Positions 1-64,000 of a stretch of 64,000 nucleotides of DNA are shown here, piece by piece. The notes below the pieces were generated by a model, which made no database searches, was not told where the DNA came from, and saw only the letters and a list, made by a program, of their open reading frames with translations. Source of the DNA: Thermodesulfobacteriota bacterium (lineage in GTDB: Bacteria; Desulfobacterota; Desulfomonilia; UBA1062). The stretch covers positions 17,770-81,769 of the forward strand of contig DAISYU010000001.1 of the NCBI GenBank assembly GCA_036825155.1. Direction: 5' to 3'. The first letter of the stretch is position 1; every line of letters begins with the position of its first letter. The position numbers were made by a program, and so were the translations under genes.

Positions 1-310
1 TAGCTCAGGACATGGGTGAGGCGTGAAGTCTATGACCGTTCATCTGGTGGTGTTATTTGTGTCTGAGTCCGGTCTGTTTCCGCTCCCCTGAGCTTGGAAA
101 GCGTCTTTTCATGACCACCTCGTCTTTCCCGCGGCTTGTTGGGCGTAGTTGAAAACGAAGCCTGAAGGCGGGAAACCAGTATAGAGAATGTGTAAGGATT
201 ACAGTGCAGGATTGAATCTCTGCTGTGAGAGGGGTTTCTGTTCCGGTTGCCCGGAATGATCGAATATTACAGGGCTATCTCCCAGAAGACATGTTTCGCT
301 CAATCCCAGG

Positions 311-341
311 CACGCCGCCGGGGATAGGACCCGGCGGCGTG
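311..341. terminator. Perfect 12-bp GC-rich hairpin downstream of the tetR-membrane protein pair
   Basis: CACGCCGCCGGG-gatagga-CCCGGCGGCGTG, about 26 nt past the stop at 368 on the - strand. There is no clear U-tract, so it may be a stability hairpin rather than a canonical intrinsic terminator. Confidence 0.55.
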
Positions 342-367
342 GAAATATCGAAAGGTTTACAAAAATA

Positions 368-1021
368 TCAGTAGTTCCACCCGAAGAAGCCGAAGGCCAG
401 GATATTCATGATGATGGGCACTGAATAGATGAATGCCAGAATGGATATTTTGGCCTTCATGGTCTTGCGGGTTATGACCCAGATGGCACCGCAGAAGAAG
501 TGGAAGTATCCGATCAGGAAGATGAGCCAGACTCCGCCGAAGGAGCGGTACCAGAAGGGATATTCCCAGACAAGGTGTCCGCCGTAGTTCAGCAGGCATT
601 CCACGAAGACGCAGAAGACAGAGTATCCTATGGCCCAGAACAATTTCTCGGGCATGCCGAGGATCTTCTCCGTAGTGCTTTCCGAGAGCGTATAGTAGTA
701 GATAATGCCCACGAGCAGGAACATGAACATGATCTCGATGTTCCATCCCACCATGGTCCTCAAGGCCGTGTCCCCGGGCGTGGTCCAGAAGGCCGAGCGC
801 TGGGTGAAGTGGAGCACCCAGCCGTTCCATGTTTCATTGAAGAAATCGATGCCGAAGATGGTCAGTCCGGCAAACACTGCATCCCAGTTGCCGGTCTGCC
901 TCGCAAGTCGTAACTCTTTGGAATAGACATAGAATACAATCGCCAGCAGAGGGATAATGTACCACTTGACCATGGAAAAGTCCCTGAGTCCATCTAAGGC
1001 CTGTAATGTTGCCTGCGTCAT
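368..1021 (-). CDS. Hypothetical multi-pass membrane protein
   Basis: 217-aa ORF with about 6 hydrophobic segments, GAGG-type RBS before the ATG, 45 nt downstream of tetR in the same orientation. Confidence 0.85.
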   Translation of the reverse strand: MTQATLQALDGLRDFSMVKWYIIPLLAIVFYVYSKELRLARQTGNWDAVFAGLTIFGIDFFNETWNGWVLHFTQRSAFWTTPGDTALRTMVGWNIEIMFMFLLVGIIYYYTLSESTTEKILGMPEKLFWAIGYSVFCVFVECLLNYGGHLVWEYPFWYRSFGGVWLIFLIGYFHFFCGAIWVITRKTMKAKISILAFIYSVPIIMNILAFGFFGWNY

Positions 1022-1066
1022 AAATACCTCCTCTTTCCCCTTGTTATTTCAAACAACTGCAGATAA

Positions 1067-1666
1067 CTATGCGTGTGAGACCTGTTGGTCTCTGCACAAT
1101 CCCCTCAAAATGATCTTCAGCCCTTCATCATACATGCGGACAGACGATATCCCTTCTGATTTCACATAGGTCTTGATAAGAAACATGATATAGATGGAAA
1201 AGAAGAGTTCGGTCGTGTGGTCCACATCCACCGGATAGAAACGTCCCTCCTCGATCCCCTGAACCAGGATGCTCTTGATCAGTTGCATGGCGCCGAAGTT
1301 GATTTCATAAAAGCGGTCTTCTCGTGGAGTGAGGGTGAAGATGTTCGGGTCTTTCATGCAGATGGCACGAAGGTCTTCCTCGCCGGCAAGGTATGCAAAA
1401 GACTCTTTTGCCATGACAGAGAATTTCTCGACCACATCATCTGTTTCGCCAATGGCCCTGGCTACCGAATCACGCCATCGCTCAAGGGCTCTGCTCACGG
1501 TCTTCTCATAGAGATCCCGCTTGTTCTTCACGTAGAAGTAGAGGTTGCTTTTTGTCATGCCGACCTTTTCCGCTACATCCTCCACGGTGGTCTTCTTGTA
1601 TCCGTAGAGGGCAAATAGCTTCAATGCGGCATCAAAGATCTCGTTTTGTTTCTCACCCTTATTCAT
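1067..1666 (-). CDS. TetR/AcrR family transcriptional regulator
   Basis: N-terminal HTH signature IFDAALKLFALYGYKKTTVEDVAEKVGMTKSNLYFYVKNK; 199 aa. Confidence 0.95.
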   Translation of the reverse strand: MNKGEKQNEIFDAALKLFALYGYKKTTVEDVAEKVGMTKSNLYFYVKNKRDLYEKTVSRALERWRDSVARAIGETDDVVEKFSVMAKESFAYLAGEEDLRAICMKDPNIFTLTPREDRFYEINFGAMQLIKSILVQGIEEGRFYPVDVDHTTELFFSIYIMFLIKTYVKSEGISSVRMYDEGLKIILRGLCRDQQVSHA

Positions 1667-1677
1667 GACCTGATTTA

Positions 1678-1706
1678 GACTATTAGAACAAATGAATCAA
1701 ATAGTC
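1678..1706. promoter_or_regulatory. Inverted repeat, likely TetR autoregulatory operator
   Basis: GACTATTAGA-N9-TCAAATAGTC (9/10 symmetric), 12 nt upstream of the tetR start; overlaps a TTGACT -35-like hexamer on the - strand. Confidence 0.6.
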
Positions 1707-2237
1707 AATAAGTATAGATATTAATCAGGGGAGGACTGGAATCGAGGCGCAAAATGGAAATAATCGAGATGTGGGGCGCAAGATCTTTATGTGTAAATGG
1801 AATCCAGTATCCAGAATTCAGAAGCCAGAATAACTAATAGTCAAGATTTGGGGAACAAGAACCCAGGCATCCTGCTTCGCCTTCGGCTATGCAGGACAAG
1901 GGCCGAGCCAGTTAGGTCCAGACCTGAGGCAGTAAAGACAGAAAGCTCAGGATCTCAGTCAGTAGGCAGAAGTGAAGACCCTAAAAACTAATCGGGACTT
2001 GGGGAAGATGAACCCTCTATAAAAAAGAATCCAGACGTGGGTCCGTGATGCAGCGCCTGAAGTGGTGTTAAACCCCTGGATGCCAGGCCGAAGAGCCTTA
2101 AGATCATCCGTTTTGGCCAGGAGCTGAAGAGTATGAAACAAACAAGGCATGAATAATATGATTGTATGAAAATACGCGGAAAATCGGTATACTGTTGCAG
2201 CAGTTTTGATTTTCTATTTTATGACAAGGAGGTGCAC

Positions 2238-3380
2238 ATGGACTTTGAATTGAATGACGAACAGCGTTTGCTCCAGGAGACCGTACAGAAATTTTCGCTC
2301 AAAGAGATCTCCCCGTTTGTGAAGAAGATGGATGAAGAAGAGATCTTTATCGAAGAATTGTGGGACAAAGCTGCAGATGTGGGGTTTGTGGGTATGGGCA
2401 TATCGCCGGAGTATGGTGGTACCCTGAACGACTACCTTTCCTTAGGGATCATGGCCGAAGAGGTGAGTAAGATTGATCCTGGTGTTGCCGTGGTAATCGG
2501 TGCACATTCCGTCCTGTGCGGTGACAATATTGCCCGCAACGGGACACAGGAGCAGAAGGAAAAGTATCTTCCCCTGCTGGCAAGCGGAGAAAGACGGGGC
2601 TGTATGGGTATCACCGAACCAGGTGCCGGCTCTGATGCCATCTCCATCAAGACCAGGGCAAGAAAAGAGGGTCATGAATATATACTCAATGGTACCAAAA
2701 CATTCATCTCCAATGCACCGTTTGCTGATATTGCACTTATCTATGCCACCACTGATCCAAGCCTCGGGATTCAGGGGTTGTGTGCCTTTATTGTCGAGAA
2801 GGATTTCCCCGGCTACCAGGCCGGCAAGAAGTTTTCAAAGATGGGGCTTCGCTCATCACCCACCGGAGAGATCATCCTTGAAGACTGCCGTGTGCCACAG
2901 GAAAATCTGCTCGGAGGTGTTGAGGGAACAGGGCTGAAGATCATGTTCTCGGGGCTCGATATAGAGCGGTTCTTGTGGAGTGCCCAGGCCATAGGCATAG
3001 CTCAGGCAGCTTTTGATGCAGCGCTGAAGTATGCCAAGGAGCGGGAACAGTTTTCCCGGCCCATCTTTCATTTCCAGATGATACAGGACAAACTCGCAAA
3101 TATGCTTGTAGAGATCGAGGCATCGAGGCTCCTTGACTACAAAGGCCTGACCTATTGGGACAGGAGAGATTTCAGGAAAACCAGGATGCTGGCCGCCATG
3201 GTCAAACTTTACGCCTGTGAGATGGTGAACAGGGTCACAGCCGAAGCAGTGCATATTCACGGGGGGTATGGGTATATGAAAGAGTTTCTGGTTGAAAAAT
3301 ATATGCGTGATGCCAAGGTATATGCCATCGGGGCAGGTACGAGCGAGGTGCAGAAACTCATCATTGCCAACTACTTGTGA
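2238..3380 (+). CDS. Acyl-CoA dehydrogenase (short/branched-chain, isovaleryl-CoA DH-like)
   Basis: Motifs GITEPGAGSD, LNGTKTFISN, KMGLRSSPT, IHGGYGY, IGAGTSEVQK. Start placed at ATG 2238 after the AAGGAGG RBS (ORF track starts at 2166). Confidence 0.95.
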   Translation: MDFELNDEQRLLQETVQKFSLKEISPFVKKMDEEEIFIEELWDKAADVGFVGMGISPEYGGTLNDYLSLGIMAEEVSKIDPGVAVVIGAHSVLCGDNIARNGTQEQKEKYLPLLASGERRGCMGITEPGAGSDAISIKTRARKEGHEYILNGTKTFISNAPFADIALIYATTDPSLGIQGLCAFIVEKDFPGYQAGKKFSKMGLRSSPTGEIILEDCRVPQENLLGGVEGTGLKIMFSGLDIERFLWSAQAIGIAQAAFDAALKYAKEREQFSRPIFHFQMIQDKLANMLVEIEASRLLDYKGLTYWDRRDFRKTRMLAAMVKLYACEMVNRVTAEAVHIHGGYGYMKEFLVEKYMRDAKVYAIGAGTSEVQKLIIANYL

Positions 3381-3760
3381 GCTGCCAGGCAGATTCCCGG
3401 TATTGGCTTCACTTGACAGGAAAAGGAGATCAATCTGATTAGTCCCTGAAACGGTAACTTATCTTCTCTCGTACAATTGAGCCAGAGATCTCAAGTGCTG
3501 GATGCTGAGCATCAGTGATTTGGTCGATGAGAGGAGATGTTTTCACTATTAAGGCAGACCTTGATTTCTCCCTGTCTGGAATTATTATTTTAACATTATA
3601 GCCCACTCTTTGTTGCCCCCTTTAACAAGATAATGTCCGGATAAAATCAGCACCCTTTTTTTGTCCGATGAACTGTATAAGGGTGTCTCTGTCTCCCCGA
3701 TGAAATGGATTGTAAAAAGGATCTTGCCGGTAATCTTAATGAGGCAAAAGGAAAATACCC

Positions 3761-3793
3761 TTGACTAGAACATTATTCTAGAATAAAATTCTA
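3761..3793 (+). promoter_or_regulatory. Sigma70 promoter overlapped by tandem TAGAA-N5-TTCTA operators
   Basis: TTGACT(3761-66)-17 nt-TAAAAT(3784-89); palindromes at 3766-3780 and 3779-3793. Confidence 0.75.
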
Positions 3794-3795
3794 AT

Positions 3796-4413
3796 ATGAA
3801 AATAGAGAAAACCCTGTCGACAAAGACCCGCACGCGCAGGGAACTGATTATCCGTGCAGCTCTGGCATGTTTTACCGAGATCGGGTATGCCGCAACAAAC
3901 ATGGCGGATATTCGCAGCAGGTCCGGAGCGAGTACCGGAAGCATCTATCACCATTTCAAGAGCAAGGAACAGCTGGCAAGAGCCGTATACCTTGAGGGGA
4001 TACGTGATTATCAGGAGGGGTTCCTCTCTGCACTGGAGAAGTATGGGGATGCGTCCGAAGCGATCCTTGAGATTATTACCTATCATTTAACCTGGGTGGA
4101 ACAAAACCCCGACTGGTCCCGGTTCCTGTTTCTGATGCGACACGCTGATTTCATGGGGAATGCGCAGGATGAGTTCAACGTACTGAATGCAAACTTCTTT
4201 CGCTGTGTTTCCATGTGGTTTCTGCAGCAGGTAAAAACCGGTTCCATCAGGAGCATGCCAACAGATCTCTCAATAGCCGTTCTCCTTGGGCCATGCCAGG
4301 AATATACGCGGTTGTATATCGACGGAAAGGCATGCACACCACCTGGACAAGCTGCCGGTGAGCTTGCTTTAGCTGCCTGGAATGCCCTGAGGTCGGAGAC
4401 GTCTGTTGAGTGA
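3796..4413 (+). CDS. TetR/AcrR family transcriptional regulator
   Basis: HTH: LIIRAALACFTEIGYAATNMADIRSRSGASTGSIYHHFKSKE; 205 aa. Confidence 0.93.
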   Translation: MKIEKTLSTKTRTRRELIIRAALACFTEIGYAATNMADIRSRSGASTGSIYHHFKSKEQLARAVYLEGIRDYQEGFLSALEKYGDASEAILEIITYHLTWVEQNPDWSRFLFLMRHADFMGNAQDEFNVLNANFFRCVSMWFLQQVKTGSIRSMPTDLSIAVLLGPCQEYTRLYIDGKACTPPGQAAGELALAAWNALRSETSVE

Positions 4414-4462
4414 AACTGGATCTGTAATCAGGAAAAGTATGGCGTTCATATAAGGGGTCATT

Positions 4463-5368
4463 ATGGATGCAACATTACTTAAGAACTGCCAGGAACATAC
4501 GCCGCTTCCCTGGATATATGTGAGGGGTCTTCTGAGACGGCGGACAGGACTGCGGGAGAATGAACAGCTCCCTGTGTTGAAACTCGAACAGCTCCGCGTT
4601 CAGACCGACAAGAAGCACCTGGGAACATATCTCAAAGCATGCGGGCTTTCTCCCGGACCAAGCCTCCCCGTGCTCTATCCCCTTATGGTAACATTCCCGC
4701 TCCATATGAGGATTCTGACCCATCCGGCATTTCCCCTTAAGTATGTGAACATGCTGCAGCTGAGAAACCATGTAGTTCAGTACAGATCCATAGGCATCCA
4801 CGAGAGCATGGATGCTATGTGTGAGATTCTGAACCGGAGAAATGTCATGAAGGGCCTGGAATTTGATCTGTATACCGCATTCAGCTCTGATGGAGAGATC
4901 CTCTGGGAGAACATCAACACCTATTTTTTCCCGGGATCGTACGGTGAACCGGCTGCAGCACTGCCGCGCGTGTCTTTTGAACCTGTTACTAAAGATGCAC
5001 CGGCAATGACCTGGATTATGCCTGCAAAAGGGGGCTTTCGCTTTGCACTGATCTCAGGAGACTATAACGGCATTCACTACTTTGCACCGTATGCACGCAT
5101 GTTCGGGTTCAAGCGTGATTTCGCCCATGGACAGTTTTCGGTTCTTAAGTGCCTTGAACACCTTCCCGAGATATCTGGTGATTACCCGGTAAGAATCGAT
5201 GTGGCCTTGAAAGGACCGGTGTACTATTCCAGCGAGGTGGTGATGAAGTATAACCCATGCCTTACGGGTTACCGCTTTGATCTCTACTGCGGGGACATGA
5301 AAAGGCCATGCATACTCGGCAGTATCAGGAATGTAGAAAAGGGCAGCGGATTGATCTCGGATTTTTAA
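4463..5368 (+). CDS. MaoC-like (double hot-dog) acyl dehydratase / R-specific hydratase
   Basis: Hydratase-2 motif ISGDYNGIH ... FAHG; 301 aa. Confidence 0.8.
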   Translation: MDATLLKNCQEHTPLPWIYVRGLLRRRTGLRENEQLPVLKLEQLRVQTDKKHLGTYLKACGLSPGPSLPVLYPLMVTFPLHMRILTHPAFPLKYVNMLQLRNHVVQYRSIGIHESMDAMCEILNRRNVMKGLEFDLYTAFSSDGEILWENINTYFFPGSYGEPAAALPRVSFEPVTKDAPAMTWIMPAKGGFRFALISGDYNGIHYFAPYARMFGFKRDFAHGQFSVLKCLEHLPEISGDYPVRIDVALKGPVYYSSEVVMKYNPCLTGYRFDLYCGDMKRPCILGSIRNVEKGSGLISDF

Positions 5369-5413
5369 CAAGATCCAAACCATTAGATCGTCGATTCGGG
5401 GAAGGGGGCTGTC

Positions 5414-5938
5414 ATGAAAGGAAAAGAGTCTTTTGAGAAAAAGAAGCTGATCGAGCTTCTGAACAAATGCTGGATGACCCATGACGGGATGTGGTTCTAC
5501 AGCTGTCTGAACGAGTGCGGGATAGTCACGGCGAACAAGCTGAACAAGTCGGCTATTTCTTTGCTGGCCCCCATAGAAGTAGGCAGAATGAAAAGATATT
5601 GCGGCCTGGATAAAGAGAGGATCGAGACATTTGATGAGTTCAAGGAATTCTTTTCCTGTGTAACGGAGTTGTTTGTCCCGGATTTCATGAATGCAGCCAT
5701 GAGTTTCCCGGGCAGGGATATCATGCGCTGGGAGTTCGGGCCGGAGGGATGTTTTGCCTATAAGGGAATGAATACTATCGGGGTTATAAAAGAATATGAC
5801 TGCGGGGTCCTCTACCGGATAGAATGCTGGCTGAAGAATCTGGGGATTCAATACAGGATGGATCCTGAGATTCACACGTGCCTGATGCTGGAAAAAGGCG
5901 CATGCAGCGGTGAATTTGTATTGGACCTGGATGGTTAG
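5414..5938 (+). CDS. DUF6125-like protein (V4R / small-ligand-binding-like, Cys-rich C-terminus)
   Basis: CWMTHDGMWF motif recalled as typical of DUF6125; several Cys in the C-terminal half; same-strand gene 45 nt after the MaoC gene. Confidence 0.6.
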   Translation: MKGKESFEKKKLIELLNKCWMTHDGMWFYSCLNECGIVTANKLNKSAISLLAPIEVGRMKRYCGLDKERIETFDEFKEFFSCVTELFVPDFMNAAMSFPGRDIMRWEFGPEGCFAYKGMNTIGVIKEYDCGVLYRIECWLKNLGIQYRMDPEIHTCLMLEKGACSGEFVLDLDG

Positions 5939-6207
5939 TGCGAAAAGTCCTGGGTTCACGAAAACTGAACTGCCGTACGATTGAAAGAGGTGGTTCTCCC
6001 GAAGGTTTGTCTGTGGATATCCGAGCGCTTTCCGGTCGTGCATTTATAAACAGGGTATTATTTACACGGGACACAATTTTTTGCTGGCTTTCTGCTGGGA
6101 ATACGCTATAAGCCGGATACAGAAATCTTGGCGCCACCTTCAAAGGCATCCATACCCGATCCTTTGTGTGTCTGCGAGATGTTAACTATTAGCAAAGGGG
6201 AATCAGT

Positions 6208-7902
6208 ATGGAACAATTCAGAAATCTGGGTCTGTCAGAGAGTATGCTCCAAACACTCGCAGCAAAGGGATTCAGGGAGCCCACACCCATTCAGAGCGCC
6301 GTCATCCCGTACCTTCTTGATGGGGATCGTGATGTGGTTGCCCAGGCAGAAACCGGTACCGGCAAGACGGCAGCCTTCGGCATTCCCATTATAGAACGCC
6401 TGGACACCCGGGAAAGAGGGGTGAAGGCCCTTGTACTGGTACCCACCAGGGAACTGGCCCTGCAGGTTTCCGAAGAGATCATCTCTCTTACGGGGAGAAA
6501 GAATATCCAGGTTCTGCCTGTCTACGGAGGACAGGGATTCGTGCATCAACTCAGGAGCCTCAAGAAAGGAGTTGACATTGTGGTGGGTACCCCGGGGCGT
6601 CTCCTCGATCATCTCGGCCGCGGCACGCTGAGCTTCGAGGGCATCTCCTTTCTCGTACTCGATGAAGCGGACCAGATGCTTGATATGGGTTTTATCGAGG
6701 ATATCAATGCCATACTCTCACATGTGCCTGCCGGAAGGAGAACGCTGCTCTTTTCCGCCACCATGCCGGCATCTGTCATCACCATTGCCCGGCGTTACAT
6801 GAAGGGCTATGAGACTATCACAATGAATGCCAGGGCCGAGTGCCCACAGCTGACCGAACAGAAATACATCGAGGTGCGCGAGCAGGACAAATTCGAGGCG
6901 CTGTGCCGAATCATCGACATGGAGCCCGGGTTCTACGGTCTGGTCTTCTGCCGTACCAGGGTGGAGACGGCCGATCTTGCTGAAAAACTTGTTGAACGGG
7001 GCTACAGAGCAGAGGGTATCCACGGCGACATCAACCAGTTCGAGCGTGAAAAGATCATGCGCTCCTTCCGTGAAAGGAAGATCACCATCCTTACAGCCAC
7101 CGATGTGGCTGCCAGAGGCATAGACATCAATAATCTCTCTCACGTGATCAACTACGCCCTGCCCCAGGACAGCGATGCCTATGTGCATCGCATCGGCCGT
7201 ACCGGACGGGCAGGCTGCAGGGGGACAGCTATCACCTTCGTCACTTCGCGTGAACACCGCATGCTGGAGGTCATTCGTCACAAGACCGGCAATGCCATGC
7301 GCAGGGGGCACATACCGGGGGTGAGCGAGGTTATTGCAGCCAAGCGTGCCCGGATCAGGGAAGAGATCGAACAGGTGATGAGAAATGACGATTTTGGGAA
7401 CTACTGCGGTCTTGCAGCCGAATTGCTCGAGACAGACGATGCAGGCACTGTCCTGGCGGCATGTCTGCGAAGAGCCTTTGTCGATGAACTGGACCCTGCA
7501 ACATATGGTGAAATCCGACAGATCAATCCGGTCAGCACCCTGACATATACGCAGCTTTTCGTTGCGCGGGGGCGCAAGCACGGGATTACCCCGCAGAAGC
7601 TGGTAAAGCTTATCCGTCAGCACTCCGGGGTGAGTGAAAACCTCCTGAGAGATATCAGGATCTTTGACGATTTCAGCTACATCAGCGCACCCAAGGCAGA
7701 GGCCGAAGAAATCCGGAAGAAGTTCGGAAAGAAACGGGGCCGTCCCATCATCAGCAGGGCTAAGCAGATCAGGACACATTCAGACACGAAAAAAACCCGG
7801 AAGGAAAGGGTCCGGCCGGCCGGAGGCAAACAAAAACAGGGCAAAAGCCGCTCGAGTATCAACCAGGAGCGGCAGGAGAAAAAACGATCAGCTGCATGGT
7901 GA
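6208..7902 (+). CDS. DEAD-box RNA helicase (DeaD/CsdA-like, DbpA-type RNA-binding domain, basic tail)
   Basis: Q motif GFREPTPIQ, AETGTGKT, PTRELA, DEAD, SAT, HRIGRTGRAG; C-terminal RRM-like region and Lys/Arg-rich tail. Confidence 0.96.
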   Translation: MEQFRNLGLSESMLQTLAAKGFREPTPIQSAVIPYLLDGDRDVVAQAETGTGKTAAFGIPIIERLDTRERGVKALVLVPTRELALQVSEEIISLTGRKNIQVLPVYGGQGFVHQLRSLKKGVDIVVGTPGRLLDHLGRGTLSFEGISFLVLDEADQMLDMGFIEDINAILSHVPAGRRTLLFSATMPASVITIARRYMKGYETITMNARAECPQLTEQKYIEVREQDKFEALCRIIDMEPGFYGLVFCRTRVETADLAEKLVERGYRAEGIHGDINQFEREKIMRSFRERKITILTATDVAARGIDINNLSHVINYALPQDSDAYVHRIGRTGRAGCRGTAITFVTSREHRMLEVIRHKTGNAMRRGHIPGVSEVIAAKRARIREEIEQVMRNDDFGNYCGLAAELLETDDAGTVLAACLRRAFVDELDPATYGEIRQINPVSTLTYTQLFVARGRKHGITPQKLVKLIRQHSGVSENLLRDIRIFDDFSYISAPKAEAEEIRKKFGKKRGRPIISRAKQIRTHSDTKKTRKERVRPAGGKQKQGKSRSSINQERQEKKRSAAW

Positions 7903-8495
7903 ATACTTTGTGCATGAAATGTAGTATGAAAAACGTCATGAACATGGATATTGAGGGGGTGGCCAACGTCATCGTGGAACGAAGTGATCGCTGCCGGCAC
8001 ATGAGGATCACTGTCAGCCCGGGATCTGTCAGGGTGTCTGTGCCAAGGGGTGTGTCGCTTGAAGCCGGCAGGGCATTTGCCCTTGCACGACGGCAATGGA
8101 TACAAAAACATGTTGCAAGGATTAAGCAGAGAGAACAGACACACAAGGAACTCCTCCACGATCTGCCCCCGATCACGGATGTGAACGCTGCCAGAGACAA
8201 GATCATCACCCGGTGCGAAGAGCTCTCCCGTAAGACCGGTCTTTCCTATACACGTCTTACCATCCGGAATCAGAAAACCCGCTGGGGCAGCTGCAGTTCT
8301 GCCGGTACCATCAGCCTGAATATCAATCTTACACGATTGCCGGATAAGCTTCTGGACTATGTGATCCTGCATGAACTCGTGCATACCAGGATCAAAGGTC
8401 ACGGAAGAGCATTCTGGGATGAGCTGGATACCTATGTCGGGGATGCAAAGAGCCTGCGACTTGAATTGAGGCAGTACCTCCTCAGGCTTTTGTGA
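7896..8495 (+). CDS. YgjP/DUF45 (M48-like) putative metal-dependent hydrolase
   Basis: QKTRWGSCS and DYVILHELVH (HExxH). The start may be a downstream ATG (7926 or later). Confidence 0.9.
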   Translation: MVNTLCMKCSMKNVMNMDIEGVANVIVERSDRCRHMRITVSPGSVRVSVPRGVSLEAGRAFALARRQWIQKHVARIKQREQTHKELLHDLPPITDVNAARDKIITRCEELSRKTGLSYTRLTIRNQKTRWGSCSSAGTISLNINLTRLPDKLLDYVILHELVHTRIKGHGRAFWDELDTYVGDAKSLRLELRQYLLRLL

Positions 8496-8562
8496 CAGGT
8501 GAAATCATACGGGACTGATCAAAGCGGGGAGATTCCCTTGAGGCGGCCCGCTTCTTTATAAC

Positions 8563-9240
8563 CTATTTCAACGGGGCAGGAGAGAAATCCTCTACCTCAT
8601 AGATGTACTGGCTGATAAGATTGTGAATCTCCAGCTCGAGCCTCGAGAATTCCACGCCGACGATAAGCTCTTTCCGGCTTCTCCTGATATTCTTTATTTT
8701 TCCCAGAACCTCACGGTCGCCTTCTACGCCGGGGAACTTGCACCTCAGGAATATCTCGTCGTCGATCTGAACCGGGGGAAGAGGCTCTCTTCTCGTATTC
8801 AGTATGTGACAACGGCAGCCGTTCTTGCTCACATCGATTATTGCACCATGATTTGTCTTATCCCTGATCGTGATGGTTGCCGGGAATATACTCTCAGCCC
8901 GTTTCTGGGAACGCAGGTCATAGTGTTCAATGATCTTCGGGTATTCCAGAAAGAGCAGTTTCACGGGCTTGGAAATTATTTCGATCAGTTTTGTCTGAAA
9001 ACCATAGACGGTTCCCCGGTAGAGATACCGGACAATGATATCAACCCCGGGAATGAGCTTGTGCTTGACATTGGTGTACTGGGCCGGGATCTTTATGATG
9101 AGGTATTCGTCGATCTCCATGCCCACCAGGACGCTCTGGAGAGGAAATGCAACGCCCTCCATCTTGAGTTGAATGGGGATTCCTATCTCCAGACTAATTC
9201 TCTTGCCGTATTCAAAGAAATCAATGTCCACGCCTTTCAT
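8563..9240 (-). CDS. PilZ-domain c-di-GMP receptor (YcgR/flagellar brake-like)
   Basis: RSQKR (RxxxR) and DVSKNG (DxSxxG) motifs after an N-terminal YcgR-like domain. Confidence 0.88.
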   Translation of the reverse strand: MKGVDIDFFEYGKRISLEIGIPIQLKMEGVAFPLQSVLVGMEIDEYLIIKIPAQYTNVKHKLIPGVDIIVRYLYRGTVYGFQTKLIEIISKPVKLLFLEYPKIIEHYDLRSQKRAESIFPATITIRDKTNHGAIIDVSKNGCRCHILNTRREPLPPVQIDDEIFLRCKFPGVEGDREVLGKIKNIRRSRKELIVGVEFSRLELEIHNLISQYIYEVEDFSPAPLK

Positions 9241-9331
9241 AGATGTTCTCTTATATCGGCAGGAGAACGAAGTATATTAACAGAAAGTTACATCATTATA
9301 GTGCACGTATGATATCGGAGAAGCTCCCGGA

Positions 9332-11173
9332 TCATCCTGCGGCCTTTTTCTTTGCAACGCTCATGGTGTGCCGCTTCTGTGCGGACAGCTGGGTCTTACG
9401 AAGCCTGATGGATTTGGGCGTCACCTCCACCATCTCGTCTTCCCTGATAAACTGCAGTGCCTTCTCCAGCGTCATGGGGGTTATCGGGGAGAGCATGATG
9501 CTGTCGTCCTTGCCTGCAGCCCTCATGTTGGTGAGCTTTTTCATCTTGCAGGGATTGACGTCGATGTCGTTCTCTCGGCTGTGTTCACCAACGATCATCC
9601 CCTCGTACACCTCGTCTCCAGGTATAATGAAGAGCCTGCCCCTGGGTTCGAGATTGAACAGGGCATAGGGTACGGCCACTCCTCTTCGGTCTGAAACGAT
9701 TGAGCCTGTGAAACGGCTCGGGAATTCGCCCCGGTGATCTTCATAGCCCATGAGGTATGAGTTCATGATACCGTTTCCTTTCGTGTCAGTGAGAAATTCA
9801 TCGCGGTAGCCGATCAAGGCCCTGGATGGTATGCTGAACTCGGCTCTCACGCGGCCGGTCCCGTGGTTTATAAGGTTGATCATTCGACCCTTGCGGATAG
9901 AGAGCTTCTGGGTGACTATCCCGAGATAGTCTTCCTCGCAGTCAATAAAGAGGTGTTCGATGGGTTCGAGCACCATGCCGTCACGGTAGCTGAAGATAAC
10001 CTCGGGCCGGCTCACGCACATCTCAAACCCTTCGCGCCGCATGGTCTCGATGATAATCGCGAGCTGAAATTCACCTCTGCCCTTGATAATAACGCAGTCT
10101 TTCTCCGGAGGCACCTCTATCTGGATGGCCACATTGCGGAGCGTTTCCTTTTTGAGACGTTCATATATCCTGGTGGACTGTACATAGGTGCCTTCCCGGC
10201 CCGAAAGGGGAGAATTGTTGGCAGTGATACGCATGGATACGGTGGGTGCATCCACGGTTATGCGCTTCAGTGCCTTTGGGGCCTCCTGGGTACAGATGGT
10301 ATCGCCGATCATCACGTCTTCGATGCCTGCAAGCACCACAATATCACCGGGCTGTGCACATCCGGTCTCCCGGAAAGTCACCCCCTGGTAGCTCTGCAGC
10401 TTGGTGACCCTCAGAGGCATATGCTCCCCATCCGCATCTATGCAGAGCAGTGATTCGTTGGCCAGGACCTGTCCGTGAAAGATCTTGCCGATGGCCAGTC
10501 TCCCGAGGTAGTCACTGTAGTCGAGATCCGCCACCAGCATCTGAAACGGTTCTGCCGGGTCATGTGCCGGCCCCGGGACCTCGGAGAGGATGATATCGAA
10601 GAGGACATGCAGATTGGGGCTTTTCTCCTCGAGGGATTTCATGGCAGTCCCTTCGCGCCCGACGGCATACAGATACGGGAAATCGATCTGCTCATCAGTG
10701 GCGTTCAGATCGATAAAGAGGTCGTATATTTCATTGAGGACCTCCTGGGGTCTGGCATCTTTGCGGTCGATCTTGTTGATGACCACGATGATCTTCAGCT
10801 GAGCCTCCAGTGCCTTTTTCAGGACAAAACGCGTCTGCGGCAGGGGACCTTCGGATGCATCAACCAGAAGTATTGCACCGTCGGCCATGGACAGGGCGCG
10901 TTCCACCTCGCCCCCAAAATCGGCATGTCCGGGGGTGTCGATGATATTGATCTTGACCCCGTGCCAGAAGATGGAGCAGTTTTTGGCAGCGATGGTTATC
11001 CCGCGTTCGCGCTCCAGTTCCATGGTGTCCATGACCCTGGTCTGTATCTCCTGTCCTTCTCGAAATACACCGCTTTGAGAAAACATGGCATCCACAAGGG
11101 TGGTCTTCCCGTGATCGACATGGGCAATGATGGCGACGTTTCTGATGTTCTCGTTTCTAAGGAGTTGCTTCAT
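9332..11173 (-). CDS. typA: Translational GTPase TypA/BipA
   Basis: IAHVDHGKTT, ERERGITI, DTPGHADFGGEVER, NKID, GRGEFQL and TypA C-terminal domain; 613 aa. Confidence 0.98.
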   Translation of the reverse strand: MKQLLRNENIRNVAIIAHVDHGKTTLVDAMFSQSGVFREGQEIQTRVMDTMELERERGITIAAKNCSIFWHGVKINIIDTPGHADFGGEVERALSMADGAILLVDASEGPLPQTRFVLKKALEAQLKIIVVINKIDRKDARPQEVLNEIYDLFIDLNATDEQIDFPYLYAVGREGTAMKSLEEKSPNLHVLFDIILSEVPGPAHDPAEPFQMLVADLDYSDYLGRLAIGKIFHGQVLANESLLCIDADGEHMPLRVTKLQSYQGVTFRETGCAQPGDIVVLAGIEDVMIGDTICTQEAPKALKRITVDAPTVSMRITANNSPLSGREGTYVQSTRIYERLKKETLRNVAIQIEVPPEKDCVIIKGRGEFQLAIIIETMRREGFEMCVSRPEVIFSYRDGMVLEPIEHLFIDCEEDYLGIVTQKLSIRKGRMINLINHGTGRVRAEFSIPSRALIGYRDEFLTDTKGNGIMNSYLMGYEDHRGEFPSRFTGSIVSDRRGVAVPYALFNLEPRGRLFIIPGDEVYEGMIVGEHSRENDIDVNPCKMKKLTNMRAAGKDDSIMLSPITPMTLEKALQFIREDEMVEVTPKSIRLRKTQLSAQKRHTMSVAKKKAAG

Positions 11174-11494
11174 ACGAATCCTTTCTTTGCTGCTGATGCA
11201 TGTCCCAGACAGTGCACAGAGCCATATACCACTCGCAATGGGTTGGCAATATAATTTTAGATGGCATCACGTGATATCGTTTAAGATTCTCTATCTGAAG
11301 AGACATGCCTGCAGAAGAATCTCCCGGAATTGACTGCCACGCAGTCAGTCATGGGTAAGGTCGTCGCAAGATGGGTGCTAATTATTTGAAAATAGGAAAA
11401 GATTATTGATCCTGTTTGCAGTAGTTTTACAATTGACCACCCTGTTTCATGATATGCATACGCAGCCCGTACATCTCGAGGAAGGAGCGCTCGC

Positions 11495-12112
11495 ATGCAG
11501 TATACCGTGTTCGACACCCCATTTGTCAGGACCTTTCTGCGCTGGATCTCTCTGGCATATCTCAGGATATTCGGATGGAGCTGTGAAGGATCTCTGCCCG
11601 ATTTCCCCAAATACGTGGTAATCGCCGCACCACATACTTCAAACTGGGACTTTCCCATCACTATGTTTATGGCCTTTGCACTCAGGACCAAGGTCTACTG
11701 GATGGGCAAAGCATCGCTCTTCAAGCGTCCGTTCGGACCGGTCATGCGATGGCTGGGGGGGATCCCCGTTGACAGGAGCAAATCCAACAATGTGGTTGAG
11801 CAGACCATAGCGGTATTTAACGAACATGAAAATCTGGTCATCGTGGTGCCGCCCGAAGGTACCCGAAACAAGGTGAGCTACTGGAAAACCGGATTCTACC
11901 ATATCGCTCATGGCGCAAATGTCCCCATTGTACTGGGATACATAGACTTTCAGCGCAAGGCGGGCGGTATCGGGCCTGTCGTGATCCCCAGCGGTGATAT
12001 AGAGACCGATATGTACACCATCTGCTCCTTCTATGCAGGTGTTATTGGCAAGTATCCGGAAAAATCGAGTCTGGCTGCCATCGCACCCGAGAGGTATCGA
12101 AAGACAGCCTGA
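11495..12112 (+). CDS. Lysophospholipid/glycerol acyltransferase family protein
   Basis: APHTSNWD (HxxxxD) and PPEGTR motifs. Confidence 0.92.
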   Translation: MQYTVFDTPFVRTFLRWISLAYLRIFGWSCEGSLPDFPKYVVIAAPHTSNWDFPITMFMAFALRTKVYWMGKASLFKRPFGPVMRWLGGIPVDRSKSNNVVEQTIAVFNEHENLVIVVPPEGTRNKVSYWKTGFYHIAHGANVPIVLGYIDFQRKAGGIGPVVIPSGDIETDMYTICSFYAGVIGKYPEKSSLAAIAPERYRKTA

Positions 12113-12267
12113 TCTGCCTTTGTTCAGCAATCGATATCACGGTTCTGATTGAAAGACCGAAGTGGACCTGTGCAATCTCCTGCGCAACAGGGAGAAATAG
12201 CGGCAGGCAGCCAGTATAGAGATAACGGTTTGCCCGTCATGTCAGATAAAACCTGATAACGTATGTG

Positions 12268-12288
12268 CTTCTGTCTGATTGACAGAAG
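12268..12288. promoter_or_regulatory. 8-bp inverted repeat overlapping a TTGACA hexamer (operator or terminator)
   Basis: CTTCTGTC-tgatt-GACAGAAG; TTGACA at 12279-84, followed by TATTTT; about 70 nt upstream of the CoA transferase. Confidence 0.45.
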
Positions 12289-12356
12289 TATTTTACTCGC
12301 CTAAAAATTTGAAATCACGCCATAAATGAAGCCGGCATCCAGGAGACGGGCATCAT

Positions 12357-13691
12357 ATGAATCTGAACCAGACGCAGCAGATAGAAGTAAAGCATTCGGG
12401 TTGGGAACAGGTCTATCAGAGCAGATTCGTTTGTGCTGATGACGCTGTGAAACAGATCAAATCAGGAGACCGGGTCGTTCTCGGCCATGCCTGTGCAGAA
12501 CCCCAGGCCCTGGTAAATGCCCTGCTGAAGAGGGCCCATGAGCTCAGGAACGTGGAGATCATGCACCTGCTAAGCGTAAACGCAGCCCGATACTGCCGGA
12601 AGGAATATCGGAATTCATTCCGGCATAACTCCCTCTTTGTCGGCAGCAGTATCAGAGAGGAAGTCCATGCGGGAGCAGTGGATTTTACCCCCTGTTACTT
12701 TCACGAGGTGCCGAAACTCTTTCGTGACGGGATGATGCCGGTGGATGCAGCTCTCATAACGGTATCACTCCCGGATGAGGATGGACGGGTGAGTCTCGGT
12801 ATATCAGTGGACTACACAAAAGAGGCAGCACTGTGTGCCGGAACCGTTATTGCAGAAGTGAATCCCTGTATGCCCAATACCGGAGCTGGTTCATGCCTGC
12901 GTGTTGAAGACATTGACATGTTCGTGAACAGTGATGCGCCCCTGGCCGAAGTGCCGCATCCCAGGGTAGGGGACACGGAGTTGACCATCGGCAGGTATGC
13001 ATCAAAACTTATTGCAGATGGTGACTGTCTCCAGATAGGGATAGGCGCCATACCCGAAGCAGTGCTGAGCCAACTTATCGACAAGAATGATCTCGGCGTT
13101 CACACCGAGCTGCTGACGGACTCGATCATGCCCTTGGTGGACAGTGGTGTGATAACCTGCAGCAGAAAGAATTTTATGCCCGGCAAGATCATCTCGAACA
13201 TGGCAATGGGCTCTCAGGAATTCTACTCCTGGCTGGACCGTCACCCGATGGTGGAATTCCATCCGGTGGATTTTACTAACGACCCGTTCGTCATTGCTCG
13301 TAACGACAACATGGTGACCATAAATTCGGCCCTTGCCATCGATCTGCTGGGCCAGGTCGCAGCGGATACTATAGGCCCGAAACAGTACAGCGGTGTCGGC
13401 GGGCAGGTGGATTTTGTCCGGGGTGCCGCCCGTTCGAAAGGTGGAAAGAATCTCATCACCCTGCCTGCAACAACGAAGAAGGGGACTGTTTCCCGCATCG
13501 TGTGCACACTCGAGCCGGGCCAGGCTGTCACTACGAGCCGGCATGATGTGGACTATGTTGCAACCGAGTACGGGCTCGTACAGCTGAAGGGGCGAACGCT
13601 CAGGCAGCGAAGCGAGGCTCTTGTCAGCATCGCTGCACCGCAGTTCAGGGATCAACTCCGGGAACAGTGCAAGGAACTCTACGGCTGGTAG
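12357..13691 (+). CDS. Acetyl-CoA hydrolase/transferase family protein (4-hydroxybutyrate CoA-transferase-like)
   Basis: QIGIGAIP, GVHTE (catalytic Glu), SGVGGQVDF, VTTSRHDVDYVATEYG. Confidence 0.93.
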   Translation: MNLNQTQQIEVKHSGWEQVYQSRFVCADDAVKQIKSGDRVVLGHACAEPQALVNALLKRAHELRNVEIMHLLSVNAARYCRKEYRNSFRHNSLFVGSSIREEVHAGAVDFTPCYFHEVPKLFRDGMMPVDAALITVSLPDEDGRVSLGISVDYTKEAALCAGTVIAEVNPCMPNTGAGSCLRVEDIDMFVNSDAPLAEVPHPRVGDTELTIGRYASKLIADGDCLQIGIGAIPEAVLSQLIDKNDLGVHTELLTDSIMPLVDSGVITCSRKNFMPGKIISNMAMGSQEFYSWLDRHPMVEFHPVDFTNDPFVIARNDNMVTINSALAIDLLGQVAADTIGPKQYSGVGGQVDFVRGAARSKGGKNLITLPATTKKGTVSRIVCTLEPGQAVTTSRHDVDYVATEYGLVQLKGRTLRQRSEALVSIAAPQFRDQLREQCKELYGW

Positions 13692-13765
13692 ACAATTCAC
13701 AACGTAAGGAGAGAAGCGGGCACGCTTCACAGTATTGTGTATCTACATGGGACAACGGTGTTTGT

Positions 13766-16402
13766 TTACTGCGATGAAGTGCTGTTGATCGGGATACGGA
13801 CCTTTACCGTGGTGCCTTTCCCCCTTTTGCCGGATATCTGTATATCCCCTCCCCAATCTGAGACACGCTCTTTCATGCCGATGATGCCGAAGGATTTCGG
13901 GTTGGCTATCTCCTCTTTTTCAATACCTTTTCCATTGTCTTTTACCAAGAGATCTATGCTGCCGTCTACCTGATGTAATGAGACAGAGACCCTGGATGCA
14001 TGGGCGTGACGGGTGATGTTCGTCAATGTTTCCTGAAAGATGCGGAAGATGGTGGTGGAGAGTTTCGTACTCTTGAGCGTGATCTCCGGGTCTATCGATA
14101 GTGTGCATACAATACCTGTTCGTTTCTGAAAATCATCTGCCTGCCATTCAATAGCTGCTACCAGGCCGAGTTGATCCAGCAGTGCAGGCCTCAGGTCCAT
14201 GGAGATCCGCCTGACGGATTCCACCGCAAGGTCTATATGATCCGAGATCTGGGAGGTCTTGTCGATCAGATCAGTACTGTCCCGGGGGAGTTTCCGTTTC
14301 AGAAAGGCCACTTCAAGCTTCAGTCCTGTCAGTTCCTGTCCAAGGTCATCGTGGATTTCCCTGGAGATACGGGTTCTCTCCGCCTCCCTGGTTTCCTGAA
14401 GGTTTTTGTACAGGTCTCTGAGCTGTTTCTGGGAATGTTTTAATTGTTCCTCCATGTTCTTGCGGTCGGTGATATCCCTGCTTACGGAGAGGATGCATTC
14501 TTCTCCGCCGAATTCAAACATTTCGGCAGACCACAGCATAGTCAATATGGTGCCCTGTTTTGTGCGGAAGTTCACCTCCTCGTTGCTGATTCCTCCGTGT
14601 TCCCTGATCTTTTGTTTCACAATATCGCGGTCTTCCTTGTGTTCCCATATACCAAGTTCAAGTGAAGAGCGGCCGATGACTTCTTCGATGGAGAACCCGG
14701 AATGTTCCATGAAGGCCTCGTTCACATCTATATAGATGCCGTCCTTGAGCGTGGAGATCGAGATCCAGTCCGGGCTTGCATGGAAGGCCTTGGAGAATTT
14801 CTCCTCGCTCCTGCGAAGCTCCTGTTGAGCCCTTTTCTGTGCCGTCGTATCAGCGATAAAACCTTCCAGTGCCACAAGATCTCCTTGCTGATTAAAGATC
14901 CCGATCCCCTGCTCCCAGACCCATCTTTCACGGCCGTCAGCAGTGATGATGCGATAGTCCATCTGAAAATGTTTTTTCTCTTTCAATCCTGCCTGCACAC
15001 TCTCCCATACCATGTCGCGATCATCCGGGTGTATGACTTCTCCATACGGGATCACCTTGTTGCCGATCAGGTCGTACGGGCTGTATCCGGTCAGAAGATA
15101 GCTCCCCTCGCTGATGAATTCCATGGTCCAGTCCCTGTCGTTTCTGCACCGGTACGCCATACCCGGGAGGTTTCCCATCAGGGTCATCAGTGCCCGCTGA
15201 CGTTCTTCAAGCTCCTGTTCTGCTATCTTGCGCGCAGTCTCGTCACTGTAGACCGCAACGATATCTCCTGAAGGAAGCTTGTAGACAAAATTCTCCCGCC
15301 ACCCCTCGACGTGGGCATCCTTGTACAGGGATATGGGGAAATGCTCTGATTTGCCGGTTTTGTATACCCGTTGAAAGACATCAAACAGGCCGAACTCCTT
15401 GATGGAGGGAAACACCTCGAGTACGCTCTTGCCGAGTACGTCTTCTTTCTTAATATTGTCTATTCTTTCAGCAGCTGTATTGATATCCGCGAATATGAAG
15501 TCGGCTCCGTCGGAAATGGTTTTATACGCAACAATTCCGTTTATGGAGTGCAGAAACATATTGCGGTACTTGGCCTCGGTCTCGATCAGCAGATCTTTTG
15601 CCTTCTTTCGATCGGTTATATCTATGGCCATGGAAAGGATATGCGGTTCGTCCAGATATGTGATGGTCTCTGCTGAAAACAGGAAGGTCCTGAGGTTGCC
15701 GGCAGAATCACGGAGTTCTACCTCGAGATTCCTGACCGAGCCTTTTTTCAGTACAGTCTGAACTACTTTGTCCCGTTGTTCAGGGTGTACCCAGATATTG
15801 TGTTTGAGGAGAGACTTTCCAATAATGTCATCAGCCTTGTATCCGGTAACGTTGTAAAAGGCCTCGTTTGCCTGAATGACTATGCCGTCGGATATTGTGG
15901 TGATGGCAGCCGGGATGGGATTGAAATAGAAACTTTTGTAAAACAGGTCCTGTGCTCTGGCGCGTTCTGAGATATTGAGCATGAGAACAGCCACGGCGAA
16001 GAAACCGATGATTATGATGAGAATGGTCTCAACAACTGCTTCGTATATGTTGACCGGGGTCTTTTCACCTCCCAGGAGAAGATACGGTATATCGATGAGT
16101 TCATTGAGCCATATAACCAGACACAATCCCAGGAATGATACGATTATTGAGATCAGAATATGTCTGGTTCTTTTCAGTTCCTTGTATGCCCCTTTTTGGG
16201 GAATGAACCAGGAAATGGTGAGGAAGCCCACCATTGCGATCAGCACGGTTTCGATGATTGCTTCAAGCCAGTTAACCGGCGATTTCTCGACACCATAAAA
16301 GATTCCGGGGAAATCGATCAGTTCGTCGATCCAGACAAGGGCCATGAGCAGAACAAAGACATATACGAGTTTCATTCGGATTGAAGGATTCGTTTTCTGC
16401 AT
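13766..16402 (-). CDS. Membrane-anchored multi-PAS sensor histidine kinase (HisKA_3/NarX-DegS type)
   Basis: 4 N-terminal TM segments, about 4 PAS repeats, H-box REIHDDLGQ, N-box FRIFQETLTNITRHA, G-boxes DNGKG, FGIIGM and GKGT. Confidence 0.95.
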   Translation of the reverse strand: MQKTNPSIRMKLVYVFVLLMALVWIDELIDFPGIFYGVEKSPVNWLEAIIETVLIAMVGFLTISWFIPQKGAYKELKRTRHILISIIVSFLGLCLVIWLNELIDIPYLLLGGEKTPVNIYEAVVETILIIIIGFFAVAVLMLNISERARAQDLFYKSFYFNPIPAAITTISDGIVIQANEAFYNVTGYKADDIIGKSLLKHNIWVHPEQRDKVVQTVLKKGSVRNLEVELRDSAGNLRTFLFSAETITYLDEPHILSMAIDITDRKKAKDLLIETEAKYRNMFLHSINGIVAYKTISDGADFIFADINTAAERIDNIKKEDVLGKSVLEVFPSIKEFGLFDVFQRVYKTGKSEHFPISLYKDAHVEGWRENFVYKLPSGDIVAVYSDETARKIAEQELEERQRALMTLMGNLPGMAYRCRNDRDWTMEFISEGSYLLTGYSPYDLIGNKVIPYGEVIHPDDRDMVWESVQAGLKEKKHFQMDYRIITADGRERWVWEQGIGIFNQQGDLVALEGFIADTTAQKRAQQELRRSEEKFSKAFHASPDWISISTLKDGIYIDVNEAFMEHSGFSIEEVIGRSSLELGIWEHKEDRDIVKQKIREHGGISNEEVNFRTKQGTILTMLWSAEMFEFGGEECILSVSRDITDRKNMEEQLKHSQKQLRDLYKNLQETREAERTRISREIHDDLGQELTGLKLEVAFLKRKLPRDSTDLIDKTSQISDHIDLAVESVRRISMDLRPALLDQLGLVAAIEWQADDFQKRTGIVCTLSIDPEITLKSTKLSTTIFRIFQETLTNITRHAHASRVSVSLHQVDGSIDLLVKDNGKGIEKEEIANPKSFGIIGMKERVSDWGGDIQISGKRGKGTTVKVRIPINSTSSQ

Positions 16403-16722
16403 ACGTATCTATCCAGTCCCTGTCAGTCAGGTTTTGAACTCTCCCAAATAACACATGAATGAATGAAGGTCAGCACTATGCAAAAATCTCCCTCATGTTT
16501 TAAAATTTCATCATCCCTTTATTAATGGAGTAATGTCGAAACCCCTTGAAATCAATACCATGGAAAAAATGGTATACCTCATCAGTAAATACTGACGGGG
16601 GGACTGCAGCATCATATTGTGACAATCTGCAATTTTCTCAACGCGAAGGCTTGCTTGTACATGGCTTTTTGCTAATATTGAATACAAGCGGTTCAGCAGG
16701 GCATCCATCTGATGAGCCCTGA

Positions 16723-18573
16723 ATGTATGAAATCCACATGAAATATAGTTGGGAGGTTTTTCCGATGAGGAGTGCGGGAAGAAAGAGATCGTTCATAATC
16801 GTCGCTGCTTGTCTCCTGGTCATTGCAATCCTGCCTGTCGGGTGCACCTCTCTGCCTGAGCGCCCTGATTTCACCGGGGAGAAAGACTATGAAGGAGTCA
16901 TCAGGCATCTCAATACCTACATTGCAAAGTCTATGAAAAAGAACAAGGTGATCGGTTTGAGCTTAGCCCTGGTGGACGACCAGGAGATTATCTTTGCAAG
17001 GGGGTTTGGATACGCTGATAAAGAAAACGAGGTGCCTGCCACAAAGAATACCGTCTATCGTGCCGGTTCTATTTCAAAGCTCTTTACCGCAACAGCCGTG
17101 ATGCAGCTCGCTCAATCCGGCATGGTCGATATTGATGTCCCAATCCATAACTATATTCCGGAGTTTTCCATCCAAACGCGCTTTAGTGATGCAGGGGAGA
17201 TAACACCACGGAACATCATGACGCATCATTCAGGACTTCCTTCAGACTATATCAGCGGTATGTTCACGCAGGAGCCGGAGGATCTCGAGCAGTTCCTTCC
17301 CAGGCTGAAAGACGAATACACCGCATTTCCTCCTGATCTTGTCTTCTGCTATTCCAATCTTGGTGTGGGCATCCTGGGTCCCTTGATCGAGAGGATCAGT
17401 AAGAAAGGGTATGTCGATTACATGAATGAGGAAGTGCTTGCGCCCCTGGGTATGATCAATTCATCGTTTGTAAGGCAGTATGATTCCGAAGCGCTCATTG
17501 CTAAAGGGTACTACAAGAAAAAAGAGCAGGAGCAGTATGCGCTGCGCGATATGCCCGCCGGGTCCCTGTATTCGAATGTACTTGATCTGAGCCGTTTCAT
17601 CCAGATGGTCTTTGCGCAGGGCAGGTCAGGGGACCGGCAGATTCTGGCCCCGGAAACACTTCATGAGATGCTCAAGGTACAGAATCGGGGCTGCGCTTTG
17701 GATATGGATTTGAAGACCGGCCTGGCCTGGATGATCGAGGAAGATGGAGGAGTAGGGACCATCATCTCCCACAATGGAGGGATCGGAACATTTTTCAGCA
17801 CTATGTTTGCCGTTCCTGAGCAGAAGATTGCAGCAATCGTGCTCACCAATAGTGCCGAAGGTGCTGTTGTATCCGGTGAGGTATGCATGGAGGCCCTGAA
17901 GTCCCTGTACGAGGCAAAAACCGGCAGGATTGTCCCGGAAAAGAAGATCCGTGCTGCTAAAAGTACACTGGCTGAAGACGAGATGAGACAGTATGAGGGG
18001 CACTATGACACAACCATGGGGTTTGTGTCTGTGAGCGTTGAAGGGAAAAGACTTGTCGTGCATACGGGCGATCGGTTATTTCTCCTGATCCCGCACCACG
18101 ATGGTACCTTCACCGTCAAGTATCTCCTGTTCGGATTCATCCCGATAGAAGTTTCTCCCTTTCAAAAGCTTGGTATTGCATTTGACGATATTGCAGGATA
18201 CCGGGTTGTTACCGCAATAAGGGGAAATGAACGCCTTCTTATGGGTACGCGTATCGAGCCGGTCCCGATACCTGCTGCCTGGCATGACAGACTGGGGAGG
18301 TATGAGAATGCCGGTCATGGGCAGGACGGCATCTATGTGAAGAGTATCGAGCTGCGAAGGGATGATGAATTCCTGTGTGCCGATGTCACCTGCACGCATC
18401 TCGAAGATGATACGATGACCCTGGCACTCATGCCTGTAGGCGAGACCCAGGCAGTCGTGATGGGGCTTGGAAGGAACAGGGGGGAGACATACAACTTCAC
18501 AGGTTCAGGCGATTCGGCGAGACTCCATGTGTACGGATACGATTTCCTGTCTGACCATCAGGATCAGGAGTGA
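16723..18573 (+). CDS. Serine hydrolase (beta-lactamase/PBP-like family), predicted lipoprotein
   Basis: SISK (SxxK), YSN, HNGG; lipobox-like LPVGC after a hydrophobic stretch. True start may be ATG 16765. Confidence 0.88.
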   Translation: MYEIHMKYSWEVFPMRSAGRKRSFIIVAACLLVIAILPVGCTSLPERPDFTGEKDYEGVIRHLNTYIAKSMKKNKVIGLSLALVDDQEIIFARGFGYADKENEVPATKNTVYRAGSISKLFTATAVMQLAQSGMVDIDVPIHNYIPEFSIQTRFSDAGEITPRNIMTHHSGLPSDYISGMFTQEPEDLEQFLPRLKDEYTAFPPDLVFCYSNLGVGILGPLIERISKKGYVDYMNEEVLAPLGMINSSFVRQYDSEALIAKGYYKKKEQEQYALRDMPAGSLYSNVLDLSRFIQMVFAQGRSGDRQILAPETLHEMLKVQNRGCALDMDLKTGLAWMIEEDGGVGTIISHNGGIGTFFSTMFAVPEQKIAAIVLTNSAEGAVVSGEVCMEALKSLYEAKTGRIVPEKKIRAAKSTLAEDEMRQYEGHYDTTMGFVSVSVEGKRLVVHTGDRLFLLIPHHDGTFTVKYLLFGFIPIEVSPFQKLGIAFDDIAGYRVVTAIRGNERLLMGTRIEPVPIPAAWHDRLGRYENAGHGQDGIYVKSIELRRDDEFLCADVTCTHLEDDTMTLALMPVGETQAVVMGLGRNRGETYNFTGSGDSARLHVYGYDFLSDHQDQE

Positions 18574-18718
18574 ATACATAGCGATGGCTTGCGTGTCCCG
18601 AGCTTCTGGTTGACAGAGCAGGCATTCTGAGGAAAAAGAACACTGCAGTCTGAGAATGCACCACTATGATCAGACTGATGCCACATGCAATCGGTAATGA
18701 CCATCATGAGGAGGCTGC

Positions 18719-19597
18719 ATGAACACGGGTATCACCGAAGAGATACGGGAGAAACTCCTGGTCTTTCAGAAGAATGAAATAACGGAATACCATATCTATA
18801 CCAGACTCGCCCAGCGTATAACCTCTGAAGAAAACAGCCGGGTCTTAAAAAAGATCGCCCACGAAGAGCTGCAGCATTACAGGGTGTGGAATTCATACAC
18901 GGGCAAGGATGTACGCCCTGACCGGGTGAAGATATGGTTCTACTATCTGATCAGCATGGTTTTCGGGTTTACCTTCGGTATCAAGCTCATGGAACGAGGC
19001 GAGGATACTGCACAGGACAGTTATCATCAGCTCACCGGTGTTATTGAAGAGGCAGAGGATATCATTCGTGAAGAGAGCGAACATGAGGAGGCGTTGATAC
19101 AGCTGCTCGATGAGGAACGGCTGAGATATACCGGATCCATGGTGCTGGGGCTCAACGATGCACTTGTGGAGTTGACGGGCGCCCTGGCAGGGTTCACCCT
19201 GGCACTCCAGGATACAAAGCTCATAGCCCTGACCGGTTCGATCACGGGTATTGCCGCGGCGCTGTCCATGGCCGCATCAGAGTATCTCTCTACAAAGGCA
19301 GAGGAAACGGATAAAAATCCTCTCAAGGCGTCCACATATACGGGCATAGCGTACATAATGACCGTTCTTGTGCTGATTATGCCGTACCTGATCCTTTCCA
19401 ACTATTATATCTGCCTGGGCCTCACCCTTTCTGCTGCAGTACTGATCATCGCCTTCTTCAATTACTACATCTCTGTGGCAAAGGATCTGCCCTTTACGAG
19501 CCGTTTTGTCGAGATGGCGGGGCTCTCTCTGAGTGTTGCCGGGATCAGTTTCCTCATCGGTTTTCTGATGCGCACTATCCTGGGAGTGGATATTTAA
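18719..19597 (+). CDS. VIT1/CCC1 family transporter with N-terminal ferritin/rubrerythrin-like domain
   Basis: Diiron-type ExxH motifs (EELQH, ESEH) followed by VLGLNDALVE and ALSMAASEYLS VIT1 motifs. Confidence 0.9.
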   Translation: MNTGITEEIREKLLVFQKNEITEYHIYTRLAQRITSEENSRVLKKIAHEELQHYRVWNSYTGKDVRPDRVKIWFYYLISMVFGFTFGIKLMERGEDTAQDSYHQLTGVIEEAEDIIREESEHEEALIQLLDEERLRYTGSMVLGLNDALVELTGALAGFTLALQDTKLIALTGSITGIAAALSMAASEYLSTKAEETDKNPLKASTYTGIAYIMTVLVLIMPYLILSNYYICLGLTLSAAVLIIAFFNYYISVAKDLPFTSRFVEMAGLSLSVAGISFLIGFLMRTILGVDI

Positions 19598-20062
19598 GGT
19601 GCACGGATCAATATCCAAAAAAGGATTGCACTGAGCACGCTTTATCTGTCGGAGTATCTTTCTATTCTGCGGAAGTTTGCGGCACTACCTGCGCTGAGTT
19701 CATTGAGCCTTGCAATATGAGATATAATATTCTATAGATAAACATCCGTTCATGTCTTGGAGTATATGGTTTTTCAGGTTATTCCAGGATAACAAGACAA
19801 GGTGGATGGGCGATATCTACAGTTAAGAGAGATAGTTGTCGGCTTCATTCACTGCAGATTATAGTGCTTAAGCATGAGTTTCGTTGTCAGTGTACTGGTG
19901 TAGAGGTCTTCTCTGGCGGAAGTGTGGCTCCGACGGGATTTGTAGGGCATCCGCCGAAGCATGTACCTGTCTGGATCTGTTCCTGTACGAAGCTCTTGGA
20001 CGACATCAGGTAAGCGAAGCTCACATAGTTATTAAAAAATCGGCAGCAATAGGGGGATTGTA

Positions 20063-21415
20063 ATGTTGAAGGGCATTTTGGACGCAGTTGGTGGATTTGT
20101 GTGGGGTCCGGTGACCATTGTTCTTCTCGTGGGAACCGGTGTTTTTATTACCCTTCTGGTGAAGGTGATCCAGGTTCGCAGGTTTGTCTATGCATGGAAG
20201 CTCATATCCGGCAAGTTCGACAATCCTGAAGACAAAGGGGAGATCACCCATTTCCAGGCGCTGTCTGCGGCGCTCTCGGCAACGATCGGAACCGGTAATA
20301 TTGCGGGCGTCGGTACTGCAGTGGCTCTCGGAGGTCCCGGAGCGATCTTCTGGATGTGGGTCACGGCTGTCTTCGGTATGGGACTCAAATATGCCGAGTG
20401 TCTTCTCTCTCTGAATTTCAGGGTGATTCATGAAGACGGGACCGTAGGCGCGGGGCCCATGTACTACCTTGAACGGGGGTTGGGGCAGAAATGGCTGGGA
20501 GTTCTGTTTGCACTGTTCGCCACCATAGCATCATTCGGGATAGGGAATATGGTGCAGGCAAATTCAGTAGCCGAACCGGTGCTCACCTATTTCGGCGTCC
20601 CGAAAATCGTGACAGGCCTTATCATCGGCGGACTCGTCTTTGCCGTTATTGTCGGCGGCATCAAACGGATCGGACAGGTCGCCAGCAGACTTGTGCCTTT
20701 CATGTCCATCTTTTACGTACTCGGTGCCCTCGTCGTGGTCTTTACGCAGATTGAAGGCGTACCTGCCGCATTTGCCCTTATATTCCACGATGCTTTCACC
20801 GGAACAGCTGCCACAGGAGGATTTGCAGGGGCTGCGGTTGCGCAGGCCATCCGTTTCGGTGTTGCACGGGGTGTATTTTCCAATGAAGCAGGTCTCGGGA
20901 GCGCCCCCATTGCGCACGGTGCTGCACAGACGGAAGAGCCGGTCCGCGAGGGTCTGGTTGCAATGCTTGGTCCGTTCATCGACACCATCGTGATCTGTAC
21001 CATGACAGGACTGGTCATTGTCCTGACCGGTGCATACACCGAGGGACTGACCGGTGCAGACCTGACCGCACGAGGATTCAACATCGGGCTGCCCGGACCC
21101 GGCGGATACATCGTTGCAGTCGGTATCATCTTCTTTGCTTTCTCTACCGCAATCAGCTGGTCTTACTACGGCGATCGCTGTGTCGACTATCTCTTCGGAC
21201 AGAAGATGGTTACCCCGTACCGGATACTCTACTGTATTCTGCTTCCGGTTGGAGCGGCAGTGCAGTTGGAGCTGGTGTGGACCATTTCCGATATCATGAA
21301 TGCACTCATGGCATGGCCGAACCTTATCGGACTGATCTTCTTGAGCCCGTTTATCTTAAAGAAGACAAAGGAATACTTCAGCGACGAGAGCAGGGTATAT
21401 CCGTTTAAGAAGTAA
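20063..21415 (+). CDS. Alanine/glycine:cation symporter (AGCS family)
   Basis: IGTGNIAGV, GGPGAIFWMW, GNMVQANS, RGVFSNEAGLGS, FIDTIVIC. Confidence 0.95.
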   Translation: MLKGILDAVGGFVWGPVTIVLLVGTGVFITLLVKVIQVRRFVYAWKLISGKFDNPEDKGEITHFQALSAALSATIGTGNIAGVGTAVALGGPGAIFWMWVTAVFGMGLKYAECLLSLNFRVIHEDGTVGAGPMYYLERGLGQKWLGVLFALFATIASFGIGNMVQANSVAEPVLTYFGVPKIVTGLIIGGLVFAVIVGGIKRIGQVASRLVPFMSIFYVLGALVVVFTQIEGVPAAFALIFHDAFTGTAATGGFAGAAVAQAIRFGVARGVFSNEAGLGSAPIAHGAAQTEEPVREGLVAMLGPFIDTIVICTMTGLVIVLTGAYTEGLTGADLTARGFNIGLPGPGGYIVAVGIIFFAFSTAISWSYYGDRCVDYLFGQKMVTPYRILYCILLPVGAAVQLELVWTISDIMNALMAWPNLIGLIFLSPFILKKTKEYFSDESRVYPFKK

Positions 21416-21492
21416 AGATATACAAAAGGTTCCATAATCGATACGCCAGTGCGCGCGTGCGACAGCGTTATCGAGATGCCTGCGTAGTACAC

Positions 21493-21523
21493 GAGAGGGG
21501 CTGTTTTTTTAACAGGCCCTCTC
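21493..21523. terminator. Hairpin between convergent AGCS and wtpC genes
   Basis: GAGAGGG-g-CTGTT/ttttt/AACAG-g-CCCTCTC. Confidence 0.55.
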
Positions 21524-21595
21524 TTCATATGACATGAATTCCTGCGGATGCGCTCCAAGCTGTTCAGGCCCGACTCTCAACACGCTGGAGTTGGA

Positions 21596-22633
21596 CTAGA
21601 AGATGTGCACGGCTGATGCCTTGAATGAGATGAAGACTTCCAGGCCTTCTTTGATACCCAATTCTATGAGAGACGACTTGGTAAGCAGTGACTTGAAGAG
21701 TACCCCGCCTGAAATGACATGGATTTCATAGGAAAATCCCTGGTCGATTATTCTGCCCACCGTGCCTTTAAACATGTTCCTCATGCTTGAATCCAGGCAG
21801 GTATGGCTGATGATGATGTCTTCGGGTCTGACAGCCAGGTAGCCGGTAGGGTTGGGATGGGGAGATGGTATCTCGAACGAGAGGTCTTCGACCTGAGCGC
21901 TTTTGCTGGAGAACCGGGCGGAAAAGATATTCTTCATGCCCACGAAATCTGCAACGAAGGTGGATTCCGGGCGGTTGAAGATGTCCTGAATGCACCCGCT
22001 CTGTTCGATCCTTCCCTGGTTCATGATGGCGGCGCGATCCCCCAGCGACAGGGCTTCTGCAAAATCGTGCGTAACCATCAGGAATGTGATGTGGGAAGTC
22101 TCGTGAAGGGTCTTGAGCATGTGACGGATCTCTTCCCTGAAATTGGGGTCCAGGGCGGATAAGGGCTCATCGAGAAGGATCACCTTCGGGCTCACCATCA
22201 ACGCACGGGCAAGGGCGACACGCTGGAGTTCGCCCCCGCTCAGGGTTCCCGGATATCGCTTCAGGAGGTGAGATATATTCAATTGATCGATCAGTCTTGA
22301 AAACCTGTTGCGTGCCGTGTCCTTGTCAATATGGTGAAAATGCACCCCGTAGGTGATATTCTTTTCCACGCTGAGGTGGGGGAACAGGGCATAGTCCTGG
22401 TACACGATACTGATTCCACGCCTCTCGGGAGGCAGTCTTGTGATGTCGTGACCGTCTATGAATATCTTCCCGGACCTGGGAGCGACGAGGCCGACAATCG
22501 CCTCCAAAAGAACAGTCTTTCCCGCACCGGTGGGACCCATGAGTACGAAGAATTCGTTCTTTTTTATCGCGAGGCTGATGTCCTGGAGATGAAATTCTCC
22601 CAGATGAATGTTAAGGCCTTCTGTGCGAATCAT
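21596..22633 (-). CDS. wtpC: Tungstate/molybdate ABC transporter ATPase (WtpC-like, TOBE domain)
   Basis: GPTGAGKT, LSGGE, ILLDEP, C-terminal TOBE-like region; ATG 22633 overlaps the permease stop (ATGA). Confidence 0.9.
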   Translation of the reverse strand: MIRTEGLNIHLGEFHLQDISLAIKKNEFFVLMGPTGAGKTVLLEAIVGLVAPRSGKIFIDGHDITRLPPERRGISIVYQDYALFPHLSVEKNITYGVHFHHIDKDTARNRFSRLIDQLNISHLLKRYPGTLSGGELQRVALARALMVSPKVILLDEPLSALDPNFREEIRHMLKTLHETSHITFLMVTHDFAEALSLGDRAAIMNQGRIEQSGCIQDIFNRPESTFVADFVGMKNIFSARFSSKSAQVEDLSFEIPSPHPNPTGYLAVRPEDIIISHTCLDSSMRNMFKGTVGRIIDQGFSYEIHVISGGVLFKSLLTKSSLIELGIKEGLEVFISFKASAVHIF

Positions 22634-23415
22634 TTTCCGCCTTTCTTGGGCAGTGCCATAAGCCGCAGGATCAGGAACAGCGCGAGGCACAGACAGATAA
22701 GCCATACCGCCACGGGCTGCGAGTATTTCAGACCGTACGCCTCGAAGCGTTCATAGATCATCACAGGGGCGATCATGGGGTGGTAGGCGACAATGACGAC
22801 GGCACCGAACTCGCTGATGGCCCGGGCACAGCACATGATGAATCCCACGAGCATGCTGCGCCAGGCAAGGGGAAAGGTGATCCGGCAGAAGGTGCTGAAC
22901 ATGGATGCCCCGAGACTGCGTGAGACGTTCTCGAGCCTCGGGGATATGCTCTCGAACCCGTCCTTGACCGCATTGATGTAGAACGGCATGCCCACAAAGG
23001 TAAGCACGGTGATAATACCTGTGACACTTCCCATGACCCGGATACCTAACTCATACATGATCTGCCCGAGCCAGTGGTTCTTCCCTGCCACGGACAATAT
23101 GGCGATACCCACCACCGGGTGAGGGATGACTATGGGCAGGTCGATGATGCTCTCAACAAGCCGTTTGCCCGTAAAGTCAGTCCTGGCAAGGATATACGCC
23201 AGGGGGGTTCCGAACAGAAAGGAGATGCCTGCAGCACTCAGTGCCGTGTAGATGCTCAGCCAGATGGAACGGACAACGTCCTTGTCCTGTATGGTTTCAC
23301 CCATCATGGCCAGCGACGGGGCAGTGATCATCTGGATCAGGGGGAGCAGGATAAACGCCATGATCACGACGCCGCACGATATGGTGATCCAGAAGAATGG
23401 TTCTTTTCTCGTCAT
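22630..23415 (-). CDS. wtpB: Tungstate/molybdate ABC transporter permease (WtpB-like)
   Basis: DLPIVIPHPVVGI, ARAISEFGA; start at ATG 23415 or GTG 23454. Confidence 0.9.
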   Translation of the reverse strand: MTRKEPFFWITISCGVVIMAFILLPLIQMITAPSLAMMGETIQDKDVVRSIWLSIYTALSAAGISFLFGTPLAYILARTDFTGKRLVESIIDLPIVIPHPVVGIAILSVAGKNHWLGQIMYELGIRVMGSVTGIITVLTFVGMPFYINAVKDGFESISPRLENVSRSLGASMFSTFCRITFPLAWRSMLVGFIMCCARAISEFGAVVIVAYHPMIAPVMIYERFEAYGLKYSQPVAVWLICLCLALFLILRLMALPKKGGK

Positions 23416-23457
23416 GGAGGTCAGCTGTATTATTCTGATACCTTGAGTAAACACATA

Positions 23458-23485
23458 AAGGCTGCCTGCCGTAACCGGCAGCCTT
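23458..23485 (-). terminator. Intercistronic hairpin between wtpA and wtpB
   Basis: AAGGCTGCC-N10-GGCAGCCTT followed by a short T-run on the - strand; a typical stabiliser/attenuator after a binding-protein gene. Confidence 0.55.
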
Positions 23486-23519
23486 CATGTGTGAAACACT
23501 AAGGTATTGAGCGCCGTGT

Positions 23520-24512
23520 TTAGTTCTTCACCTCAACCAGGGCCTTGAGCGCATCCGGAAGGATGTTTTTCATATCCTCCGAGGGTACCCGTGCCGGAAT
23601 GAACGGCGGCTGCCCCATATCCTTGAGGATCTTGAGCCCGCCCTGCGGGTCCAGCAGATACTGCATGAACGCAATGGCTGCTTCCTGATTGGGGGCGTCT
23701 TTTACGAGTGTCACGCCATAGGTGACGGACTTGCCCTTGATCTCCATGAATGTTCCCGGTTCCTTCCCGGTCACCTTGACCACGGCCTCGGAATAAAGGT
23801 CATCGTACTGGTAGTTGCCCAGGTTGACCTCATCAGGAAGCACGACATATTTCAGCCCATGCTGCACGGCAACCGAGAGGTACTCCCAGGCATAGTCCAT
23901 ATTTCCCGTCTGGAGCAGGGAGATCAGTTCCACTGATTTGGGCCTGACATTTTCCTTGGGACGGTTTGCAATCAACTTGTCGTAAAGTCCCGGGATCTTG
24001 TAGTGCTTTTCCGCGAGCTGCAGGACCATGAGGGAACGGTAGCCGCAGGGATCGAGGTTCGGTTCCGAATGACCCCATACCACGCCCTTTCTCTGCAGGA
24101 TTTCATACCAGTTGTCGGCATTCACCTCTGAGGCGAACTTGCTCTTGTCGGTGTAGCAGAGCACGAGCTGGTTGGTGGCAAAGCGAATATTGAAGGATGC
24201 ATAGTCCGGGATCAGGAGCTTGTCGATAACCTTGTAGTCTGCCGATGCCATGATATCACAGGGTTTCTTCACATCAGTGATCTTGCGGGCACATTTCTGG
24301 GACCCTGCTGCCTCGCGAAGCACGTCAACACCCGGGTATTTTGTCTCAAAGGCCTTTTCCATGGCCTCGAACGGAACCGAGAGGCTTCCTGCGTGGAAGA
24401 TGATGAGCTTGCCCTGAGGTGCCGCAGAACTTGTACCCGGTAGTGACAGCATCATGATGGTCAGCATGGCCAGACAGAGAGACTGTAGAATCAACACGTT
24501 TTTTTTCATCAT
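23520..24512 (-). CDS. wtpA: Tungstate ABC transporter substrate-binding protein (WtpA-type)
   Basis: Signal peptide; [23 protein letters not shown] and YAWEY carry the Asp/Glu metal ligands of WtpA-class binders; 330 aa. Confidence 0.9.
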
Positions 24513-24845
24513 AAATTCCTCCTCTGTGGATATAGGTATCCCTTGTTCTCAATAGCTATTTCTGCAAAGACCAGAATCGTCTGGCTGCGTGTGGCTAGTG
24601 CCACGGAAATTATGTGAAAAAAGATCGTGATGGGCAAATGCGATATTCGAAGGTTAAAGAAAACTGTAACCGTTTGTCCGGCTGTTAAAGGTTTTCATAC
24701 AAAACCTTGCTGTTGCTTTGCTCACATTCAGATCGAGGTGGATACTACGAGAGAGATATTTATTTGTCAATAATTATGTTGATTATCACACAAAAAAAGT
24801 GATTGATTGTCAGGAGGATGTGATCTCTTCAGCTTGATCATGGTT

Positions 24846-27194
24846 CTAAGTCGCCTGGATCAGTCTCTGCCATCGTTCTTGTGACATTATGGCCTCCACG
24901 CCCTTGAGCGTGGCCTGAGCGAGGAGTTGCTGTGCATAATCAGATGCATCGGACATGGACATGCGGACGATGCCCTGCTGCACCCGGGGAAGGAACTGCG
25001 GATCTACGCTGAGCCGGCCCACGCCGATTCCAAGGAAAAACGGTATGTAAGCAGGTTCGTGAGCCATCTCTCCGCATACGGAGACATCCTTTCCCCTGTT
25101 ATGCGCAGCGGCAACGACCTTGGAGAGACCCCGCAGCACGGATGGGTGATGGGCGCAGTAGTATTCGGACACCCTCTGGTTCGTCCGGTCCACGGCAAGC
25201 ATGTACTGGATAAAGTCATTTGTCCCGATAGAGAAAAAGTCGGCTGCATCAGCCAGGTCATCAATGATCTCCAGCACGGACGGGAGTTCCACCATCATGC
25301 CGATCACAGGATTCGCGTTGAAGGGAAGATTTTCCCGTGCAAGGGAATCCATGCAGTCAAAGACCACCTGCCGCGCCTGGTGGAACTGATCGAGGGATGA
25401 TATCATGGGGAACATGATACGGACCTCGGGCAGGGAGGCAGCGGCGCGGAGGATGGCGCGCAGCTGTGTTTCAAAGACATCCCGGTGTCTCAGGGTGAAC
25501 CTGATGGATCTCAGCCCCAGATCGGGATTCGGGTCCGGTTCCGCATCCAGATACGAGAGCACCTTTTCTCCACCCACATCGAGGGTCCGGAAGGTGACAT
25601 CGAGGCCGTTCATCTCATCGAGAAGCCGTTTATAGACCACATATTGTTCAGTCTCGGACGGCAGTGTCGTGCGGATGAGGAAGGGAAACTCAGTCCGATA
25701 GAGCCCTACACCTTCTGCCTTGAGCTTCCGTGCCAGGGGTGCCTCGCTCAGCAGGTTGATATTTGCCATCAAGTGAACCCGCGAGCCGTCAGTGGTTTCA
25801 GTAACGGGCTGCATAGACACGTCCATTTTTTCGGCTGTTTCATGGATGTGGTTTCGTGCCTCAAACTGCCTGACGATATCAGGGGAGGGATTGATATAGA
25901 TGTTTCCCACGTGTGCGTCCATAAGAATTGGTGTGTCTTCTGGCAGGGCCAGGAGGTCATGCTGATCGGACATGACAAGGGGAATGTGCAATGATCGCGA
26001 CAGGATTGAGATATGGGCCGTAATACCCCCTCCCACAAGAATGATACCCTGAATATCGTGAGCAACGAGTCTTATGATGTCCGACGGGTAGAGCTGGTTT
26101 GCGATAACGATGCGCTTGCTGCCGAAATCATCGTCTTTCGCATCTGATGACTTCAGATTCTTAAGGATACGCAGAGCAAGGTCTTCCACATCGTTCGATT
26201 TCTCGCGGATATATCCATGGGAACTCTTTGAGAACAGGTCGATGTAATGATTGGCGACCTGTGACAGTGACAGAACAGGTGCAGTGCCCTGATCGATGAG
26301 GCTCGTCATTTCGCCGACAAAGCTCGGATCCTTGAGCATCATGAAATGCGTGGTGAATATCAGCGAAGCACTCTCCGGGAGCCGCCTGGCGAACTTGGTC
26401 TGCAGCGACTGAAGCTGTTCCGCCGTGGCCTCAACGGCACGCTGAAAGTCAGCCATGGTATAGACAGTATCCTGTTGCGAGGTGTCCTGAAGCAGCGCCC
26501 TGCGGTTTTTCTTGAAAATGGTTGCAGGTGCATAGGCATAGCCGTTGACTGCCACCTGAGCCTTTATCAGTGGAGGAGGTGATGCACTGGGCAGGTCTGG
26601 GAGACTACCATGTTCGTGATGCATTTCCATGAGGAGCCTGGCGTTCTCGATGGAAGAAGCAAGCTGAGACGATACGGCACGCAGGGCCATAACATCGCTC
26701 TCGTTAAAATAGTCGGGTTTCTCGTGTTGAACCACCAGGGCGCCGATCTTGACCGGACCTCTGTGGATCGGGACAACCAGCAATGACTGGAAGCGCTCTT
26801 CATGGGCCTCTTCAAAATACTTGAAACGCGGATTATGATCCGCCCGGCCTTCACAAACCGGGTCCAACCGTTCCACGCAGTACCCCACGAGCCCTTCACC
26901 CAGTTTCATCCTCACCTTGCCCACAGCATCAGGGTTCAATCCCGAGGTTGCCGCCAGGACCAGGTCATCGGCCGCCTCTTCATACAGGTAGATGGAACAC
27001 ACATGGGCATCCAGATAATTTGCCACCATCTCGGAGGCCTGAGCGAGGAAGTTGTCGATGGTATAACTGCCGGTCAGCAGGTTTGTCAGGTCTCCGATAT
27101 CACACAGAAGATTGAGATGATCGTCTTGTGTCCTGTTTTTTCCCATATGTGTGCACTCATCATCTTCTTTAGTTTCTTCTCGGCCGAGAATCAA
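24846..27194 (-). CDS. ptsP: GAF-domain phosphoenolpyruvate-protein phosphotransferase (EI-Ntr-like)
   Basis: N-terminal GAF, phospho-His GGITAHISI, GLYRTEF, RTLDVGGEK, FSIGTNDFIQY, VCGEMA. Confidence 0.93.
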   Translation of the reverse strand: MILGREETKEDDECTHMGKNRTQDDHLNLLCDIGDLTNLLTGSYTIDNFLAQASEMVANYLDAHVCSIYLYEEAADDLVLAATSGLNPDAVGKVRMKLGEGLVGYCVERLDPVCEGRADHNPRFKYFEEAHEERFQSLLVVPIHRGPVKIGALVVQHEKPDYFNESDVMALRAVSSQLASSIENARLLMEMHHEHGSLPDLPSASPPPLIKAQVAVNGYAYAPATIFKKNRRALLQDTSQQDTVYTMADFQRAVEATAEQLQSLQTKFARRLPESASLIFTTHFMMLKDPSFVGEMTSLIDQGTAPVLSLSQVANHYIDLFSKSSHGYIREKSNDVEDLALRILKNLKSSDAKDDDFGSKRIVIANQLYPSDIIRLVAHDIQGIILVGGGITAHISILSRSLHIPLVMSDQHDLLALPEDTPILMDAHVGNIYINPSPDIVRQFEARNHIHETAEKMDVSMQPVTETTDGSRVHLMANINLLSEAPLARKLKAEGVGLYRTEFPFLIRTTLPSETEQYVVYKRLLDEMNGLDVTFRTLDVGGEKVLSYLDAEPDPNPDLGLRSIRFTLRHRDVFETQLRAILRAAASLPEVRIMFPMISSLDQFHQARQVVFDCMDSLARENLPFNANPVIGMMVELPSVLEIIDDLADAADFFSIGTNDFIQYMLAVDRTNQRVSEYYCAHHPSVLRGLSKVVAAAHNRGKDVSVCGEMAHEPAYIPFFLGIGVGRLSVDPQFLPRVQQGIVRMSMSDASDYAQQLLAQATLKGVEAIMSQERWQRLIQAT

Positions 27195-27283
27195 GAACAG
27201 ATATAGATCCAGTGATATCTGCAGGCAGGTTATTGACCTGAGGGTGGAAGAGAGGCATTGTTTTGTTTATATGAACCTCAGAG

Positions 27284-27862
27284 GTGGTGGATATGGGAGA
27301 TTTTCGGGAACTTGTAAAAAGAAGACGCTCGGTGAGAGATTACCGCGATACTGCGGTGGATCTTGACGTAATACGTGACATCATCGCTGATGCCTGCGAG
27401 GCACCCAGTGCGGGTAACCGGCAGCCATGGGGCTTTATTGTTGTAACATCCCGGGACATGATGAAACGGCTTTCCCATGAGAGCAAAAAAAACCTGCTTG
27501 CAGACATGAAGGAACTCAGGTCCCCGATGCTCAGGCTGTACCGGCCCGTCTTGAAGGACGAGAACTTCAATGTGTTCTACAATGCCCCCTGCCTTGTCTA
27601 TATTACCGGGCCCGGGGATGTTCATTCGGTCAATGCAGACTGCTCACTGGCTGCGGCATATTTCATGTTCTCGGCCGCCGAGCGGGGGCTTGGCACCTGC
27701 TGGATCGACCTCGGCTCCCATATCAAAGATGCCGCACTGCGCAAAGAGATCGGACTGCCTGAAGATCATAAGATCGTAGCTACGTTGATCGTCGGCTACC
27801 CCGGGGCTGTCCCGGTTCGACCGCCCAGAAAAGAACCCAGGATTTTAAAGATCATAGAATAG
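27284..27862 (+). CDS. Nitroreductase family flavoprotein
   Basis: RRSVRDY, APSAGNRQPW, GLGTCW; start GTG 27284 or ATG 27293. Confidence 0.92.
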   Translation: MVDMGDFRELVKRRRSVRDYRDTAVDLDVIRDIIADACEAPSAGNRQPWGFIVVTSRDMMKRLSHESKKNLLADMKELRSPMLRLYRPVLKDENFNVFYNAPCLVYITGPGDVHSVNADCSLAAAYFMFSAAERGLGTCWIDLGSHIKDAALRKEIGLPEDHKIVATLIVGYPGAVPVRPPRKEPRILKIIE

Positions 27863-28080
27863 ATTGCCCGCCGGGTGAGGAGTCCCCTTTCAGTGCCTGT
27901 ATTGTTGTGTTTCATGGGGTGTGCCCTGTAAGGCTTCCTGTATGGTATCGATGGTATCTTCAGGATAATGCATCAAAGACCAGGTAATCATTTTCTCATT
28001 GTTTGTAGGAATCCGCCTATTGATAAAAAACTGCTACATGCTATTAATACTCCTTAAACCTCTTGAAAAAGGAGTATATC

Positions 28081-29739
28081 ATGAGCCAGCTCCCGTTAAC
28101 TGCTGGGAATTATTATGAGTATCCATTGATCATCAAGAAGCTTCTCTCTACCCCAATGCGGTATGCCAGAAACCAGGAGATCATATACCGGGACAAAGCA
28201 CGATTCACCTACAGCACTCTCTTCGAGCGGATCAACCGTCTTGCAAGCGGACTCGACGTCCTCGGAGTAAAATCAGGAGACATCGTGGGGCTCATTGATT
28301 ACAATTCGCACCGCTTTTTGGAAAGCTACTTTGCCGTGCCCATGATGGGTGCGACACTGGCCATGTTCAACTGGAGATTCGCCCTCGAGGAATTTGAATA
28401 TACCATAACTCATGCCCGACCAAAGATCCTGATCGTGCACGCAGACTTTGTCCCGCTTCTTGAAAAGATAGAGGATTCGCTCTCGGCAGTGGAAAAGATT
28501 GTGGTGATCGCTGATGATGTGGGCGTGCCCGAGACATCACTGAATATCCGGACGGAATATGAAACGATGCTCGAGGAAGCCTTCAGATCGTACGACTTCA
28601 AGGATCTGGATGAGAACATGACTGCTACCCTTTATTATACGGCAGGGACCACCGGACAGCCCAAAGGCGTGTTTTTTTCCCATCGCCAGATTGTGCTCCA
28701 GACGCTCTCCCTGGCCATTGTCCTGGGTTCGTTTGCATCCAATGTTCATTTCGGCTCGGACGATGTGTTTATGCCACTTACCTCCATGTGGAACGAACAC
28801 GCATGGGGTATGCCTTATCTCGCCACCATGCTGGGGGTAAAACAGGTGTTCTCAGGAAAGTATGATGTGGAAACTGTTCTCAACCTTTTCAAGGAGCACC
28901 GGATCACTTTTTCCGTCTGTATCCCCACGGTTCTCCACATGATCCTTTCTCACCCGTTCTCAGAGGATCTGGACTTTGCCGGGTGCAGGCTCATGGTGGT
29001 CGGCGCACGGCTCGAGAGAGCCCTGGTGAGAGCTGCCATGAAGCGGGGTGTAGAGGTGGTCTCAGCCTTTGGGATGTCGGAGACCTGCCCGCTGATTTCG
29101 GTGGCAAATCCCAAGCCGGATCTCGTCGAAGACGATGTCGAGAAGAAGCTCGATATGGTTACATCCGCCGGATTAGCCGCACCCCTGGTGGAACTGGAAG
29201 TGGTCGATCCGTTGGGACATCCGCACCCCCATGATGGAAATTCTGTCGGTGAGATCGTCATGCGGGCGCCCTGGCTTACCAGGGGATATTATAAAGATCC
29301 AAAGAAATCACGGGATCTCTGGCGGAATGGATGGCTCTACAGCGCCGATCTCGGATATATCGACTCGGAGGGATACCTCCACGTGACCGAACGGGTGAAA
29401 GATATCATCAAGAGCGGAGGTGAGTGGATATCCGCCCTGAAAATCGAGAACCTCGTCAGGAGACATAAAGGCATACAGGATGTGGCCGTGGTGGGTGTTC
29501 CCAATGAGAAATGGGGTGAACGGCCGGTTGTCATCGCTGTGGTGAAACCCGAGTATGCAGATATGGTAACGGAGGAAAAGATCAAGGCATTTATGAAGAA
29601 ATTCGCAGAGACCGGAGAGATACCCAAGTTCTCGCTGCCCGATCGGTATGTCATTGTCGATGAGATCCCCAAGACAGGGGTCAAGAAGATAGATTTCCGG
29701 AAAATAAGAAAGAACTGGGGCACGGATATCGAGTCCTGA
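28081..29739 (+). CDS. Acyl-CoA synthetase / fatty-acid-CoA ligase (AlkK/FadD-like)
   Basis: YTAGTTGQPKG P-loop, FGMSET, ADLG, RVKDIIKSGGEWIS, PKTGVKK; start placed at ATG 28081 after GGAG. Confidence 0.93.
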   Translation: MSQLPLTAGNYYEYPLIIKKLLSTPMRYARNQEIIYRDKARFTYSTLFERINRLASGLDVLGVKSGDIVGLIDYNSHRFLESYFAVPMMGATLAMFNWRFALEEFEYTITHARPKILIVHADFVPLLEKIEDSLSAVEKIVVIADDVGVPETSLNIRTEYETMLEEAFRSYDFKDLDENMTATLYYTAGTTGQPKGVFFSHRQIVLQTLSLAIVLGSFASNVHFGSDDVFMPLTSMWNEHAWGMPYLATMLGVKQVFSGKYDVETVLNLFKEHRITFSVCIPTVLHMILSHPFSEDLDFAGCRLMVVGARLERALVRAAMKRGVEVVSAFGMSETCPLISVANPKPDLVEDDVEKKLDMVTSAGLAAPLVELEVVDPLGHPHPHDGNSVGEIVMRAPWLTRGYYKDPKKSRDLWRNGWLYSADLGYIDSEGYLHVTERVKDIIKSGGEWISALKIENLVRRHKGIQDVAVVGVPNEKWGERPVVIAVVKPEYADMVTEEKIKAFMKKFAETGEIPKFSLPDRYVIVDEIPKTGVKKIDFRKIRKNWGTDIES

Positions 29740-30109
29740 TTCTTTGCCTGACCGGGCTGTCGGACCCTCATCTCGTGTCGGGTTTGAACCCCCGGGACTG
29801 ACATGCGAATACCATCCGTTGCAGGATATACGTACAGGTCATGAATACCTCTATGCTCTGTAGTAGTGCCGTTTATCGGGCTTTCTTGAACATATTTTGC
29901 GCTTGACATCAGATATGCCCATGCATTAGTGATGTCTGATATCTGGGATAAGAAAATATCTGACTTGAATCTTGATTTCACGAAGGACGTATTCGGAAAC
30001 ACTTCACCAAGTCAACCGTTCATTGATGATATCTTCGATCTACAGAAATACAACAATCAGGGTCTTTCAGTTTTGCCAACCGGGAGAACCTGGAACAAGA
30101 GGGGCGTAA

Positions 30110-30310
30110 ATGGCAGAAGGTACGGTAAAATGGTTTAACGAGAAGAAGGGTTTTGGTTTCATCACATCAGATAGTGGGGATGATGTCTTCGTACACCATA
30201 CTTCAATCAATCAGCAGGGTTTCAGAACGCTCGAAGAAGGTCAGCGGGTGACCTTCGAGGTTGTCAGCGGACCAAAGGGCCCTCAGGCGTCAAACGTCAG
30301 CAAAATCTAA
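30110..30310 (+). CDS. csp: Cold-shock protein (CspA family)
   Basis: [15 protein letters not shown] (RNP1), DVFVHHTSI (RNP2); 66 aa. Confidence 0.97.
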
Positions 30311-30318
30311 ATACCAAA

Positions 30319-30349
30319 CAGGGGCGGGTACATTCCGTCCCTGATTTTA
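30319..30349 (+). terminator. Intrinsic terminator after csp
   Basis: CAGGGGCGGG-tacat-TCCGTCCCTG stem with G-U pairs, followed by ATTTTAT. Confidence 0.65.
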
Positions 30350-30447
30350 TCTGAATACTTCACGTTTTTCACGTCCAAGCAGTTTATTGAATAGAACTCG
30401 TCCTCCTCGAATGGGTCTTCAGTATAAAAACGTGCCAGGAGATACGT

Positions 30448-30648
30448 ATGGCGAATAGATCACAGAATACATTTAAGAAAAAGGCACGGGAAGAGGCAAA
30501 GAGGCGAAAGAAGGATGCCAAGGAAGCCCGCAAGCAGGAACGCAAGGATATCAAATCCAGCGAAACACCTGTAGAAGGCGTCGAAGACCCTGATCTTGCC
30601 GGCATCGTACCCGGACCGCAACCCTTGCCCGAGGAGTGGGACGACTGA
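30448..30648 (+). CDS. Small conserved hypothetical protein (basic N-terminus, acidic tail)
   Basis: MANRSQNTFKKKAREEAKRRKK...; AGGAG RBS; 66 aa. Confidence 0.75.
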   Translation: MANRSQNTFKKKAREEAKRRKKDAKEARKQERKDIKSSETPVEGVEDPDLAGIVPGPQPLPEEWDD

Positions 30649-30752
30649 TCCGGGAAGGACTGCCGGGGCTCTATCATAGGGATGACACCTGGAAGAGTTT
30701 CCGGGATTGCCGCTCAGTAGTGCTGTTTCTTTCACCGGAATGAAAGACATAT

Positions 30753-30784
30753 CGGCCGGCTCCCATAGGAACAGGAACCGGCCG
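30753..30784. terminator. Hairpin downstream of hcp
   Basis: CGGCCGGCTCC-N10-GGAACCGGCCG between convergent genes. Confidence 0.5.
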
Positions 30785-30797
30785 TTCCTTGCAAATA

Positions 30798-32432
30798 TCA
30801 GGCCCCTGCCATCATGGCCTGGATATCTGATTGCACATCACCGGTCGGTTTCAAATCAAATTTCTCCACAAGCACCTTTGCCACGCCCGGTGAGAGAAAT
30901 CCCGGCAGCGTGGGGCCGAGTCGGATGCCTTTTACGCCCAGGTAAAGAAGGGCCAGAAGGACAGCGACCGCCTTCTGCTCGTACCATGCAATATCGTATG
31001 AGATGGGCAGGTCATTGATATCTTCGAGGCCGAATACTTCTTTGAGTTTCAGGGCAATCACTGCAAGCGAATACGAGTCATTACACTGCCCGGCATCCAG
31101 AACCCGGGGGATTCCGCCTATATCACCGAGATCGAGTTTGTTGTAGCGGTACTTTGCACATCCGGCGGTCAGGATGACGGTATCTTTACCAAGCGATTGA
31201 GCAACCTCGGTAAAATAGCTGCGGGATTTTTGCCTTCCGTCACATCCTGCCATCACGACAAAACGTTTGATGGCGCCGGACTTGACGGCAGATACCACCT
31301 TGTCGGCAAGCGAGAGTACCTGGTTGTGGGCAAAACCGCCGGTTATCTCCCCCTGTTCGATCTGGGTGGGGGGCTGGCATTTCTTCGCCAGGTCGATGAT
31401 TGCGGAGAAGTCCTTGCTGCCGCCTTCTACCCGGTCAGGGATATGTGCCACCCCAGGATATCCGGCCATACCCGTGGTAAAGATCCTGTCTTTATAAGAA
31501 TCCTTCACCGGGATGATACAGTTCGTGGTCATGAGGATCGGACCATTGAATGAATCGAACTCTTCCGCCTGTTTCCACCATGAACCGCCGTAGTTGCCCG
31601 CGAGGTGGCTGTGCTTCTTGAACATGGGATAGTAGTGGGCCGGAAGCATCTCTCCATGGGTATATACATCGACACCACTTCCGGCTGTCTGCTCGAGGAG
31701 TTCCTCCATGTCCTTGAGATCGTGTCCGGAGATGAGGATGCCGGGGTTGTTTCTCGTCCCGATGCTTACTTTCGTGAGTTCCGGAGAGCCGTAGGCCCCG
31801 GTATTCGCCTTGTCCAGCAATGCCATAGTCTTCACTGCTATCTCGCCGGCCTTCATCACCAGGGTCACCATCTCGTCGGTGCTCAGGTCCTGTGTCGTGG
31901 ATGCCAGTGCTTCCATCATGAAGTCGTGGATCTCGGGATCAACGTGTCCCAGCAGGGCTGCGTGGTCGGCATAAGCGGCGATGCCCTTGATGCCGTAGAT
32001 CAGAAGTTCCCGAAGCGAGCGTACATCGTCATCCCCGGTAGCGAGTACGCCGATGGATTCCGCCTTGGTCAGGTACTCTTCCGGGTCATCGCAGCACCAG
32101 GAGGCAGCATCAGGCATATCACCCGGGAGCGAAGAGGTGCATGCAGCGCGAAGTTCGTCTCGGAGTGCAAGCCCGTCCCTGATGAGTCCGATAATCCTGT
32201 CGTTGTCGAAATTGGCATTGGTGATCGTTGCAAACAGGGCCTTTGTTATAAATTCTCCATACCTTTGGTCCAGGGCTTCCCGGGTCTTTGCCTGAAGCGC
32301 CCAGATTGAAAGGCCTCGCAGTACAAAGACGAGAAGATCCTGAAGCCCTGCAGTATCCGGTGCCTTGCCGCAGACACCCTTGAGGGTACATCCTGAATTC
32401 TTTGCAGTTTCCTGACATTGATAACAGAACAT
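30798..32432 (-). CDS. hcp: Hybrid cluster protein (hydroxylamine/NO reductase)
   Basis: MFCYQCQET...GC...[39 protein letters not shown]. Confidence 0.97.
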
Positions 32433-32686
32433 CTTTTGTCCTCCTACTTATTATTTTGAGCATGCACCGGAATTGACATGGCCCATACAGCTGTTGTCCG
32501 TGAAGCCCGCCAAAGTACATTTAAATGGCATATCCGTGCCGGGAAGAGATGCCCTTGAAGCGTTCTTGAAAGGACTTCATCCCCTGTATAAATAATATGC
32601 TGGTGTATGTGATTGTCCACCCGTCACGTCCATTTCGACCATGCTCATGCATGATGTGTTTGTCTCACAAAGATCAGACGAGGGAA

Positions 32687-32700
32687 TTGACTTAAGTCAA
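32687..32700. promoter_or_regulatory. HcpR/FNR-type operator upstream of hcp
   Basis: Perfect palindrome TTGAC-TTAA-GTCAA matching the TTGAC-N4-GTCAA consensus reported for deltaproteobacterial HcpR; 255 nt upstream of the hcp start. Confidence 0.75.
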
Positions 32701-32888
32701 AAGGGGTTCGTAACGGGCTGAATATTGAAATCTGTTCCTTCTCTGCCCGGATCGGCAGCGAAGCTGTGACAGGGTGATCAAGGGTGGACAGGGTGTGGAT
32801 TTTGCGTGAATTATCAGCTGAAACGCAAAGAGTTTTTTCTCAGAGGATCTCCTGTTTTCGTCCCGGAGAAGAGTGTGTCAGGGGGAAT

Positions 32889-33542
32889 CTACTGGTTGAT
32901 AAGGCCCTTGCTGATGGCGAAAGAGGTCAGTCCTGCTATGCTGTGTATACCCAGTTTGTTCATGAGATTGGCACGATGTTTTTCAGCAGTCCTCACAGAG
33001 ATAGAGAGCATCTGGGCGATCTCCTTGCTCGTGTAACCTTCGGCCACCAGTTTGAGCGTGGTTTTCTCCCTGTTGGTCAGGAGCTTTTTCCAGGGATCAT
33101 GCTCGGGGATATCTTGATTCTCAAGATAGGCATTGATCACCTCTCTCGTTATTCCAGGAGAGACAAAATGGTTTCCGTTCATAACGCTCTTGATCCCTGT
33201 CTCAAGCTCGCTGCGGGATGCACGTTTCAGAACGTACCCGTCTGCACCGACGCGGAAAGACTCTATCAGATGCTCCTCTGTAGAGTGAAAGGTCAGGACG
33301 ACAATCTTAATTGAAGGATACCGTTTTTTGATCAGTCTGATTGCATCGGTGCCCGAGAGCTTTGGCATGGCAAGCCCCGTCAGGATCAGGTCCGGAGAGA
33401 GATTTTCCGCAAGTTCGAGCAGTTCAAAACCGTCGCCGGCATCACCGACAACCTCAAATTCGGGGTACGATCTCAGCAGGGAGCAGAGCCCATCTCTTAC
33501 AACCGTATACTCTTCTGCAACAACGATTCTGGTCTTATTCAT
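32889..33542 (-). CDS. NarL/LuxR family response regulator with atypical receiver
   Basis: REC domain plus LuxR HTH (LTNRE...GYTSKEIA...SVRTAEKHRANLMNKL); the phospho-acceptor position reads DLILTGLAMP. Confidence 0.92.
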   Translation of the reverse strand: MNKTRIVVAEEYTVVRDGLCSLLRSYPEFEVVGDAGDGFELLELAENLSPDLILTGLAMPKLSGTDAIRLIKKRYPSIKIVVLTFHSTEEHLIESFRVGADGYVLKRASRSELETGIKSVMNGNHFVSPGITREVINAYLENQDIPEHDPWKKLLTNREKTTLKLVAEGYTSKEIAQMLSISVRTAEKHRANLMNKLGIHSIAGLTSFAISKGLINQ

Positions 33543-34099
33543 CTCTTGTTTTCCTTGCAGTTTAGTCTACCTATGTCTGTTCCCAATGGCGGAGAGTATT
33601 CTCCGGTTGCAGAAAGTGAGAGATCGGTAGTGTCGATGGGAATGGCCGAGAGTCCCGAAGATGTTCGCGTTTGTCCCTTCATGAGTGAAAGTCCGCCTAC
33701 GATGTCTATTGTATCAGGATATAGATTGCTGCCGTGTTGTGTCAAGCATAAAATGCACAGCCAGGGATAAGAATATAAAAATGGATTGAAATAAATAGAG
33801 ATAACGGTCTGTTGACTTCATGCTAATGGAAATTATATCAATAATAACTTTCACACAGACGGATTATGATAGAGTCGCTACGTAATATCACTTTGCTTTG
33901 TACGTAGCAATCGATTGCAAAATGAGTAGTCCGCTTCATTAAGAAAAGCCTTTCAGAAATCGATCAGGTCCATATATCAAAAAAAGAGGCCATACATATC
34001 CTGGTATGCAGGTCAGGGATACATAAAACATATCTGACATCGTACTTCGAAGACCTGGTGAAATGAAACGCCACGATATTCAACACAAATAAAGATTTC

Positions 34100-34131
34100 A
34101 TCCCCCCGGAACGGGGGGATTTTTTTTATTT
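34100..34131 (+). terminator. Intrinsic terminator with strong + strand U-tract
   Basis: ATCCCCCC-GGAAC-GGGGGGAT followed by TTTTTTTATTT; also 28 nt beyond the - strand HAD stop. Confidence 0.75.
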
Positions 34132-34147
34132 CGGGCCTGGGTGAGAA

Positions 34148-35296
34148 TCAGACCTCTATCTTCCCTTCGACCATGGTCTTGGTAGGTCTGAAGACCTCGA
34201 CACCGAATTTGTCTGCAAGCTCATTGCATTTTTCCACCAGCTTATCGAAACCGATCCCCTTGGCAAGGGCAAACGGTCCGATACCGCCCCCGCCGTTTGC
34301 CATGGCAAGGTCGATATCCTTCGGGTTGTCCACAACTCCTTCTTCGAGCAGTTTCGTGGCCTCGTTTACCTGCAGGGCGATCATGTGTGTCGGATCATAC
34401 TCTGTGGTGGGATTCGATGTGTCGATCTGTGGTCGGCCCGCAGACCAGTCATAGAGTCCCTTTCCGGTCTTCATGCCGAGGAGCCCGGAATTCACGATAT
34501 CCACCAGTGCCTTGGTGGGGGTATAGTCTTTGGACAGGGTCTGTGAGTAATACTTCTGTGTATGGAGCACAATATCAAGGCCCACGTAGTCCAGCAGCTC
34601 AAAGGGGGTCATTGGCATGACGGGCTTGAACGCCGCATCGAACTGTTCGGGTTTCGGGGTGCCCTTGTCCAGGATCCGCTGGAGGAGAAGTCCGGTGGGA
34701 GCATTGACGCGGTTGTAGATAAAGCCCGGCGAGTCCTTTTTGACGATAACGCCTACTTTGTTCATCTTCCGGGCCACTTCAAAGGTTGCCTGCACAGCTG
34801 CATCAGATGATTTGTTCCCGTAGATGACCTCCACGAGCTTCATGAGAACCGCTGGGTTGAAAAAGTGCATTCCCACGACCTGTTCGGGCCGTTTCGTGGC
34901 AGATGCAATCTCGGTGATGCTCATGGTAGATGTATTGCTGGCAAGGATGGCGTGCGGTGGGGCCAGAACATCCAGATCGGCAAAGATTTTCTTCTTAAGG
35001 TCGAGATCTTCCGGTGCCGCTTCAATGACAAGGTCTGCATCCTTGACGGCATCTTTGAGGTCGACGATCGGAATCAGCCTGGCCATAGCTTCGTCGTGCT
35101 GCTGCTGGGTGATCTTACCCTTGCCCAGGAATTTGGCCATAGAGCCTTTGATGGTGTCGAGCCCCTTGTCAACAAAACGCTGCTCGATATCACGCATTGC
35201 CACGGTGTAGCCTGCAAGGATGCCGTTCTGGGCTATTCCGTTTCCCATGGCTCCTGCCCCTATGACTGCAATCTTATGTATATCACTGCCTTTCAT
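34148..35296 (-). CDS. 3-hydroxyacyl-CoA dehydrogenase (extended C-terminal domain)
   Basis: GAGAMGNG, VIEAAPE, ASNTST, GMHFFNP, PGFIYNR, D-x-VGLD; 382 aa. Confidence 0.95.
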   Translation of the reverse strand: MKGSDIHKIAVIGAGAMGNGIAQNGILAGYTVAMRDIEQRFVDKGLDTIKGSMAKFLGKGKITQQQHDEAMARLIPIVDLKDAVKDADLVIEAAPEDLDLKKKIFADLDVLAPPHAILASNTSTMSITEIASATKRPEQVVGMHFFNPAVLMKLVEVIYGNKSSDAAVQATFEVARKMNKVGVIVKKDSPGFIYNRVNAPTGLLLQRILDKGTPKPEQFDAAFKPVMPMTPFELLDYVGLDIVLHTQKYYSQTLSKDYTPTKALVDIVNSGLLGMKTGKGLYDWSAGRPQIDTSNPTTEYDPTHMIALQVNEATKLLEEGVVDNPKDIDLAMANGGGGIGPFALAKGIGFDKLVEKCNELADKFGVEVFRPTKTMVEGKIEV

Positions 35297-35313
35297 ACTC
35301 CCTCCTTCGTATC

Positions 35314-36084
35314 TTATTCACCCTTGAATACAGGCTTCCTCTTCTCCAGAAACGCGGTGAATCCTTCAATGGCATCCTTGGACGAGGCGCACACTTTGCT
35401 CTCTCTGGTCTCCACTTTGAGTCCTTCATCCATGCCATGATCAAGCTGGGCCTGGACAGAACGCACGACCGCCCTCACTGCAAGGGGGGCCTTCTCACTC
35501 AGCACTCCTGCCAGTTCCATGGCCTGAGGCATAAGCTCATCAGGCTCAAAGACTTTGTCCACGAGTCCTGCGGCAAGGGCTTCATCGGGACTGAGGCGTT
35601 TGCTCAGGAGAATGAGTTCCAGTGCCTTGGACCTTCCCAGAAGTCGGGTCATTCTCTGTGTTCCTCCCCAGCCGGGGATAATGCCGAGGTTGAGTTCGGG
35701 ACAGCCTATCTTGGCCCGGTCGCTCGTGGCCATGAACCTGAAGTGGCATGCAAGTGCAAGCTCGCAGCCGCCGCCTAAAGCATGGCCGTTGATGGCCGCA
35801 ATGGTGGGTTTTTCGAAACGGTCAACCTTTGTCCACAATGCCCGGCCCACAGGGCCGACGTCGGGATGACTGATGGCATCTGTTACATCCATACCGGCAC
35901 AGAACGACCTGTCTCCCGCTCCGGTGATGATCAGCACACGGACATCATTATCCGCAGCCAGCTCGTCCAGCGCCTGGTCGATCTCCTGCAGCATGACATA
36001 GCTTACCGCGTTATTCGGTGGGCGGTTGAGCGTGAGAACTGCCGTGCCACCTTCCTTTTTGATGATAAGGGTATCATAATTCAT
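35314..36084 (-). CDS. Enoyl-CoA hydratase / crotonase
   Basis: FCAGMD, ALGGGCELALAC, PELNLGIIPGWGGTQR; 17 nt upstream of the HAD gene. Confidence 0.95.
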   Translation of the reverse strand: MNYDTLIIKKEGGTAVLTLNRPPNNAVSYVMLQEIDQALDELAADNDVRVLIITGAGDRSFCAGMDVTDAISHPDVGPVGRALWTKVDRFEKPTIAAINGHALGGGCELALACHFRFMATSDRAKIGCPELNLGIIPGWGGTQRMTRLLGRSKALELILLSKRLSPDEALAAGLVDKVFEPDELMPQAMELAGVLSEKAPLAVRAVVRSVQAQLDHGMDEGLKVETRESKVCASSKDAIEGFTAFLEKRKPVFKGE

Positions 36085-36357
36085 AGGGCTCCTCCTTTAA
36101 ATCGAGATCATTGATCCAAAACATCACAGCTGCAAATCTTACGATGCGTATCACAGTTTACATCGCAGCAGGATATTTTCAAAGAAGAAATCGAAAATTC
36201 TTGTCGTCTGGCTATGGAAGTGTATTCACACGGAGGGTGAAACATTCTTTGCGAAATGAAAATGGACATATGCCGGCACAGAATCAGGAAAAGGCTTGCG
36301 GACAAACGGGAAATGTTGTCTTAAATAGAAAACATATAAGAGAAGGAAGGGAGTGCT

Positions 36358-36948
36358 ATGAAAATCCGATCTGTATGCAGGATGACAAAGGGAACCATCA
36401 CCCATGTGGCTGCCATGGTCGTCGTTGTACTTCTTCTGGCAGTTGCCGTGGGCGAGACCAATGCAGCAACAGCCAAGGAAATAGATGTCAGTGTGGATGT
36501 GGCGCTGGATAACTTTGTAAAACAGGTGCGGGGAGGAACGGAATTTCTCAACAGCGCCAAAGGGGTACTCGTTTTCCCGAATGTATACAAGGCCGGACTG
36601 TTCTGGCTCGGTGGTGAATATGGCGAAGGTGCCTTACGAATAGGTGGCAGGACAGTGGATTATTACAACACGGTGGCAGGGGCGATCGGACCGCAGCTTG
36701 GTGCGCAGAAAAAGACCCTGATTCTCGTGTTCATGCAGGATGAGGCACTGAATAAATTCCGGAAAGGCGAAGGCTGGGAGATCGGGGTGGACGGATCAGT
36801 GGCCCTGATAAATGTCGGGGTCGGGGAAACCATAGATACCACCACCATCAAGGAACCGATTGTTGCCTTTGTTTTCAATCAACAGGGACTCATGGGCAAT
36901 ATCACGCTTGAAGGGGCCAAGTTCACCAGACTGAAGAAAACGCCTTGA
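36358..36948 (+). CDS. Secreted lipid-binding SYLF/YSC84-domain protein
   Basis: Signal peptide; AKGVLVFP..KAG...GGEYGEG, GPQLG, GWEIGVDGSVA. Confidence 0.88.
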   Translation: MKIRSVCRMTKGTITHVAAMVVVVLLLAVAVGETNAATAKEIDVSVDVALDNFVKQVRGGTEFLNSAKGVLVFPNVYKAGLFWLGGEYGEGALRIGGRTVDYYNTVAGAIGPQLGAQKKTLILVFMQDEALNKFRKGEGWEIGVDGSVALINVGVGETIDTTTIKEPIVAFVFNQQGLMGNITLEGAKFTRLKKTP

Positions 36949-37186
36949 AGAGGCGTCTGCGAAACGAAAAACCACGAGAGCACTAGCGTGTGCTGAACTC
37001 CATCTGTGATCTGAAGGAAATATGTCAGGTATTTTTCCGGATTGAGATGTCCAGGTCCTGCCAGGATCACCGGGATGACTTCAGGATACGGCCAGCTGAT
37101 ATTTTCATCGCGAAATCAGCCTGGCCCGCACTTCTCAGAAGATGAATGCATATTGACATTATTTCACAGCTGCGTTTACATAACAC

Positions 37187-37204
37187 ATATAACTTATGTT
37201 ATAT
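37187..37204. promoter_or_regulatory. Perfect palindrome, candidate repressor operator
   Basis: ATATAAC-TTAT-GTTATAT, 50 nt upstream of ATG 37255 and downstream of TTGACA (37153-58). Confidence 0.5.
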
Positions 37205-37254
37205 AAATATTCGCTGTGTGAATGACATGAAATGAAAGCAAAGAGGAGGGGATA

Positions 37255-38271
37255 ATGGGAGAGCCCGAGTCAAAAAAACTAAGCGTAGGGAAGGTGCTCA
37301 TCATACAGGTTCTTGTAAGTTTCGTTGTTATCGGCATACTGCTGGCAGCGGCCGGTATGCTTGTTTTCCAGGTCATGGGAAAGGACTACAGCCAATTGAC
37401 CGTTATAGGATTCATTGCAACCACCTACCTGGCATTCATCACCTTTCAGCCGGCAGGGACCATTTTTGCCGCCCGTAAAGAGCTCATAGAAGGAAAAGTG
37501 GAACTGACCCCGGAGGATATGAAGGCAGCATGTGAACAGGTAAGGAATCCCTGGCAGCAGACCCTGCCGCTGGGGTTTTTCATTGCACTCCTGAGTACTG
37601 CCGTGGTTGCCGCGATCATTTTCGGCACCGGATGGAAGCCCACGCCTGCCTTCACCGTACTCCTTGCATTACTCTATGTCTTCCCGCACTATTTCATTAC
37701 AAAGCGTTTTCTAGGCCGCGACCTGGCAACAATGGCTGCTGCAGGCCTGGGGTCGAGTCCACCTGTTCCTTTCCTGCGGGGCTATTTCTGGGGTGCATAT
37801 GTTTTTCCCAACCTCATCTTTCAGGGTATTATAAACGGCGCGCTCGGAAACAGGGCGTTCTCCCAGGAAATGCTGAGATCCGCCCGGCATGGCAGTGAGT
37901 ATATCGGCTTAATACCAACTCCAGCCGTAGGGACTGATCTGGCAGTAACGTTCATGTTTGTGTGCAACTTCACGTTTCTTGGGACCATCATGTACGTGAT
38001 CTCGGATATGTATCAGGGCAAATTCACCTATGAGGGGAATGCACGGGGAATTAACGGATTCCTCTACTTTATCATCATGCTGCTGATGGGACTTGGTATC
38101 GGTCTGTTGCATATTTTCAGTCTCCACGCGATGGGGGTGGCGTACATGTCTTTTGCGCAGGCCATGCTGGCCAAGTTCGCCATTGTCTTTGTTGCCGTGT
38201 CTCTTGGGGCCGGTCTGGCCATGGGATGGACAGGGAAACGGGTGAACGATGCAATAGCTGCAACTTTCTGA
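37255..38271 (+). CDS. Hypothetical polytopic membrane protein
   Basis: 338 aa with about 8 hydrophobic segments; GAGGAGG RBS. Confidence 0.85.
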   Translation: MGEPESKKLSVGKVLIIQVLVSFVVIGILLAAAGMLVFQVMGKDYSQLTVIGFIATTYLAFITFQPAGTIFAARKELIEGKVELTPEDMKAACEQVRNPWQQTLPLGFFIALLSTAVVAAIIFGTGWKPTPAFTVLLALLYVFPHYFITKRFLGRDLATMAAAGLGSSPPVPFLRGYFWGAYVFPNLIFQGIINGALGNRAFSQEMLRSARHGSEYIGLIPTPAVGTDLAVTFMFVCNFTFLGTIMYVISDMYQGKFTYEGNARGINGFLYFIIMLLMGLGIGLLHIFSLHAMGVAYMSFAQAMLAKFAIVFVAVSLGAGLAMGWTGKRVNDAIAATF

Positions 38272-38400
38272 CATGATTCCAGTATATTTCTTACAAGGAA
38301 TCGGAGATTTAGGCGATTTATTATCCGGAAATGGTATGATACAGCACAATTGGCTCCTCGTAATGAGCACGCACGAAATACATAAGAAATGGAGTGAATT

Positions 38401-39252
38401 ATGGTAAATCTGCGCAACAGGATTGCTGCCGTTACCGGAGCGGCATCAGGCATCGGGAGGATGCTGGCGGTTTCTCTGGCTGATGAAGGGTGCAATATAG
38501 CAATATCGGATGTGAATGAAGCCGGTCTGGAAGAAACTGCCGGCATGATCAGGGACAAGGGTGTCAAGGTCACAACGCATATTGTGGATGTGTCGGACAG
38601 GGAACAGGTGCTGGGCTATGCCGAAGATGTGGTGAAACAGCATGGCAGTGTACACCTCCTGATCAATAACGCGGGGGTCGTGGTATCGGAGACGATAGAA
38701 GATGTCGGCTATGAGGATTTCGAATGGATCATGGGCATCAACCTGTGGGGTGTCATCTATGGATGCAAGGCATTCCTTCCCTATCTCAAGGAAGCCGGCG
38801 AAGCTCATATCGTTAATATCTCCAGTGTAAACGGGATATTCACCAATCCAACCAATGGTCCGTACTGCACGACCAAATTCGCTGTAAGGGGATTTACCGA
38901 GACCCTGTGTCAGGAGTTGAGAAATACGAGGGTACGGGTGAGTTGTGTCCATCCCGGCGGTATAAAAACGAACATCGTTCGCAATGCCCGTTTTTACAAA
39001 GCGGCAGTTGAGCGCTTGAATCATGAACAAACTTCCCAGGCTTTTGAGAAGTATGTCGCGTTTACAACGGCTGAGAAAGCTGCGCAAAAGATAATCGCCG
39101 GCATCAAGAAAGACAAACACCGGATAATGGTCGGTCCGGATGCATACATCTATGACTGGTTGAAGCGGCTGTTCCCTGTAGGGCTCCAGAAACTGGTTGT
39201 CAGCCTGAATGAGCGGCCACGGCTCATAAAGGGTGCGCGGCGAGGTGCTTGA
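38401..39252 (+). CDS. SDR family oxidoreductase
   Basis: TGAASGIG, NNAG, NISS, YCTTK. Confidence 0.95.
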   Translation: MVNLRNRIAAVTGAASGIGRMLAVSLADEGCNIAISDVNEAGLEETAGMIRDKGVKVTTHIVDVSDREQVLGYAEDVVKQHGSVHLLINNAGVVVSETIEDVGYEDFEWIMGINLWGVIYGCKAFLPYLKEAGEAHIVNISSVNGIFTNPTNGPYCTTKFAVRGFTETLCQELRNTRVRVSCVHPGGIKTNIVRNARFYKAAVERLNHEQTSQAFEKYVAFTTAEKAAQKIIAGIKKDKHRIMVGPDAYIYDWLKRLFPVGLQKLVVSLNERPRLIKGARRGA

Positions 39253-39309
39253 CAGCCTGTTTTTTTGACAGGGAATGGATGCTTCACAGAGCCGTTTGTA
39301 CATCAAGAC

Positions 39310-39339
39310 CGGGCATGGTGCCTCGATGCACCATGCCCG
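39310..39339. terminator. Perfect 12-bp hairpin between convergent SDR and fadL-like genes
   Basis: CGGGCATGGTGC-ctcgat-GCACCATGCCCG. Confidence 0.7.
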
Positions 39340-39352
39340 TTAGTGTATGCAG

Positions 39353-40654
39353 CTAGAACAGCCAGGTCAGGCCGAATTCTAAACTCGTCTCACTCAGCGT
39401 TGATTCAAGCGTCACCGGCTCTGTCATTAAATCAAGTCCTGTTGTGCCTGTCTGGGATATGGTTTCTTCAAATGCCTGCATATATCCGATATTAACCGAG
39501 AAATCATCAGTGACCTGGATGCCGAGCCCGAGAGTCAGGTGCTGCTCTACGATGGCCGGGAATCCGATGATGCGGAAGGTTTCGTAGTAGTAGGTGGGCA
39601 GCGTAGCACCCTGGACAGTTCTGACGCTGTTCGGCAGCACCTGGGCACCAACGGTCTGGAAGGTGCCGTCAAACCCGTCGTGTTCATTGACCGGATTCTT
39701 GCCGTAATTGTATCCTACCCTGAATGTCAGTCTGTCAGTCGGTTTGAACTGCACACCGATCGCATAGACCCACTGGTCGTCCCAGTCGAAGTCCTTGTAT
39801 CCCTTGGCATCCGACCAGTTCAGCCACTTTGCATCGGCCTCTATGACGAGGTTTGCCGGATCGAGGATCGTGTAGGCTACACCGAACCCGATCTGCTGGG
39901 GAGCCTCGAGTTCGAGATCGTCCAGGGCACCGTTCCAGTCAAAATCCGTGATATTCTTGTGCTTGACCGTCTGAGCGGTGATGTAGCTGGTACCAAACGT
40001 GATCTTGTCGGTCAGGGTGTAGATCAGGCCGGCCTGAAGTCCGTACCCATAATTGGGAGAGGATCCGTCTCTGAGGTCCAGATTAGCATAGTCAACATGA
40101 ATCGCCATGCCGAGAGAAAGATTGTCCAGAGCCTGTACTGCCACAGCAGGAGCAAATTTCATGATCTGGAGATTGGTATACTCACCTGCAATGAGGGGGT
40201 TGCCCATGAAAGCGGTCGGGTTATCCAGATCGGTCCCCCGGTAGTCTACACCGAGGCCTGAAACACCATAGGCAGCGATGCCAAACCGCCAGGACGGGAA
40301 GGTGTCATTGATCGGGACCGAAAGACCGATAGCAGGTATGGCATAGACCTTGTCATCGCTGTCTGCCTGAACGATACCTCCGGATGCGGTGATCTGTTTT
40401 GCATCAACCTTGGGCATGAACAGGGTGCCTGCAAAATCAAAGGTGGTGGCGTTGCAGAACGGGGCAAAACACATGCTCGCGGGATTGGCAAAGACCGCAC
40501 TGATGGCATCCTGCGGTGCAGCTACTCCCACTCCGCCCATGGATCGTGCAATGGGGCCGATGGCGATCATGTTATCACCATTCGTAGCTCGTGCAGCAGA
40601 GGTGATGGCCACAATCATGGCCAGAAAGACAAATATCAGTATACTCTTCTTCAC
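39353..40654 (-). CDS. FadL/TodX family outer-membrane hydrophobic-compound channel
   Basis: Signal peptide, ATNGD...RSMGG, NPAS, beta-barrel alternation, terminal Phe (LTWLF). Start at GTG 40654 after AAAGGAGG (ORF track starts at 40777). Confidence 0.9.
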   Translation of the reverse strand: MKKSILIFVFLAMIVAITSAARATNGDNMIAIGPIARSMGGVGVAAPQDAISAVFANPASMCFAPFCNATTFDFAGTLFMPKVDAKQITASGGIVQADSDDKVYAIPAIGLSVPINDTFPSWRFGIAAYGVSGLGVDYRGTDLDNPTAFMGNPLIAGEYTNLQIMKFAPAVAVQALDNLSLGMAIHVDYANLDLRDGSSPNYGYGLQAGLIYTLTDKITFGTSYITAQTVKHKNITDFDWNGALDDLELEAPQQIGFGVAYTILDPANLVIEADAKWLNWSDAKGYKDFDWDDQWVYAIGVQFKPTDRLTFRVGYNYGKNPVNEHDGFDGTFQTVGAQVLPNSVRTVQGATLPTYYYETFRIIGFPAIVEQHLTLGLGIQVTDDFSVNIGYMQAFEETISQTGTTGLDLMTEPVTLESTLSETSLEFGLTWLF

Positions 40655-40736
40655 AAAAGCCTCCTTTCTCACTATCATTTTTATCATCTGCCGGTTGTTA
40701 CCGATTTTTTTGTCAACAGCGCATGATCTGCCCAGT

Positions 40737-41015
40737 CTATTGATGTTGAGCTGGTTTTTTGCCCTGCAGATAGTCAACGAGCGGTCCCGTGACCAGGGGC
40801 ACCACGTCGCCGATCATGTGCGGCATGAGATTGTCCATAATTCTGGGTGTTAGTTCAGGTATCTGTTCCTGAATGTATCTTGGCGGTTTTTTCAGGTGAT
40901 TTATGAGGCTGGGTACGGCACCGATATCATGGGAGTAGAGCAGCCGCTCTATTTCATCGAATGTCACCCGGGATCCAAAGGTCTGTTCGAGAAAGGAACG
41001 CTTTTCTTTGTTCAT
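40737..41015 (-). pseudogene. 92-aa chimeric remnant: N-terminus of a FAD-binding oxidoreductase joined to an unrelated C-terminal tail
   Basis: Strong AGGAGG RBS and ATG at 41015. First ~38 aa (...FGSRVTFDEIERLLYSHDIGAVPSLI) resemble the start of FAD-binding/(Fe-S) oxidoreductases; the remainder (...ELTPRIMDNLMPHMIGDVVPLVTGPLVDYLQGK) resembles a C-terminal tail. Family resemblance is recalled, not searched. Confidence 0.6.
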
Positions 41016-41329
41016 CAAAACCTCCTGATACAATGATATACGTATGAGTATAAGGTCAATAAACTGAATATGGTAGGGGCGGCGGAAAAATATCCAATAA
41101 ATCAAGATTAATAGGCTGATGTGCTGATGGATCGTTTTCTTCCCGAGGATTCAGCAAGTCAGAATCGGACAGGCACAGTCTGTTTACTCTGTTGGAGCCA
41201 GCCTCATGACATACAGGTCATTACCGGGTAACGATACCGGCTCGTGCCGGCTGCCGGTACAATACCCTTCACTGCCCCAGGGTGCTTGACGCACTACGGG
41301 GCCTGTAGTCCACTATCCAAGAGATGTCC

Positions 41330-42700
41330 TCAGATCAAGCCGATCTTTTTCGCTTCGAAGGTCAGCTCGTCCCTGAAATCGGGATGGGAAATGGAGATAA
41401 GCTTTTTCGTTCTCTTTTCGATGCTCTCATACCTCAGATTTACCGCTCCGTATTCAGTAACGATATATTGCACGTCATTTCGTGAGGTGGTAACAATCGT
41501 GCCGGCAGGAAAAGTGGGCACGATCTTGCTGTGGAGCGTCCCTGCCTTGTTGGTATAGGATGATTTCAGGGCAATGATGCTCTTTCCCCCGTTTGATTTC
41601 CTGGCACCGTGTACAAAGTTTACCTGGCCCCCGGAACCGCTGTACTGCTTGGTGCCGATGGATTCGGCAGCAACCTGTCCGGTCAGATCGATCATCAAGG
41701 CGGTGTTGACAGAGATGAGATTGTCATTCATTGCGATGATGTCCGGGTTATTGACCCACCCGATCTCCTTGAAGTAGAAGTCATCATTCCTGTTGATGAA
41801 ATCGTAGAATTCCTGCGTGCCCACTGCAAAGGCGGATACGATCTTCCCCGGCATGAAGGTCTTCTTCGATCCGTTGATGACACCTTTCTTCATCAGCTCC
41901 ATGACAGATGGTGTGACGATCTCGGAATGCATGCCCAGATCATTCTTGTCGAGCAGCAGGTGTCCTATGGCATTGGCAAGACCGCCGAACCCGATCTGGA
42001 TCGTAGCGCCGTCGGGAATAAGGTCGGCGATGTATTCTGCCATGGTCTTCTCGGTTTGAGAGATCGGTATCTCAGGAAGGGCAAATATGGGGGCATGGTT
42101 CTCGATAATATGGTCCACCTCTGATACGTGGATCTTGAAATCATCGCTTGCAAGCCACGGTGTGTTCTGATTCACCTCGGCTACTACCACGTCACTGCGA
42201 CGGATACATTCTTCATTCGGGCAGAATGAGCCGAAGCAGGACCTGTTCATATACCCATCCTCATCGGGCGGCGTCGCCATGAAGGCAACCTTGTCAAAGG
42301 TCTTGCTTCTGGCAATATCAGGGATTTCGGCAAGATGAAGCGGGACATAGTGGGCAATCCCCCATTCCATGCAGACCCGTTCCATGGGGCCGACAAACAT
42401 GGTCTCGATATTAAAGCTCTCTTTATATTCGGGCTTCATGTATTCATAGAGATCCATTGCATATCCCTGGTAAATGGTGACATTCCTCAATTCAGAGGCG
42501 CGCAGGCCGACGGCATTGGCAAATGCCTTGGGGATACCGGTCCCGCCTCCGATAAAGAGCATATCGTCCGATTGTACCCCGGCTGCGGCTTCCTGAGCAG
42601 TGCATAACTTTGCCTGGTACAGTTCCTGCCAGGATGAGAAATCTCTATCTGAGGGCAATTGTCGAGCTGGTGCGGACTGATTTATATGAACATGCGACAT
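41330..42700 (-). CDS. Acetyl-CoA hydrolase/transferase family protein (second 4-hydroxybutyrate CoA-transferase-like paralogue)
   Basis: IQIGFGG, GMHSE, SGSGGQVNF, VTTSRNDVQYIVTEYG. Confidence 0.93.
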   Translation of the reverse strand: MSHVHINQSAPARQLPSDRDFSSWQELYQAKLCTAQEAAAGVQSDDMLFIGGGTGIPKAFANAVGLRASELRNVTIYQGYAMDLYEYMKPEYKESFNIETMFVGPMERVCMEWGIAHYVPLHLAEIPDIARSKTFDKVAFMATPPDEDGYMNRSCFGSFCPNEECIRRSDVVVAEVNQNTPWLASDDFKIHVSEVDHIIENHAPIFALPEIPISQTEKTMAEYIADLIPDGATIQIGFGGLANAIGHLLLDKNDLGMHSEIVTPSVMELMKKGVINGSKKTFMPGKIVSAFAVGTQEFYDFINRNDDFYFKEIGWVNNPDIIAMNDNLISVNTALMIDLTGQVAAESIGTKQYSGSGGQVNFVHGARKSNGGKSIIALKSSYTNKAGTLHSKIVPTFPAGTIVTTSRNDVQYIVTEYGAVNLRYESIEKRTKKLISISHPDFRDELTFEAKKIGLI

Positions 42701-43034
42701 CGTTTCTCTCCATTCGTCGTTGTAGAATACTATCTCCTGATGGCACGAGAGTTATCAGCGGTCATCAGCATGCATGCGCAGGGCATATAACAACCTCGTA
42801 ATATATATGCAACAAGGGAATGCAGTATTCAGTTATAGTGATGATGTAATGAAACAAGTGAGATTTTTTCCATACAGGTGCATGGCAAATCATGTGGAAT
42901 GAAATCGATGATGCCCGAGAACTTGAAAAATCTGTGAGGGAAATAAAAGGTATCGACTAAGACTCTAATTCGAGCTACTATTCGTTTATAATTTATATGT
43001 CTGTGTTGATGATGCAGTTTCAGGAGGTGATTCC

Positions 43035-43874
43035 ATGCCGGGTATAAATGATTTCAGGGATAAGGTGGTGGTCATCACCGGGGCGGGTTCCGGCATCGGC
43101 CGGGCCACTGCGCTTGCCTTTGCAGACGAGGGTGCGGATCTTGTCATTGCGGATGTTCACGAGGACAGGCTCAATGATGCGGCGACAGAGATCAGGCAGA
43201 GGGGAGCGCGGGTGACCACAAGGGCTGTCGATGTTTCGAAAAAGAAACAGGTGAAAGACCTTGCCAGCTTCGTGATCAGTCAAAAGGGCTGTGTGGACAT
43301 CCTCTACAACAATGCAGGCGTTGCTATCGGTGCCGACTTTGAAAGTACGAGTCTCAAGGAGTTCGAGTGGATCTTCTCCATCAACTTCTGGGGGATGCTC
43401 TACGGCATCAAGGCGTTTTTGCCGTATATGATCGAGCGCAGGACCGGCCATATCGTGAATACCTCGAGCGTTGCGGGCCTGTGTGCCACACCGGGGATGT
43501 CGGCCTACTGTTCCACAAAATTCGCCATTGCCGGGCTCGGTGAGTCGCTGCGGGCAGAGCTGAAAAAGTACAATATCGGTGTGAGCACCATCTGTCCCGG
43601 GGTGATCGATACCAGGATAGTGGCCGACGGCTGCCTGCATCTGAAGGACGGCACCCTCGCCACCAATGAGCGGGTCGTGAATTTTTACCGGCGGTTCGGC
43701 TGGCCGCCCGAGCGGGTGGCCAAAGCCGTGCTGAAGGCCGTGAGGAAGAACAGGTCCGTGGTACCGGTGGGGCCCGAGGCGTGGCTCCAGTGGATCGGAA
43801 AACGCCTTTCCCAGAGGAACCATGACGCCACGGTGGAATTTGTGGGCCGGTTTCTTATGAATGGTAAAAGATAA
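43035..43874 (+). CDS. SDR family oxidoreductase
   Basis: TGAGSGIG, NNAG, NTSS, YCSTK. Confidence 0.95.
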   Translation: MPGINDFRDKVVVITGAGSGIGRATALAFADEGADLVIADVHEDRLNDAATEIRQRGARVTTRAVDVSKKKQVKDLASFVISQKGCVDILYNNAGVAIGADFESTSLKEFEWIFSINFWGMLYGIKAFLPYMIERRTGHIVNTSSVAGLCATPGMSAYCSTKFAIAGLGESLRAELKKYNIGVSTICPGVIDTRIVADGCLHLKDGTLATNERVVNFYRRFGWPPERVAKAVLKAVRKNRSVVPVGPEAWLQWIGKRLSQRNHDATVEFVGRFLMNGKR

Positions 43875-43943
43875 CCGGATTTGTCTGGTATTGGCAGAGA
43901 CGTATTTGCGTCTCTTTCGTAAAACTTTTTTGAGGAGGGACCT

Positions 43944-46604
43944 GTGGAGCATTTCAGGATGTATATCGGGGGGGAGTTTGTAGATTCCGTAACGGGCAGG
44001 ACCAGAGAATCCATTGATCCAGGGACCGGGATACCTTTTGCCACTGTCGCATACGGTGATGTGTCGGATGCCGAGGCAGCCATCGATGAGGCGCGCAGGT
44101 CCTTTGACTCGGGGGTATGGAGCGGCCTTGACCAGGAAGAGCGCTCCAGGGTAATCATGGATTTCTCAGACCGGCTGACGAAATATATCGTGAAGATAGC
44201 CTCATACGAATCCATGGACTCGGGAGGTATAATCAACAGGACCGGGGCCGAGGTGATGGGGGCATCCATGACGGCGAGGAACCTGGCCTGGTACGCCGCA
44301 CATGATTTCAAATGGCACGAGGAGGTCCGCGTCCCTGCATCACTGGCAAGCCCGGGGAGAAATTACATACGCAGGGAACCGGTCGGGGTGTGCGCAGGTA
44401 TTATCCCCTGGAACTTTCCCTTCGGCATGGCCATGTGGAAGATACTCCATGCCATTACCATGGGTAATTCCATAGTCTTGAAACCCGCCTCCGATACCCC
44501 TGTCAGTGCACTCATTATTGCCGAGGTGATCGCCGAGAGCAAGATCCCAAAGGGAGTGGTGAACATCGTAACAGGATCAGGAACCGAGGTCGGCGAAGCT
44601 CTTTGCAGGAGTGAAAAGGTCGACAAGATCGCCTTTACCGGCAGCACCGAGGTGGGGAAAAACATCATGAAAATGGGTGCGGACACCATCAAGAAGGTTA
44701 CGCTGGAGCTCGGTGGTAAATCTGCAAATATCATCCTCCCGGATGCCAACATGGAACTCGCCGTGGACGGCGGCCTGTTCGGCACGTTCTTCCATTCAGG
44801 CCAGATCTGCGAATCAGGTACCAGAATACTCGTGCACGAGAATATCTATGAAGAATATGTCGGACGCTTCATAGCAAAGGCTGCTGAGATAAGGATCGGA
44901 TACCAGCTCGATACCGCAACCCAGATGGGGCCCCTGGTCAGCGAAATACAGAGGGCAACTACTGAGAAGTATGTGAAGATCGGTCTCGAGGAAGGGGCCT
45001 GCCTCGCATACGGTGGGAAGAGGCCTGAGGGCGATCAATACGCATCCGGCTTTTATTACATGCCCACGGTTTTCACTGATGTTAACAACAGGATGCGCAT
45101 CGCCCGGGAAGAGATATTCGGCCCGGTGGTGTGTATCATGCCGTTCAAGGATGATGATGAGGCAGTGTCCATTGCCAATGATTCAATCTACGGACTTGCA
45201 GGCGGCGTATTCGGGAACGATATCGGGCGTGCCGAGAGGATTGCGCACAGGATAAAAACCGGGACCATGTGGATCAATGACTACCATTCCTTTGCCGACC
45301 TCATGCCTTTCGGCGGATACAAGCAGAGCGGCATCGGCAGAGAACTCGGCGGATACGGGCTATCGGAATATACGCAGATAAAACGTGTCCATGTGTGTCC
45401 TCATGCGGGTGGAGCCCAGAAGTATACGTTTCCCATCATGTTCGACTATCCTCAACCATCGGATTCATTCGCGTTTGAAGGTCCAACCAGGGTGATCTCA
45501 GGTCCTGACAGCATCATTGCGCTGCAGTATGAGATCAGCAAACTGAATTGCCGTCGTGCCGTTATCATCACGGACAAGGGGATACGTTCTGCAGGTCTTG
45601 TGGACAAGGTGAACAAGGCCCTGGGCAATCTCTGTATCGGGGTGTTTGACGAGGTGGTGGAGGATTCAGGCTACCTGGTGGTGGACAAGGCAGTAGCGTT
45701 CTGCAGAGACGTGGGTGCTGACATCCTCGTGAGCCTCGGAGGCGGGAGTTCCATCGACACAGCAAAGGCTGTGGCAGTAACCATTACAAACGGGGGGAAG
45801 GCTATAGACAACATCTCCATCTACAAACTCGTGGACCCGCTCATGCCGCATATTGCCATACCCACAACCGCCGGTACCGGGAGCGAGGTGAGCAATATCG
45901 CAGTTATCAAGAATGAAGAGATCGGCCGGAAATTCAACATTGCAGAGTTCCCCATCGCGCCGAATGTTGCCATACTCGATCCGCACATGACCGTTGGCCT
46001 TCCCAGGATGCTCACAGCGGCAACAGGAATGGATGCACTCTCCCATGCCATCGACGGAATGTGTTCGATCATGAGAAATCCTGTATGTACCGGCCATGGT
46101 CTGAATGCTATCCGGATGATCGCGAAATACCTGCCCGTTGCTGTGGAAGACGGTCATGACGTGCATGCGAGGATGCAGATGCAGATTGCCGCGGCAACTG
46201 CTGGATGGGCATTTTCCATTCCATCCACCATACTGACACATTCACTCGCCCACTGTATCGGGGCGAAGTACAAGATCCACCACGGTACCCTGTGCGGTCT
46301 TTTCCTGCCTCATGTCATGAGGTTCAATCGTGACTATTGTCTTGATGAGCTGGCAATGGTGGCCGAAGCCATGGGTGTTAATACAAGCACCATGTCAAAG
46401 ATCGATGCCGCAGCCTCATCAGCGGATGCGGTGGCTGATCTGGCAGACAGAATCGGGATTCCGGCCCGGTTGAGTGACCTGAACATAGCTGAGGCAGATC
46501 TTGACATGATCGCCCTGGATGCCATGACAGAGATCCCCACCCTCGCCAATCCACGCAAGTGCAGCCTGGAACTCATAGCAGAGGTTGTCCGGGGGGCATT
46601 TTGA
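43944..46604 (+). CDS. Fusion of NAD-dependent aldehyde dehydrogenase and iron-containing alcohol dehydrogenase
   Basis: ALDH: IPWNFP, FTGST, LELGGKS, GQICES, EEIFGPV, GGYKQSGIGRE. Fe-ADH: GGGSSID, PTTAGTGSE, DALSH, THSLAH, HHG. GTG start after GAGGAGG. Confidence 0.93.
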   Translation: MEHFRMYIGGEFVDSVTGRTRESIDPGTGIPFATVAYGDVSDAEAAIDEARRSFDSGVWSGLDQEERSRVIMDFSDRLTKYIVKIASYESMDSGGIINRTGAEVMGASMTARNLAWYAAHDFKWHEEVRVPASLASPGRNYIRREPVGVCAGIIPWNFPFGMAMWKILHAITMGNSIVLKPASDTPVSALIIAEVIAESKIPKGVVNIVTGSGTEVGEALCRSEKVDKIAFTGSTEVGKNIMKMGADTIKKVTLELGGKSANIILPDANMELAVDGGLFGTFFHSGQICESGTRILVHENIYEEYVGRFIAKAAEIRIGYQLDTATQMGPLVSEIQRATTEKYVKIGLEEGACLAYGGKRPEGDQYASGFYYMPTVFTDVNNRMRIAREEIFGPVVCIMPFKDDDEAVSIANDSIYGLAGGVFGNDIGRAERIAHRIKTGTMWINDYHSFADLMPFGGYKQSGIGRELGGYGLSEYTQIKRVHVCPHAGGAQKYTFPIMFDYPQPSDSFAFEGPTRVISGPDSIIALQYEISKLNCRRAVIITDKGIRSAGLVDKVNKALGNLCIGVFDEVVEDSGYLVVDKAVAFCRDVGADILVSLGGGSSIDTAKAVAVTITNGGKAIDNISIYKLVDPLMPHIAIPTTAGTGSEVSNIAVIKNEEIGRKFNIAEFPIAPNVAILDPHMTVGLPRMLTAATGMDALSHAIDGMCSIMRNPVCTGHGLNAIRMIAKYLPVAVEDGHDVHARMQMQIAAATAGWAFSIPSTILTHSLAHCIGAKYKIHHGTLCGLFLPHVMRFNRDYCLDELAMVAEAMGVNTSTMSKIDAAASSADAVADLADRIGIPARLSDLNIAEADLDMIALDAMTEIPTLANPRKCSLELIAEVVRGAF

Positions 46605-46782
46605 TCATCTCAGTGTTCTCACCCGGATCTGGACACGCTATAAAAAAGGGAGATCGCCCTGGGTGTCATATGAACGCGTAATGATATGCCTGCTGATGAC
46701 AAGCAAAGTTCAAGTATACATAAGTTCTTAAGAATATTTAGATATAGATGCGGAGTGTTTTAATAACTTTTCTGGAGGGAAG

Positions 46783-47829
46783 ATGTCTGAAAAACAGAGC
46801 AAGGTTATGAATGCGAAAGATGCCGTCAGCCGTTTCGTGCATGACGGTGATCATCTGGTTATCGGCAACTATACCGTCGGGACCTGCGCAGAGCTTGCAT
46901 TCGAGATCATCCGTCAGGGAATCAAAGGGCTTACCCTGTATTCCCAGTCAGGGGTTTTTGACGTGGAGGTCCTGGTGGGTGGCGGATGTGTGGACAGATT
47001 GGTTTCCACCTATGTGTATCGTGCAGGAGGGAAAGAAGGGGGTTCTGCGGTTGAGCGTGCAATCAAGGCAGGAACCCTGGAGATGGAGGACTACACGAAT
47101 TTCCAGTACAACGCCCGAATGGAGGCAGGCAAGCATGGGTTCAGCTTCATGCAGGTGCTGGAAGGACCCATGGTGACGGACCTGTTCAAGAAACGCACCT
47201 TTATGGGAGATGACAAGTACAGGGTGATCACGTGCCCGTATACGGGTAAGGATATTCTCACGGTTACGGCTGCAACGCCTGATGTATGTATCGTGCACGT
47301 CCAGCGGGCTGACAGGTTCGGCAACGCTCAGTACTGGGGCGCCCTGGGCAGCGTTGCAGCTGCAGCCCTGGCCAGCAAGCGGATTGTGATCTCGTGCGAG
47401 GAGATTGTGGAGCACGATGTGATCCAGTCCAGTCCCCACCTGACCATCATACCTGCGTATCGCGTCGATGCGGTCGTCGAGGTTCCCTGGGGTGCACATC
47501 CCACAGAGGTGCTCGGCTACTACAACCTGGACCGTCTCATGTATGCGATGTTCTTCATCTCGGACATGACCGGAGACGGACTGAAGGCATGGATGGATGA
47601 ATGGGTGTACGGATGCAGGAACCGGGAAGCCTACATCGATCATTACCTGGAGAAATTCGGCGCGGGAATGCTCAATGACATCAGGGCAAAATCCTACTTT
47701 TCCGCACCGGCGAACTATGGATCGGCATTTACCTCCTGCTGGGACCTTGAAGACAAGGAACGAACCCTGGGTATTACCCTGGAAGAGATGGAGAAGATCC
47801 TGGAAGAAAGGGGGATGCTCTATGGCTAA
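46783..47829 (+). CDS. Two-subunit CoA transferase, alpha subunit (glutaconate CoA-transferase-like)
   Basis: VHDGD, PDVCIVHVQRADRFGNA, VVEVPWGAHP; GGAGG RBS. Confidence 0.88.
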   Translation: MSEKQSKVMNAKDAVSRFVHDGDHLVIGNYTVGTCAELAFEIIRQGIKGLTLYSQSGVFDVEVLVGGGCVDRLVSTYVYRAGGKEGGSAVERAIKAGTLEMEDYTNFQYNARMEAGKHGFSFMQVLEGPMVTDLFKKRTFMGDDKYRVITCPYTGKDILTVTAATPDVCIVHVQRADRFGNAQYWGALGSVAAAALASKRIVISCEEIVEHDVIQSSPHLTIIPAYRVDAVVEVPWGAHPTEVLGYYNLDRLMYAMFFISDMTGDGLKAWMDEWVYGCRNREAYIDHYLEKFGAGMLNDIRAKSYFSAPANYGSAFTSCWDLEDKERTLGITLEEMEKILEERGMLYG

Positions 47830-48646
47830 GAAATACACGCTTGATGAACTGCTGATTATCACCGCTGCACGGGAGATCCATGATTACGAGAACATTATCC
47901 TGGGAGTAGGGCTGCCAACCACTGCAGGGGCACTGGCCAAGGCCATTCACGCACCGCATGCAACACTCATGATGGAATCGGGTATCATAGACTTCGAGCC
48001 GCTGGTTCCACCGAATCATATTGCCGATGCCCATTCATGCAGGGGATTTTCCTATGCCACCGATCTGTTTTCAGCCTTTACCATGACCTACAGGGGATTT
48101 GTGGATGTATGTTTCCTCGGTGTGGCTCAGATTGACAAGTACGGCAACATAAACACCACGGCGATCGGCGACTACTACAAGCCGAAGCTGAGGCTGACGG
48201 GCTCCGGCGGGGCGGCTGATTTCATCTCCTACGCAAGGCGAACCATCCTGACCATGCGTGGTGGGGAATTCGTGGACAAGCTGGACTATTTCACCTCACC
48301 GGGTTACCTCGACGGCGGGGACAGCAGGGAGAGGGCCGGCCTCTTTCCCCCCGGGTCCGGGCCGTCCATGCTGCTGACCACAAAAGGGGTGTTTCGTTTT
48401 GATGAGCAGACAAAGGAGATGTATCTTGCCAGGACACATCCGGGAATGAGTATAGATGACATCAGAAAGGATATCCCCTGGGAGTTGAAGATTGCAGACG
48501 ATGTCTCCACCACTGACAGGCCTACAGATGAGGAGATTACCTTTATCAGGCGGTTCGCTCCCACCGAAGTGGTGGGAAGAAAGCTGATGTTCGAACTCGG
48601 GCTGGCCAATGCCGCCAGGAAAGCCCAGGAAAAGAATAACGGATAG
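47822..48646 (+). CDS. Two-subunit CoA transferase, beta subunit
   Basis: Start MAKKYTLDEL at ATG 47822 overlapping the alpha stop; catalytic-type MESG, LGVAQIDKYGNINTT, GSGGA, FTSPG. Confidence 0.9.
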   Translation: MAKKYTLDELLIITAAREIHDYENIILGVGLPTTAGALAKAIHAPHATLMMESGIIDFEPLVPPNHIADAHSCRGFSYATDLFSAFTMTYRGFVDVCFLGVAQIDKYGNINTTAIGDYYKPKLRLTGSGGAADFISYARRTILTMRGGEFVDKLDYFTSPGYLDGGDSRERAGLFPPGSGPSMLLTTKGVFRFDEQTKEMYLARTHPGMSIDDIRKDIPWELKIADDVSTTDRPTDEEITFIRRFAPTEVVGRKLMFELGLANAARKAQEKNNG

Positions 48647-48958
48647 GTGTGGAGTACCGGGGCCTGATCCTGAGAAAAAGGGCAAAAAAATAGCCAGAAG
48701 AATGTTTCAGATGTAAGGCATAGATTTAGGAAGGCTATGCCCCTTCTTCTGGCGAAAAGGAGGTCTCTCTTTAGAAGAGAGCTTGATAGTATAGTCGAAT
48801 ATTTGTGTTTGAGAGTAAATCAGCGGTTTGATGAAAAACGTGTAGTATTATATTTCTACATAATGTGGTCGTTTGTCTTACTTTTGGCATTGTTTTCATG
48901 TATGGTGAATTATCTAAGGCTTGCGCCTCTGAGGTAATCATGAAAGGAGAATCGTACC

Positions 48959-50020
48959 ATGACGGATATATATGAGCAATTGCGCAGGCGCCTCGATGAA
49001 ATGGCCACGGGATATCCCGCGACCGAAAGCGGTGTGGAGATCAGGCTGCTGAAACAGCTGTTCCGTCCGGAAGATGCCCGGATGTTCCTCTCAATGAGTA
49101 CATACGCACAGACTGCCCGTGAAATTGCGGAGAGGACAGGGACAGATACGGACACCACTGCAGCAGTGCTTGAGGATATGGCGCTTCGAGGGCTTGTATT
49201 CAGAGAACGCACAGAGGGGATGAGCTACTACCGGGCGATCCCTTTTATTGTCGGGATCTATGAGTTTCAGATCAATGCCCTCGATGGGACGATGCTCAAG
49301 AACGTTTCCGAGTACTATCTGTCGGGATTGGGTCAGTCGTTCCACTCCCTGAAGACCCCGCACCTGCGCACGATCCCTATCAACAGGGACCTGGTGTCGA
49401 AGTGGCCTGTTGCAACCTATGACGATGCAGTCTCGATTATTGAGAGAAAAGACCGCATTGCCGTGGCCCCGTGTCTCTGCCGCAAGGCGGTCCGTATGTA
49501 CTCTAAAGGCTGTGACCACCCACTGGAGACCTGTCTTCAGTTTGATACGTTCGCGGATTACTATGTGGACAACTCCATGGCACGCTACATTACCAAGGAT
49601 GAGGCTCGTGCCATCCTTGCCCGCAGCGAGAAAGAGGGCCTGGTTATCCAGACTGCGAATTCCAAAGAGGTGGAGGCCATGTGTTCCTGCTGTTCCTGCT
49701 GCTGCGGCATGCTTATCTCGCTCAAGCTGTTCCCTGCGCCGGCCCGCGAAGTGAAGAGCAACTATGTCTGCACCTCGAATGAAGGTTCGTGCACCCTCTG
49801 CGGTATGTGCGTCAAGCGCTGCCCCGTTGATGCCGTTGAACTTCTTGAAGAACATGCACATACCCATGAAGAACGCTGCATAGGGTGCGGGCTGTGCGTG
49901 AGCACCTGTCCTGCCGAAGCACGAACCCTTACAAGGAAGCCTGAAGAGAAGATCTATACCCCTGCGGATACGTTTTTCGACACCTTTGAACAGATGTGCG
50001 AGGAGCGCGGCAGGGATTAA
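48959..50020 (+). CDS. 4Fe-4S binding protein with N-terminal winged-helix-like region
   Basis: PCLCRK, CSCCSCCC, and two CxxCxxCxxxCP motifs at the C-terminus; 353 aa. Confidence 0.88.
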   Translation: MTDIYEQLRRRLDEMATGYPATESGVEIRLLKQLFRPEDARMFLSMSTYAQTAREIAERTGTDTDTTAAVLEDMALRGLVFRERTEGMSYYRAIPFIVGIYEFQINALDGTMLKNVSEYYLSGLGQSFHSLKTPHLRTIPINRDLVSKWPVATYDDAVSIIERKDRIAVAPCLCRKAVRMYSKGCDHPLETCLQFDTFADYYVDNSMARYITKDEARAILARSEKEGLVIQTANSKEVEAMCSCCSCCCGMLISLKLFPAPAREVKSNYVCTSNEGSCTLCGMCVKRCPVDAVELLEEHAHTHEERCIGCGLCVSTCPAEARTLTRKPEEKIYTPADTFFDTFEQMCEERGRD

Positions 50021-50026
50021 GGCTTA

Positions 50027-50971
50027 CTACGGATGCTTGCTCTCACTGTTTTTCTGCCGGTAGCGGATCAGCCGGAAGAACGAGCCCCAGAACCAGTGGG
50101 TCAGTTTGTGCAGGTGTATGCCGATACCTTGCCCGAAGATGGTCCAGCCCAGTTTGCGATGCCACTTGATGAACAGACCGAAATGGCTGCTGGAGACCTT
50201 GCCCCCTCTGATGTACCAGCATTTGGGTGCGAGCTTCGGTTTCCACTTGCCGGTGATGACCTTCAAGACTTCCAGGGCGGCCAGGCTTACCGCCATCCAT
50301 TCCACAGTACAGATGAGGGCAAGGGGCCGTTTTCCGAGGAAATAATCCCAGAACCAGTCTACACGCCAGTCTCCCGCGGTGATGAAGTTGTATTGCGCAC
50401 ACCGGTACTCCCGGGAATGCACGACCTGTTTCAGCCCGTTGTAGTTGAGCGTGGGCACGCCGAATACATCCTCGATGGTCGGGGTTTCCGGTGTAAAGAC
50501 GCTGATCCATCCGATGGATCCGGACGGCAGGCACAGTACGGCAGGTTTCTCAAGTTTCCTGGCAGCCCGGAAGATGAGGACGCTGTATGAAAGGTCATCC
50601 ACTGCAGGGATCACCACGTCGCATTGCTCGATCAGTTGATCCAGGTCTTCTTCAGTGGGGAGCGTGTGGAACGAGGTAACCTGTGCAGCGGGGTTGATTT
50701 TCAGAATTGTCTCGGACATCAGGGTGATCTTGTTTTCGCCTATCGTATCTGTGAAGCATCCGATCTGACGGTTCATGTCACCGGCCTCGTATATGCCCTG
50801 GCCGGCAAGGATAAAATGTTCAACCCCGCACCGAGACAGCAGTAATGCAAGCGTCTCGCCGGAACCGCTGTCGCCGATGATCAGCACCTTAACAGACCTG
50901 ATACGTTCCTGATCATCCTCGGTGAAGACCCCGTAGTTTCGTTCGAACAGGGCCTTGTACGTCAGGTCCAT
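50027..50971 (-). CDS. ThiF/HesA/MoeB (E1-like) family protein, degenerate nucleotide-binding motifs
   Basis: RNYGVFTE..Q.RI..KVLIIG start; P-loop reads GDSGSG; EAGDMNRQ replaces DxxxxSNxNRQ; Trp-rich C-terminal extension. Confidence 0.85.
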   Translation of the reverse strand: MDLTYKALFERNYGVFTEDDQERIRSVKVLIIGDSGSGETLALLLSRCGVEHFILAGQGIYEAGDMNRQIGCFTDTIGENKITLMSETILKINPAAQVTSFHTLPTEEDLDQLIEQCDVVIPAVDDLSYSVLIFRAARKLEKPAVLCLPSGSIGWISVFTPETPTIEDVFGVPTLNYNGLKQVVHSREYRCAQYNFITAGDWRVDWFWDYFLGKRPLALICTVEWMAVSLAALEVLKVITGKWKPKLAPKCWYIRGGKVSSSHFGLFIKWHRKLGWTIFGQGIGIHLHKLTHWFWGSFFRLIRYRQKNSESKHP

Positions 50972-50993
50972 TGTCCCCCCTCAGGGAATTTCA

Positions 50994-51959
50994 TCAAGGC
51001 TTACTCCCCCTGCGCTCGCGAAAATGCCCCCATGCAATGAACAGTTTCCACCAGATCTCCTGAGCCCACTCCAGTACGGGTGACAACCTGGTCTGAAACA
51101 GGCGCCACATGATCTTCCGCTGCCAGACCAGCAGTGTCTGCAGGTTCAGACCGCCTATGCGGTTGATCCTGATGGCGTTCGCGGTGATATTCCAGTAGCG
51201 AGGCGATACTACCGGCTTCCATTTGCCGCTGAGCACCTTGAGCACCTCGAGCGAGCCGAGCGACGAACACAGCCACACAGAGGGGGCTATATGGGTGGGG
51301 GAAGAATCCTCCTCGATAAAGGAGCGGTAGTAGTCGATCCTCCAGTCGGCAAACGGAACATAGAAGTACGTGCCGAACTTGTATTTTCTGATGGCGAGCA
51401 TTTCCTTGAGCTCTTCATACGATCCCAGTGTGGGTACTCCCTCGATGTCCTCCACCGGTGGACTGTCCGGCATGAGTATGCAGACATTCGCCCAGGTGCC
51501 GGATGGGAATATCAACAGGGCAGGTACCCCCAGTCTCTGGGCCTCCCTGAATACGATTACACTGAATGCAAGATCGTCGGCAGCGGGGAATACCACGTCA
51601 ACCCTGGGAATCAGCTCGGAAATCCTCTCATGGTTCAAGAGCTCGGGATATACCTCCACCTGGGCATCAGGATTGATCTTCATGATCTGCTCTCGTATGA
51701 CCTCGGCCTTGTTTCTGCCCAGCGTGTCGGTAAAACAGGCAATCTGCCGGTTCATGTTGGAGAATCCGTAGTTGTCGAATTCCACCAGAATGAAATTACT
51801 CACCCCTGAACGGGCAAGAACAATAGCGACAGTACCGCCAATGCCGCCGCACCCGATAATGAGGACTTTCGAGGTACGGATACGGTCCTGTTCTTTCTCG
51901 GTGAAGACTCCGTAGTTTCTCAGGAAAAGCTCTTGGTAGCCAGGTAGTATATTCATCAA
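50994..51959 (-). CDS. ThiF/HesA/MoeB (E1-like) adenylyltransferase family protein
   Basis: KVLIIGCGGIG, EFDNYGFSNMNRQ, GRNKAE, AADD; no CxxC zinc sites; Trp-rich C-terminal extension. Confidence 0.9.
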   Translation of the reverse strand: MMNILPGYQELFLRNYGVFTEKEQDRIRTSKVLIIGCGGIGGTVAIVLARSGVSNFILVEFDNYGFSNMNRQIACFTDTLGRNKAEVIREQIMKINPDAQVEVYPELLNHERISELIPRVDVVFPAADDLAFSVIVFREAQRLGVPALLIFPSGTWANVCILMPDSPPVEDIEGVPTLGSYEELKEMLAIRKYKFGTYFYVPFADWRIDYYRSFIEEDSSPTHIAPSVWLCSSLGSLEVLKVLSGKWKPVVSPRYWNITANAIRINRIGGLNLQTLLVWQRKIMWRLFQTRLSPVLEWAQEIWWKLFIAWGHFRERRGSKP

Positions 51960-52603
51960 TCCTTTCTTCTATGATGCAATCTGACAGGCAACAGCCCATG
52001 CACAAGTGTAGACAGGAGACATGCTGCTCCCGCACCGATTGCAACGTAGTATGGTTGCAGAAAATACATGAAGACATCGACGTCCACAGTGTAGTGTATA
52101 ATGCCAAGGCCGACAACCGGCATATCCACCAGGGTGCATGCAAACAGAAGCGATCCGAAGAATCCCGCTGCATAGGCAAGCATGAACAAACCGCTCCACA
52201 TGATGAAGAGCCGCCCCTTTTTCCCGGGCATGGTGCTGCCCCAGAAGGCAAGGAACAGGTATCCGAAAAGAACCACCGGGAGCAGTATGACCGCTATGAT
52301 CGGGGTTTCGATAACATACTTGAAGCCTTCAGGCGGAAGATTGTGGATCAGGATGAAGGGATACGCATCGATGGTATACATCCTGTCGTAGACATCTCCG
52401 CGCCACCAGGGGAAGAAGATGGTGCTGAAAAAGACGATTCCGGCAGCCAGGCCGAAAATATTGTAGATGGTGAATTCACGGAAGTGGCCGGTAAACGTCT
52501 TGAGTATATGCCTCATACCCTGGGGATTTGATTCATCCTGCGCCAGACTCCGGCGCGTTGCATCATCGATGAAGATGTTTTCCAGGATCTTAAGAAATTT
52601 CAT
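51956..52603 (-). CDS. Hypothetical membrane protein (about 4 TM)
   Basis: 215 aa; stop overlaps the ThiF start (ATGA). Confidence 0.8.
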   Translation of the reverse strand: MKFLKILENIFIDDATRRSLAQDESNPQGMRHILKTFTGHFREFTIYNIFGLAAGIVFFSTIFFPWWRGDVYDRMYTIDAYPFILIHNLPPEGFKYVIETPIIAVILLPVVLFGYLFLAFWGSTMPGKKGRLFIMWSGLFMLAYAAGFFGSLLFACTLVDMPVVGLGIIHYTVDVDVFMYFLQPYYVAIGAGAACLLSTLVHGLLPVRLHHRRKD

Positions 52604-52695
52604 ATTGTTCCCTTTATAGGTTCAGCATGCGGAAAAATCAAGACAATCGTCCCGGATTCAGGTGTTGCTGCCGCTGTCTTCTCATCCACAGAGCT

Positions 52696-54030
52696 TCAGC
52701 CGGCCAGCACGGCGTCTACTGCATGTGCGAGCTTCTCCTTCGCGGCTGCGATGACATCAGCATCGGACCAGAGAAAGGCCAGCAGGTCCTCTGCCCGGAT
52801 ATGCGCAAAACACAGCAGCAGGATCGGGCAGATTCCGAGCGTCATGGCCAGGGCCGTCTTCTTCTCCCAGGTGTCATATTCATCCGCTGAGCCTGTGGGC
52901 ACAATGCGAGGTATGCCGGATCCGAACATGCGGTAGAACTCAAGTGAGACAGCTCCGGTATCTGAGCTGTTCGCAGTATCCACTGAAGCTGAATGGTTCG
53001 AGGCAAAGAGATCTATGTGCGAGCAGGCTTCCTCGGTAGGAGTGGTCTGGTCCAGCCCTGCAGCTGCGGCAGACGGGTCGATCCCGTTTTCGATACAGTG
53101 TTTCAGCAGCACAACGGCATCAGCCGGGCGCTTCTTTGACAATGCGGCGAATCCTTCATGGTCCAGCAGGAAGACCCCCTGTTTCTTTCCTGCTTTAAAA
53201 AGACTGTGCGAACCAGCCTGAGGGAACTCGAGATAACTCATGCAGGGAAACGGACAATGGTAGCATGCATGGGCCTTCTTGAAATGTTTCTTGATCAGTT
53301 GAGAAGCGGCCTCGCCGGAACCCATGCTTTTCTGCACCACAAACCGGGGGGTGCTGTACTGGTTCTTCAGTGCCGAAGCCATGGGGCCGCTCATTTCTAT
53401 GGCGTGTTCAGGGAAGCGGATCCCTCCGGCAGCCTTCAATGCAATGGCCCGTATATTCTTCTGCCCGACCGCGCAGCCCAGAGAAGCCTTGTCCAGACTG
53501 CCCCAGAGCCCGGTGGAGAGGCAGGCATGTGCAGAGGAGTTATCCGCGGCATTGCCCGTGAGCAGGACGATCTCGGGACAGTTCCTGCCTCGGGCCAGCA
53601 GCAAGTCTTCCCGCTTGGAAAGATCTCCTGCGAGGGTATCGCCTGGAGTGATCCTGATGGTATTGTCTATCAGCTCGATGATCACGGGGGTCTCGCTGCG
53701 GCCTGTGATCACAAGGAAATCAATCCCCGAGAATTTCAGCTGTGGCCCCGTATTGAGCATGAAGGGGACATGCATCACCTTGTTCCCGTTCGAGTAAAAG
53801 CTTGCCGTCATCAGGCACGATGCCGGGGCAAAACTTCCGGTGAGAGGTCCGGTGCCGAATACCAGAGGGGCGTTGTCTGCATAGCGTTCGAGGAGCACGG
53901 TGCTGAGGCGGACCCCTCCTGTATGCTCGGCGAAGAGTTCAGAGGGAAGATCTATGGTCTCCACTGATGAATTCTCGAGATTCACCAGCGCCATCTTTGC
54001 ATTATAAAAAGGGGTCATGAGTACGTCCAT
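52696..54030 (-). CDS. Degenerate aldehyde:ferredoxin oxidoreductase (AOR) family paralogue
   Basis: AOR N-domain traits (LVFGTGPLTG, GPQLKFSGIDFLVITG, KNIRAI), ACYHCPFPC and LGIC; lacks EYET and DPR. Start at ATG 54030 or coupled ATG 54018. Confidence 0.8.
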   Translation of the reverse strand: MDVLMTPFYNAKMALVNLENSSVETIDLPSELFAEHTGGVRLSTVLLERYADNAPLVFGTGPLTGSFAPASCLMTASFYSNGNKVMHVPFMLNTGPQLKFSGIDFLVITGRSETPVIIELIDNTIRITPGDTLAGDLSKREDLLLARGRNCPEIVLLTGNAADNSSAHACLSTGLWGSLDKASLGCAVGQKNIRAIALKAAGGIRFPEHAIEMSGPMASALKNQYSTPRFVVQKSMGSGEAASQLIKKHFKKAHACYHCPFPCMSYLEFPQAGSHSLFKAGKKQGVFLLDHEGFAALSKKRPADAVVLLKHCIENGIDPSAAAAGLDQTTPTEEACSHIDLFASNHSASVDTANSSDTGAVSLEFYRMFGSGIPRIVPTGSADEYDTWEKKTALAMTLGICPILLLCFAHIRAEDLLAFLWSDADVIAAAKEKLAHAVDAVLAG

Positions 54031-55313
54031 GCTTTGACTTCTCCTGGAATGGTTTTCTGCCAGCGAAAGCGGATCTTTGCGGAGCTGTACGGGCAGGTGT
54101 CCACACAACGCATACACAAGATACACTCGTCCATGGGGATCTTGGGCGCGGTCCCCTCTCTGAGGGCTTCACGGTCGATGATGCCCATGGGGCAGATGTC
54201 GGCGCACTGCATACAGGAAAACTTCTTGCACTGCTTGGCCCCGATCACGATCTTGATCAGGCCTATCTTGGCCGCCAGAGCCAGTACGGCACCCACCGGA
54301 CAGAAGTAGCGGCACCATGACCTGCGCTGTCCCAGTTCAAGGCTTGCGATGGCAGGCACAATGGCAAGTTCTGCTCCCTGCAGCACCCCCGATACCCCGT
54401 ACGACCTGCAGATGCTTCCGATGGGGCATACCGTGCAGAAGGGCTGGAATCCCAGGCCGGCAGCCCCGCCGATCGCTCCGCCAAGGATCCCGTACTTGAT
54501 CATGCGGCTTTTCAGAAATTTCGGCAGGCCGAACTTGGGGACGACAGAGCCCACCAGGTCGAGGAAGAACCCGAAGGGACATACCCATCCGCAGAAGGCC
54601 CTGCCAAGAAGGATAGTCAGTACGATGAGCACGAGGGCAGCACCGGCGCTGGCGAACACGATATGCTTGGTTGCGGCGATATTCTGCAGGGTCCCGGTGG
54701 GACAGGGCAGAGAGACCACCCCTGCCGTGAAATAACAGAACGTGCCCACGAGGACCACCACCAGGAGCAGGAATGAGAGCAGCTGTACCGGCCAGCGCAG
54801 ATATTTGATCCATCCTACGGCCTTACCCCGATAGAAGTGCAGTGCCCCTTCAGGACAATGTTTGACGCACAGGGGGTCACCCTCGCACAGGTCGCATTTT
54901 CTGATCTTGCCGGTCACCGGTTCCACCATCGGGGCCGATTCAGGACAGGCAAGGGTGCAGATCCCGCATTCCACACAGAACAGGCGCCTGATGCGCACGA
55001 TTCCTTCATCGTCCTTGTCGATCGCGCGGGTAGGGCAGGCTTCCAGGCAGAGGGGTTCTCTGCAGTGCAGACACAGGGCCGCAAAGTTCTTGCCTTCCTC
55101 TTCGTTGCGCAGGACCTTTATGCTTGACGACGCCGGCGCCACTTTGTCCACATTCCGGTTGGAACAGACCATCTCGCAGGTCGAACACCCGGTACATTTT
55201 GAGGGATTGAATACAATGACCGGCGGATGTCTGGGCAGTTTCTTCTTGGCAGGCAACGGTCTTAAGTCCTTGATATCTATATATTCAACTTGTTTCTGGG
55301 CAGCTTCGGGCAT
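54015..55313 (-). CDS. Fusion of a 4x[4Fe-4S] ferredoxin (DmsB/CooF-like) and a NapH/MauN-like membrane polyferredoxin
   Basis: CTGCSTCEMVC, CLHCREPLCLEACP, CVECGICTLACP, CDLCEGDPLCVKHCP; then TM helices with CGWVCPFG, CTVCPIG, CRYFCPVG, and two C-terminal clusters. Confidence 0.88.
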   Translation of the reverse strand: MPEAAQKQVEYIDIKDLRPLPAKKKLPRHPPVIVFNPSKCTGCSTCEMVCSNRNVDKVAPASSSIKVLRNEEEGKNFAALCLHCREPLCLEACPTRAIDKDDEGIVRIRRLFCVECGICTLACPESAPMVEPVTGKIRKCDLCEGDPLCVKHCPEGALHFYRGKAVGWIKYLRWPVQLLSFLLLVVVLVGTFCYFTAGVVSLPCPTGTLQNIAATKHIVFASAGAALVLIVLTILLGRAFCGWVCPFGFFLDLVGSVVPKFGLPKFLKSRMIKYGILGGAIGGAAGLGFQPFCTVCPIGSICRSYGVSGVLQGAELAIVPAIASLELGQRRSWCRYFCPVGAVLALAAKIGLIKIVIGAKQCKKFSCMQCADICPMGIIDREALREGTAPKIPMDECILCMRCVDTCPYSSAKIRFRWQKTIPGEVKAWTYS

Positions 55314-55330
55314 CCCTCTCCCCTTTCTCT

Positions 55331-55786
55331 TTACGCATTCCTCAGCAGATATACTTTACGCCTGCAGGCGGGACACATTTCAAGGTATCCCTTGGGTTCA
55401 TCCTTGAGTCGCTCGGTGATAAAGTCCATGACGTGCAGTGCAGCGAAGAGTTCACCGCAGCAGGTGCAGGTGCGGATATCCTTGACCGTTCCCTGCTGGA
55501 TGGCCAGTTGTCTGAGTCCTTTTATGAGATCGCGGTCACTCACCCCTGCAGGGCATACGTCGGTGCCGGCATTGCACTCGGTGCAGTACCAGATGTATTC
55601 GTCGGCAAGGATATCCTCTCCCATCATGACCTTCTTGATCACCCCGCGCGGTGACATCTCGATGGAAAAATTCGGGTACATCTCTGCCATGGGGCACACT
55701 GCCACGCAGCGGCCGCACTCCACACAGCTGTGCGCACCGGAGGCAGTCATGATATCTCTAATCTCTTTTGCACTCTTCATCTTCAT
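55331..55786 (-). CDS. HdrC-like 4Fe-4S protein with C-terminal CxxC...CxxC
   Basis: CVECGRCVAVCP, CTECNAGTDVCP, CTCC...CPAC; ATG 55786 overlaps the fdhA stop (ATGA). Confidence 0.85.
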   Translation of the reverse strand: MKMKSAKEIRDIMTASGAHSCVECGRCVAVCPMAEMYPNFSIEMSPRGVIKKVMMGEDILADEYIWYCTECNAGTDVCPAGVSDRDLIKGLRQLAIQQGTVKDIRTCTCCGELFAALHVMDFITERLKDEPKGYLEMCPACRRKVYLLRNA

Positions 55787-57813
55787 TCCTTCTCCATACG
55801 AGCAGCACATGCCTTGAATTCCGGTATCTTCGAGATCGGATCGAGTTCCTCGATGGTCAGTGCGTTGGCCGGTGCCTCTCTGAAGTGGAACGGTGCAAAG
55901 ATCGACCCTTTCCTGACCCGGGAGGTGATCTTCGCATTCGTGCTGATGGATCCCCTGCGTGTACTCACCCTGATGGCGTCACCGTCTCTGATACCCAATG
56001 AATGTGCATCCGCAGGACTGATCTCCACAAAGGGCTTGTCCACCTCTCGGTGAAGGAAATGCGATCGCCTGGTCATTGTGCCGGTATGATAGTGAGAGAA
56101 CATACGGCCGGTAATGAGCGTATACGGATACGTTTCGTCTGGCATTTCTTTGGGCGGCGTATAGCCCGGGACAACAAAGAGTCCCTTTCCGCGTGAGAAT
56201 CTGCCTTCATGGAGAAAGCGGGTACCGGGATGTGTGTCTTCCGGACAGGGCCATTGCAGACCGGCGCTTCCCAGTCTGTCGAAATGCACACCACCCATAA
56301 TCGGGGTGAGTGACGCGACCTCATCCATTACCTCGCCGGGGTCGGCATATGGGTAATCAAGTCCCAGCGCCTTTCCCATCATGCACAGGATGGTGAAGTC
56401 GTCCCTGGCGTCTCCCGGTGGTTCGACGGCCTTGCGGAGCAGCTGGATCCTCCGCTCGGTATTGGTAAAGGTGCCGGTCTTCTCCGCGTAACATGCACCC
56501 GGCAGCACCAGGTCGGCGAGTTTGGCGGTCTCGGTCAGGAAGATATCCTGCACGATCAGGAAATCGAGTTTGTGCAGGGAGTCGATCACATGACTCTGGT
56601 TCGGATCGGACAAAACAGGATTCTCCGCCATAATGTACAGTGCGCGGATCTTCTTTCCGGCCGAGCCAATGATCTCCGTGACAGTCATGCCGGGGGTAGG
56701 TGAGAGTTCCCTGCCCCAGGCATCCTCGAACTTCCTGAGGATATTCGCATCGGCAACGGTCTGGTACCCGGGGTAGACATTGGGAAGCGCCCCGAGGTCG
56801 CACGCCCCCTGCACATTGTTCTGCCCCCTCAAGGGGCAGATACCCGAGTGCGGTTTGCCGACATGTCCGCACAGCATGGCAAGATTGCATATGGCAAATA
56901 CGTTGGCAGTGCCGCAGGCATGCTGGGTGATTCCCATACAGAATACAATGGATGCTTCCTGCGCGCGGGAATATATCTCTGAAACCCGCGCGATCTCTTC
57001 GGCTGCAATCCCTGATTCATCACTGGCCTCCTCGACGCTCCACCCTGAAAGGTATGCATCCAGCGCATCAAAGGCCTCGGTCCTCTCATTGATGAAATCA
57101 CGAGCCTCCAGGCCCTGGTCGAGAATGTACCGCATCATGCCGTTTATCAGCGGGATGTCGGTGCCGGAGTTGATCTGGAGATGGATGTCGGCGTTGGCAG
57201 CCACCTCGGTTCTCCTGGGATCCACCACGATCAGTGTCGCCCCGTGATCTTTGGCCTTGTAGATCTCGCCCATGATGATGGGGTGGGTTTCCGCAGCGTT
57301 GGAACCGAAGATGATGATACACTCAGCCCCGGTGAAATCGCTGATGGAGTTTGTCATGGCACCGCTGCCCAGGGCCTGCGCCATGGCAGCTGCCGTGGGA
57401 CCGTGACAGAGCCGTGCACAGTGGTCGACATTGTTGGTCTTGAACCCGGCTCTGATCAGTTTCTGGAACAGGTAATTCTCCTCATTGGTGCACTTTGCGG
57501 AGCTCAGTCCGGCAACGGCGTCCGGACCGTAGCTCTCGGCTGCTTCCTTGAGCTTCTTCGCAGCGAGATCGATTGCCTCCTCCCACGATATTTCCTGAAA
57601 CTCTCCGTTCTTCTTGAGCAGGGGCCGGGTGAGCCTGTCCGGATGATGGATAAATTCGTGGGCTGCCCAGCCTTTGATGCACAAGGTACCTTTGGCTACG
57701 GGATGTTTCCTGTCAGGCAGGGTCCTGATGGCCTTGCCGTCTTCAACCTGCAGGATAAACCCGCACCCGGTGCCGCAATAAGGACAGATCGTCTTTACAA
57801 AATCACGTTTCAT
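55783..57813 (-). CDS. fdhA: Cytoplasmic formate dehydrogenase alpha subunit (FdhF-type, Cys-ligated Mo/W-bis-PGD)
   Basis: TICPYCGTGC, SSAKCTNEENY, HCARLCHGPT (Cys, not Sec), PLRGQNNVQGACD, HYHTGTMTRR; no Tat signal. Confidence 0.95.
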   Translation of the reverse strand: MKRDFVKTICPYCGTGCGFILQVEDGKAIRTLPDRKHPVAKGTLCIKGWAAHEFIHHPDRLTRPLLKKNGEFQEISWEEAIDLAAKKLKEAAESYGPDAVAGLSSAKCTNEENYLFQKLIRAGFKTNNVDHCARLCHGPTAAAMAQALGSGAMTNSISDFTGAECIIIFGSNAAETHPIIMGEIYKAKDHGATLIVVDPRRTEVAANADIHLQINSGTDIPLINGMMRYILDQGLEARDFINERTEAFDALDAYLSGWSVEEASDESGIAAEEIARVSEIYSRAQEASIVFCMGITQHACGTANVFAICNLAMLCGHVGKPHSGICPLRGQNNVQGACDLGALPNVYPGYQTVADANILRKFEDAWGRELSPTPGMTVTEIIGSAGKKIRALYIMAENPVLSDPNQSHVIDSLHKLDFLIVQDIFLTETAKLADLVLPGACYAEKTGTFTNTERRIQLLRKAVEPPGDARDDFTILCMMGKALGLDYPYADPGEVMDEVASLTPIMGGVHFDRLGSAGLQWPCPEDTHPGTRFLHEGRFSRGKGLFVVPGYTPPKEMPDETYPYTLITGRMFSHYHTGTMTRRSHFLHREVDKPFVEISPADAHSLGIRDGDAIRVSTRRGSISTNAKITSRVRKGSIFAPFHFREAPANALTIEELDPISKIPEFKACAARMEKE

Positions 57814-58657
57814 GGTTCACCTTCAATGAATCCAGCCACCCGGGCTCCATGAGGGGCGGGCACGGCTCGATAGTCAGATCGCTGAGCACCGGAGAGAGCC
57901 GCTCCAAATCTGTTCCGGCTTCATATCCGTAATTGTTTGCCAGGGTTTCACGCATGGCAACCTGCAGAAGCATCAGGGGAATATTGACCGGGCAGGCATC
58001 CGTACATCCGCCGCAGGCAACGCACGTATCAGACAGGTGAAATGCCCTGATAAGGTGGTAGGACACCATATCCGCAGGGATCTCGCCGCGTCTGACCCAC
58101 AGATCGTCTTCCAGTTTACAGGGTTCACATACACAGATCGGACACGAATTTCTGCATCCGTAGCATTTGATACACCTGCTGAGTTCGGCCGCCCAGTGCT
58201 GCATCCGTGTGCCTGGATCGTCCGAAAGAAACATTCTTGCCCGTTCATCTTCGCGGGGATCAAATCCCTCTGACTTCTCACCCAGGGCGATCGAGGCAGG
58301 GTAGGGTTTTGTACACAGGCATATTCGAGCCTGCTCGGCACTGCAGGCCAGTCCTATGACATGCAGGCGTGCAGGGTCGAACTGGTTGCGCTTGGAAAGT
58401 TCATTCAAGGCCCGTTCATCACAGCCCCGGCAGATGATGCCCAGCCGGTAGTCTTGTGGGGACGAGCGCAGGATGTTCATGGCCAGCTTGGCAAGCAGCC
58501 ATTTGGGCTCAAGTTCCAGCATACCGGTCTCCGCGGCAACCTCGAAGACATACGGATAGGGTTCGTCTTCCACCCGTGCCAGAGCCAGCACCCCGTCAAC
58601 CAGGCCTTCTTCGAGTGCGTTTTTGGCCTTGAGCCGTGCATCTTCTACTAGACTCAC
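57803..58657 (-). CDS. FdhB/FlxC-like 4Fe-4S subunit
   Basis: CRGCDERA, IGLAC, CIKCYGCRNSCP, CVACGGCTDACP; GTGA-coupled to mvhD. Confidence 0.85.
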   Translation of the reverse strand: MSLVEDARLKAKNALEEGLVDGVLALARVEDEPYPYVFEVAAETGMLELEPKWLLAKLAMNILRSSPQDYRLGIICRGCDERALNELSKRNQFDPARLHVIGLACSAEQARICLCTKPYPASIALGEKSEGFDPREDERARMFLSDDPGTRMQHWAAELSRCIKCYGCRNSCPICVCEPCKLEDDLWVRRGEIPADMVSYHLIRAFHLSDTCVACGGCTDACPVNIPLMLLQVAMRETLANNYGYEAGTDLERLSPVLSDLTIEPCPPLMEPGWLDSLKVNHET

Positions 58658-59142
58658 GTATCACCTCTTCTGTAATCGTTCATATTTGACCGTGACCATG
58701 CCTGAACCGGCGGCAGATCCTGAAGCCTGCGATAAAACTCCCCGATGACATCTGCAAACTGATGGTGTTCATGGGCGGTGCCGAAGCTGGTGAAGAGGCG
58801 TCGGGAATCAATCCCCACCGTATCCAGCAGCGGTCTCAAGAGTTCAAGCCTTTTGGCTGCACGGTGGTTGGCGTTATTGTAGCGGCAGCCGCCCAGGTGG
58901 CAGCCCATCACCGCTACACCGTCTATTCCCGAGGAAAAAGCCCTGATGACCGCGTCAGCCTCGACACGTGAGGCACATTCCACCGGGATGACCCGGAAAT
59001 TCACGGGAAGCTGTACCTTGTTCTTTCCTGCCGCATCTGCACCGATAAGCGCGCACCACTTACAGGCAAATACCACTACCTTTGGTGCTGCGTTGTGTCG
59101 GGTGCTCTCGGCATGATCACTCAGCAGTATCTCTTGTGTCAT
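58654..59142 (-). CDS. mvhD: MvhD/FlxD-like [2Fe-2S] subunit
   Basis: FACKWC...GADAAG, VECASRV, GCHLGGCRY. Confidence 0.92.
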   Translation of the reverse strand: MTQEILLSDHAESTRHNAAPKVVVFACKWCALIGADAAGKNKVQLPVNFRVIPVECASRVEADAVIRAFSSGIDGVAVMGCHLGGCRYNNANHRAAKRLELLRPLLDTVGIDSRRLFTSFGTAHEHHQFADVIGEFYRRLQDLPPVQAWSRSNMNDYRRGDT

Positions 59143-59155
59143 AGCGCACCTTCTC

Positions 59156-60862
59156 TCAACTAAAAGCAGCTTTCAGCATCTCTCCGATGAGGAGAGCGTT
59201 TTGTTCCGGCAGCTGGATCGAACCGTTGGGACAGACCGAAACGCAGCTCCCGCAACCGGTACAGCGCATCTGACTGACTGTGCTCTTGTATGCTCCCTGA
59301 TCCGCCTCCAGGCTGCAGGCATCATAGGGGCAGATGGCCACGCAGTTTCCGCACCCGGTACATGCCTGCCGGTCCACCAGGGCCAGGGAAAATTTACGTT
59401 CCTTAAACTGGCTGATTTGTGTGGCCGTGAGCTGATCAGTGTTCAGCAGGGCAAAGGCCTTCATTGCGGCCGCTTCACCCTGCAGGATCGCTGTGCGGGC
59501 CAGCACCGGCCACCTGGCGGACCCGCAGACCAGCACACCGTCTTTGGTAGTCTCCAGGGGATGCATCAGAGAGCGCACCTCGTAGAAACCATGTATATCA
59601 CGATTGAGGTCGAACAGTTCAGCCACTCTGGCGGCATCGTCATGCGGGATCAGCGGAGAGCTGAGCACCACCAGTTCGGCATCAATTCGCCGTTCTCTGC
59701 CGGTGATGACATCATAAACCCTGATTTCCTCCACCTGTTCGGCGCCGAGGATCCCCGGGGGTGTGTCCTGATCGTACCGGACGAACCGGACGCCCGCCTC
59801 CATTGCCTTGCGGTAATAGTCCTCCAGAACACTGCCGGGGCACATGATATCCCGGTGGAGTATCGTCACCTCAGCATCCGGGTTTTCCTCCAGGAGCTGT
59901 ATTGCCTGCTTCAGGGACACCGGGCAGCAGATAGCCGAACAGTACGGTCTGTCGGCATCACGTACGCCCACGCACTGGATGAAGACAGCGGAGGTGACCT
60001 TCATGCCGGGGCCCTTGAAACTCCGTTCGAGCTCGATGCCGGTGATAACCCCCTTGAGCTCCTTGTACCGGTATAACGATCCCGGCAGGTTGACCCGTGC
60101 ACCGGTTGCTATGATGACCGCCCCGACATTGATGCTCTTGACATCACTACCGGATGTGAACTCGACGGTGAAATCGCCTGCAGACCCTCGCACAGCGGAA
60201 ATTCGACTGCCGGGATAGTAGCGAACCAGGGGGGAGTTGCCCACTGTGTACAGGAAAGCCTCCACATGTTGTGGGGTTCCGTCGGTTTCAGGGGCAATCT
60301 TCTTGATCAGGTTCAGCAGGCCACCCGGGGTCTTGGCCCGGTCCAGGAGGTGTACCGTAATCCCCAGCTTCACCAGGGAAGCGGCAGCGGAGATCCCTGC
60401 AGGTCCTGCCCCGATAACGAGCACTTCCTGCTTCGGTTCGATCGTCAGATCTTCAGAATAGTTACGCTGCACCAGTGCGGCGATACCCATATTTATGAGA
60501 TCACCGGCTTTTTTTGTGGCTGAGGCGGGGTCATCACGGTGTATCCAGGCACATCCCTCGCGGAGATCCACCAGTTCTATATGTTTCGGATCAATGCCTC
60601 TTTTCTGAAGCCCGGTGATTATCGCATCACCCCTGGCCAGGAAGGAACAGGCCCCCAGCAGAACCCTGGATTCCGGTGAAAGGGGGATGCGCTTGGCCAG
60701 CTCATCGATATTCTCTTCAAGACAGAGAGACTTTACCTTTTCACACGATACGATCCGGGGATGATGCTCGAGTCCCTTGCGGATTGATTCAAGATCGACA
60801 ACATCGGAGATCTCACCGTAACACTCGCAGAGAAAGCACCTGGTTTGTTTGTTGTCTTCCAC
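59156..60862 (-). CDS. HdrA-like FAD/Fe-S flavoprotein (QmoB-like architecture without fused MvhD)
   Basis: N-terminal HdrA domain (CFLCEC, GACS, LREGCAWIH), GAGPAG, FIQCVG...CSAICC, two C-terminal clusters; GTG start overlaps the upstream TAG. Confidence 0.9.
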   Translation of the reverse strand: MEDNKQTRCFLCECYGEISDVVDLESIRKGLEHHPRIVSCEKVKSLCLEENIDELAKRIPLSPESRVLLGACSFLARGDAIITGLQKRGIDPKHIELVDLREGCAWIHRDDPASATKKAGDLINMGIAALVQRNYSEDLTIEPKQEVLVIGAGPAGISAAASLVKLGITVHLLDRAKTPGGLLNLIKKIAPETDGTPQHVEAFLYTVGNSPLVRYYPGSRISAVRGSAGDFTVEFTSGSDVKSINVGAVIIATGARVNLPGSLYRYKELKGVITGIELERSFKGPGMKVTSAVFIQCVGVRDADRPYCSAICCPVSLKQAIQLLEENPDAEVTILHRDIMCPGSVLEDYYRKAMEAGVRFVRYDQDTPPGILGAEQVEEIRVYDVITGRERRIDAELVVLSSPLIPHDDAARVAELFDLNRDIHGFYEVRSLMHPLETTKDGVLVCGSARWPVLARTAILQGEAAAMKAFALLNTDQLTATQISQFKERKFSLALVDRQACTGCGNCVAICPYDACSLEADQGAYKSTVSQMRCTGCGSCVSVCPNGSIQLPEQNALLIGEMLKAAFS

Positions 60863-62085
60863 TATTGTTCCTCCCCCACATGCACCCGAAGCGCAGCCGA
60901 TGATGCCTGGACAACAGATGCCTCGACATCCATTGGTTCACGGCAGAATCCGCAGGACTTTATAGTTGGACTGATACCGCTGAGCAGCCCCTCGGTATCG
61001 AGTATGGGACTGTACCCGGAGTCCTTTGATTTTGCCAGGGACGGCTGCAGTGCCCCGTTGAGCACCACCATGTCGAACTTCCTGATCTGCCGTGACTGGG
61101 TTATGGTATTCTCATATTTTACGGCGATCCCGTCTTCGTCAGGCATGGGATAAATAAGTCCCGGTCTTCCCCTGAGGAGCTCAATGGACGAACCGCCTAT
61201 CTCCCTTAGATAGTACTCATAGTAGTGTCTGCCCTCGGCACGCATGTCAGTGAAGAAGATGACGCATTGCACCTGCGGATTGCGCCGCTTTACCCACTGG
61301 GCCTGTTTGAGGGCATGCATGCAGCAGACCGCCGAACAGTAGGGAAAGAGTCTCAGGTCCCTGGCTCCGGCGCATTGGATGAATGCGATGCTTGCAGGCT
61401 GCTTGTTGTCTTGCTTTTTAACAACGGTTCCCCGGTTGAGGCCGGACTCGGCAGTCCATTCTTCGAACTGCAGGGAACTCATGATATCGGGATGGGTCCC
61501 GTAGCCGTATTCCTCGAGGGGTGAGATGTCGTAGTCCTGAAATCCGGTGGCCCAGATCACGTCCCGGGCAAGGATCTCGCTTGAAGCGGCTTTTCTGTTA
61601 ATATCAATGGCGGAGGTGGGACATACATCCACACACTTACCACAGAGGGTACATTTTTCTCTATAAATATAGTATGATGGCGGGTATGCATGTGCACCCA
61701 GGGTGCTGATGGCATCGACGCCGCATGCGGGCACACACCTTCCACATGAGATACACCGGTTCTCGTCGATATACCGGGGGTGTTCATCCACGACCACCTT
61801 CAAGGCCCCGTCGGTCTTGGTGATGGTGTTGATCTCGGCGCAGGTATGTACGGTGATCAGAGGGTTCAGCATACAGTTGCGTACTTCGGTCCAGAGAGGA
61901 CAGAAGGCACAGTGATCCGTGGGATAGAGCTTGTCAAGGGCTGATACCTGTCCACCCAGGGCAGGGCCTTTCTCCACCAGATGCACGGCGGTCCCTGCTC
62001 TTGCCAGATCAAGGGATGCCGTGATCCCGGCGACTCCACCGCCGATGACAATGACTGGTTTCATGTGAGGGGGCTTGGCAGACAT
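60862..62085 (-). CDS. HdrA-like FAD/Fe-S flavoprotein (short form with inserted ferredoxin domain)
   Basis: GGGVAG, LDKLYPTDHCAFCP, two inserted CxxCxxCxxxC, FIQCAG...CSAVCC; 407 aa. Confidence 0.9.
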   Translation of the reverse strand: MSAKPPHMKPVIVIGGGVAGITASLDLARAGTAVHLVEKGPALGGQVSALDKLYPTDHCAFCPLWTEVRNCMLNPLITVHTCAEINTITKTDGALKVVVDEHPRYIDENRCISCGRCVPACGVDAISTLGAHAYPPSYYIYREKCTLCGKCVDVCPTSAIDINRKAASSEILARDVIWATGFQDYDISPLEEYGYGTHPDIMSSLQFEEWTAESGLNRGTVVKKQDNKQPASIAFIQCAGARDLRLFPYCSAVCCMHALKQAQWVKRRNPQVQCVIFFTDMRAEGRHYYEYYLREIGGSSIELLRGRPGLIYPMPDEDGIAVKYENTITQSRQIRKFDMVVLNGALQPSLAKSKDSGYSPILDTEGLLSGISPTIKSCGFCREPMDVEASVVQASSAALRVHVGEEQ

Positions 62086-62096
62086 GGGTGCTCCTC

Positions 62097-62786
62097 TTAC
62101 TTATTGATCAGGCCATAGTGACTGGCCAGCTTCCTGATCCTGCTTCCCAGCCACTCCCCGAAACTCGGCGGCGGGAAATCATAGGGGCCGACATTATCCT
62201 CTTGTTTAAGAGCAAGGATCTTTTCGGAAGGTTGAAAGCGTTTGACCTTGTCGTAATATACCACGATCGATTTTGGATCGGTGGGGCAGCGGGTAAAACA
62301 TGCGCCGCAGCCGATGCACTTGTCCTCGATGACTACGGGATTCTTCCGGTCCTCCAGTTCAATAGCGTCATACTTGCATGCCTTGTAGCAGTTACGGCAA
62401 CGACGCTTGTTGGTCCAGGCGAGACAGGTGTCCCGGTTGATGACCGCGTTGCCGATGTCAAGGTCCTCTTTGGCAACCTTCTTGATCGCACCGGTGGGGC
62501 AGGTCCTGATGCATTCCATGCACAGGATGCACTTGCGCCAGTCCAGTACAGGGGTGCCGAGATTGGGGATGCCGTCAAAGATCGAGGCCGGAGACAGAGC
62601 GTCTGCAGGGCAGACGTCAATGCAGCGGTAGCAGCGGGTACAGTGTTTGAGGAACTCCGCTTCCACGAGTGAAGCAGGAGGCCGGGGCAGCGCCTTTGCC
62701 CCGCTGACCTTGAACACGGTAAAGACCGCACCAGAGGCCACGCCACTGATCAGAATTTTCATAAAGTTCCTGCGCGAGTTCTCCAT
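62097..62786 (-). CDS. NapG/MauM-like ferredoxin with twin-arginine signal
   Basis: SRRNFMK, LPRPPAS...EFLKHCTRCYRC, four Cys clusters. Confidence 0.85.
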   Translation of the reverse strand: MENSRRNFMKILISGVASGAVFTVFKVSGAKALPRPPASLVEAEFLKHCTRCYRCIDVCPADALSPASIFDGIPNLGTPVLDWRKCILCMECIRTCPTGAIKKVAKEDLDIGNAVINRDTCLAWTNKRRCRNCYKACKYDAIELEDRKNPVVIEDKCIGCGACFTRCPTDPKSIVVYYDKVKRFQPSEKILALKQEDNVGPYDFPPPSFGEWLGSRIRKLASHYGLINK

Positions 62787-62831
62787 CGTGGTTCTCCAGG
62801 TTCACTTCCAGAGTATGCAGTTCTACATAGG

Positions 62832-62860
62832 AATATAATTGGTTAGTTGCATTCAGTAAA
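62832..62860 (-). promoter_or_regulatory. Candidate internal sigma70 promoter for the napG-like to thiF block
   Basis: On the - strand TTTACT-17 nt-TATATT, about 45 nt upstream of ATG 62786. Confidence 0.45.
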
Positions 62861-62886
62861 GAGGGGGCTTGAAAAAAGCCCCCTCT
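62860..62886 (-). terminator. Hairpin after the AOR gene
   Basis: AGAGGGGGCTT-gaaaa-AAGCCCCCTCT (11-bp stem) 15 nt after the AOR stop, with a short U-tract. Confidence 0.65.
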
Positions 62887-62900
62887 GATATCAGCCGTTG

Positions 62901-64000
62901 TTAGGCCTTTCTTGCTGCCTGCATATCTTTGATTGTGTAATCCAGACCGAGATTCTTGAGGGTATCGTCGGTTGGAATACCATTGTCATCCCAGCCGAAG
63001 TAGTCGAAGACATCTTTCTGCATCTTCTTGACTTCCTCTTCCGGGAAAACAGCATCCTTCTTCGGGCCCTCTGGAAGTTTCTCGTTCTTGAGCCGCCAGG
63101 GCAGTGTATCGTCCTTGGCACGGACGCCTTCACGCACCTGGAAGCAGCGCTCCAGCGTCATGATGCGTTTGGACGTGGTCCAGTACTCTTCGTCGGTCAT
63201 GTTCCAGCCGCACAGCGGGTTGAGCATTGCGATGAAGACCCCTGGTGTTTCCTTGCCCCACGGGTAGCCACCCACGAATGAGCACATGGTGAGCGAGTTG
63301 ATCATGGTCCAGCGTGCCAGTGTTTCCGCGGAGGTTCCCTCATGGTGGTCGCCGCCGCAGGTACCCAGGGCATAGCTGAATGCACGTGCCTTGTCACCAC
63401 GAGGATCGTGCGCTGCGACTTCCTTGCCTTTGACATGCACGGCCCACTTATAGGAATCCTTGCCGATCTCCTCGGACATCTTCTTGACGCCCTTGGCCAG
63501 CAGTTTTCCTGCACCTTCCTGATAAGCGATCTTCCTGATCATCTCGACAGAGGCATCGCCATTGCCGAACTCCAGGTTGATGCCGTCCAGGTCCTTGGGT
63601 GTCAGAACGCCGCGCTGGACACACTCCATGGCGAAGGCCAGACAGCCGCCGGTGGAGATGGAGTCGAGCCCCAGGGCATCGGTCAGCTCGATGCAGGCCA
63701 TCATGTCGTCAAAGTTGGAGAATCCGAGGTTGGAACCCAGCAGTCCGCCGGTTTCATATTCAGGCCCCTCAGCGATCAGGCCGTCATATTTACCGCCGCG
63801 GATGACACCGGTTTTCATGCAGTGTACCGGGCAGTGGTTACAGGCGGTATGCTTTTTCCAGAATTTCCTGTTGGCCTCTTCTGCGCCGAGTTCAATGATG
63901 TCCGGCCACCAGGTGGTCTGGAAGTTCTTGGTGATGAGAGAACCGGTGCCGTAATGCTTAAGCTCCAGCAGTCCACCGGTACCCCAGCGCTTGATGCCCT
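62901..64000 (-). CDS. aor: Tungsten aldehyde:ferredoxin oxidoreductase (AOR family), 5'-truncated by the window edge
   Basis: Frame open to the window end (GIKRWGTG...); TACNHCPVHC, GPEYET, GLDSIS, HDPR, GGDH, LTMC, YFGWDDNGIP. Confidence 0.92.
   Translation of the reverse strand, partial: GIKRWGTGGLLELKHYGTGSLITKNFQTTWWPDIIELGAEEANRKFWKKHTACNHCPVHCMKTGVIRGGKYDGLIAEGPEYETGGLLGSNLGFSNFDDMMACIELTDALGLDSISTGGCLAFAMECVQRGVLTPKDLDGINLEFGNGDASVEMIRKIAYQEGAGKLLAKGVKKMSEEIGKDSYKWAVHVKGKEVAAHDPRGDKARAFSYALGTCGGDHHEGTSAETLARWTMINSLTMCSFVGGYPWGKETPGVFIAMLNPLCGWNMTDEEYWTTSKRIMTLERCFQVREGVRAKDDTLPWRLKNEKLPEGPKKDAVFPEEEVKKMQKDVFDYFGWDDNGIPTDDTLKNLGLDYTIKDMQAARKA

Follow-up and report, generated by a model that had tools for sequence, protein, structure and literature searches.

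The gene at positions 43944..46604 of the window, the 64,000-nucleotide stretch of DNA that was analysed, encodes a protein which, judged from its sequence, is another member of the BdhE (bifunctional dehydrogenase E) family, which Konno et al. published in 2025 along with a cryo-EM structure (Nat Commun, PMC12454647). In our reading, which we consider probable, the protein is a fusion of a hydrolytic aldehyde dehydrogenase (ALDH) with a group-III iron-dependent alcohol dehydrogenase (Fe-ADH) that takes an alcohol one way to the free acid, with proposed channelling in a tetramer and activation of the acid by a CoA transferase. The gene, its domains and its catalytic residues lie as follows.

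43932..43938, + strand: Shine-Dalgarno sequence GAGGAGG, 5 nt 5' of the GTG start (read from the sequence)
43944..46604, + strand, stop codon included: BdhE-family bifunctional dehydrogenase gene, a single unbroken ORF with a GTG start, 886 aa
43980..45389, + strand: N-terminal ALDH domain of hydrolytic type, aa 13-482 (Pfam Aldedh PF00171, E 2.4e-159)
44412-44414, 44706-44708 and 44808-44810, + strand: ALDH triad Asn157, Glu255 and Cys289 (alignment to BetB, EutE and AdhE)
45390..45482, + strand: inter-domain linker between the Pfam domains, aa 483-513, about 31 aa
45483..46598, + strand: C-terminal group-III Fe-ADH domain, aa 514-885 (Pfam and ligand mapping)
45738-45749, + strand: GGGS NAD motif, aa 599-602 (alignment to AdhE and EutG)
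46032-46283, + strand: Fe-ADH metal ligands Asp697, His701, His766 and His780 (alignment to E. coli AdhE and EutG)

The initial annotation had described an ALDH joined by a short linker to an Fe-ADH; its ORF coordinates and the length of 886 aa were exactly reproduced and Pfam agrees with the domain order. The Aldedh match spans model positions 2-461 of 461, indicating a full-length ALDH domain, and the C-terminal half is covered by Fe-ADH (PF00465, aa 514-680, E 1.1e-42) and ADH_Fe_C (PF25137, aa 691-885, E 5.2e-46), giving the architecture that defines BdhE, namely an ALDH (PF00171) followed by an Fe-ADH (PF00465) in a single chain longer than 700 aa. The linker is variable in sequence and almost constant in length (among 120 sequences only positions 490 and 505 have gaps at a frequency above 10 %), and the alignment shows the N-terminus MEH[FY] to be common to BdhE homologues and the window protein. 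In the scan for promoters and terminators, promoter-like sites were rarer than the shuffled expectation and the hairpins were all weak; a 5-bp hairpin stem was seen at the BdhE stop codon.

The top sequence match is the type member of the family, Halomonas eurihalina BdhE (PDB 9LDL; PMC12454647), at an E-value of 5.7e-292 over residues 1-872. The two proteins share 50.4 % identity over 871 aa in a colinear alignment with a single 1-residue gap, and they resemble each other in domain order, the length of 886 aa, the catalytic residues of both halves and their separateness from AdhE. The published operational criterion for BdhE is an identity above 40 % in both the N-terminal (~480 aa) and the C-terminal (~370 aa) parts (PMC12454647), and the window protein exceeds it in both, with 55.6 % over the N-terminal 480 aa and 45.8 % over the C-terminal 360 aa. 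In neighbour-joining analysis the window protein and 9LDL fall together with all other fusions in a single ALDH-domain clade, which has a bootstrap support of 87 of 100. The corresponding clade of ADH domains, with P0126 outside it, is present in a simple neighbour-joining tree but has a bootstrap support of only 30 of 100; the identity of the ADH half is 45 % to 9LDL and at most 42 % to single-domain ADHs. The elongated, family-specific loops at the ALDH-ADH interface of BdhE may be present in the window protein too, as is hinted indirectly by the lone 1-residue indel relative to 9LDL and by a length that is near-constant across 120 members. An AF2 monomer model recovers both folds and has 9LDL as its top Foldseek match (E 2.7e-89), however its inter-domain geometry is unlike that of 9LDL (TM 0.50, rmsd 32 Å); confidence is low near the ALDH active site, and the model is no guide to the tunnel or the oligomer. 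The window protein differs from the type member in its host, an anaerobic 'Deltaproteobacteria'/Desulfobacterota MAG instead of Halomonas, and in belonging to a sub-clade of 80-100 % identity that has an operon of its own. The suggestion made from the DNA alone, that this fusion arose independently of AdhE, was thus the right idea but not a new one, since a second, independent ALDH-ADH fusion had been published with its cryo-EM structure in September 2025 (PMC12454647).

The case for a free acid as product, which the initial annotation had predicted and which is plausible, comes from the catalytic residues of the ALDH half. The triad of hydrolytic ALDHs (Asn170/Glu269/Cys303 in ALDH2-type enzymes) is present as Asn157/Glu255/Cys289 and is kept family-wide, Asn157 and Cys289 in all 120 homologues listed and Glu255 in 119 of them. 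Glu255 aligns with the general base of BetB, at a position where AdhE and EutE have Gly. According to a review, the Asn/Glu/Cys triad is universal in irreversible ALDHs, while the CoA-acylating ALDH6 family is without the Glu and the ALDH20 family, AdhE included, retains only the Cys (PMC12041015). All four ALDH motifs named in the initial annotation were located (LELGGKS at 254-260, GQICES at 286-291, EEIFGPV at 389-395 and GGYKQSGIGRE at 457-467), and its view of the ALDH half as non-acylating was borne out by a separate domain tree, in which this half lies among the hydrolytic ALDHs and far from the N-terminal half of AdhE and from EutE (neighbour-joining). The 22 best NCBIfam matches are all non-acylating ALDHs, and BLASTP aligns the domain to E. 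coli BetB at 37.7 % identity over 485 aa (E 4e-110). Hydrolytic ALDHs in general (E. coli BetB, S. aureus BetB 4MPB, B. cereus ALDH 4QF6 and human ALDH2) are 38-42 % identical over the whole domain and share with it the triad, EEIFGPV, GGxKxSGxGRE and the fold (TM-score ~0.85 normalised to the target). They are, however, single-domain proteins whereas the window protein is fused, and the Glu195 of NAD-specific ALDHs is replaced by Ser183 (Ser or Thr family-wide).

In the C-terminal half, the Asp-His-His-His metal site together with the GGGS nucleotide motif identifies a group III Fe-dependent ADH. The metal ligands had been called intact from the sequence, and indeed D697/H701/H766/H780 align with D653/H657/H723/H737 of AdhE; Asp544, GGGS and all four ligands are invariant across the 120 sequences.

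From these residues and from the solved homologue, a plausible course of reaction can be proposed. The Fe-ADH domain would use NAD+ to oxidise a primary alcohol to the aldehyde, which would reach the ALDH domain of another subunit by way of a tunnel between the two, the solved homologue being a ring-shaped homotetramer. There Cys289 would form a thiohemiacetal and then a thioester, and water activated by Glu255 would hydrolyse the latter to the free carboxylic acid. As hydrolysis of the thioester would yield a free acid, the route would plausibly be effectively one-way and the level of free aldehyde would be kept low. A tetramer with channelling may be formed by the window protein as well, by analogy with H. 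eurihalina BdhE, for which a ring tetramer with channelling, and not spirosomes, has been reported (PMC12454647); the spirosome-like filaments for which a test had been advised earlier are thus unsupported by homology. If hydrolytic, such an enzyme would be a compact, aldehyde-safe catalyst from alcohol to acid, with possible uses in biocatalysis.

The genes around BdhE offer clues to the substrate and to the fate of the acid.

39353..40777, - strand: FadL/TodX-family outer-membrane channel for hydrophobic compounds (Pfam Toluene_X, E 1.9e-20)
41330..42700, - strand: CoA transferase of the AcetylCoA_hydro family, divergently transcribed (Pfam)
43035..43874, + strand: classical SDR oxidoreductase (Pfam adh_short, E 4.4e-57), 69 nt upstream of BdhE
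46783..47829, + strand: glutaconate-CoA-transferase-like subunit A (Pfam CoA_trans; best PDB match 1POI_A GctA, E 1.2e-41)
47822..48646, + strand: glutaconate-CoA-transferase-like subunit B (best PDB match 1POI_B GctB, E 3.1e-47)
48959..50020, + strand: 353-aa protein, C-terminal domain 2x[4Fe-4S], weak match to a winged helix at the N-terminus (Pfam)

The SDR and BdhE genes are probably co-transcribed, and an SDR orthologue lies upstream of BdhE in L084, L094 and L095. Subunit A of the CoA transferase is conserved in L084, L094, L095 and L096; subunit B overlaps it by 8 nt and retains, in alignment with GctB, the glutamate of the ESG motif (Glu52). The 353-aa Fer4 protein always follows the CoA-transferase genes, at 81-99 % identity in the same four loci. 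On the other strand, the AcetylCoA_hydro-family gene is present in L094 and L095, its product resembling butyryl-CoA:acetate or 4-hydroxybutyrate CoA transferases (NCBIfam TIGR03948, 331 bits, below the cutoff), and the FadL/TodX gene also occurs in L094. The window also encodes a long-chain-fatty-acid-CoA ligase (above the NCBIfam cutoff), an enoyl-CoA hydratase, a 3-hydroxyacyl-CoA dehydrogenase and an acyl-CoA dehydrogenase.

We infer a coupling of BdhE to the GctAB-like CoA transferase, which probably turns the acid into a CoA thioester for breakdown of the beta-oxidation type. Activation of the acid by the adjoining transferase had already been put forward in the initial annotation, and the idea holds for part of the family: the cluster of SDR, BdhE, GctA/GctB-like and Fer4 genes is kept only in the window lineage and in a lineage of ~91 % identity (L084, L094-L096), and it is absent around the examined relatives at 46-82 % identity. 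A conserved SDR-BdhE core reaching beyond the ~91 % lineage was considered and dropped, the upstream SDR of L089 being only 30 % identical to that of the window. Elsewhere other partners are found. Directly downstream of BdhE, three other lineages (L085, L091 and L097/L098) have an SCP2 gene, and L089 and L090 have an SdsA1-type alkyl sulfatase, while some members are solitary and one adjoins a UxaA-like dehydratase. Alkyl sulfatase frees a fatty alcohol, which needs ADH and ALDH to become a fatty acid (PMC4207315). The SCP2 and alkyl-sulfatase neighbours hint at hydrophobic primary alcohols, as do, in the window, the FadL/TodX channel (by its position in the neighbourhood), the long-chain-fatty-acid-CoA ligase and the three acyl-CoA-converting enzymes, and by analogy with these clades a medium or long-chain primary alcohol may be the likeliest class of substrate; the earlier idea of a hydrophobic or toxic aldehyde gains some support from the same neighbours. 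As the neighbourhood varies across the family, the substrate may differ between clades. These recurrent neighbours, the GctAB-like transferase among them, are the first specific clues to what the enzyme may act on in the cell.

A point against the fatty-alcohol view with a free acid is that the nearest solved relative of the CoA transferase, glutaconate CoA-transferase, acts on short dicarboxylates. An omega-hydroxy acid (4-hydroxybutyrate or 5-hydroxyvalerate) could instead be oxidised to a dicarboxylate (succinate or glutarate) and then be activated by the GctAB-like enzyme, a route that a glutaconate-type transferase fits at least as well as the fatty-alcohol route. It agrees with matches of the ADH half to 4-hydroxybutyrate dehydrogenase (261 bits) and of the ALDH half to succinate-semialdehyde dehydrogenases (~350 bits) in NCBIfam, and with the 4-hydroxybutyrate/butyryl-CoA-transferase-like gene transcribed divergently nearby. 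However, every such model score is below its cutoff, and relatives outside the window lineage are without the transferase and carry SCP2 or alkyl sulfatase. We regard this route as rather unlikely; having the same chemistry with another substrate, it is a variant of the preferred explanation and not a true alternative to it.

The view of Konno et al. differs from one-way oxidation to a free acid in the chemistry itself, as the ALDH half would be CoA-acylating and reversible, interconverting acyl-CoA and alcohol and possibly working reductively in fermentation, which makes BdhE an analogue of AdhE. H. eurihalina BdhE is reported to oxidise NADH with acetyl-CoA, and ethanol with CoA present, and is viewed as functionally redundant with AdhE; the phylogenetic distributions of BdhE and AdhE do not overlap (PMC12454647). 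Should the activity with acetyl-CoA prove genuine and physiological, thioesters can be used by the ALDH half of BdhE. The adjoining CoA transferase could then supply acyl-CoA, as was suggested for gctA/B beside the BdhE sister families (PMC12454647). AdhE is also alike in the order of its halves, in similar total length and in channelling the aldehyde between them, and its ADH half is homologous to that of the window protein (29 % identity, E 2e-45; 27 % in the tree comparison). On the other hand, the ALDH half of AdhE is CoA-acylating, has Gly in place of the general-base Glu and is 20-26 % identical over part of its length (26 % over 151 aa; ~20 % for the N-terminal half in the tree comparison), and AdhE forms helical filaments (spirosomes) whereas BdhE forms ring tetramers. 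EutE gave no significant BLASTP match to the ALDH half and is 16 % identical in the tree comparison. The NCBIfam AdhE model PRK13805 gives 276 bits, below its cutoff of 951, its best stretch being the ADH half only (aa 514-885), and on this score and on Glu255 membership of AdhE was rejected. Moreover, the published BdhE rates are below those of AdhE, with CoA in every assay and no enzyme as the sole control (PMC12454647). A working analogue of AdhE thus seems unlikely to us, and in view of the catalytic residues kept family-wide the published assignment, from acetyl-CoA to ethanol, may be wrong or incomplete.

Extended to the whole family, the same reasoning would make BdhE a CoA-independent, one-way module from alcohol to free acid, and not a functional twin of AdhE, lodged in varied hydrophobic-alcohol clusters of Desulfobacterota. 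Its substrates might be, for example, fatty alcohols released by alkyl sulfatases, and its partners would change by clade, with a dedicated SCP2 carrier in some and a GctAB-like CoA transferase activating the acid in that of the window. We offer this generalisation tentatively, as a possibility with the odds somewhat against it.

A further alternative keeps the hydrolytic chemistry and makes the protein a fused counterpart of the GbsB/GbsA pair, serving osmoprotection or catabolism by the oxidation of choline to glycine betaine via betaine aldehyde. In NCBIfam the ALDH half scores best with the model of betaine-aldehyde dehydrogenase (TIGR01804, 526.8 bits) and the ADH half second-best with that of the choline dehydrogenase GbsB (NF053866, 279.8 bits), and the top single-domain PDB matches are to S. 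aureus BetB. Both scores nevertheless fall well short of the curated cutoffs (668.6 and 550, respectively), and membership of either equivalog was rejected. Oxidation of choline by BdhE has been reported, but AdhE did the same in that assay, so that the result is not specific (PMC12454647). The window genes scanned include no transporter or regulator for choline or betaine, a CoA transferase would have no role for glycine betaine, and the SCP2 and alkyl-sulfatase neighbours of other clades point elsewhere. We therefore hold this function to be very improbable.

Unfused pairs of ALDH and Fe-ADH (gbsA-gbsB, the K00128-K00217 'BdhE sisters' and Cytobacillus L011) have the same enzyme types, order and functional coupling, but they are separate polypeptides without the fused linker, where the window protein is one chain; no ALDH-ADH contact was predicted for them, and the sister pairs adjoin gctA/B genes (PMC12454647). 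Although such adjoining pairs occur in nature (in Cytobacillus L011, 90 nt apart), a merger of two neighbouring genes through an error of sequencing or assembly or through a missed stop codon, which the initial annotation had named as a way for its reading to fail, can be dismissed, since the ORF is continuous across both domains, independent assemblies of other samples (L094 and L095) contain the gene at 100 % identity, 118 of the 120 homologues listed are full length (at least 860 aa), 85 of them being exactly 886 aa, and a cryo-EM structure has been solved for an 886-aa homologue (9LDL).

Earlier, 47 BdhEs were counted in GTDB genomes (PMC12454647). We found at least 118 full-length relatives, counted as 90%-identity clusters and mostly from Desulfobacterota MAGs, and the family is therefore much commoner in metagenomes of anaerobic Desulfobacterota than the first count of 47 genomes had shown. 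A profile scan of genome contigs, which used generic ALDH and ADH motifs and whose listed matches are mostly single-domain ALDHs, added at least two further fusions (L004 and L005) and at least one unfused pair (L011); a near-full-length match in Eubacterium (L037) was rejected as a fusion, having only a 524-aa ALDH ORF. With a junction-spanning query of 161 residues, 61 proteins of a 50%-identity representative library matched at E <= 1e-10, and seven of those listed cover the whole query; such a small number of whole-query representatives indicates that the BdhE family is compact in sequence space.

The fusion of an aldehyde dehydrogenase (ALDH) with an iron-containing alcohol dehydrogenase (Fe-ADH) is encoded by a single, uninterrupted open reading frame (43944-46604, + strand; 886 aa), with a strong GAGGAGG ribosome-binding site 5 nt 5' of its GTG start. 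The bounds, ALDH motifs and Fe-ADH metal ligands described in the initial annotation were borne out in every detail. Residues of note are listed below, with conservation amongst 120 homologues listed from a search of a 5.8-billion-protein collection, which share the four Pfam hits and are 52-100% identical to the window protein.

Domains and residues of the window protein
aa 13-482, full-length ALDH domain (Pfam, model positions 2-461 of 461, E 2.4e-159)
aa 254-260, 286-291, 389-395 and 457-467, the four ALDH motifs
aa 514-680, iron-containing alcohol dehydrogenase domain (Pfam)
aa 691-885, Fe-ADH C-terminal domain (Pfam)
Asn157, oxyanion hole, 120/120
Glu255, general base, 119/120
Cys289, nucleophile, 120/120
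Four metal ligands, GGGS (aa 599-602) and Asp544, ADH metal site and NAD binding, each 120/120

A missed stop codon had been named as one way in which the fusion could be spurious. This artefact reading was rejected, as 118 of the 120 homologues have at least 860 residues (85 of them exactly 886) and the gene is present at 100% identity on contigs of other samples (loci L094 and L095).

Over its full length, the closest solved structure is PDB 9LDL (886 aa, E 5.7e-292), the bifunctional dehydrogenase E (BdhE) of Halomonas eurihalina (Konno et al., Nat Commun 2025, PMC12454647). That study defined BdhE as a family of ALDH-ADH fusions with an origin independent of AdhE; its phylogeny sets both domains apart from those of AdhE, the nearest single-domain kin being K00128 aldehyde dehydrogenases and K00217 'maleylacetate reductase'-type Fe-ADHs. 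By cryo-EM, the H. eurihalina enzyme is a ring-shaped homotetramer and not a spirosome, with the ALDH-ADH tunnel built between subunits. The window protein is 50.4% identical to 9LDL over 871 residues with one 1-residue gap, and both its N-terminal 480 aa (55.6%) and its C-terminal 360 aa (45.8%) lie above the operational threshold of that study, 40% identity for each half. The AF2 monomer model (mean pLDDT 81.4) likewise retrieved 9LDL as top Foldseek match (E 2.7e-89), followed by AdhE spirosome chains at 20-23% identity. Its inter-domain orientation differs from that of 9LDL (TM 0.50), as might be expected, since in BdhE the ALDH and ADH domains make their functional contact across subunits. 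Judged by sequence, in architecture, identity of both halves, ALDH phylogeny and colinearity, the window protein is a member of the BdhE family.

The architecture is like that of AdhE, and channelling of the AdhE kind is probable; however, membership of AdhE itself was rejected because of the ALDH domain type, the score against the curated model and the assembly expected from the homologue. With the NCBIfam AdhE model the protein reaches 276 bits (cutoff 951), and the match covers the ADH half alone (27% identical to AdhE-C), while the 22 best NCBIfam matches are all non-acylating ALDHs, betaine-aldehyde dehydrogenase first, each below its equivalog cutoff. The ALDH half is 37.7% identical to E. 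coli BetB over 485 aa (E 4e-110), as against 26% over 151 aa for E. coli AdhE (E 6e-10), and BLASTP gave no significant match to E. coli EutE. Neighbour-joining analysis united the ALDH domains of all fusions, including the window protein, 9LDL and the fusions of loci L004 and L005, in one clade (87/100 bootstraps) nested in hydrolytic single-domain ALDHs and separated by a very long branch from AdhE-N and EutE. It also grouped the ADH halves of the fusions, with weak support (30/100). Clustering with the acylating AdhE/EutE group, which would have told against a non-acylating ALDH half, is thus not seen, and the initial reading survives. The fusion had also been taken to have arisen independently of AdhE. 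This conclusion is correct, yet it had already been published in 2025 (PMC12454647).

The window protein was aligned with E. coli AdhE, EutE, EutG, BetB (sequences from NC_000913). The alignment identifies Cys289 as nucleophile and Asn157 as oxyanion hole, and places Glu255 at the general base of BetB, where AdhE and EutE have glycine; the four metal ligands of AdhE correspond to Asp697, His701, His766 and His780. NAD-specific ALDH2-type enzymes are marked by Glu195. The equivalent position, 183, is Ser/Thr in 119 of the 120 listed members, because of which the ALDH half may also use NADP+.

According to a 2025 review of ALDH superfamilies (PMC12041015), the Asn/Glu/Cys triad is universal in irreversible aldehyde-to-acid oxidisers, the CoA-acylating ALDH6 family has no Glu and hence no hydrolytic water, and the ALDH20 family (EutE/PduP-type enzymes, AdhE) retains Cys alone. 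From these statements and the family-wide conservation of the triad, we infer a free acid as the product: in the window BdhE, a primary alcohol would be oxidised in one direction, first to the aldehyde and then to the acid, with the aldehyde passing from the ADH site into the partner subunit's ALDH site, as in the solved homologue.

H. eurihalina BdhE was reported to oxidise ethanol and choline, and to oxidise NADH in an acetyl-CoA-dependent manner, in each case more slowly than AdhE, and the enzyme was read as functionally redundant with AdhE (PMC12454647). The ethanol assays contained 200 uM CoA-SH throughout, and the sole control in the methods and supplement omitted the enzyme; the published equivalence thus has no assay of CoA dependence behind it. 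The lasting value of the analysis lies in this well-founded, cheaply testable doubt about an AdhE-like function, together with new substrate leads from gene context.

Genes around BdhE in the window
37255-38271, +, 338-aa predicted multi-pass membrane protein, between beta-oxidation genes and a second short-chain oxidoreductase (SDR) gene (38401-39252)
Upstream, divergent, FadL/TodX-family outer-membrane channel (Pfam)
41330-42700, -, AcetylCoA_hydro-type CoA transferase, upstream, divergent
43035-43874, +, SDR, 69 nt upstream
46783-47829 and 47822-48646, translationally coupled CoA-transferase subunit genes, starting 178 nt downstream
48959-50020, +, 353-aa protein with weak N-terminal winged-helix matches (MarR_2/TrmB) and C-terminal 2x[4Fe-4S], after the CoA-transferase genes
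50027-55313, -, two tandem ThiF-family (E1-like) genes, 215-aa membrane ORF, 476-aa AFOR_N ORF, polyferredoxin
55783-62786, -, FdhA-like molybdopterin oxidoreductase, FlpD/MvhD protein, two HdrA-like FAD/4Fe-4S proteins, polyferredoxin
62901-63818, AOR C-terminal-domain ORF

BdhE neighbourhoods in other loci (identity to the window BdhE)
L094, L095 (own lineage, 99-100%), SDR, BdhE, both CoA-transferase genes and the 48959-50020 gene
L084, L096 (about 91%), the same order from BdhE onwards; SDR upstream in L084, while the L096 contig stops 275 nt upstream of BdhE
L088 (82%), BdhE, then a UxaA-like dehydratase
L089 3951-7570 and L090 2843-6462 (81%), BdhE, then an SdsA1-type alkyl sulfatase (Lactamase_B + Alkyl_sulf_dimr + Alkyl_sulf_C) and a PF01663 phosphodiesterase-family enzyme
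L085 10804-11217, L091 10908-11321, L097 8859-9281 and L098 5903-6325 (57-58%; three lineages, L097/L098 being one), orthologous 137-140-aa SCP2 gene directly downstream of BdhE
L086/L087, L093 (Desulfatitalea and another), BdhE solitary

Glutaconate CoA-transferase offers the closest solved relatives of the coupled subunits, GctA (E 1e-41) and GctB (E 3e-47); the ESG catalytic glutamate is kept. Handing the acid to this adjacent transferase, as had been proposed, is reasonable for the window operon but does not hold family-wide, since the cluster is conserved only in its own and the ~91%-identical lineage. The 48959-50020 gene always follows the GctAB-like genes in L084, L094, L095 and L096, and its product may regulate the cluster in response to redox state.

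The SCP2 domain binds lipids. The lineages that carry it are separate and of Desulfobacterota type, and BdhE-SCP2, which adjoins pentose-phosphate genes (L085, L097, L098) and/or dnaA (L091, L097, L098), is a conserved pair not mentioned in PMC12454647. The order in L089 and L090 suggests a pathway in which alkyl sulfates become fatty acids by way of fatty alcohols; an alkyl sulfatase frees the fatty alcohol, and ADH and ALDH are then needed to reach the fatty acid (PMC4207315). The window itself codes for a long-chain-fatty-acid-CoA ligase (score above the curated cutoff), acyl-CoA dehydrogenase, enoyl-CoA hydratase and 3-hydroxyacyl-CoA dehydrogenase. Because of the SCP2 and alkyl-sulfatase neighbours, the FadL/TodX channel and these beta-oxidation genes, hydrophobic primary alcohols are our best, if tentative, guess at the substrate class; a route from omega-hydroxy acid to dicarboxylate would fit the GctAB-like transferase equally well.

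At 90% clustering there are at least 118 full-length BdhE clusters, mostly from Desulfobacterota MAGs (Desulfatitalea, Desulfarculus, Syntrophales), compared with 47 BdhE counted in GTDB genomes (PMC12454647). Amongst the matches listed from a 50%-identity library, only 7 representatives cover a junction-spanning 161-residue query whole, and the family is thus compact in sequence space. At locus L011 (Cytobacillus sp. S13-E01, 9983-12822), an ALDH (508 aa) and an Fe-ADH (407 aa) are encoded by neighbouring but separate genes 90 nt apart; they share 42% and 34% identity with the matching halves of the window protein. The pair looks like a living example of the pre-fusion state and matches the published model, in which neighbouring genes become fused (PMC12454647). 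In P0126, a divergent 888-aa ALDH-Fe-ADH fusion, the ALDH half falls within the BdhE clade (87/100 bootstraps) and the ADH half outside the BdhE ADH clade (30/100, neighbour-joining). Possible readings of P0126 are a BdhE that has diverged very far, an exchange of domains, or another fusion that arose on its own.

The host of the window is an uncultured anaerobe; window proteins share their 90%-identity clusters with proteins labelled 'Deltaproteobacteria bacterium' (MAGs). The window also codes for a hybrid-cluster protein, AOR-family proteins and an FdhA/MvhD/HdrA-like module. The 55783-62786 block resembles the formate-linked electron-bifurcation modules that are typical of anaerobic Desulfobacterota. 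In the 50027-55313 block, the 476-aa ORF matches the N-terminal AOR domain (AFOR_N) only and not AFOR_C, and the 37255-38271 product matched nothing in Pfam or NCBIfam. In L094, too, the 50027-55313 block comes after the BdhE cluster. The 64 kb contain two paralogous AcetylCoA_hydro-family CoA transferases (12357-13691, +; 41330-42700, -), both resembling butyryl-CoA:acetate CoA-transferase below the equivalog cutoff.

Follow-up and report, generated by a model that had tools for sequence, protein, structure and literature searches.

Gene content and conservation of the operon

The locus covers positions 50027 to 64000 of the 64,000-nt stretch of DNA that was analysed (the window). Thirteen co-directional, mostly overlapping genes lie here on the minus strand, from an AOR gene, cut by the end of the stretch, to the second of two ThiF genes. 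Beyond position 64000, where a first-pass annotation of this DNA had proposed to extend the contig, lies the start of the operon, a gene directly upstream of AOR encoding WorS, a 235-aa polyferredoxin with a Tat signal. The order is then WorS (outside the window), AOR, NapG-like, HdrA-short, HdrA-long, MvhD, FdhB-like, FdhA, HdrC-like, ferredoxin::NapH, AOR-like, membrane protein, ThiF and ThiF. All the minus-strand genes claimed earlier were found exactly in their places, and the largest gap within the 12 genes that follow AOR is indeed 92 nt, the AOR-napG gap being 114 nt. Three of four claimed ATGA/GTGA overlaps are also present (GTGA at 58654-57 between MvhD and FdhB-like; ATGA at 55783-86 between FdhA and HdrC-like, and at 54015-18 between the NapH fusion and AOR-like), but the junction of the membrane protein and ThiF 1 at 51956-59 reads TTGA, the stop codon abutting an ATG start.

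A neighbourhood search, also suggested by that annotation, found the order from WorS to AOR-like conserved in about 30 species-representative genomes. It is an operon of anaerobic Desulfobacterota, kept in Syntrophales, Desulfobacteraceae (including the cultured Desulforapulum autotrophicum HRM2), Syntrophobacteraceae and Desulfovibrionaceae. Because the same gene order recurs in so many genomes, the arrangement is not due to chance. In support of the earlier reading, the block is one conserved unit that joins an AOR-family enzyme, two HdrA-like proteins, MvhD, FdhAB, an HdrC-like protein and NapGH-like parts. Its core comprises the 11 genes from WorS to AOR-like. The genes flanking the operon are not conserved across the compared loci.

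Outside the core lie the membrane protein and the two ThiF genes, which occur together in loci L028 and L036 only. The former (51956..52603; 215 aa, about five hydrophobic transmembrane helices, no Pfam or NCBIfam match) is a lineage-specific add-on. The latter encode ThiF/MoeB-family adenylyltransferases, ThiF 1 (50994..51959; PF00899 137 bits, PRK08223 134 bits, ThiF and MoeB models) and ThiF 2 (50027..50971; PF00899 112 bits, NCBIfam ThiF and MoeB models). ThiF 1 probably acts in pterin-cofactor maturation, and all three proteins are probably maturation factors.

The operon has been noticed in passing by others and is not characterised. The locus already figures as a drawing in the HRM2 genome paper (2009). 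A paper of 2025 refers briefly to a 'U-type' WorSL, itself uncharacterised, beside a quinone-related membrane dehydrogenase; its 'U-type' clade-87 WOR is probably the present cluster. The earlier impression that the combination was undescribed thus holds for the mechanism, which is given neither by these two papers nor by any other that was read, and not for the locus itself.

The probable periplasmic side

WorL, the large subunit of the tungsten AOR, is represented in the window by its C-terminal 366 codons (62901..64000; AFOR_C 335 bits). The complete protein has 603 aa. A full-length gene copy is present at locus L002 (6151-7962), and only 2 of 1100 nt distinguish it from the window sequence. 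Its nearest solved relatives are PfAOR (1aor, 331 bits), the AmWOR1 WorL (9mqx_D) and WOR5, and the motifs CNHCPVHC (cluster) and EGPEYET can be read in it. It could be thought that such an enzyme acts on some low-potential substrate other than aldehydes or acids, as BamB, an AOR-family reductase, does, or as CsWOR41, a class V WOR that is inactive with 46 aldehydes, might do. We consider this highly unlikely, given that WorL is far closer in sequence to true aldehyde oxidoreductases than to BamB (181 bits only) and retains both the EYE and DHH motifs.

WorL has no signal peptide of its own, and the first-pass annotation took AOR for a cytoplasmic enzyme docked on HdrA, passing low-potential electrons directly to it for confurcation with quinol electrons. 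The neighbouring proteins speak so clearly against this that we give it hardly any credence. WorS bears a conserved twin-arginine signal (TRRGFLKG), and the adjacent NapG-like polyferredoxin (62097..62786; Fer4 domains; 90.9 bits to the NapG model NF007012, under the cutoff of 269) starts with the Tat motif SRRNFMK, followed by a hydrophobic stretch, its RR motif being kept in 15 loci. Moreover, a relative in the Firmicute Desulfitispora, with a core of WorL, WorS, NapG and NapH, carries two tatC genes and a WorS with both a Tat signal and a lipobox. Hitch-hiking is the usual export route for signal-less catalytic subunits of such enzymes. On account of these conserved signals and of the Desulfitispora relative, the tungsten AOR is most likely located in the periplasm. 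Any coupling to the cytoplasm must then cross the membrane and be electrogenic, which alters the energetics of the confurcation proposed earlier.

The cytoplasmic module and its membrane subunit

HdrA-short (60862..62085; 407 aa) consists of a FAD/thioredoxin-reductase-like domain with an inserted 2x[4Fe-4S] ferredoxin domain and is devoid of the N-terminal and C-terminal HdrA domains. It aligns with residues 146-562 of HdrA 5odc_A (237 bits) and with the HdrA2 model (298 bits), and shows the motifs GGGVAG and CAGARDx7CSAVCC. HdrA-long (59156..60862; 568 aa; GAGPAG, CVGVRDx5CSAICC) combines an N-terminal cluster domain with a FAD domain that lacks the ferredoxin insert and, at the C-terminus, a 2x[4Fe-4S] domain, aligning with residues 7-234 and then 307-635 of 5odc_A and skipping 235-306. 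The HdrA domains are therefore split over two proteins, the N-terminal, FAD and C-terminal ferredoxin domains in HdrA-long and the inserted ferredoxin domain in HdrA-short. Given this division, a heterodimer of the two would hold a single, complete bifurcation unit. The inserted domain of methanogen HdrA serves to reduce ferredoxin or polyferredoxin. MvhD (58654..59142), the [2Fe-2S] electron-transfer subunit, matches PF02662 FlpD (131 bits) and the MvhD-like end of HdrA2 (127 bits).

FdhA and a truncated FdhB adjoin MvhD, an arrangement known from the Fdh-Hdr complexes of methanogens. The FdhB-like iron-sulfur subunit (57803..58657; 284 aa) has FdhB subunits of solved complexes as its best matches (9t1s_M 114 bits, 7bkb_E 109 bits, 8rvu_E 101 bits), its residues 12-107 and 118-253 aligning with FdhB residues 30-126 and 242-376; the central ~115 aa of methanogen FdhB are missing, and the FrhB/FdhB Pfam domain gave no match in this protein. 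FdhA (55783..57813; TIGR01591 830 bits against a cutoff of 666; HCARLCHGP and RGQNNVQG) is a cytoplasmic formate dehydrogenase/CO2 reductase catalytic subunit of the Cys type, with no signal peptide in its sequence. A Syntrophobacter orthologue has an in-frame TGA where the Cys stands, Sec and Cys alternating at the catalytic position. In several Desulfovibrionaceae and Desulfobacteraceae variants (loci L012, L039, L044, L045, L047) FdhA is displaced or absent. Formate is therefore not necessarily a fixed partner, which amends the earlier reading.

The HdrC-like 2x[4Fe-4S] subunit (55331..55786, or to 55810 from an upstream ATG; Fer4_8) scores 60, 51 and 50 bits with HdrC models and 36 bits with the qmoC model, all under the cutoffs, and its gene always adjoins that of the NapH fusion. 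Its Cys-rich C-terminus was considered as a CCG domain and rejected; it forms instead a conserved four-Cys knuckle, CxxCG...CPxC (here CTCCG...CPAC), kept in 15 of 16 loci, locus L018 being broken there. No match to the CCG domain (PF02754) was found in any of the 13 operon proteins, in the rest of the window or within 10 kb on either side of the loci in relatives, so that the reported absence of HdrB from the block is confirmed and extended. The HdrC-like protein and the membrane subunit that follows it take the place of QmoC in Qmo, and it may reasonably be inferred from this analogy that menaquinone would serve as the high-potential arm.

That membrane subunit (54015..55313; Fer4_5, Fer4_11) is a fusion of a four-cluster WorS-like polyferredoxin with a NapH-like protein (114.9 bits to the NapH model NF007013, under the cutoff of 234). 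NapGH is a quinol dehydrogenase. Topology was taken from hydropathy, with helices at ~182-200, 218-236 and 340-358, and from that published for NapH, the AF2 model being unusable (pLDDT 43.7). The N-terminal domain is matched by PadI and YdhY models and aligns with WorS at 34% identity (E 2e-17), which marks it as a WorS paralogue. Together with the usual C-terminal dicluster, a 2x[4Fe-4S] domain, it would provide two separate iron-sulfur domains in the cytoplasm; the NapH-like part also has two Cx3CP motifs. Among 19 homologues 33 Cys are invariant, nine of them in the membrane domain. Among the sampled loci, the WorS-like domain occurs only where the Hdr module is present: all fusion loci (L016-L049) have HdrC upstream, and none of those with plain NapH (L050-L095) has Hdr genes. 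In Desulfitispora, a GltD/NuoF-like NAD(P)H flavoprotein adjoins NapH instead of the Hdr/Fdh module, a swap which indicates that NapH couples a WOR on the outside to exchangeable cytoplasmic modules.

The displacement or loss of FdhA, together with NapG-NapH pairs that stand alone in other contexts (loci L061-L093), might suggest that the genes are co-transcribed and encode separate enzymes, a periplasmic WOR with NapGH and a soluble FdhAB-MvhD-HdrA, devoid of physical or energetic coupling. This is very improbable in our view: the modules alternate along the operon in an order that does not vary, with NapG ahead of the Hdr genes and NapH behind HdrC, and their start and stop codons overlap. 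HdrC, moreover, would lack an acceptor subunit altogether.

The AOR-like gene (52696..54030), held at first to encode an AOR-like protein, does belong to the AOR family and lies where described, but its 444-aa product is not an intact AOR. Only AFOR_N is matched (96 bits), with no other AOR domain. The AF2 model (pLDDT 91.8) finds AORs as its best Foldseek matches (query-normalised TM 0.72-0.76), and the [4Fe-4S] ligands C256, C259, C263 and C401 show no variation across 38 sequences. In the hhalign alignment with WorL (99.9% probability), R79, R183/R189 and EYE are not conserved. It is thus a degenerate paralogue that kept the whole fold and the cluster cysteines and lost the pterin and catalytic residues.

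A possible three-arm redox complex

Altogether, the earlier reading stands in gene content and in the absence of HdrB, and is amended as to AOR location and novelty. As the best of the readings considered, we tentatively propose that the 11-gene core may encode one membrane-spanning redox supercomplex, in which three reversible arms, formate/CO2, menaquinone and periplasmic acid/aldehyde, meet at a single HdrA flavin. Formate/CO2 would exchange electron pairs with the flavin through FdhA, the truncated FdhB and MvhD. The high-potential branch would lead from the cluster of the HdrA N-domain to the HdrC-like protein, the C-terminal clusters of NapH and the menaquinone pool, NapH standing in for HdrB or for the membrane half of QmoC. 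Low-potential electrons would exit by way of the HdrA-short ferredoxin domain and enter the WorS-like part of NapH, capped by the degenerate AOR paralogue as an iron-sulfur or structural subunit. They would then cross the membrane, by a putative route through NapH, to the NapG-like protein, WorS and the Tat-exported tungsten AOR, an enzyme that would work in the periplasm on the acid/aldehyde couple (about -580 mV).

This proposal is backed by the gene content, the tight coupling and conserved order of the genes, and the split HdrA domains; by the homology of FdhB to subunits of solved Fdh-Hdr complexes and an FdhA above its curated cutoff with Sec/Cys alternation; and by the adjacency of HdrC-like and NapH fusion, the paralogy of WorS and the NapH N-terminus, the conserved Tat motifs and the Desulfitispora variant. 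A W/Mo-pterin enzyme stands likewise at the low-potential exit of HdrA in the Fdh-Hdr-Fmd complex and in the class II benzoyl-CoA reductase model.

The same complex might use soluble ferredoxin as its low-potential arm, the cytoplasmic part being a Qmo-type formate:menaquinone/ferredoxin bifurcating enzyme. The periplasmic WorLS-NapG, a respiratory aldehyde:menaquinone oxidoreductase, would have no more than its NapH anchor in common with that part. The established role of the inserted domain in methanogen HdrA, to which HdrA-short is homologous, that of NapGH, and the need of the autotroph HRM2 for reduced ferredoxin would agree with it; class V WORs have also been proposed to be respiratory, and the 'U-type' WorSL has been read in that way. 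However, this leaves unexplained the four-cluster WorS-like domain on NapH and the capping AOR paralogue, present only with the Hdr module, and electrons at -580 mV given to menaquinone alone would waste most of their energy; we hold it doubtful.

Less probable still is an arrangement without quinone, where the NapGH-like pair would act purely as an iron-sulfur wire through the membrane. Oxidation of aldehydes in the periplasm would then drive the reduction of CO2 or ferredoxin in the cytoplasm, as an electrogenic redox loop, and the two HdrA proteins would form a plain electron-transfer flavoprotein that does not bifurcate. The flavoprotein paired with the same WorLS-NapGH core in Desulfitispora is in line with it, the nine invariant membrane-domain Cys could hold relay clusters, and the ~150 mV between aldehyde and formate is close to a typical membrane potential. 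Nevertheless, it sits poorly with a full single set of HdrA bifurcation domains, with an HdrC-like protein and membrane subunit that mirror the quinone-interacting QmoC, and with NapGH homologues described as quinol dehydrogenases.

Returning to the three-arm supercomplex, periplasmic aldehyde and menaquinol would in one direction reduce CO2 to formate, by confurcation, in a syntrophic mode; in the other, formate would reduce menaquinone and a very low-potential periplasmic acceptor. As one arm spans the membrane, the reaction would be tied to the membrane potential.

Several observations weigh against a supercomplex. FdhA is variable, and NapG-NapH pairs are also found alone, so that the periplasmic part could work by itself. 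Inward transfer of aldehyde electrons costs membrane potential, making confurcation to formate thermodynamically marginal. Finally, neither a physiological origin nor a role for aldehydes in the periplasm is evident, and the genes on either side of the operon vary.

If the proposal is true, this membrane-spanning operon would link a periplasmic tungsten AOR to a cytoplasmic bifurcation core that operates without HdrB.

Gene order and probable export of the tungsten enzyme

ORF listing and profile searches recovered every gene that the first-pass annotation had named, each where it had been placed and on the minus strand. From its upstream end, cut by the end of the window, the block comprises the C-terminal part of an AOR gene (62901-64000+; AFOR_C 335 bits), a NapG-like polyferredoxin with an SRRNFMK Tat motif (62097-62786), a short (407 aa, 60862-62085) and a long (568 aa, 59156-60862) HdrA-like protein scoring 298 and 316 bits with the HdrA2 model, MvhD (58654-59142; FlpD 131 bits), a 284-aa iron-sulfur protein that partially matches methanogen FdhB and represents a truncated form of it, FdhB' (57803-58657), FdhA (55783-57813), an HdrC-like protein (55331-55786; 50-60 bits with HdrC models), a Fer4_11::NapH fusion (54015-55313) and an AOR-like protein carrying AFOR_N only (52696-54030; 96 bits). 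They are followed by a 215-aa membrane protein with about five hydrophobic helices (51956-52603) and two ThiF proteins (50994-51959 and 50027-50971; PF00899, 137 and 112 bits). The junctions are overlaps or short gaps, as had been described, the largest gap within the twelve genes downstream of the AOR being 92 nt, and 114 nt separate the AOR gene from napG.

The absence of HdrB from the block likewise stands: PF02754, the CCG domain that HdrB carries twice, has no match in the block, among the window's remaining genes or, in relatives, within 10 kb on either side of the cluster. A hidden, HdrB-like mini-CCG in the tail of the HdrC-like protein ('CTCCG...CPAC') was considered and ruled out, because the conserved pattern is a CxxCG...CPxC knuckle. 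Neither a Moco/Tuco riboswitch nor any other RNA reached the Rfam gathering score in the window and the upstream flank on L002, the contig with the intact upstream copy.

On contigs encoding identical proteins, the operon begins one gene upstream of the window's AOR, beyond position 64000. This first gene encodes WorS, a 235-aa four-cluster polyferredoxin (Fer4_11) directly before an intact 603-aa AOR (the large subunit, WorL), and is itself preceded by a P-II-like gene and an RND efflux system. In three NCBI MAGs (L001, L003 and L005) the AOR is split into 117-aa and 267-aa pieces; selenocysteine, a frameshift and a pseudogene were rejected as explanations, since the split results from a run of N, an assembly or masking artefact, and the gene is intact in ENA contigs.

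WorS opens with a canonical twin-arginine motif, TRRGFLKG, whose RR is conserved in seven loci, and all WorS orthologues with an available N-terminus carry an equivalent Tat motif. The RR motif of the NapG-like protein is kept in 15 loci, and no signal peptide is present on the AOR large subunit itself. Catalytic subunits without a signal are usually carried out of the cell interior by an iron-sulfur partner that bears the Tat signal; given this and the two Tat signals, the AOR, WorS and the NapG-like protein are most likely periplasmic. The first-pass annotation had assigned the AOR to the cytoplasm because a Tat signal was visible on NapG only, and the conserved Tat signal on its partner WorS, encoded outside the window, argues against that cytoplasmic alternative.

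As to its family, WorL (603 aa, L002 copy) scores 331 bits against PfAOR 1aor, 328 against the AmWOR1 large subunit and 303 against WOR5, versus only 181 against BamB 4z3w and 210 against the YdhV model NF007354 (cutoff 868). By these scores it is closest to the true aldehyde oxidoreductases and far from BamB and YdhV. Moreover, CNHCPVHC, C477, EGPEYET and GGDHHEG are invariant in 12 orthologues, as befits a member of the AOR/WOR family. A substrate of the tungsten enzyme other than an aldehyde is an unlikely alternative.

Redox modules and their known counterparts

The FdhA protein scores above the curated cutoff for the formate dehydrogenase alpha subunit (TIGR01591, 830 bits; cutoff 666), and its catalytic Cys-His and Arg motifs are present (ARLCHGP and RGQNNVQG). 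In the Syntrophobacter orthologue an in-frame TGA (Sec) occupies the catalytic Cys codon, and such Sec/Cys alternation is typical of active formate dehydrogenases. The N- and C-terminal parts of FdhB' match FdhB of three solved methanogen Fdh-Hdr complexes, and about 115 central FdhB residues are missing.

The HdrA domain set of HdrABC-type bifurcating complexes is present in full, divided between two proteins. HdrA-short aligns to HdrA residues 146-562, i.e., the FAD domain and its inserted ferredoxin domain. HdrA-long aligns to residues 7-234 and 307-635 and so has the N-domain, an FAD domain that lacks the insertion, and the ferredoxin domain at the C-terminus. The FAD motif and the CxGxRD...CSxxCC cluster motif are preserved in each protein. 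Because the two jointly supply a single HdrA domain set, a heterodimer of them would constitute one complete bifurcation unit, following the logic of QmoA/QmoB.

The membrane subunit is NapH-like by its Fer4_5 and NF007013 matches. Across 19 homologues the fusion has 33 invariant cysteines: 16 in the N-terminal domain (four cubane clusters), eight in the C-terminal domain (two clusters) and nine in or near the membrane part, both Cx3CP motifs included. A transmembrane wire working without quinone is a less likely, alternative reading of such a subunit. WorS and the N-terminal domain are paralogous (34% identity over 158 aa, E 2e-17), and the closest named relative of the fusion comes from a Desulfomonilia MAG (82% identity). 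Its AlphaFold2 model was unusable (mean pLDDT 43.7, pTM 0.25).

The model of the AOR-like protein is confident (pLDDT 91.8), and its only significant structural matches are AORs, across the whole trimmed fold (Foldseek TM 0.72-0.76). The four cysteines of the cluster do not vary among 38 family members. In a profile-profile alignment with WorL orthologues, Arg79, Arg183/189 and the EYE motif (E318/E320) are not conserved, and no AFOR_C match was found in the protein. It thus keeps the fold and the cluster ligands of the AOR/WOR family with pterin and catalytic residues replaced, and is probably a WorL-derived iron-sulfur subunit that has lost tungstopterin chemistry. We read the WorS-like domain and the AOR-like protein as a cytoplasmic WorS'-WorL' pair mirroring the periplasmic WorS-WorL. 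With its pterin and catalytic residues gone, the AOR-like protein is less likely to serve as another active WOR on the cytoplasmic side, a role that would allow acid and aldehyde to be cycled across the membrane.

Homologues of FdhA, FdhB, MvhD, HdrA and HdrC share one gene neighbourhood, as in the methanogen Fdh-Hdr and Fdh-Hdr-Fmd complexes (FdhAB-MvhD-HdrABC; PDB 7bkb, 8rvu and 9t1s), where a polyferredoxin feeds a W/Mo-pterin enzyme from the low-potential exit of HdrA. Unlike them, the operon has neither HdrB nor a heterodisulfide, its FdhB is shortened, and two unequal proteins replace the HdrA homodimer; the system is membrane-bound through the NapH-like subunit, and the pterin enzyme is an AOR, apparently periplasmic.

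Like QmoABC, the operon encodes a pair of HdrA-like flavoproteins, a short one and a longer one with MvhD function, together with an HdrC-like module on a membrane part that interacts with quinone in Qmo and putatively does so here; HdrB is absent from both. Confurcation has been proposed for Qmo. Here, in contrast to Qmo, the membrane part is iron-sulfur based and NapH-like rather than a dihaem cytochrome b of the HdrE type, MvhD and HdrC are separate genes, and the partners are Fdh and a WOR instead of APS reductase: aprBA is not adjacent, and no apr genes were found in the window and flanks. Furthermore, the HdrC-like protein scores 36 bits with the qmoC model, below its cutoff.

Class II benzoyl-CoA reductase (BamBCDEFGHI) also combines an AOR-family tungsten subunit, a polyferredoxin and HdrA-/MvhD-like modules, with a high-potential acceptor presumed to lie at the level of quinone. 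The operon falls outside Bam: WorL is of AOR and not BamB type, BamD (CCG) and BamGHI (NuoEFG-like) are missing (no NuoE/NuoF/NuoG-type Pfam domain matched in the gene block), FdhAB serves as mid-potential module, and the tungsten enzyme has a Tat-exported partner.

In the NapGH quinol dehydrogenase of periplasmic nitrate reductase systems, as here, a four-cluster NapG exported by Tat goes with a NapH that bears two Cx3CP motifs and, in the cytoplasm, a dicluster domain. The proteins of the operon score below the equivalog cutoffs (NapG 90.9 bits against 269; NapH, NF007013, 114.9 bits against 234), NapH bears the extra N-terminal four-cluster domain, and no napA, napB or napC accompanies them.

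Conservation, variants and earlier records

An alignment of the NapH fusion was searched against one genome per species, and all proteins of the window were then compared by tblastn with the loci returned; 80 loci are listed, the window's own species not being among them. Synteny is conserved, as the first-pass reading required: at least about 30 species representatives among the loci listed keep the core order WorS-AOR-NapG-HdrAshort-HdrAlong-MvhD-FdhB'-FdhA-HdrC-WorS'::NapH-AOR-like. The hosts among the matches listed belong to Syntrophales/Syntrophaceae, Desulfobacteraceae, Syntrophobacteraceae and Desulfovibrionaceae, and the cultured Desulforapulum autotrophicum HRM2 (Desulfobacteraceae) carries the operon at about 1.636-1.649 Mb of CP001087. 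Variation centres on FdhA, which among the matches listed is displaced to after the NapH or AOR-like gene in five loci (L014, L040, L041, L042 and L048) and missing from the visible cluster in five others (L012, L039, L044, L045 and L047); a Desulfovibrio MAG has MvhD fused to FdhB'. That the operon encodes independent enzymes linked by co-transcription only is an unlikely alternative; were the parts separate enzymes, the locus would still define an uncharacterised respiratory WOR type outside clade 41. We favour, with fairly high confidence, one redox system that is associated with the membrane and has its AOR part in the periplasm.

In Syntrophaceae and Desulfobacteraceae the AOR-like gene is the last of the operon. 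The membrane protein and two ThiF genes form a lineage-specific tail (L028 and L036 among the matches listed), and Desulfovibrionaceae and Syntrophobacteraceae variants have a single ThiF downstream. In two archaeal MAGs (L054 21-1900; L069 9325-12100), ThiF-family genes 38-41% identical to the first ThiF of the window directly follow NapH-like genes, so ThiF may be linked to the NapH module rather than, or besides, pterin synthesis. A Desulfovibrio MAG (L012 7586-12454) has three MoeA-type genes adjoining a variant cluster, one of them fused to a periplasmic-binding-protein-like domain, which fits dedicated W/Mo cofactor insertion.

In the sampled loci, among the matches listed, the WorS-like domain of NapH occurs only where the Hdr module is present, as would be expected if attaching a bifurcating flavin calls for two distinct wires on the cytoplasmic side. 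A WorL-WorS-NapG-NapH variant is found in the Firmicute Desulfitispora alkaliphila DSM 22410 (L050 1932-11776), where Hdr and Fdh genes are absent. There, the Tat motif of WorS is followed by a lipobox (TRRTFMIG...LSGC), the NapG-like protein again bears a Tat signal, and NapH is plain, lacking the N-terminal domain. The set also contains a cysteine desulfurase, two tatC genes and, directly before napH, a 777-aa GltD/NuoF-like NAD(P)H iron-sulfur flavoprotein. This variant supports an outside location of the WOR part and suggests that NapH is an adaptor linking an external WOR to exchangeable cytoplasmic redox modules. A somewhat less likely alternative is that ferredoxin is the low-potential partner and the WOR only shares the NapH anchor.

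Several neighbours of the operon in the window are not kept beside the cluster in other genomes. They include an 886-aa AdhE-type bifunctional aldehyde/alcohol dehydrogenase (Aldedh and Fe-ADH; 43944-46604, +) followed by two CoA-transferase subunits (46783-48646, +), a group 3.4 kb from the operon end; a FadL-like outer-membrane channel; and a 353-aa protein that combines an N-terminal HTH of MarR/TrmB type with a Cys-rich central stretch and, at the C-terminus, a 2x[4Fe-4S] domain (48959-50020, +), which is convergent to the last gene of the operon, occurs in all same-species contigs and could be a redox-sensing regulator. Together with the FadL gene, those for acyl-CoA dehydrogenase, AMP-forming ligase, 3-hydroxyacyl-CoA dehydrogenase with enoyl-CoA hydratase, and two acetyl-CoA hydrolases/transferases (2166-3380, 28063-29739, 34148-36084, 39353-40777, 12357-13691 and 41330-42700) form a fatty-acid degradation set, consistent with a putative fatty-acid-oxidising host within Desulfobacterota. 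An ABC transporter with an SBP_bac_11 (ModA-like) binding protein, a permease and a TOBE-domain ATPase (21596-24512, -) likely takes up molybdate or tungstate, in the same window as two pterin enzymes. The window also holds a hybrid-cluster (prismane) protein gene (30798-32432, -; 575 bits) and putative ORFs of 301-338 aa with no Pfam match (4463-5368, +; 37255-38271, +; 43020-43952, -).

The cluster has been glimpsed before. The HRM2 genome paper (PMC2702500, 2009, Fig. 4 legend) draws, without a mechanism, an hdrA locus with mvhD, fdhB, fdhA, a ferredoxin, an Fe/S protein and 'Aor5', and no later use of these locus names (e.g., 'Aor5') was found in the literature searched. A rare, uncharacterised 'U type' of clade-87 WorSL is mentioned along with the structure of a bifurcating WOR (PMC12318220, 2025), and the 2026 classification of WORs (PMC13328260) recognises a bifurcating class IV, built on WorABC or Bam, and a periplasmic, membrane-linked class V restricted to the YdhV-like clade 41, without describing a Tat-WorS WOR joined to Hdr/MvhD/Fdh. 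Class V (Ydh-type) and 'U-type' enzymes, all biochemically uncharacterised, share with the operon the Tat signal of WorS, a further Tat iron-sulfur protein and a membrane quinone-related subunit, here encoded by the NapG-like and NapH-like genes within the operon. WorL, by contrast, is not the YdhV equivalog and, judged by model score and its length of 603 rather than about 700 aa, lies outside clade 41 (about 77 kDa), the membrane subunit being NapH-like and not a cytochrome b; neither paper mentions an Hdr/MvhD/Fdh module or the cytoplasmic WorS'/AOR-like pair. As for the novelty the first-pass annotation had put forward, the drawing in the HRM2 paper thus takes away part of it, and a characterisation was not found in the literature searched, whose coverage was incomplete, nor a paper describing the whole complex. 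The operon is a variant of two known kinds, the membrane-linked WORs and the bifurcation complexes built on HdrA, and does not open a category of its own.

A candidate electron path and its meaning

Homology to Fdh-Hdr(-Fmd), to Qmo and to Bam as currently modelled allows a specific three-arm electron path to be drawn, to which we give somewhat less than an even chance. FdhA, FdhB' and MvhD would pass electron pairs between formate/CO2 and the flavin. The high-potential electron would go from the HdrC-like protein to NapH, which would take the place of HdrB, and on to menaquinone. The low-potential branch would lead from the ferredoxin domain of HdrA-short to the WorS-like domain, NapH, NapG and the periplasmic WorS-WorL. 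In one direction, aldehyde and menaquinol would yield formate, which would be feasible at low formate only and harder because inward electron transfer opposes the membrane potential; in the other, formate would drive menaquinone reduction and a very low-potential periplasmic reduction, and this would be favourable.

It is a rather doubtful proposition that we have here the first flavin-based bifurcation/confurcation system with one of its three arms outside the cytoplasmic membrane, made of the HdrA flavin, a two-wire NapH (one wire to quinone, the other to a transmembrane Fe-S relay) and a Tat-exported tungsten AOR. If true, bifurcation itself would be electrogenic and would tie together the energetics of formate, menaquinone and a -580 mV couple in the periplasm. 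Menaquinol could thereby be re-oxidised in syntrophs that oxidise fatty acids and alcohols; alternatively, very-low-potential chemistry in the periplasm would be assisted by the membrane potential.

The operon touches on how HdrB-less HdrA bifurcation modules reach the quinone pool, which bears on the mechanism of Qmo and on the high-potential acceptor of class II benzoyl-CoA reductase, on how syntrophs raise quinol-level electrons to formate or H2, and on the role of membrane-linked, Tat-exported tungsten oxidoreductases. It unites these three questions in one conserved, compact gene set and, being present in the cultured and sequenced HRM2 as well as in abundant uncultured Syntrophales, makes them testable by biochemistry and cryo-EM.

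Follow-up and report, generated by a model that had tools for sequence, protein, structure and literature searches.

A conserved pair of intact and degenerate ThiF-family proteins beside tungsten-enzyme genes points to a bacterial E1-like enzyme of the "one active, one inactive" kind

Comparison of two adjacent ThiF-family genes, ThiF-A and ThiF-B, with their relatives points to a bacterial E1-like enzyme that would be built in the eukaryotic style from one active and one inactive subunit. The pair is inherited together in many anaerobes, usually beside genes for tungsten aldehyde oxidoreductases (AOR) and a gene for a small membrane protein. To our knowledge, E1-like enzymes are seen as symmetric homodimers except in eukaryotes and in some anti-phage systems. 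Here the active/degenerate pair is clear-cut, conserved and fused more than once; it occurs in ordinary anaerobic metabolism and would offer an independent and experimentally tractable example of the evolution of asymmetric E1 architecture. An uncharacterised three-gene module, encoding a four-transmembrane (4-TM) protein, ThiF-A and ThiF-B, accompanies the tungsten enzymes of the AOR family in syntrophic Desulfobacterota, with a two-gene form in Chloroflexi; no description of the module was found in the literature on AOR with HdrA/MvhD in syntrophs. Since tungsten-enzyme maturation is poorly understood, an accessory enzyme that uses ATP, is linked to the membrane and is dedicated to tungsten enzymes would help in expressing and studying their complexes. 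In the window, the whole 64-kb stretch of DNA that was analysed, the module and its spacer are as follows.

50027..50971, minus strand: ThiF-B, 314 aa, conserved degenerate ThiF paralogue
50972..50993, minus strand: spacer between ThiF-A and ThiF-B, 22 nt, with the Shine-Dalgarno ribosome-binding site GAGGGGGG
50994..51959, minus strand: ThiF-A, 321 aa, paralogue of the E1-like adenylyltransferase type, nucleotide site intact
51956..52603, minus strand: Mem215, 4-TM protein, PWW motif conserved, outer sheet predicted to have five strands

ThiF-A and ThiF-B are tandem paralogues, as a preliminary description of this DNA had claimed: they share 41% identity over 309 aa in BLASTP (E = 4e-85), far beyond chance, and both match the Pfam ThiF family (PF00899, cut-off 28.1 bits), ThiF-A with 136.6 bits (E 1e-39) and ThiF-B with 111.6 bits (E 4e-32). 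The motifs quoted for them are present, namely GCGGIG and FDNYGFSNMNRQ in ThiF-A, and GDSGSG and YEAGDMNRQ in ThiF-B; LVEFD, SNMNRQ, K84 and PAADD also belong to the intact nucleotide site of ThiF-A. Each protein (314–321 aa) consists of one adenylation domain, beginning around residue 8, and two tail helices, with no extra Pfam domains. CxxC zinc sites are absent from both, in agreement with the same description, and none is found in the family consensus either. The predicted structure (AF2) of ThiF-A has a pLDDT of 95 and a pTM of 0.92. Its top matches among solved structures are ThiF and MoeB (TM 0.80–0.86 on target), headed by MoeB 1jw9_B (TM 0.85 on target), and its structural relatives include MccB, PaaA and AclA, adenylating enzymes that do not act on ubiquitin-like (Ubl) proteins. 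TcdA also matches ThiF-A by sequence.

In ThiF-B, Rossmann strand beta2 ends in Gly in place of the acid and GD takes the place of SN before MNRQ, while the N-terminal Arg, RQ, Lys and DD are retained; the roles of these nucleotide-site residues are taken from the MoeB/ThiF literature and the ThiF alignment. Conservation of the degenerate copy, on which the preliminary description had made its idea depend, was checked by scoring the ATP-site elements in 30 paired loci from 30 species. GCGGIG, Asp or Glu at the end of beta2 and Asn before MNRQ were each present in ThiF-A at 30/30 loci. ThiF-B kept its own motifs across these loci, with Gly at the end of beta2 and Asp in place of Asn in 30/30 and loss of the third Gly of the G-loop in 28/30. 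R14, R71/Q72, K84 and D128 are common to the two families, and ThiF-B has additional family-specific Cys residues (LCLPSG, YRCAQY and PKCWY). The relatives of ThiF-B comprise 67 matches at 50% identity or more, followed by a gap down to A-type matches at 36–40%. Mean pairwise identity is 57.7% for ThiF-B vs 63.5% for ThiF-A (r = 0.91), and ThiF-B evolves only slightly faster than ThiF-A. Judged by these sequence comparisons, ThiF-B is a distinct conserved orthologous family and no decaying copy. At the window locus it is translated separately from ThiF-A.

The order ThiF-A then ThiF-B is kept without exception in the 30 species with the pair, the ThiF-B tree mirrors the ThiF-A tree, and in-frame A-B fusions were found in four genomes (L030, L034, L035 and L036). 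Among 1.84e9 representative proteins, the best match is an A-B fusion of 640 aa that contains both GCGGIG and GDSGTG, and the close family of ThiF-A is small and taxonomically narrow, with 39 representatives at E <= 1e-30. The conserved degeneracy of ThiF-B, the fixed order, the mirrored trees and the in-frame fusions together make it highly probable that ThiF-A and ThiF-B form a one-site active/inactive pseudo-heterodimer, so that the heterodimer proposed at the outset gains strong comparative support. We infer the dimerisation itself, catalysis by ThiF-A, membrane tethering and the substrate. ThiF-A would bind ATP and adenylate a carboxylate at the single catalytic site of an obligate dimer, and ThiF-B, with nucleotide binding lost, would be its structural half, probably lending the conserved N-terminal Arg in trans to the ThiF-A site and probably offering a partner-binding surface. 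In the SUMO and NEDD8 E1s, the inactive subunit supplies its N-terminal Arg in trans. It is very improbable that ThiF-A and ThiF-B are instead independent homodimers and ThiF-B a functionless decaying duplicate: loss of the canonical nucleotide-binding residues would fit such a history, but ThiF-B is full length in about 30 species, conserves motifs of its own including the new Cys positions, lies only ~6 points below ThiF-A in identity, has a tree that follows that of ThiF-A and is joined to it in frame in several genomes.

MoeB and ThiF (PDB 1JW9, 1ZUD) have the same fold as ThiF-A, which shares with them the Gly loop, the ribose-binding acid, SN..RQ, the Lys and the catalytic Asp. As homodimers they have two active sites, they carry a Zn site of the 2xCxxC kind, and a MoaD/ThiS partner is often encoded nearby. 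In contrast, the ThiF-A/B pair has one degenerate site, no Zn site and no adjacent Ubl, and it differs further in having extra residues inserted in the region of the crossover loop, from strand 156–162 to helix 225–244, and in a helical tail of roughly 50 residues on both proteins. Eukaryotic E1s (SAE1-SAE2, NAE1-UBA3 and UBA1) likewise have duplicated active and inactive adenylation domains. The fused A-B chains carry the active domain first, whereas UBA1 has the reverse order, inactive then active, and unlike the eukaryotic enzymes the pair has no catalytic-Cys domain, ubiquitin-fold domain or E2 and stands in a metabolic context; the ThiF-A/B duplication is independent and bacterial. MccB, PaaA and AclA show comparable structural similarity and, like ThiF-A/B, have no Ubl partner, but they have a domain at the N-terminus that clamps the substrate and come with a gene for a precursor peptide, and ThiF-A/B has neither. 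A defence reading (CBASS Cap2, Bil or 6A-MBL) was rejected on partial Rossmann matches of at most 60 bits, the lack of an E2 domain and the metabolic context.

The tails of both proteins are rich in Trp and Arg as had been described, with 6 W and 10 R/K in 56 residues of ThiF-A and 4 W and 9 R/K in 49 residues of ThiF-B, and the tail of ThiF-A forms two confident helices in the model (273–288 and 293–318). The amphipathicity also ascribed to them proved not to be exceptional, the hydrophobic moment of 0.46–0.57 being moderate and similar to that of core helices. Transmembrane tails were rejected for their low hydropathy (maximum Kyte-Doolittle 19-mer 0.56). Because the tails have too little hydrophobicity to span a membrane and a moderate moment, their function as amphipathic membrane-binding tails is rated as no more than plausible. 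The gene of ThiF-A overlaps the stop of the upstream gene Mem215, which had no match in Pfam, NCBIfam or PADLOC and whose 29 homologues are all unnamed or labelled "hypothetical protein". The AF2 model of Mem215 (pLDDT 81) gives weak matches to the claudin/TARP/DUOXA folds (TM 0.35–0.53), which may reflect similar topology and do not imply homology. Mem215 lies directly upstream of the pair in about 20/33 pair loci and directly downstream of the single-copy C-type ThiF of Chloroflexi, to which it is adjacent in 21/26 C-type loci. Loci with Mem215 also tend to have membrane Fe-S modules of the Tat-signal or NapH type (33/7/6/11; Fisher p = 0.001, without phylogenetic correction). The membrane association suggested earlier is thus plausible for the pair through this conserved 4-TM neighbour, although neither tail is a transmembrane segment; together with Mem215, these helical tails rich in Trp and Arg would place the enzyme at the cytoplasmic face of the membrane.

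Mem215, ThiF-A and ThiF-B close a series of structural genes, at least 13 on the same strand, that overlap or are separated by short gaps; upstream of Mem215 the series comprises the following.

52696..54126, minus strand: AOR-like protein with an AFOR_N domain only and CxxCxxxC, true start probably near 54030
54015..55313, minus strand: polyferredoxin fused to a NapH-like membrane domain
55331..55810, minus strand: HdrC-like 2x[4Fe-4S] protein
55783..57813, minus strand: formate-dehydrogenase-alpha-type Mo/W-bisPGD subunit, Cys variant
57803..62085, minus strand: four-gene block, consisting of the next four entries
57803-58657, minus strand: Fe-S protein
58654-59142, minus strand: MvhD
59156-60862, minus strand: HdrA-like flavoprotein
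60862-62085, minus strand: FAD/Fe-S protein
62097..62786, minus strand: small Fe-S subunit, 3x4Fe-4S, with the Tat-like N-terminus SRRNFMK
62901..64000, minus strand: AOR-family (tungsten) large subunit, gene continuing past the window end

The AFOR_N protein at 52696..54126 belongs to a recurrent FdhA / HdrC-like / NapH-like / AFOR_N module. The ThiF pair and the AOR-type genes lie on the same strand with no opposite-strand gene intervening, and just beyond ThiF-B are an ALDH-FeADH fusion and CoA-transferase genes. An AOR-family gene was found within 2.4 kb of the pair in about 21/33 pair loci and directly upstream of the single-copy C-type ThiF in 21/26 loci of Chloroflexi, where ThiF and Mem stand between AOR and further structural genes; the association with AOR spans three different AOR clades with different partners. 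These counts support the earlier link of the pair to a tungsten-enzyme (AOR) operon context, and given this linkage the pair does not occur mostly in unrelated contexts. It is present with no such AOR/Hdr/Fdh complex nearby at L009, L020 and L033, and A-like single genes at 15 loci (L037-L051) are without Mem215, only one of these loci (L045) having an AOR gene within 10 kb. MoaA is encoded in six Chloroflexi loci, the neighbours at L001 are MobB, DUF364 and Nitro_FeMo-Co genes, and at L023 an A-type single gene directly follows Rrf2-NifS-NifU-MetY-CysK; the MoaA, MobB and NifS-NifU-MetY-CysK neighbourhoods are hints of cofactor or sulfur chemistry. Some pair loci have the order AOR-SCP2-FeADH-SCP2-Mem-A-B, and AOR together with SCP2 and Fe-ADH genes suggests lipidic acid/aldehyde metabolism. 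Dehalococcoidia relatives, with an intact and a degenerate copy, flank a MaoC-ACP-ketosynthase-reductase-glycosyltransferase cluster, and those at L076 have a Mo enzyme of the XDH family and a homologue of Mem beside them.

The window contains no small MoaD/ThiS-like ORF, as the preliminary description had stated; its sole GG-ended small ORF (21803-22162) lies within the gene of an ABC ATPase, on the opposite strand, and phmmer searches of the window seeded with E. coli MoaD, E. coli ThiS and the MoaD-like ORF of L083 found nothing. The search for GG-terminated small ORFs covered the window and 85 loci. The wider search proposed earlier brought no such partner to light: none was found within 10 kb in about 60 family loci, the sole exception being a Ub-Mut7C-like beta-grasp ORF without a terminal GG at L015 (CP070704.1). 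L083 has the classical AOR-MoaD-ThiF arrangement, but the ThiF there is distant and short. A conserved Chloroflexi protein ending in IGG, considered as a candidate substrate, turned out to be MoaA. In the spaces between the genes near the pair, no conserved small precursor ORF was found, and neighbouring proteins showed no conserved C-terminal motif.

ThiF-A/B may assist AOR-family tungsten enzymes as an accessory protein or in their maturation. Most likely it would activate a sulfur carrier of the MoaD/ThiS type, encoded elsewhere, that serves the pyranopterin cofactor. AOR/WOR clusters carry ThiS-like WorX or MoaD/MoeB genes presumed to act in maturation of this cofactor (PMC13328260; PMC1779556), and the role of WorX/ThiF beside WORs is still only "predicted" (PMC13328260). 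Such WorX/thiF clusters likewise put a ThiF-family gene next to AOR-family tungsten-enzyme genes (PMC13328260; PMC1779556); like L083, they have one short ThiF of the classical kind together with a ThiS/MoaD-like protein, whereas in our module WorX is absent, ThiF belongs to another, long-tailed clade as an active/degenerate pair, and a 4-TM protein is added. By analogy with this precedent and from a few supporting neighbourhoods, a putative role in W/Mo cofactor maturation or subunit modification can be proposed. Counting against the proposal are the lack of a nearby Ubl in about 60 family loci, save the GG-less ORF of L015; the use of a distant short ThiF in the classical AOR-MoaD-ThiF arrangement (L083); the missing MoeB/ThiF Zn site, with scores far under the NCBIfam MoeB/ThiF cut-offs; and the L037-L051 single genes mostly without AOR, together with the Dehalococcoidia ACP/ketosynthase cluster and the SCP2/Fe-ADH loci. 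The whole proposal, a membrane-tethered pseudo-heterodimer that serves cofactor maturation through sulfur-carrier activation, is put forward tentatively, at somewhat less than even confidence. If Tat-type AORs are periplasmic, direct action of ThiF-A/B on them must precede export.

A serious rival to the sulfur-carrier role, though on balance an unlikely one, is adenylation, at the membrane, of a carboxylate that is not part of a protein, for example a fatty or other organic acid made or used by the neighbouring aldehyde oxidoreductases; the enzyme would then serve aldehyde/acid/alcohol metabolism, or provide an acyl-AMP for transfer or reduction, and not cofactor synthesis. Because relatives lie at ACP/ketosynthase/glycosyltransferase clusters and a Ubl is generally absent, a non-Ubl substrate stays in play, and the Trp/Arg-rich tails with their membrane partner, the AOR-SCP2-FeADH-SCP2-Mem-A-B loci, the ALDH-FeADH fusion and CoA-transferase genes beyond ThiF-B, the Mo enzyme and Mem homologue at L076 and the structural kinship with MccB, PaaA and AclA all favour this rival. 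On the other hand, free fatty or organic acids are normally activated by ANL ligases and we know of no E1-like enzyme that does so, the link to three AOR clades is as much in keeping with a common cofactor as with common chemistry, the Chloroflexi AORs with Tat-signal partners would sit across the membrane from ThiF, and the sulfur-trafficking context of L023 points to sulfur-carrier chemistry. We also consider it unlikely, and slightly more so, that the eukaryotic E1 design was independently re-invented, on two chains or fused on one, with no Ubl and a claudin-like membrane tether for adenylating an AOR-linked acid or for a pyranopterin/tungsten-cofactor step; if true, non-Ubl carboxylate adenylation would be a new ATP-dependent step in tungsten-enzyme biology.

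It is rather improbable that ThiF-A/B acts on a protein subunit of the AOR/Hdr/Fdh membrane complex, either modifying the carboxylate of a protein or peptide in the manner of MccB/PaaA or using ATP for assembly or quality control ahead of Tat export, or that it is itself a largely structural subunit anchored by Mem215. The close run of at least 13 same-strand structural genes that ends in Mem215-A-B, the position of ThiF and Mem between AOR and other structural genes in Chloroflexi, the co-occurrence of Mem with Tat/NapH-type modules and the conservation of the tail sequences beyond mere composition, which suggests specific protein contacts, would be expected of such a factor. Against it, no conserved precursor ORF or C-terminal motif was found among the neighbours, the IGG-ended protein is MoaA, an N-terminal peptide-clamp or RRE domain is absent, and the pair occurs at L009, L020 and L033 away from such a complex. 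A housekeeping MoeB, ThiF or TcdA (for Moco, thiamin or tRNA ct6A) whose position is incidental would account for the generic ThiF domain match, for ThiF and MoeB as top solved structures and for the TcdA match, but ThiF-A falls far below the curated equivalogs (TIGR02355 moeB, 75.3 vs 376.6; TIGR02356 thiF, 95.4 vs 275.3; the tRNA ct6A dehydratase TcdA, 63.7 against 304), and with no Zn site, a small and narrow close family and strong AOR linkage this explanation has little probability.

ThiF-A begins with TTG, an ATG following one codon further on, and ThiF-B begins with ATG. It also scores 104.6 against a cut-off of 159 for NF006395. The best-scoring NCBIfam models are NF006077 (PRK08223, "hypothetical protein") and NF011424/NF011425 (PRK14851/PRK14852), families that are themselves uncharacterised. 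With 134.5 bits for ThiF-A and 103.2 bits for ThiF-B, both below the NF006077 cut-off of 266, the two proteins are not members of that family, and the match spans ThiF-A residues 8-261, nearly the whole domain including the crossover insertion.

The preliminary description had the coordinates of the ThiF pair exactly right, and two adjoining minus-strand ORFs were found there, encoding ThiF-A (A), which has an intact nucleotide site, and its degenerate paralogue ThiF-B (B). With the gene for the membrane protein Mem215 they are the final three genes of a long same-strand run, here in order (AOR, aldehyde oxidoreductase family):

minus strand, cut by the window end: AOR-family large subunit
62097-62786, minus strand: 3x[4Fe-4S] subunit, Tat-like N-terminus
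minus strand: FAD/Fe-S protein
minus strand: HdrA-like protein
minus strand: MvhD
minus strand: Fe-S protein
55783-57813, minus strand: FdhA-type subunit
minus strand: HdrC-like protein
minus strand: polyferredoxin-NapH-like membrane protein
52696-54126, minus strand: AOR-like protein, N-terminal domain only
51956-52603, minus strand: Mem215
50994-51959, minus strand: ThiF-A, 321-aa ORF
50027-50971, minus strand: ThiF-B, 314-aa ORF

The start of A overlaps the Mem215 gene stop, and the A stop and the B ATG lie 22 nt apart, with a strong Shine-Dalgarno sequence in between. Both proteins are ThiF superfamily members matching Pfam ThiF well over threshold, and their proposed full-length paralogy was borne out by 41% identity across 309 residues (E = 4e-85). 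The sequences also contained the motifs reported for them, GCGGIG and FDNYGFSNMNRQ in A and GDSGSG and YEAGDMNRQ in B, and CxxC was absent from both, as described. The Trp/Arg-rich composition of the tails held, and their hydrophobic moment was ordinary; hydropathy was too low for membrane crossing, and because of these two properties we only infer that the tails bind the membrane. An AlphaFold model of A (pLDDT 95, pTM 0.92) folds the tail into two helices, 273-288 and 293-318, both predicted with confidence.

A database search with B returned 67 clusters at at least 50% identity before dropping sharply to A-type proteins at 36-40%, after which it reached a third group, Chloroflexi proteins of ~300 aa (C-type). 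Consensus sequences drawn from 117 A, 65 B and 36 C proteins revealed distinct conserved motifs in each group; A and C retained the canonical nucleotide site, and the B consensus was GD.G.GE, with Gly replacing the acid at the end of Rossmann beta2 and D replacing N before MNRQ. At the 30 loci having both genes, the G-loop was GCGGIG in 30/30 A proteins and had lost its third Gly in 28/30 B proteins, the beta2-end residue was D/E in A (30/30) and Gly in B (30/30), and MNRQ was preceded by N in A (30/30) and by D in B (30/30). Both proteins keep equivalents of the N-terminal Arg, RQ, Lys84 and Asp128; the scored ATP-site residues are presumed to have the roles ascribed to them in MoeB/ThiF work and in the ThiF alignment made here. 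Judged by these substitutions, B very probably does not bind ATP. With motifs conserved across 30 loci and 67 clusters retrieved, the possibility raised earlier that the degenerate copy is not conserved fell away. The rate of B was only a little above that of A (pairwise identities averaged 57.7% in B vs 63.5% in A; r = 0.91 across species pairs), and in a neighbour-joining tree the B clade was monophyletic with internal branching mirroring that of A. This mild rate excess and mirrored tree indicate that B is a functional protein under selection, and a dead duplicate is unlikely. Three Cys conserved in B orthologues (LCxPSG, yrCAQY and APrCW; B residues ~149, ~190 and ~252) are absent from A and single-copy relatives, and could bind a metal or cluster in place of the lost Zn motif.

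A precedes B at every pair locus with tiny or no spacing, and in four species the two form one in-frame ORF of ~640-690 codons:

L030 9941-12010: A-B fusion
L034 9380-11920: A-B fusion
L035 9638-11899: A-B fusion
L036 9965-11950: A-B fusion

Natural fusion proteins are ~640 aa or longer, with linkers of ~10-60 residues past the A tail. When 1.84 billion representative proteins were searched exhaustively with HMMER, A's best match was a 640-aa A-B fusion (P0254) with GCGGIG in its first half and GDSGTG in its second. C-type proteins and A-like singles (loci without B) are single-copy relatives with intact sites, presumably symmetric homodimers by analogy with MoeB. Dehalococcoidia carry an intact copy and a second paralogue; since the latter is differently degenerate (GMFAGG, NRD), active/inactive pairs may have arisen more than once in the family. 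Alternatively, Dehalococcoidia and A/B pairs may derive from one shared ancient duplication, compatible with the neighbour-joining tree, in which the Dehalococcoidia copies are sister to the B clade. Taken together, fixed order, fusions, single-copy relatives and the Dehalococcoidia pair are classic signatures of an obligate heteromer (compare SAE1-SAE2 and UBA1). The active/inactive heterodimer suggested in the preliminary description thus gains from the constant order, the four fusion species and P0254, and A/B are likely to form a one-site pseudo-heterodimer. Such an architecture would neatly parallel that of eukaryotic E1s while being of independent origin. A/B have neither the Cys nor the UFD domains of a full eukaryote-type E1.

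Scanning one genome per species gave 80 loci. Pairs and A-like singles occurred in Syntrophales, Smithella, Desulfomonilia and Desulfatibacillaceae, and C-type genes in Anaerolineae and Dehalococcoidia. Rather than occurring mostly in unrelated contexts, the pair travels with tungsten-enzyme genes: an AOR-family gene lay within 2.4 kb in about 21/33 loci. These AORs represent at least three clades (proteins of ~605 aa in Hdr/Fdh-type clusters; a 619-655 aa group frequently accompanied by Fe-ADH and SCP2; N-domain-only forms). In Chloroflexi, a Tat-signal Fe-S subunit is followed by a 677-aa AOR, ThiF, a Mem215 homologue and more redox genes, with AOR directly upstream and the Mem215 homologue directly downstream of the C-type gene in 21/26 loci. 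Mem215 homologues adjoin the pair in about 20/33 loci, and their presence is associated with membrane Fe-S modules of the Tat-signal or NapH type (Fisher p = 0.001, phylogeny ignored). Mem215 (215 aa, four predicted TM helices) had no match in Pfam, NCBIfam or PADLOC, and its 29 homologues are all unnamed or 'hypothetical protein'. Its model (pLDDT 81) shows four TM helices and an outer-side five-stranded sheet, with weak structural matches to claudin/TARP/DUOXA-like proteins, none of them enzymes; their roles are those of scaffolds or auxiliary subunits.

The ORF search confirmed that the window holds no small GG-terminated or MoaD/ThiS-like ORF, and none lay within 10 kb at ~60 family loci apart from two exceptions. 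L083 has a classical AOR-MoaD-ThiF arrangement, yet its ThiF is short and distant. At L015 (complete MAG chromosome CP070704.1), a ~100-aa beta-grasp ORF (11930-12265, minus strand) lies between an AOR gene and ThiF-B, the only ubiquitin-like ORF found beside a pair; it matches Pfam Ub-Mut7C (E 6e-9) and, weakly, ThiS, and has no C-terminal GG.

ThiF/MoeB and ThiS/MoaD-like genes are linked to genes of AOR and related tungsten enzymes (WOR), and a role in pyranopterin cofactor synthesis has been assumed (PMC1779556; PMC13328260). The A/B pseudo-heterodimer may be an accessory or maturation factor, linked to the membrane, for AOR-type tungsten enzymes, its most likely reaction being activation of a sulfur carrier; this statement as a whole is tentative, falling somewhat short of probable. 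We adopted the accessory-factor reading on weighing the evidence for and against it. In its favour are MoeB as best structural match, linkage persisting across unrelated AOR clades, MoaA in six Chloroflexi loci (L052, L053, L060, L062, L064, L065; e.g. L053 18747-19877), MobB, DUF364 and Nitro_FeMo-Co genes downstream in L001, and a B-less A-type gene right after Rrf2-NifS-NifU-MetY-CysK (L023 5460-10936), a sulfur-trafficking operon of the kind usual for pathways with sulfur-carrier proteins. The L023 upstream products are Rrf2, a NifS-like cysteine desulfurase, NifU, O-acetylhomoserine sulfhydrylase and cysteine synthase. The Chloroflexi MoaA has Radical_SAM and Mob_synth_C and ends in the GG usual for this protein; its gene lies ~7-8 kb downstream of ThiF, and the same AOR clusters also hold NuoE/F, a fusion of NuoG with NapH, and a reductive-dehalogenase-like protein with a Tat signal.

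Against such a role, or for a substrate that is not ubiquitin-like, stand the lack of a nearby-encoded partner, the missing Zn site, the membrane partner, AOR-SCP2-FeADH neighbourhoods at some loci, Dehalococcoidia relatives flanking a MaoC-ACP-ketosynthase-reductase-glycosyltransferase cluster, and the 15 A-like singles (L037-L051), which lack Mem215 and have an AOR gene within 10 kb in L045 only. The serious rivals are activation of a non-protein carboxylate by A/B, which is doubtful, and a part for A/B in modifying or assembling a subunit of the complex, which is more doubtful still. A and B lack the Zn site and fall short of the equivalog scores of canonical MoeB/ThiF, and A is unlikely to be a housekeeping MoeB, ThiF or TcdA. 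Membership tests placed both outside PRK08223, TcdA, MccB/PaaA and Cap2; the WOR-linked WorX/ThiF module resembles A/B in context only. We found no description in the literature of a conserved active/degenerate ThiF pair, A-B fusions or a Mem215 partner; the Mem215-A-B module may matter for tungsten-enzyme maturation, as a proposed function. In the Dehalococcoidia clusters (L072 4982-10981, L076 8202-16534), intact and degenerate (GMFAGG, NRD) ThiF-like genes flank genes for a MaoC dehydratase, an ACP, a ketosynthase and a ketoreductase, and a glycosyltransferase of macrolide type comes just past the degenerate copy; both ThiF-like proteins share a C-terminal ...PFMWRH[IL]I motif, and L076 has a Mem215 homologue and a Mo enzyme of the XDH family immediately upstream.

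Within the operon, the AOR-like protein at 52696-54126 (minus strand) has only AFOR_N, keeping CxxCxxxC (CYHCPFPC) and missing the AFOR_C domains; it recurs after FdhA, HdrC-like and NapH-like genes in L003, L005, L014 and L017, and looks like an undescribed shortened member of the tungsten-enzyme family. Because its annotated GTG start overlaps the preceding gene by 111 nt, the true start is probably near 54030. The small Fe-S subunit adjoining the AOR (62097-62786, minus strand) starts with a Tat-like signal made up of SRRNFMK and a hydrophobic segment that ends in AKA, in contrast to the remaining operon (HdrA, MvhD, FdhA), which appears cytoplasmic; SRR[DE]FL motifs are also present on Fe-S partners of Chloroflexi AORs. 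The FdhA-type subunit (55783-57813, minus strand) has Cys at its active-site position (DHCARLCHG), and in L001 (1-898) the orthologue is broken into two ORFs of 135 aa and 525 aa, the pattern that a selenocysteine variant encoded by TGA would give. Elsewhere in the window, an ABC transporter (21596-24512, minus strand) combines an SBP_bac_11 periplasmic binding protein with a permease and a TOBE-domain ATPase. Systems that import molybdate/tungstate have this architecture, and it fits the window's many Mo/W enzymes. A winged-helix (MarR/TrmB-like) and 2x[4Fe-4S] protein (48959-50020, plus strand) is convergent with ThiF-B, stop codons 6 nt apart, and in L039 and L040 its homologues immediately precede A-like single ThiF genes.
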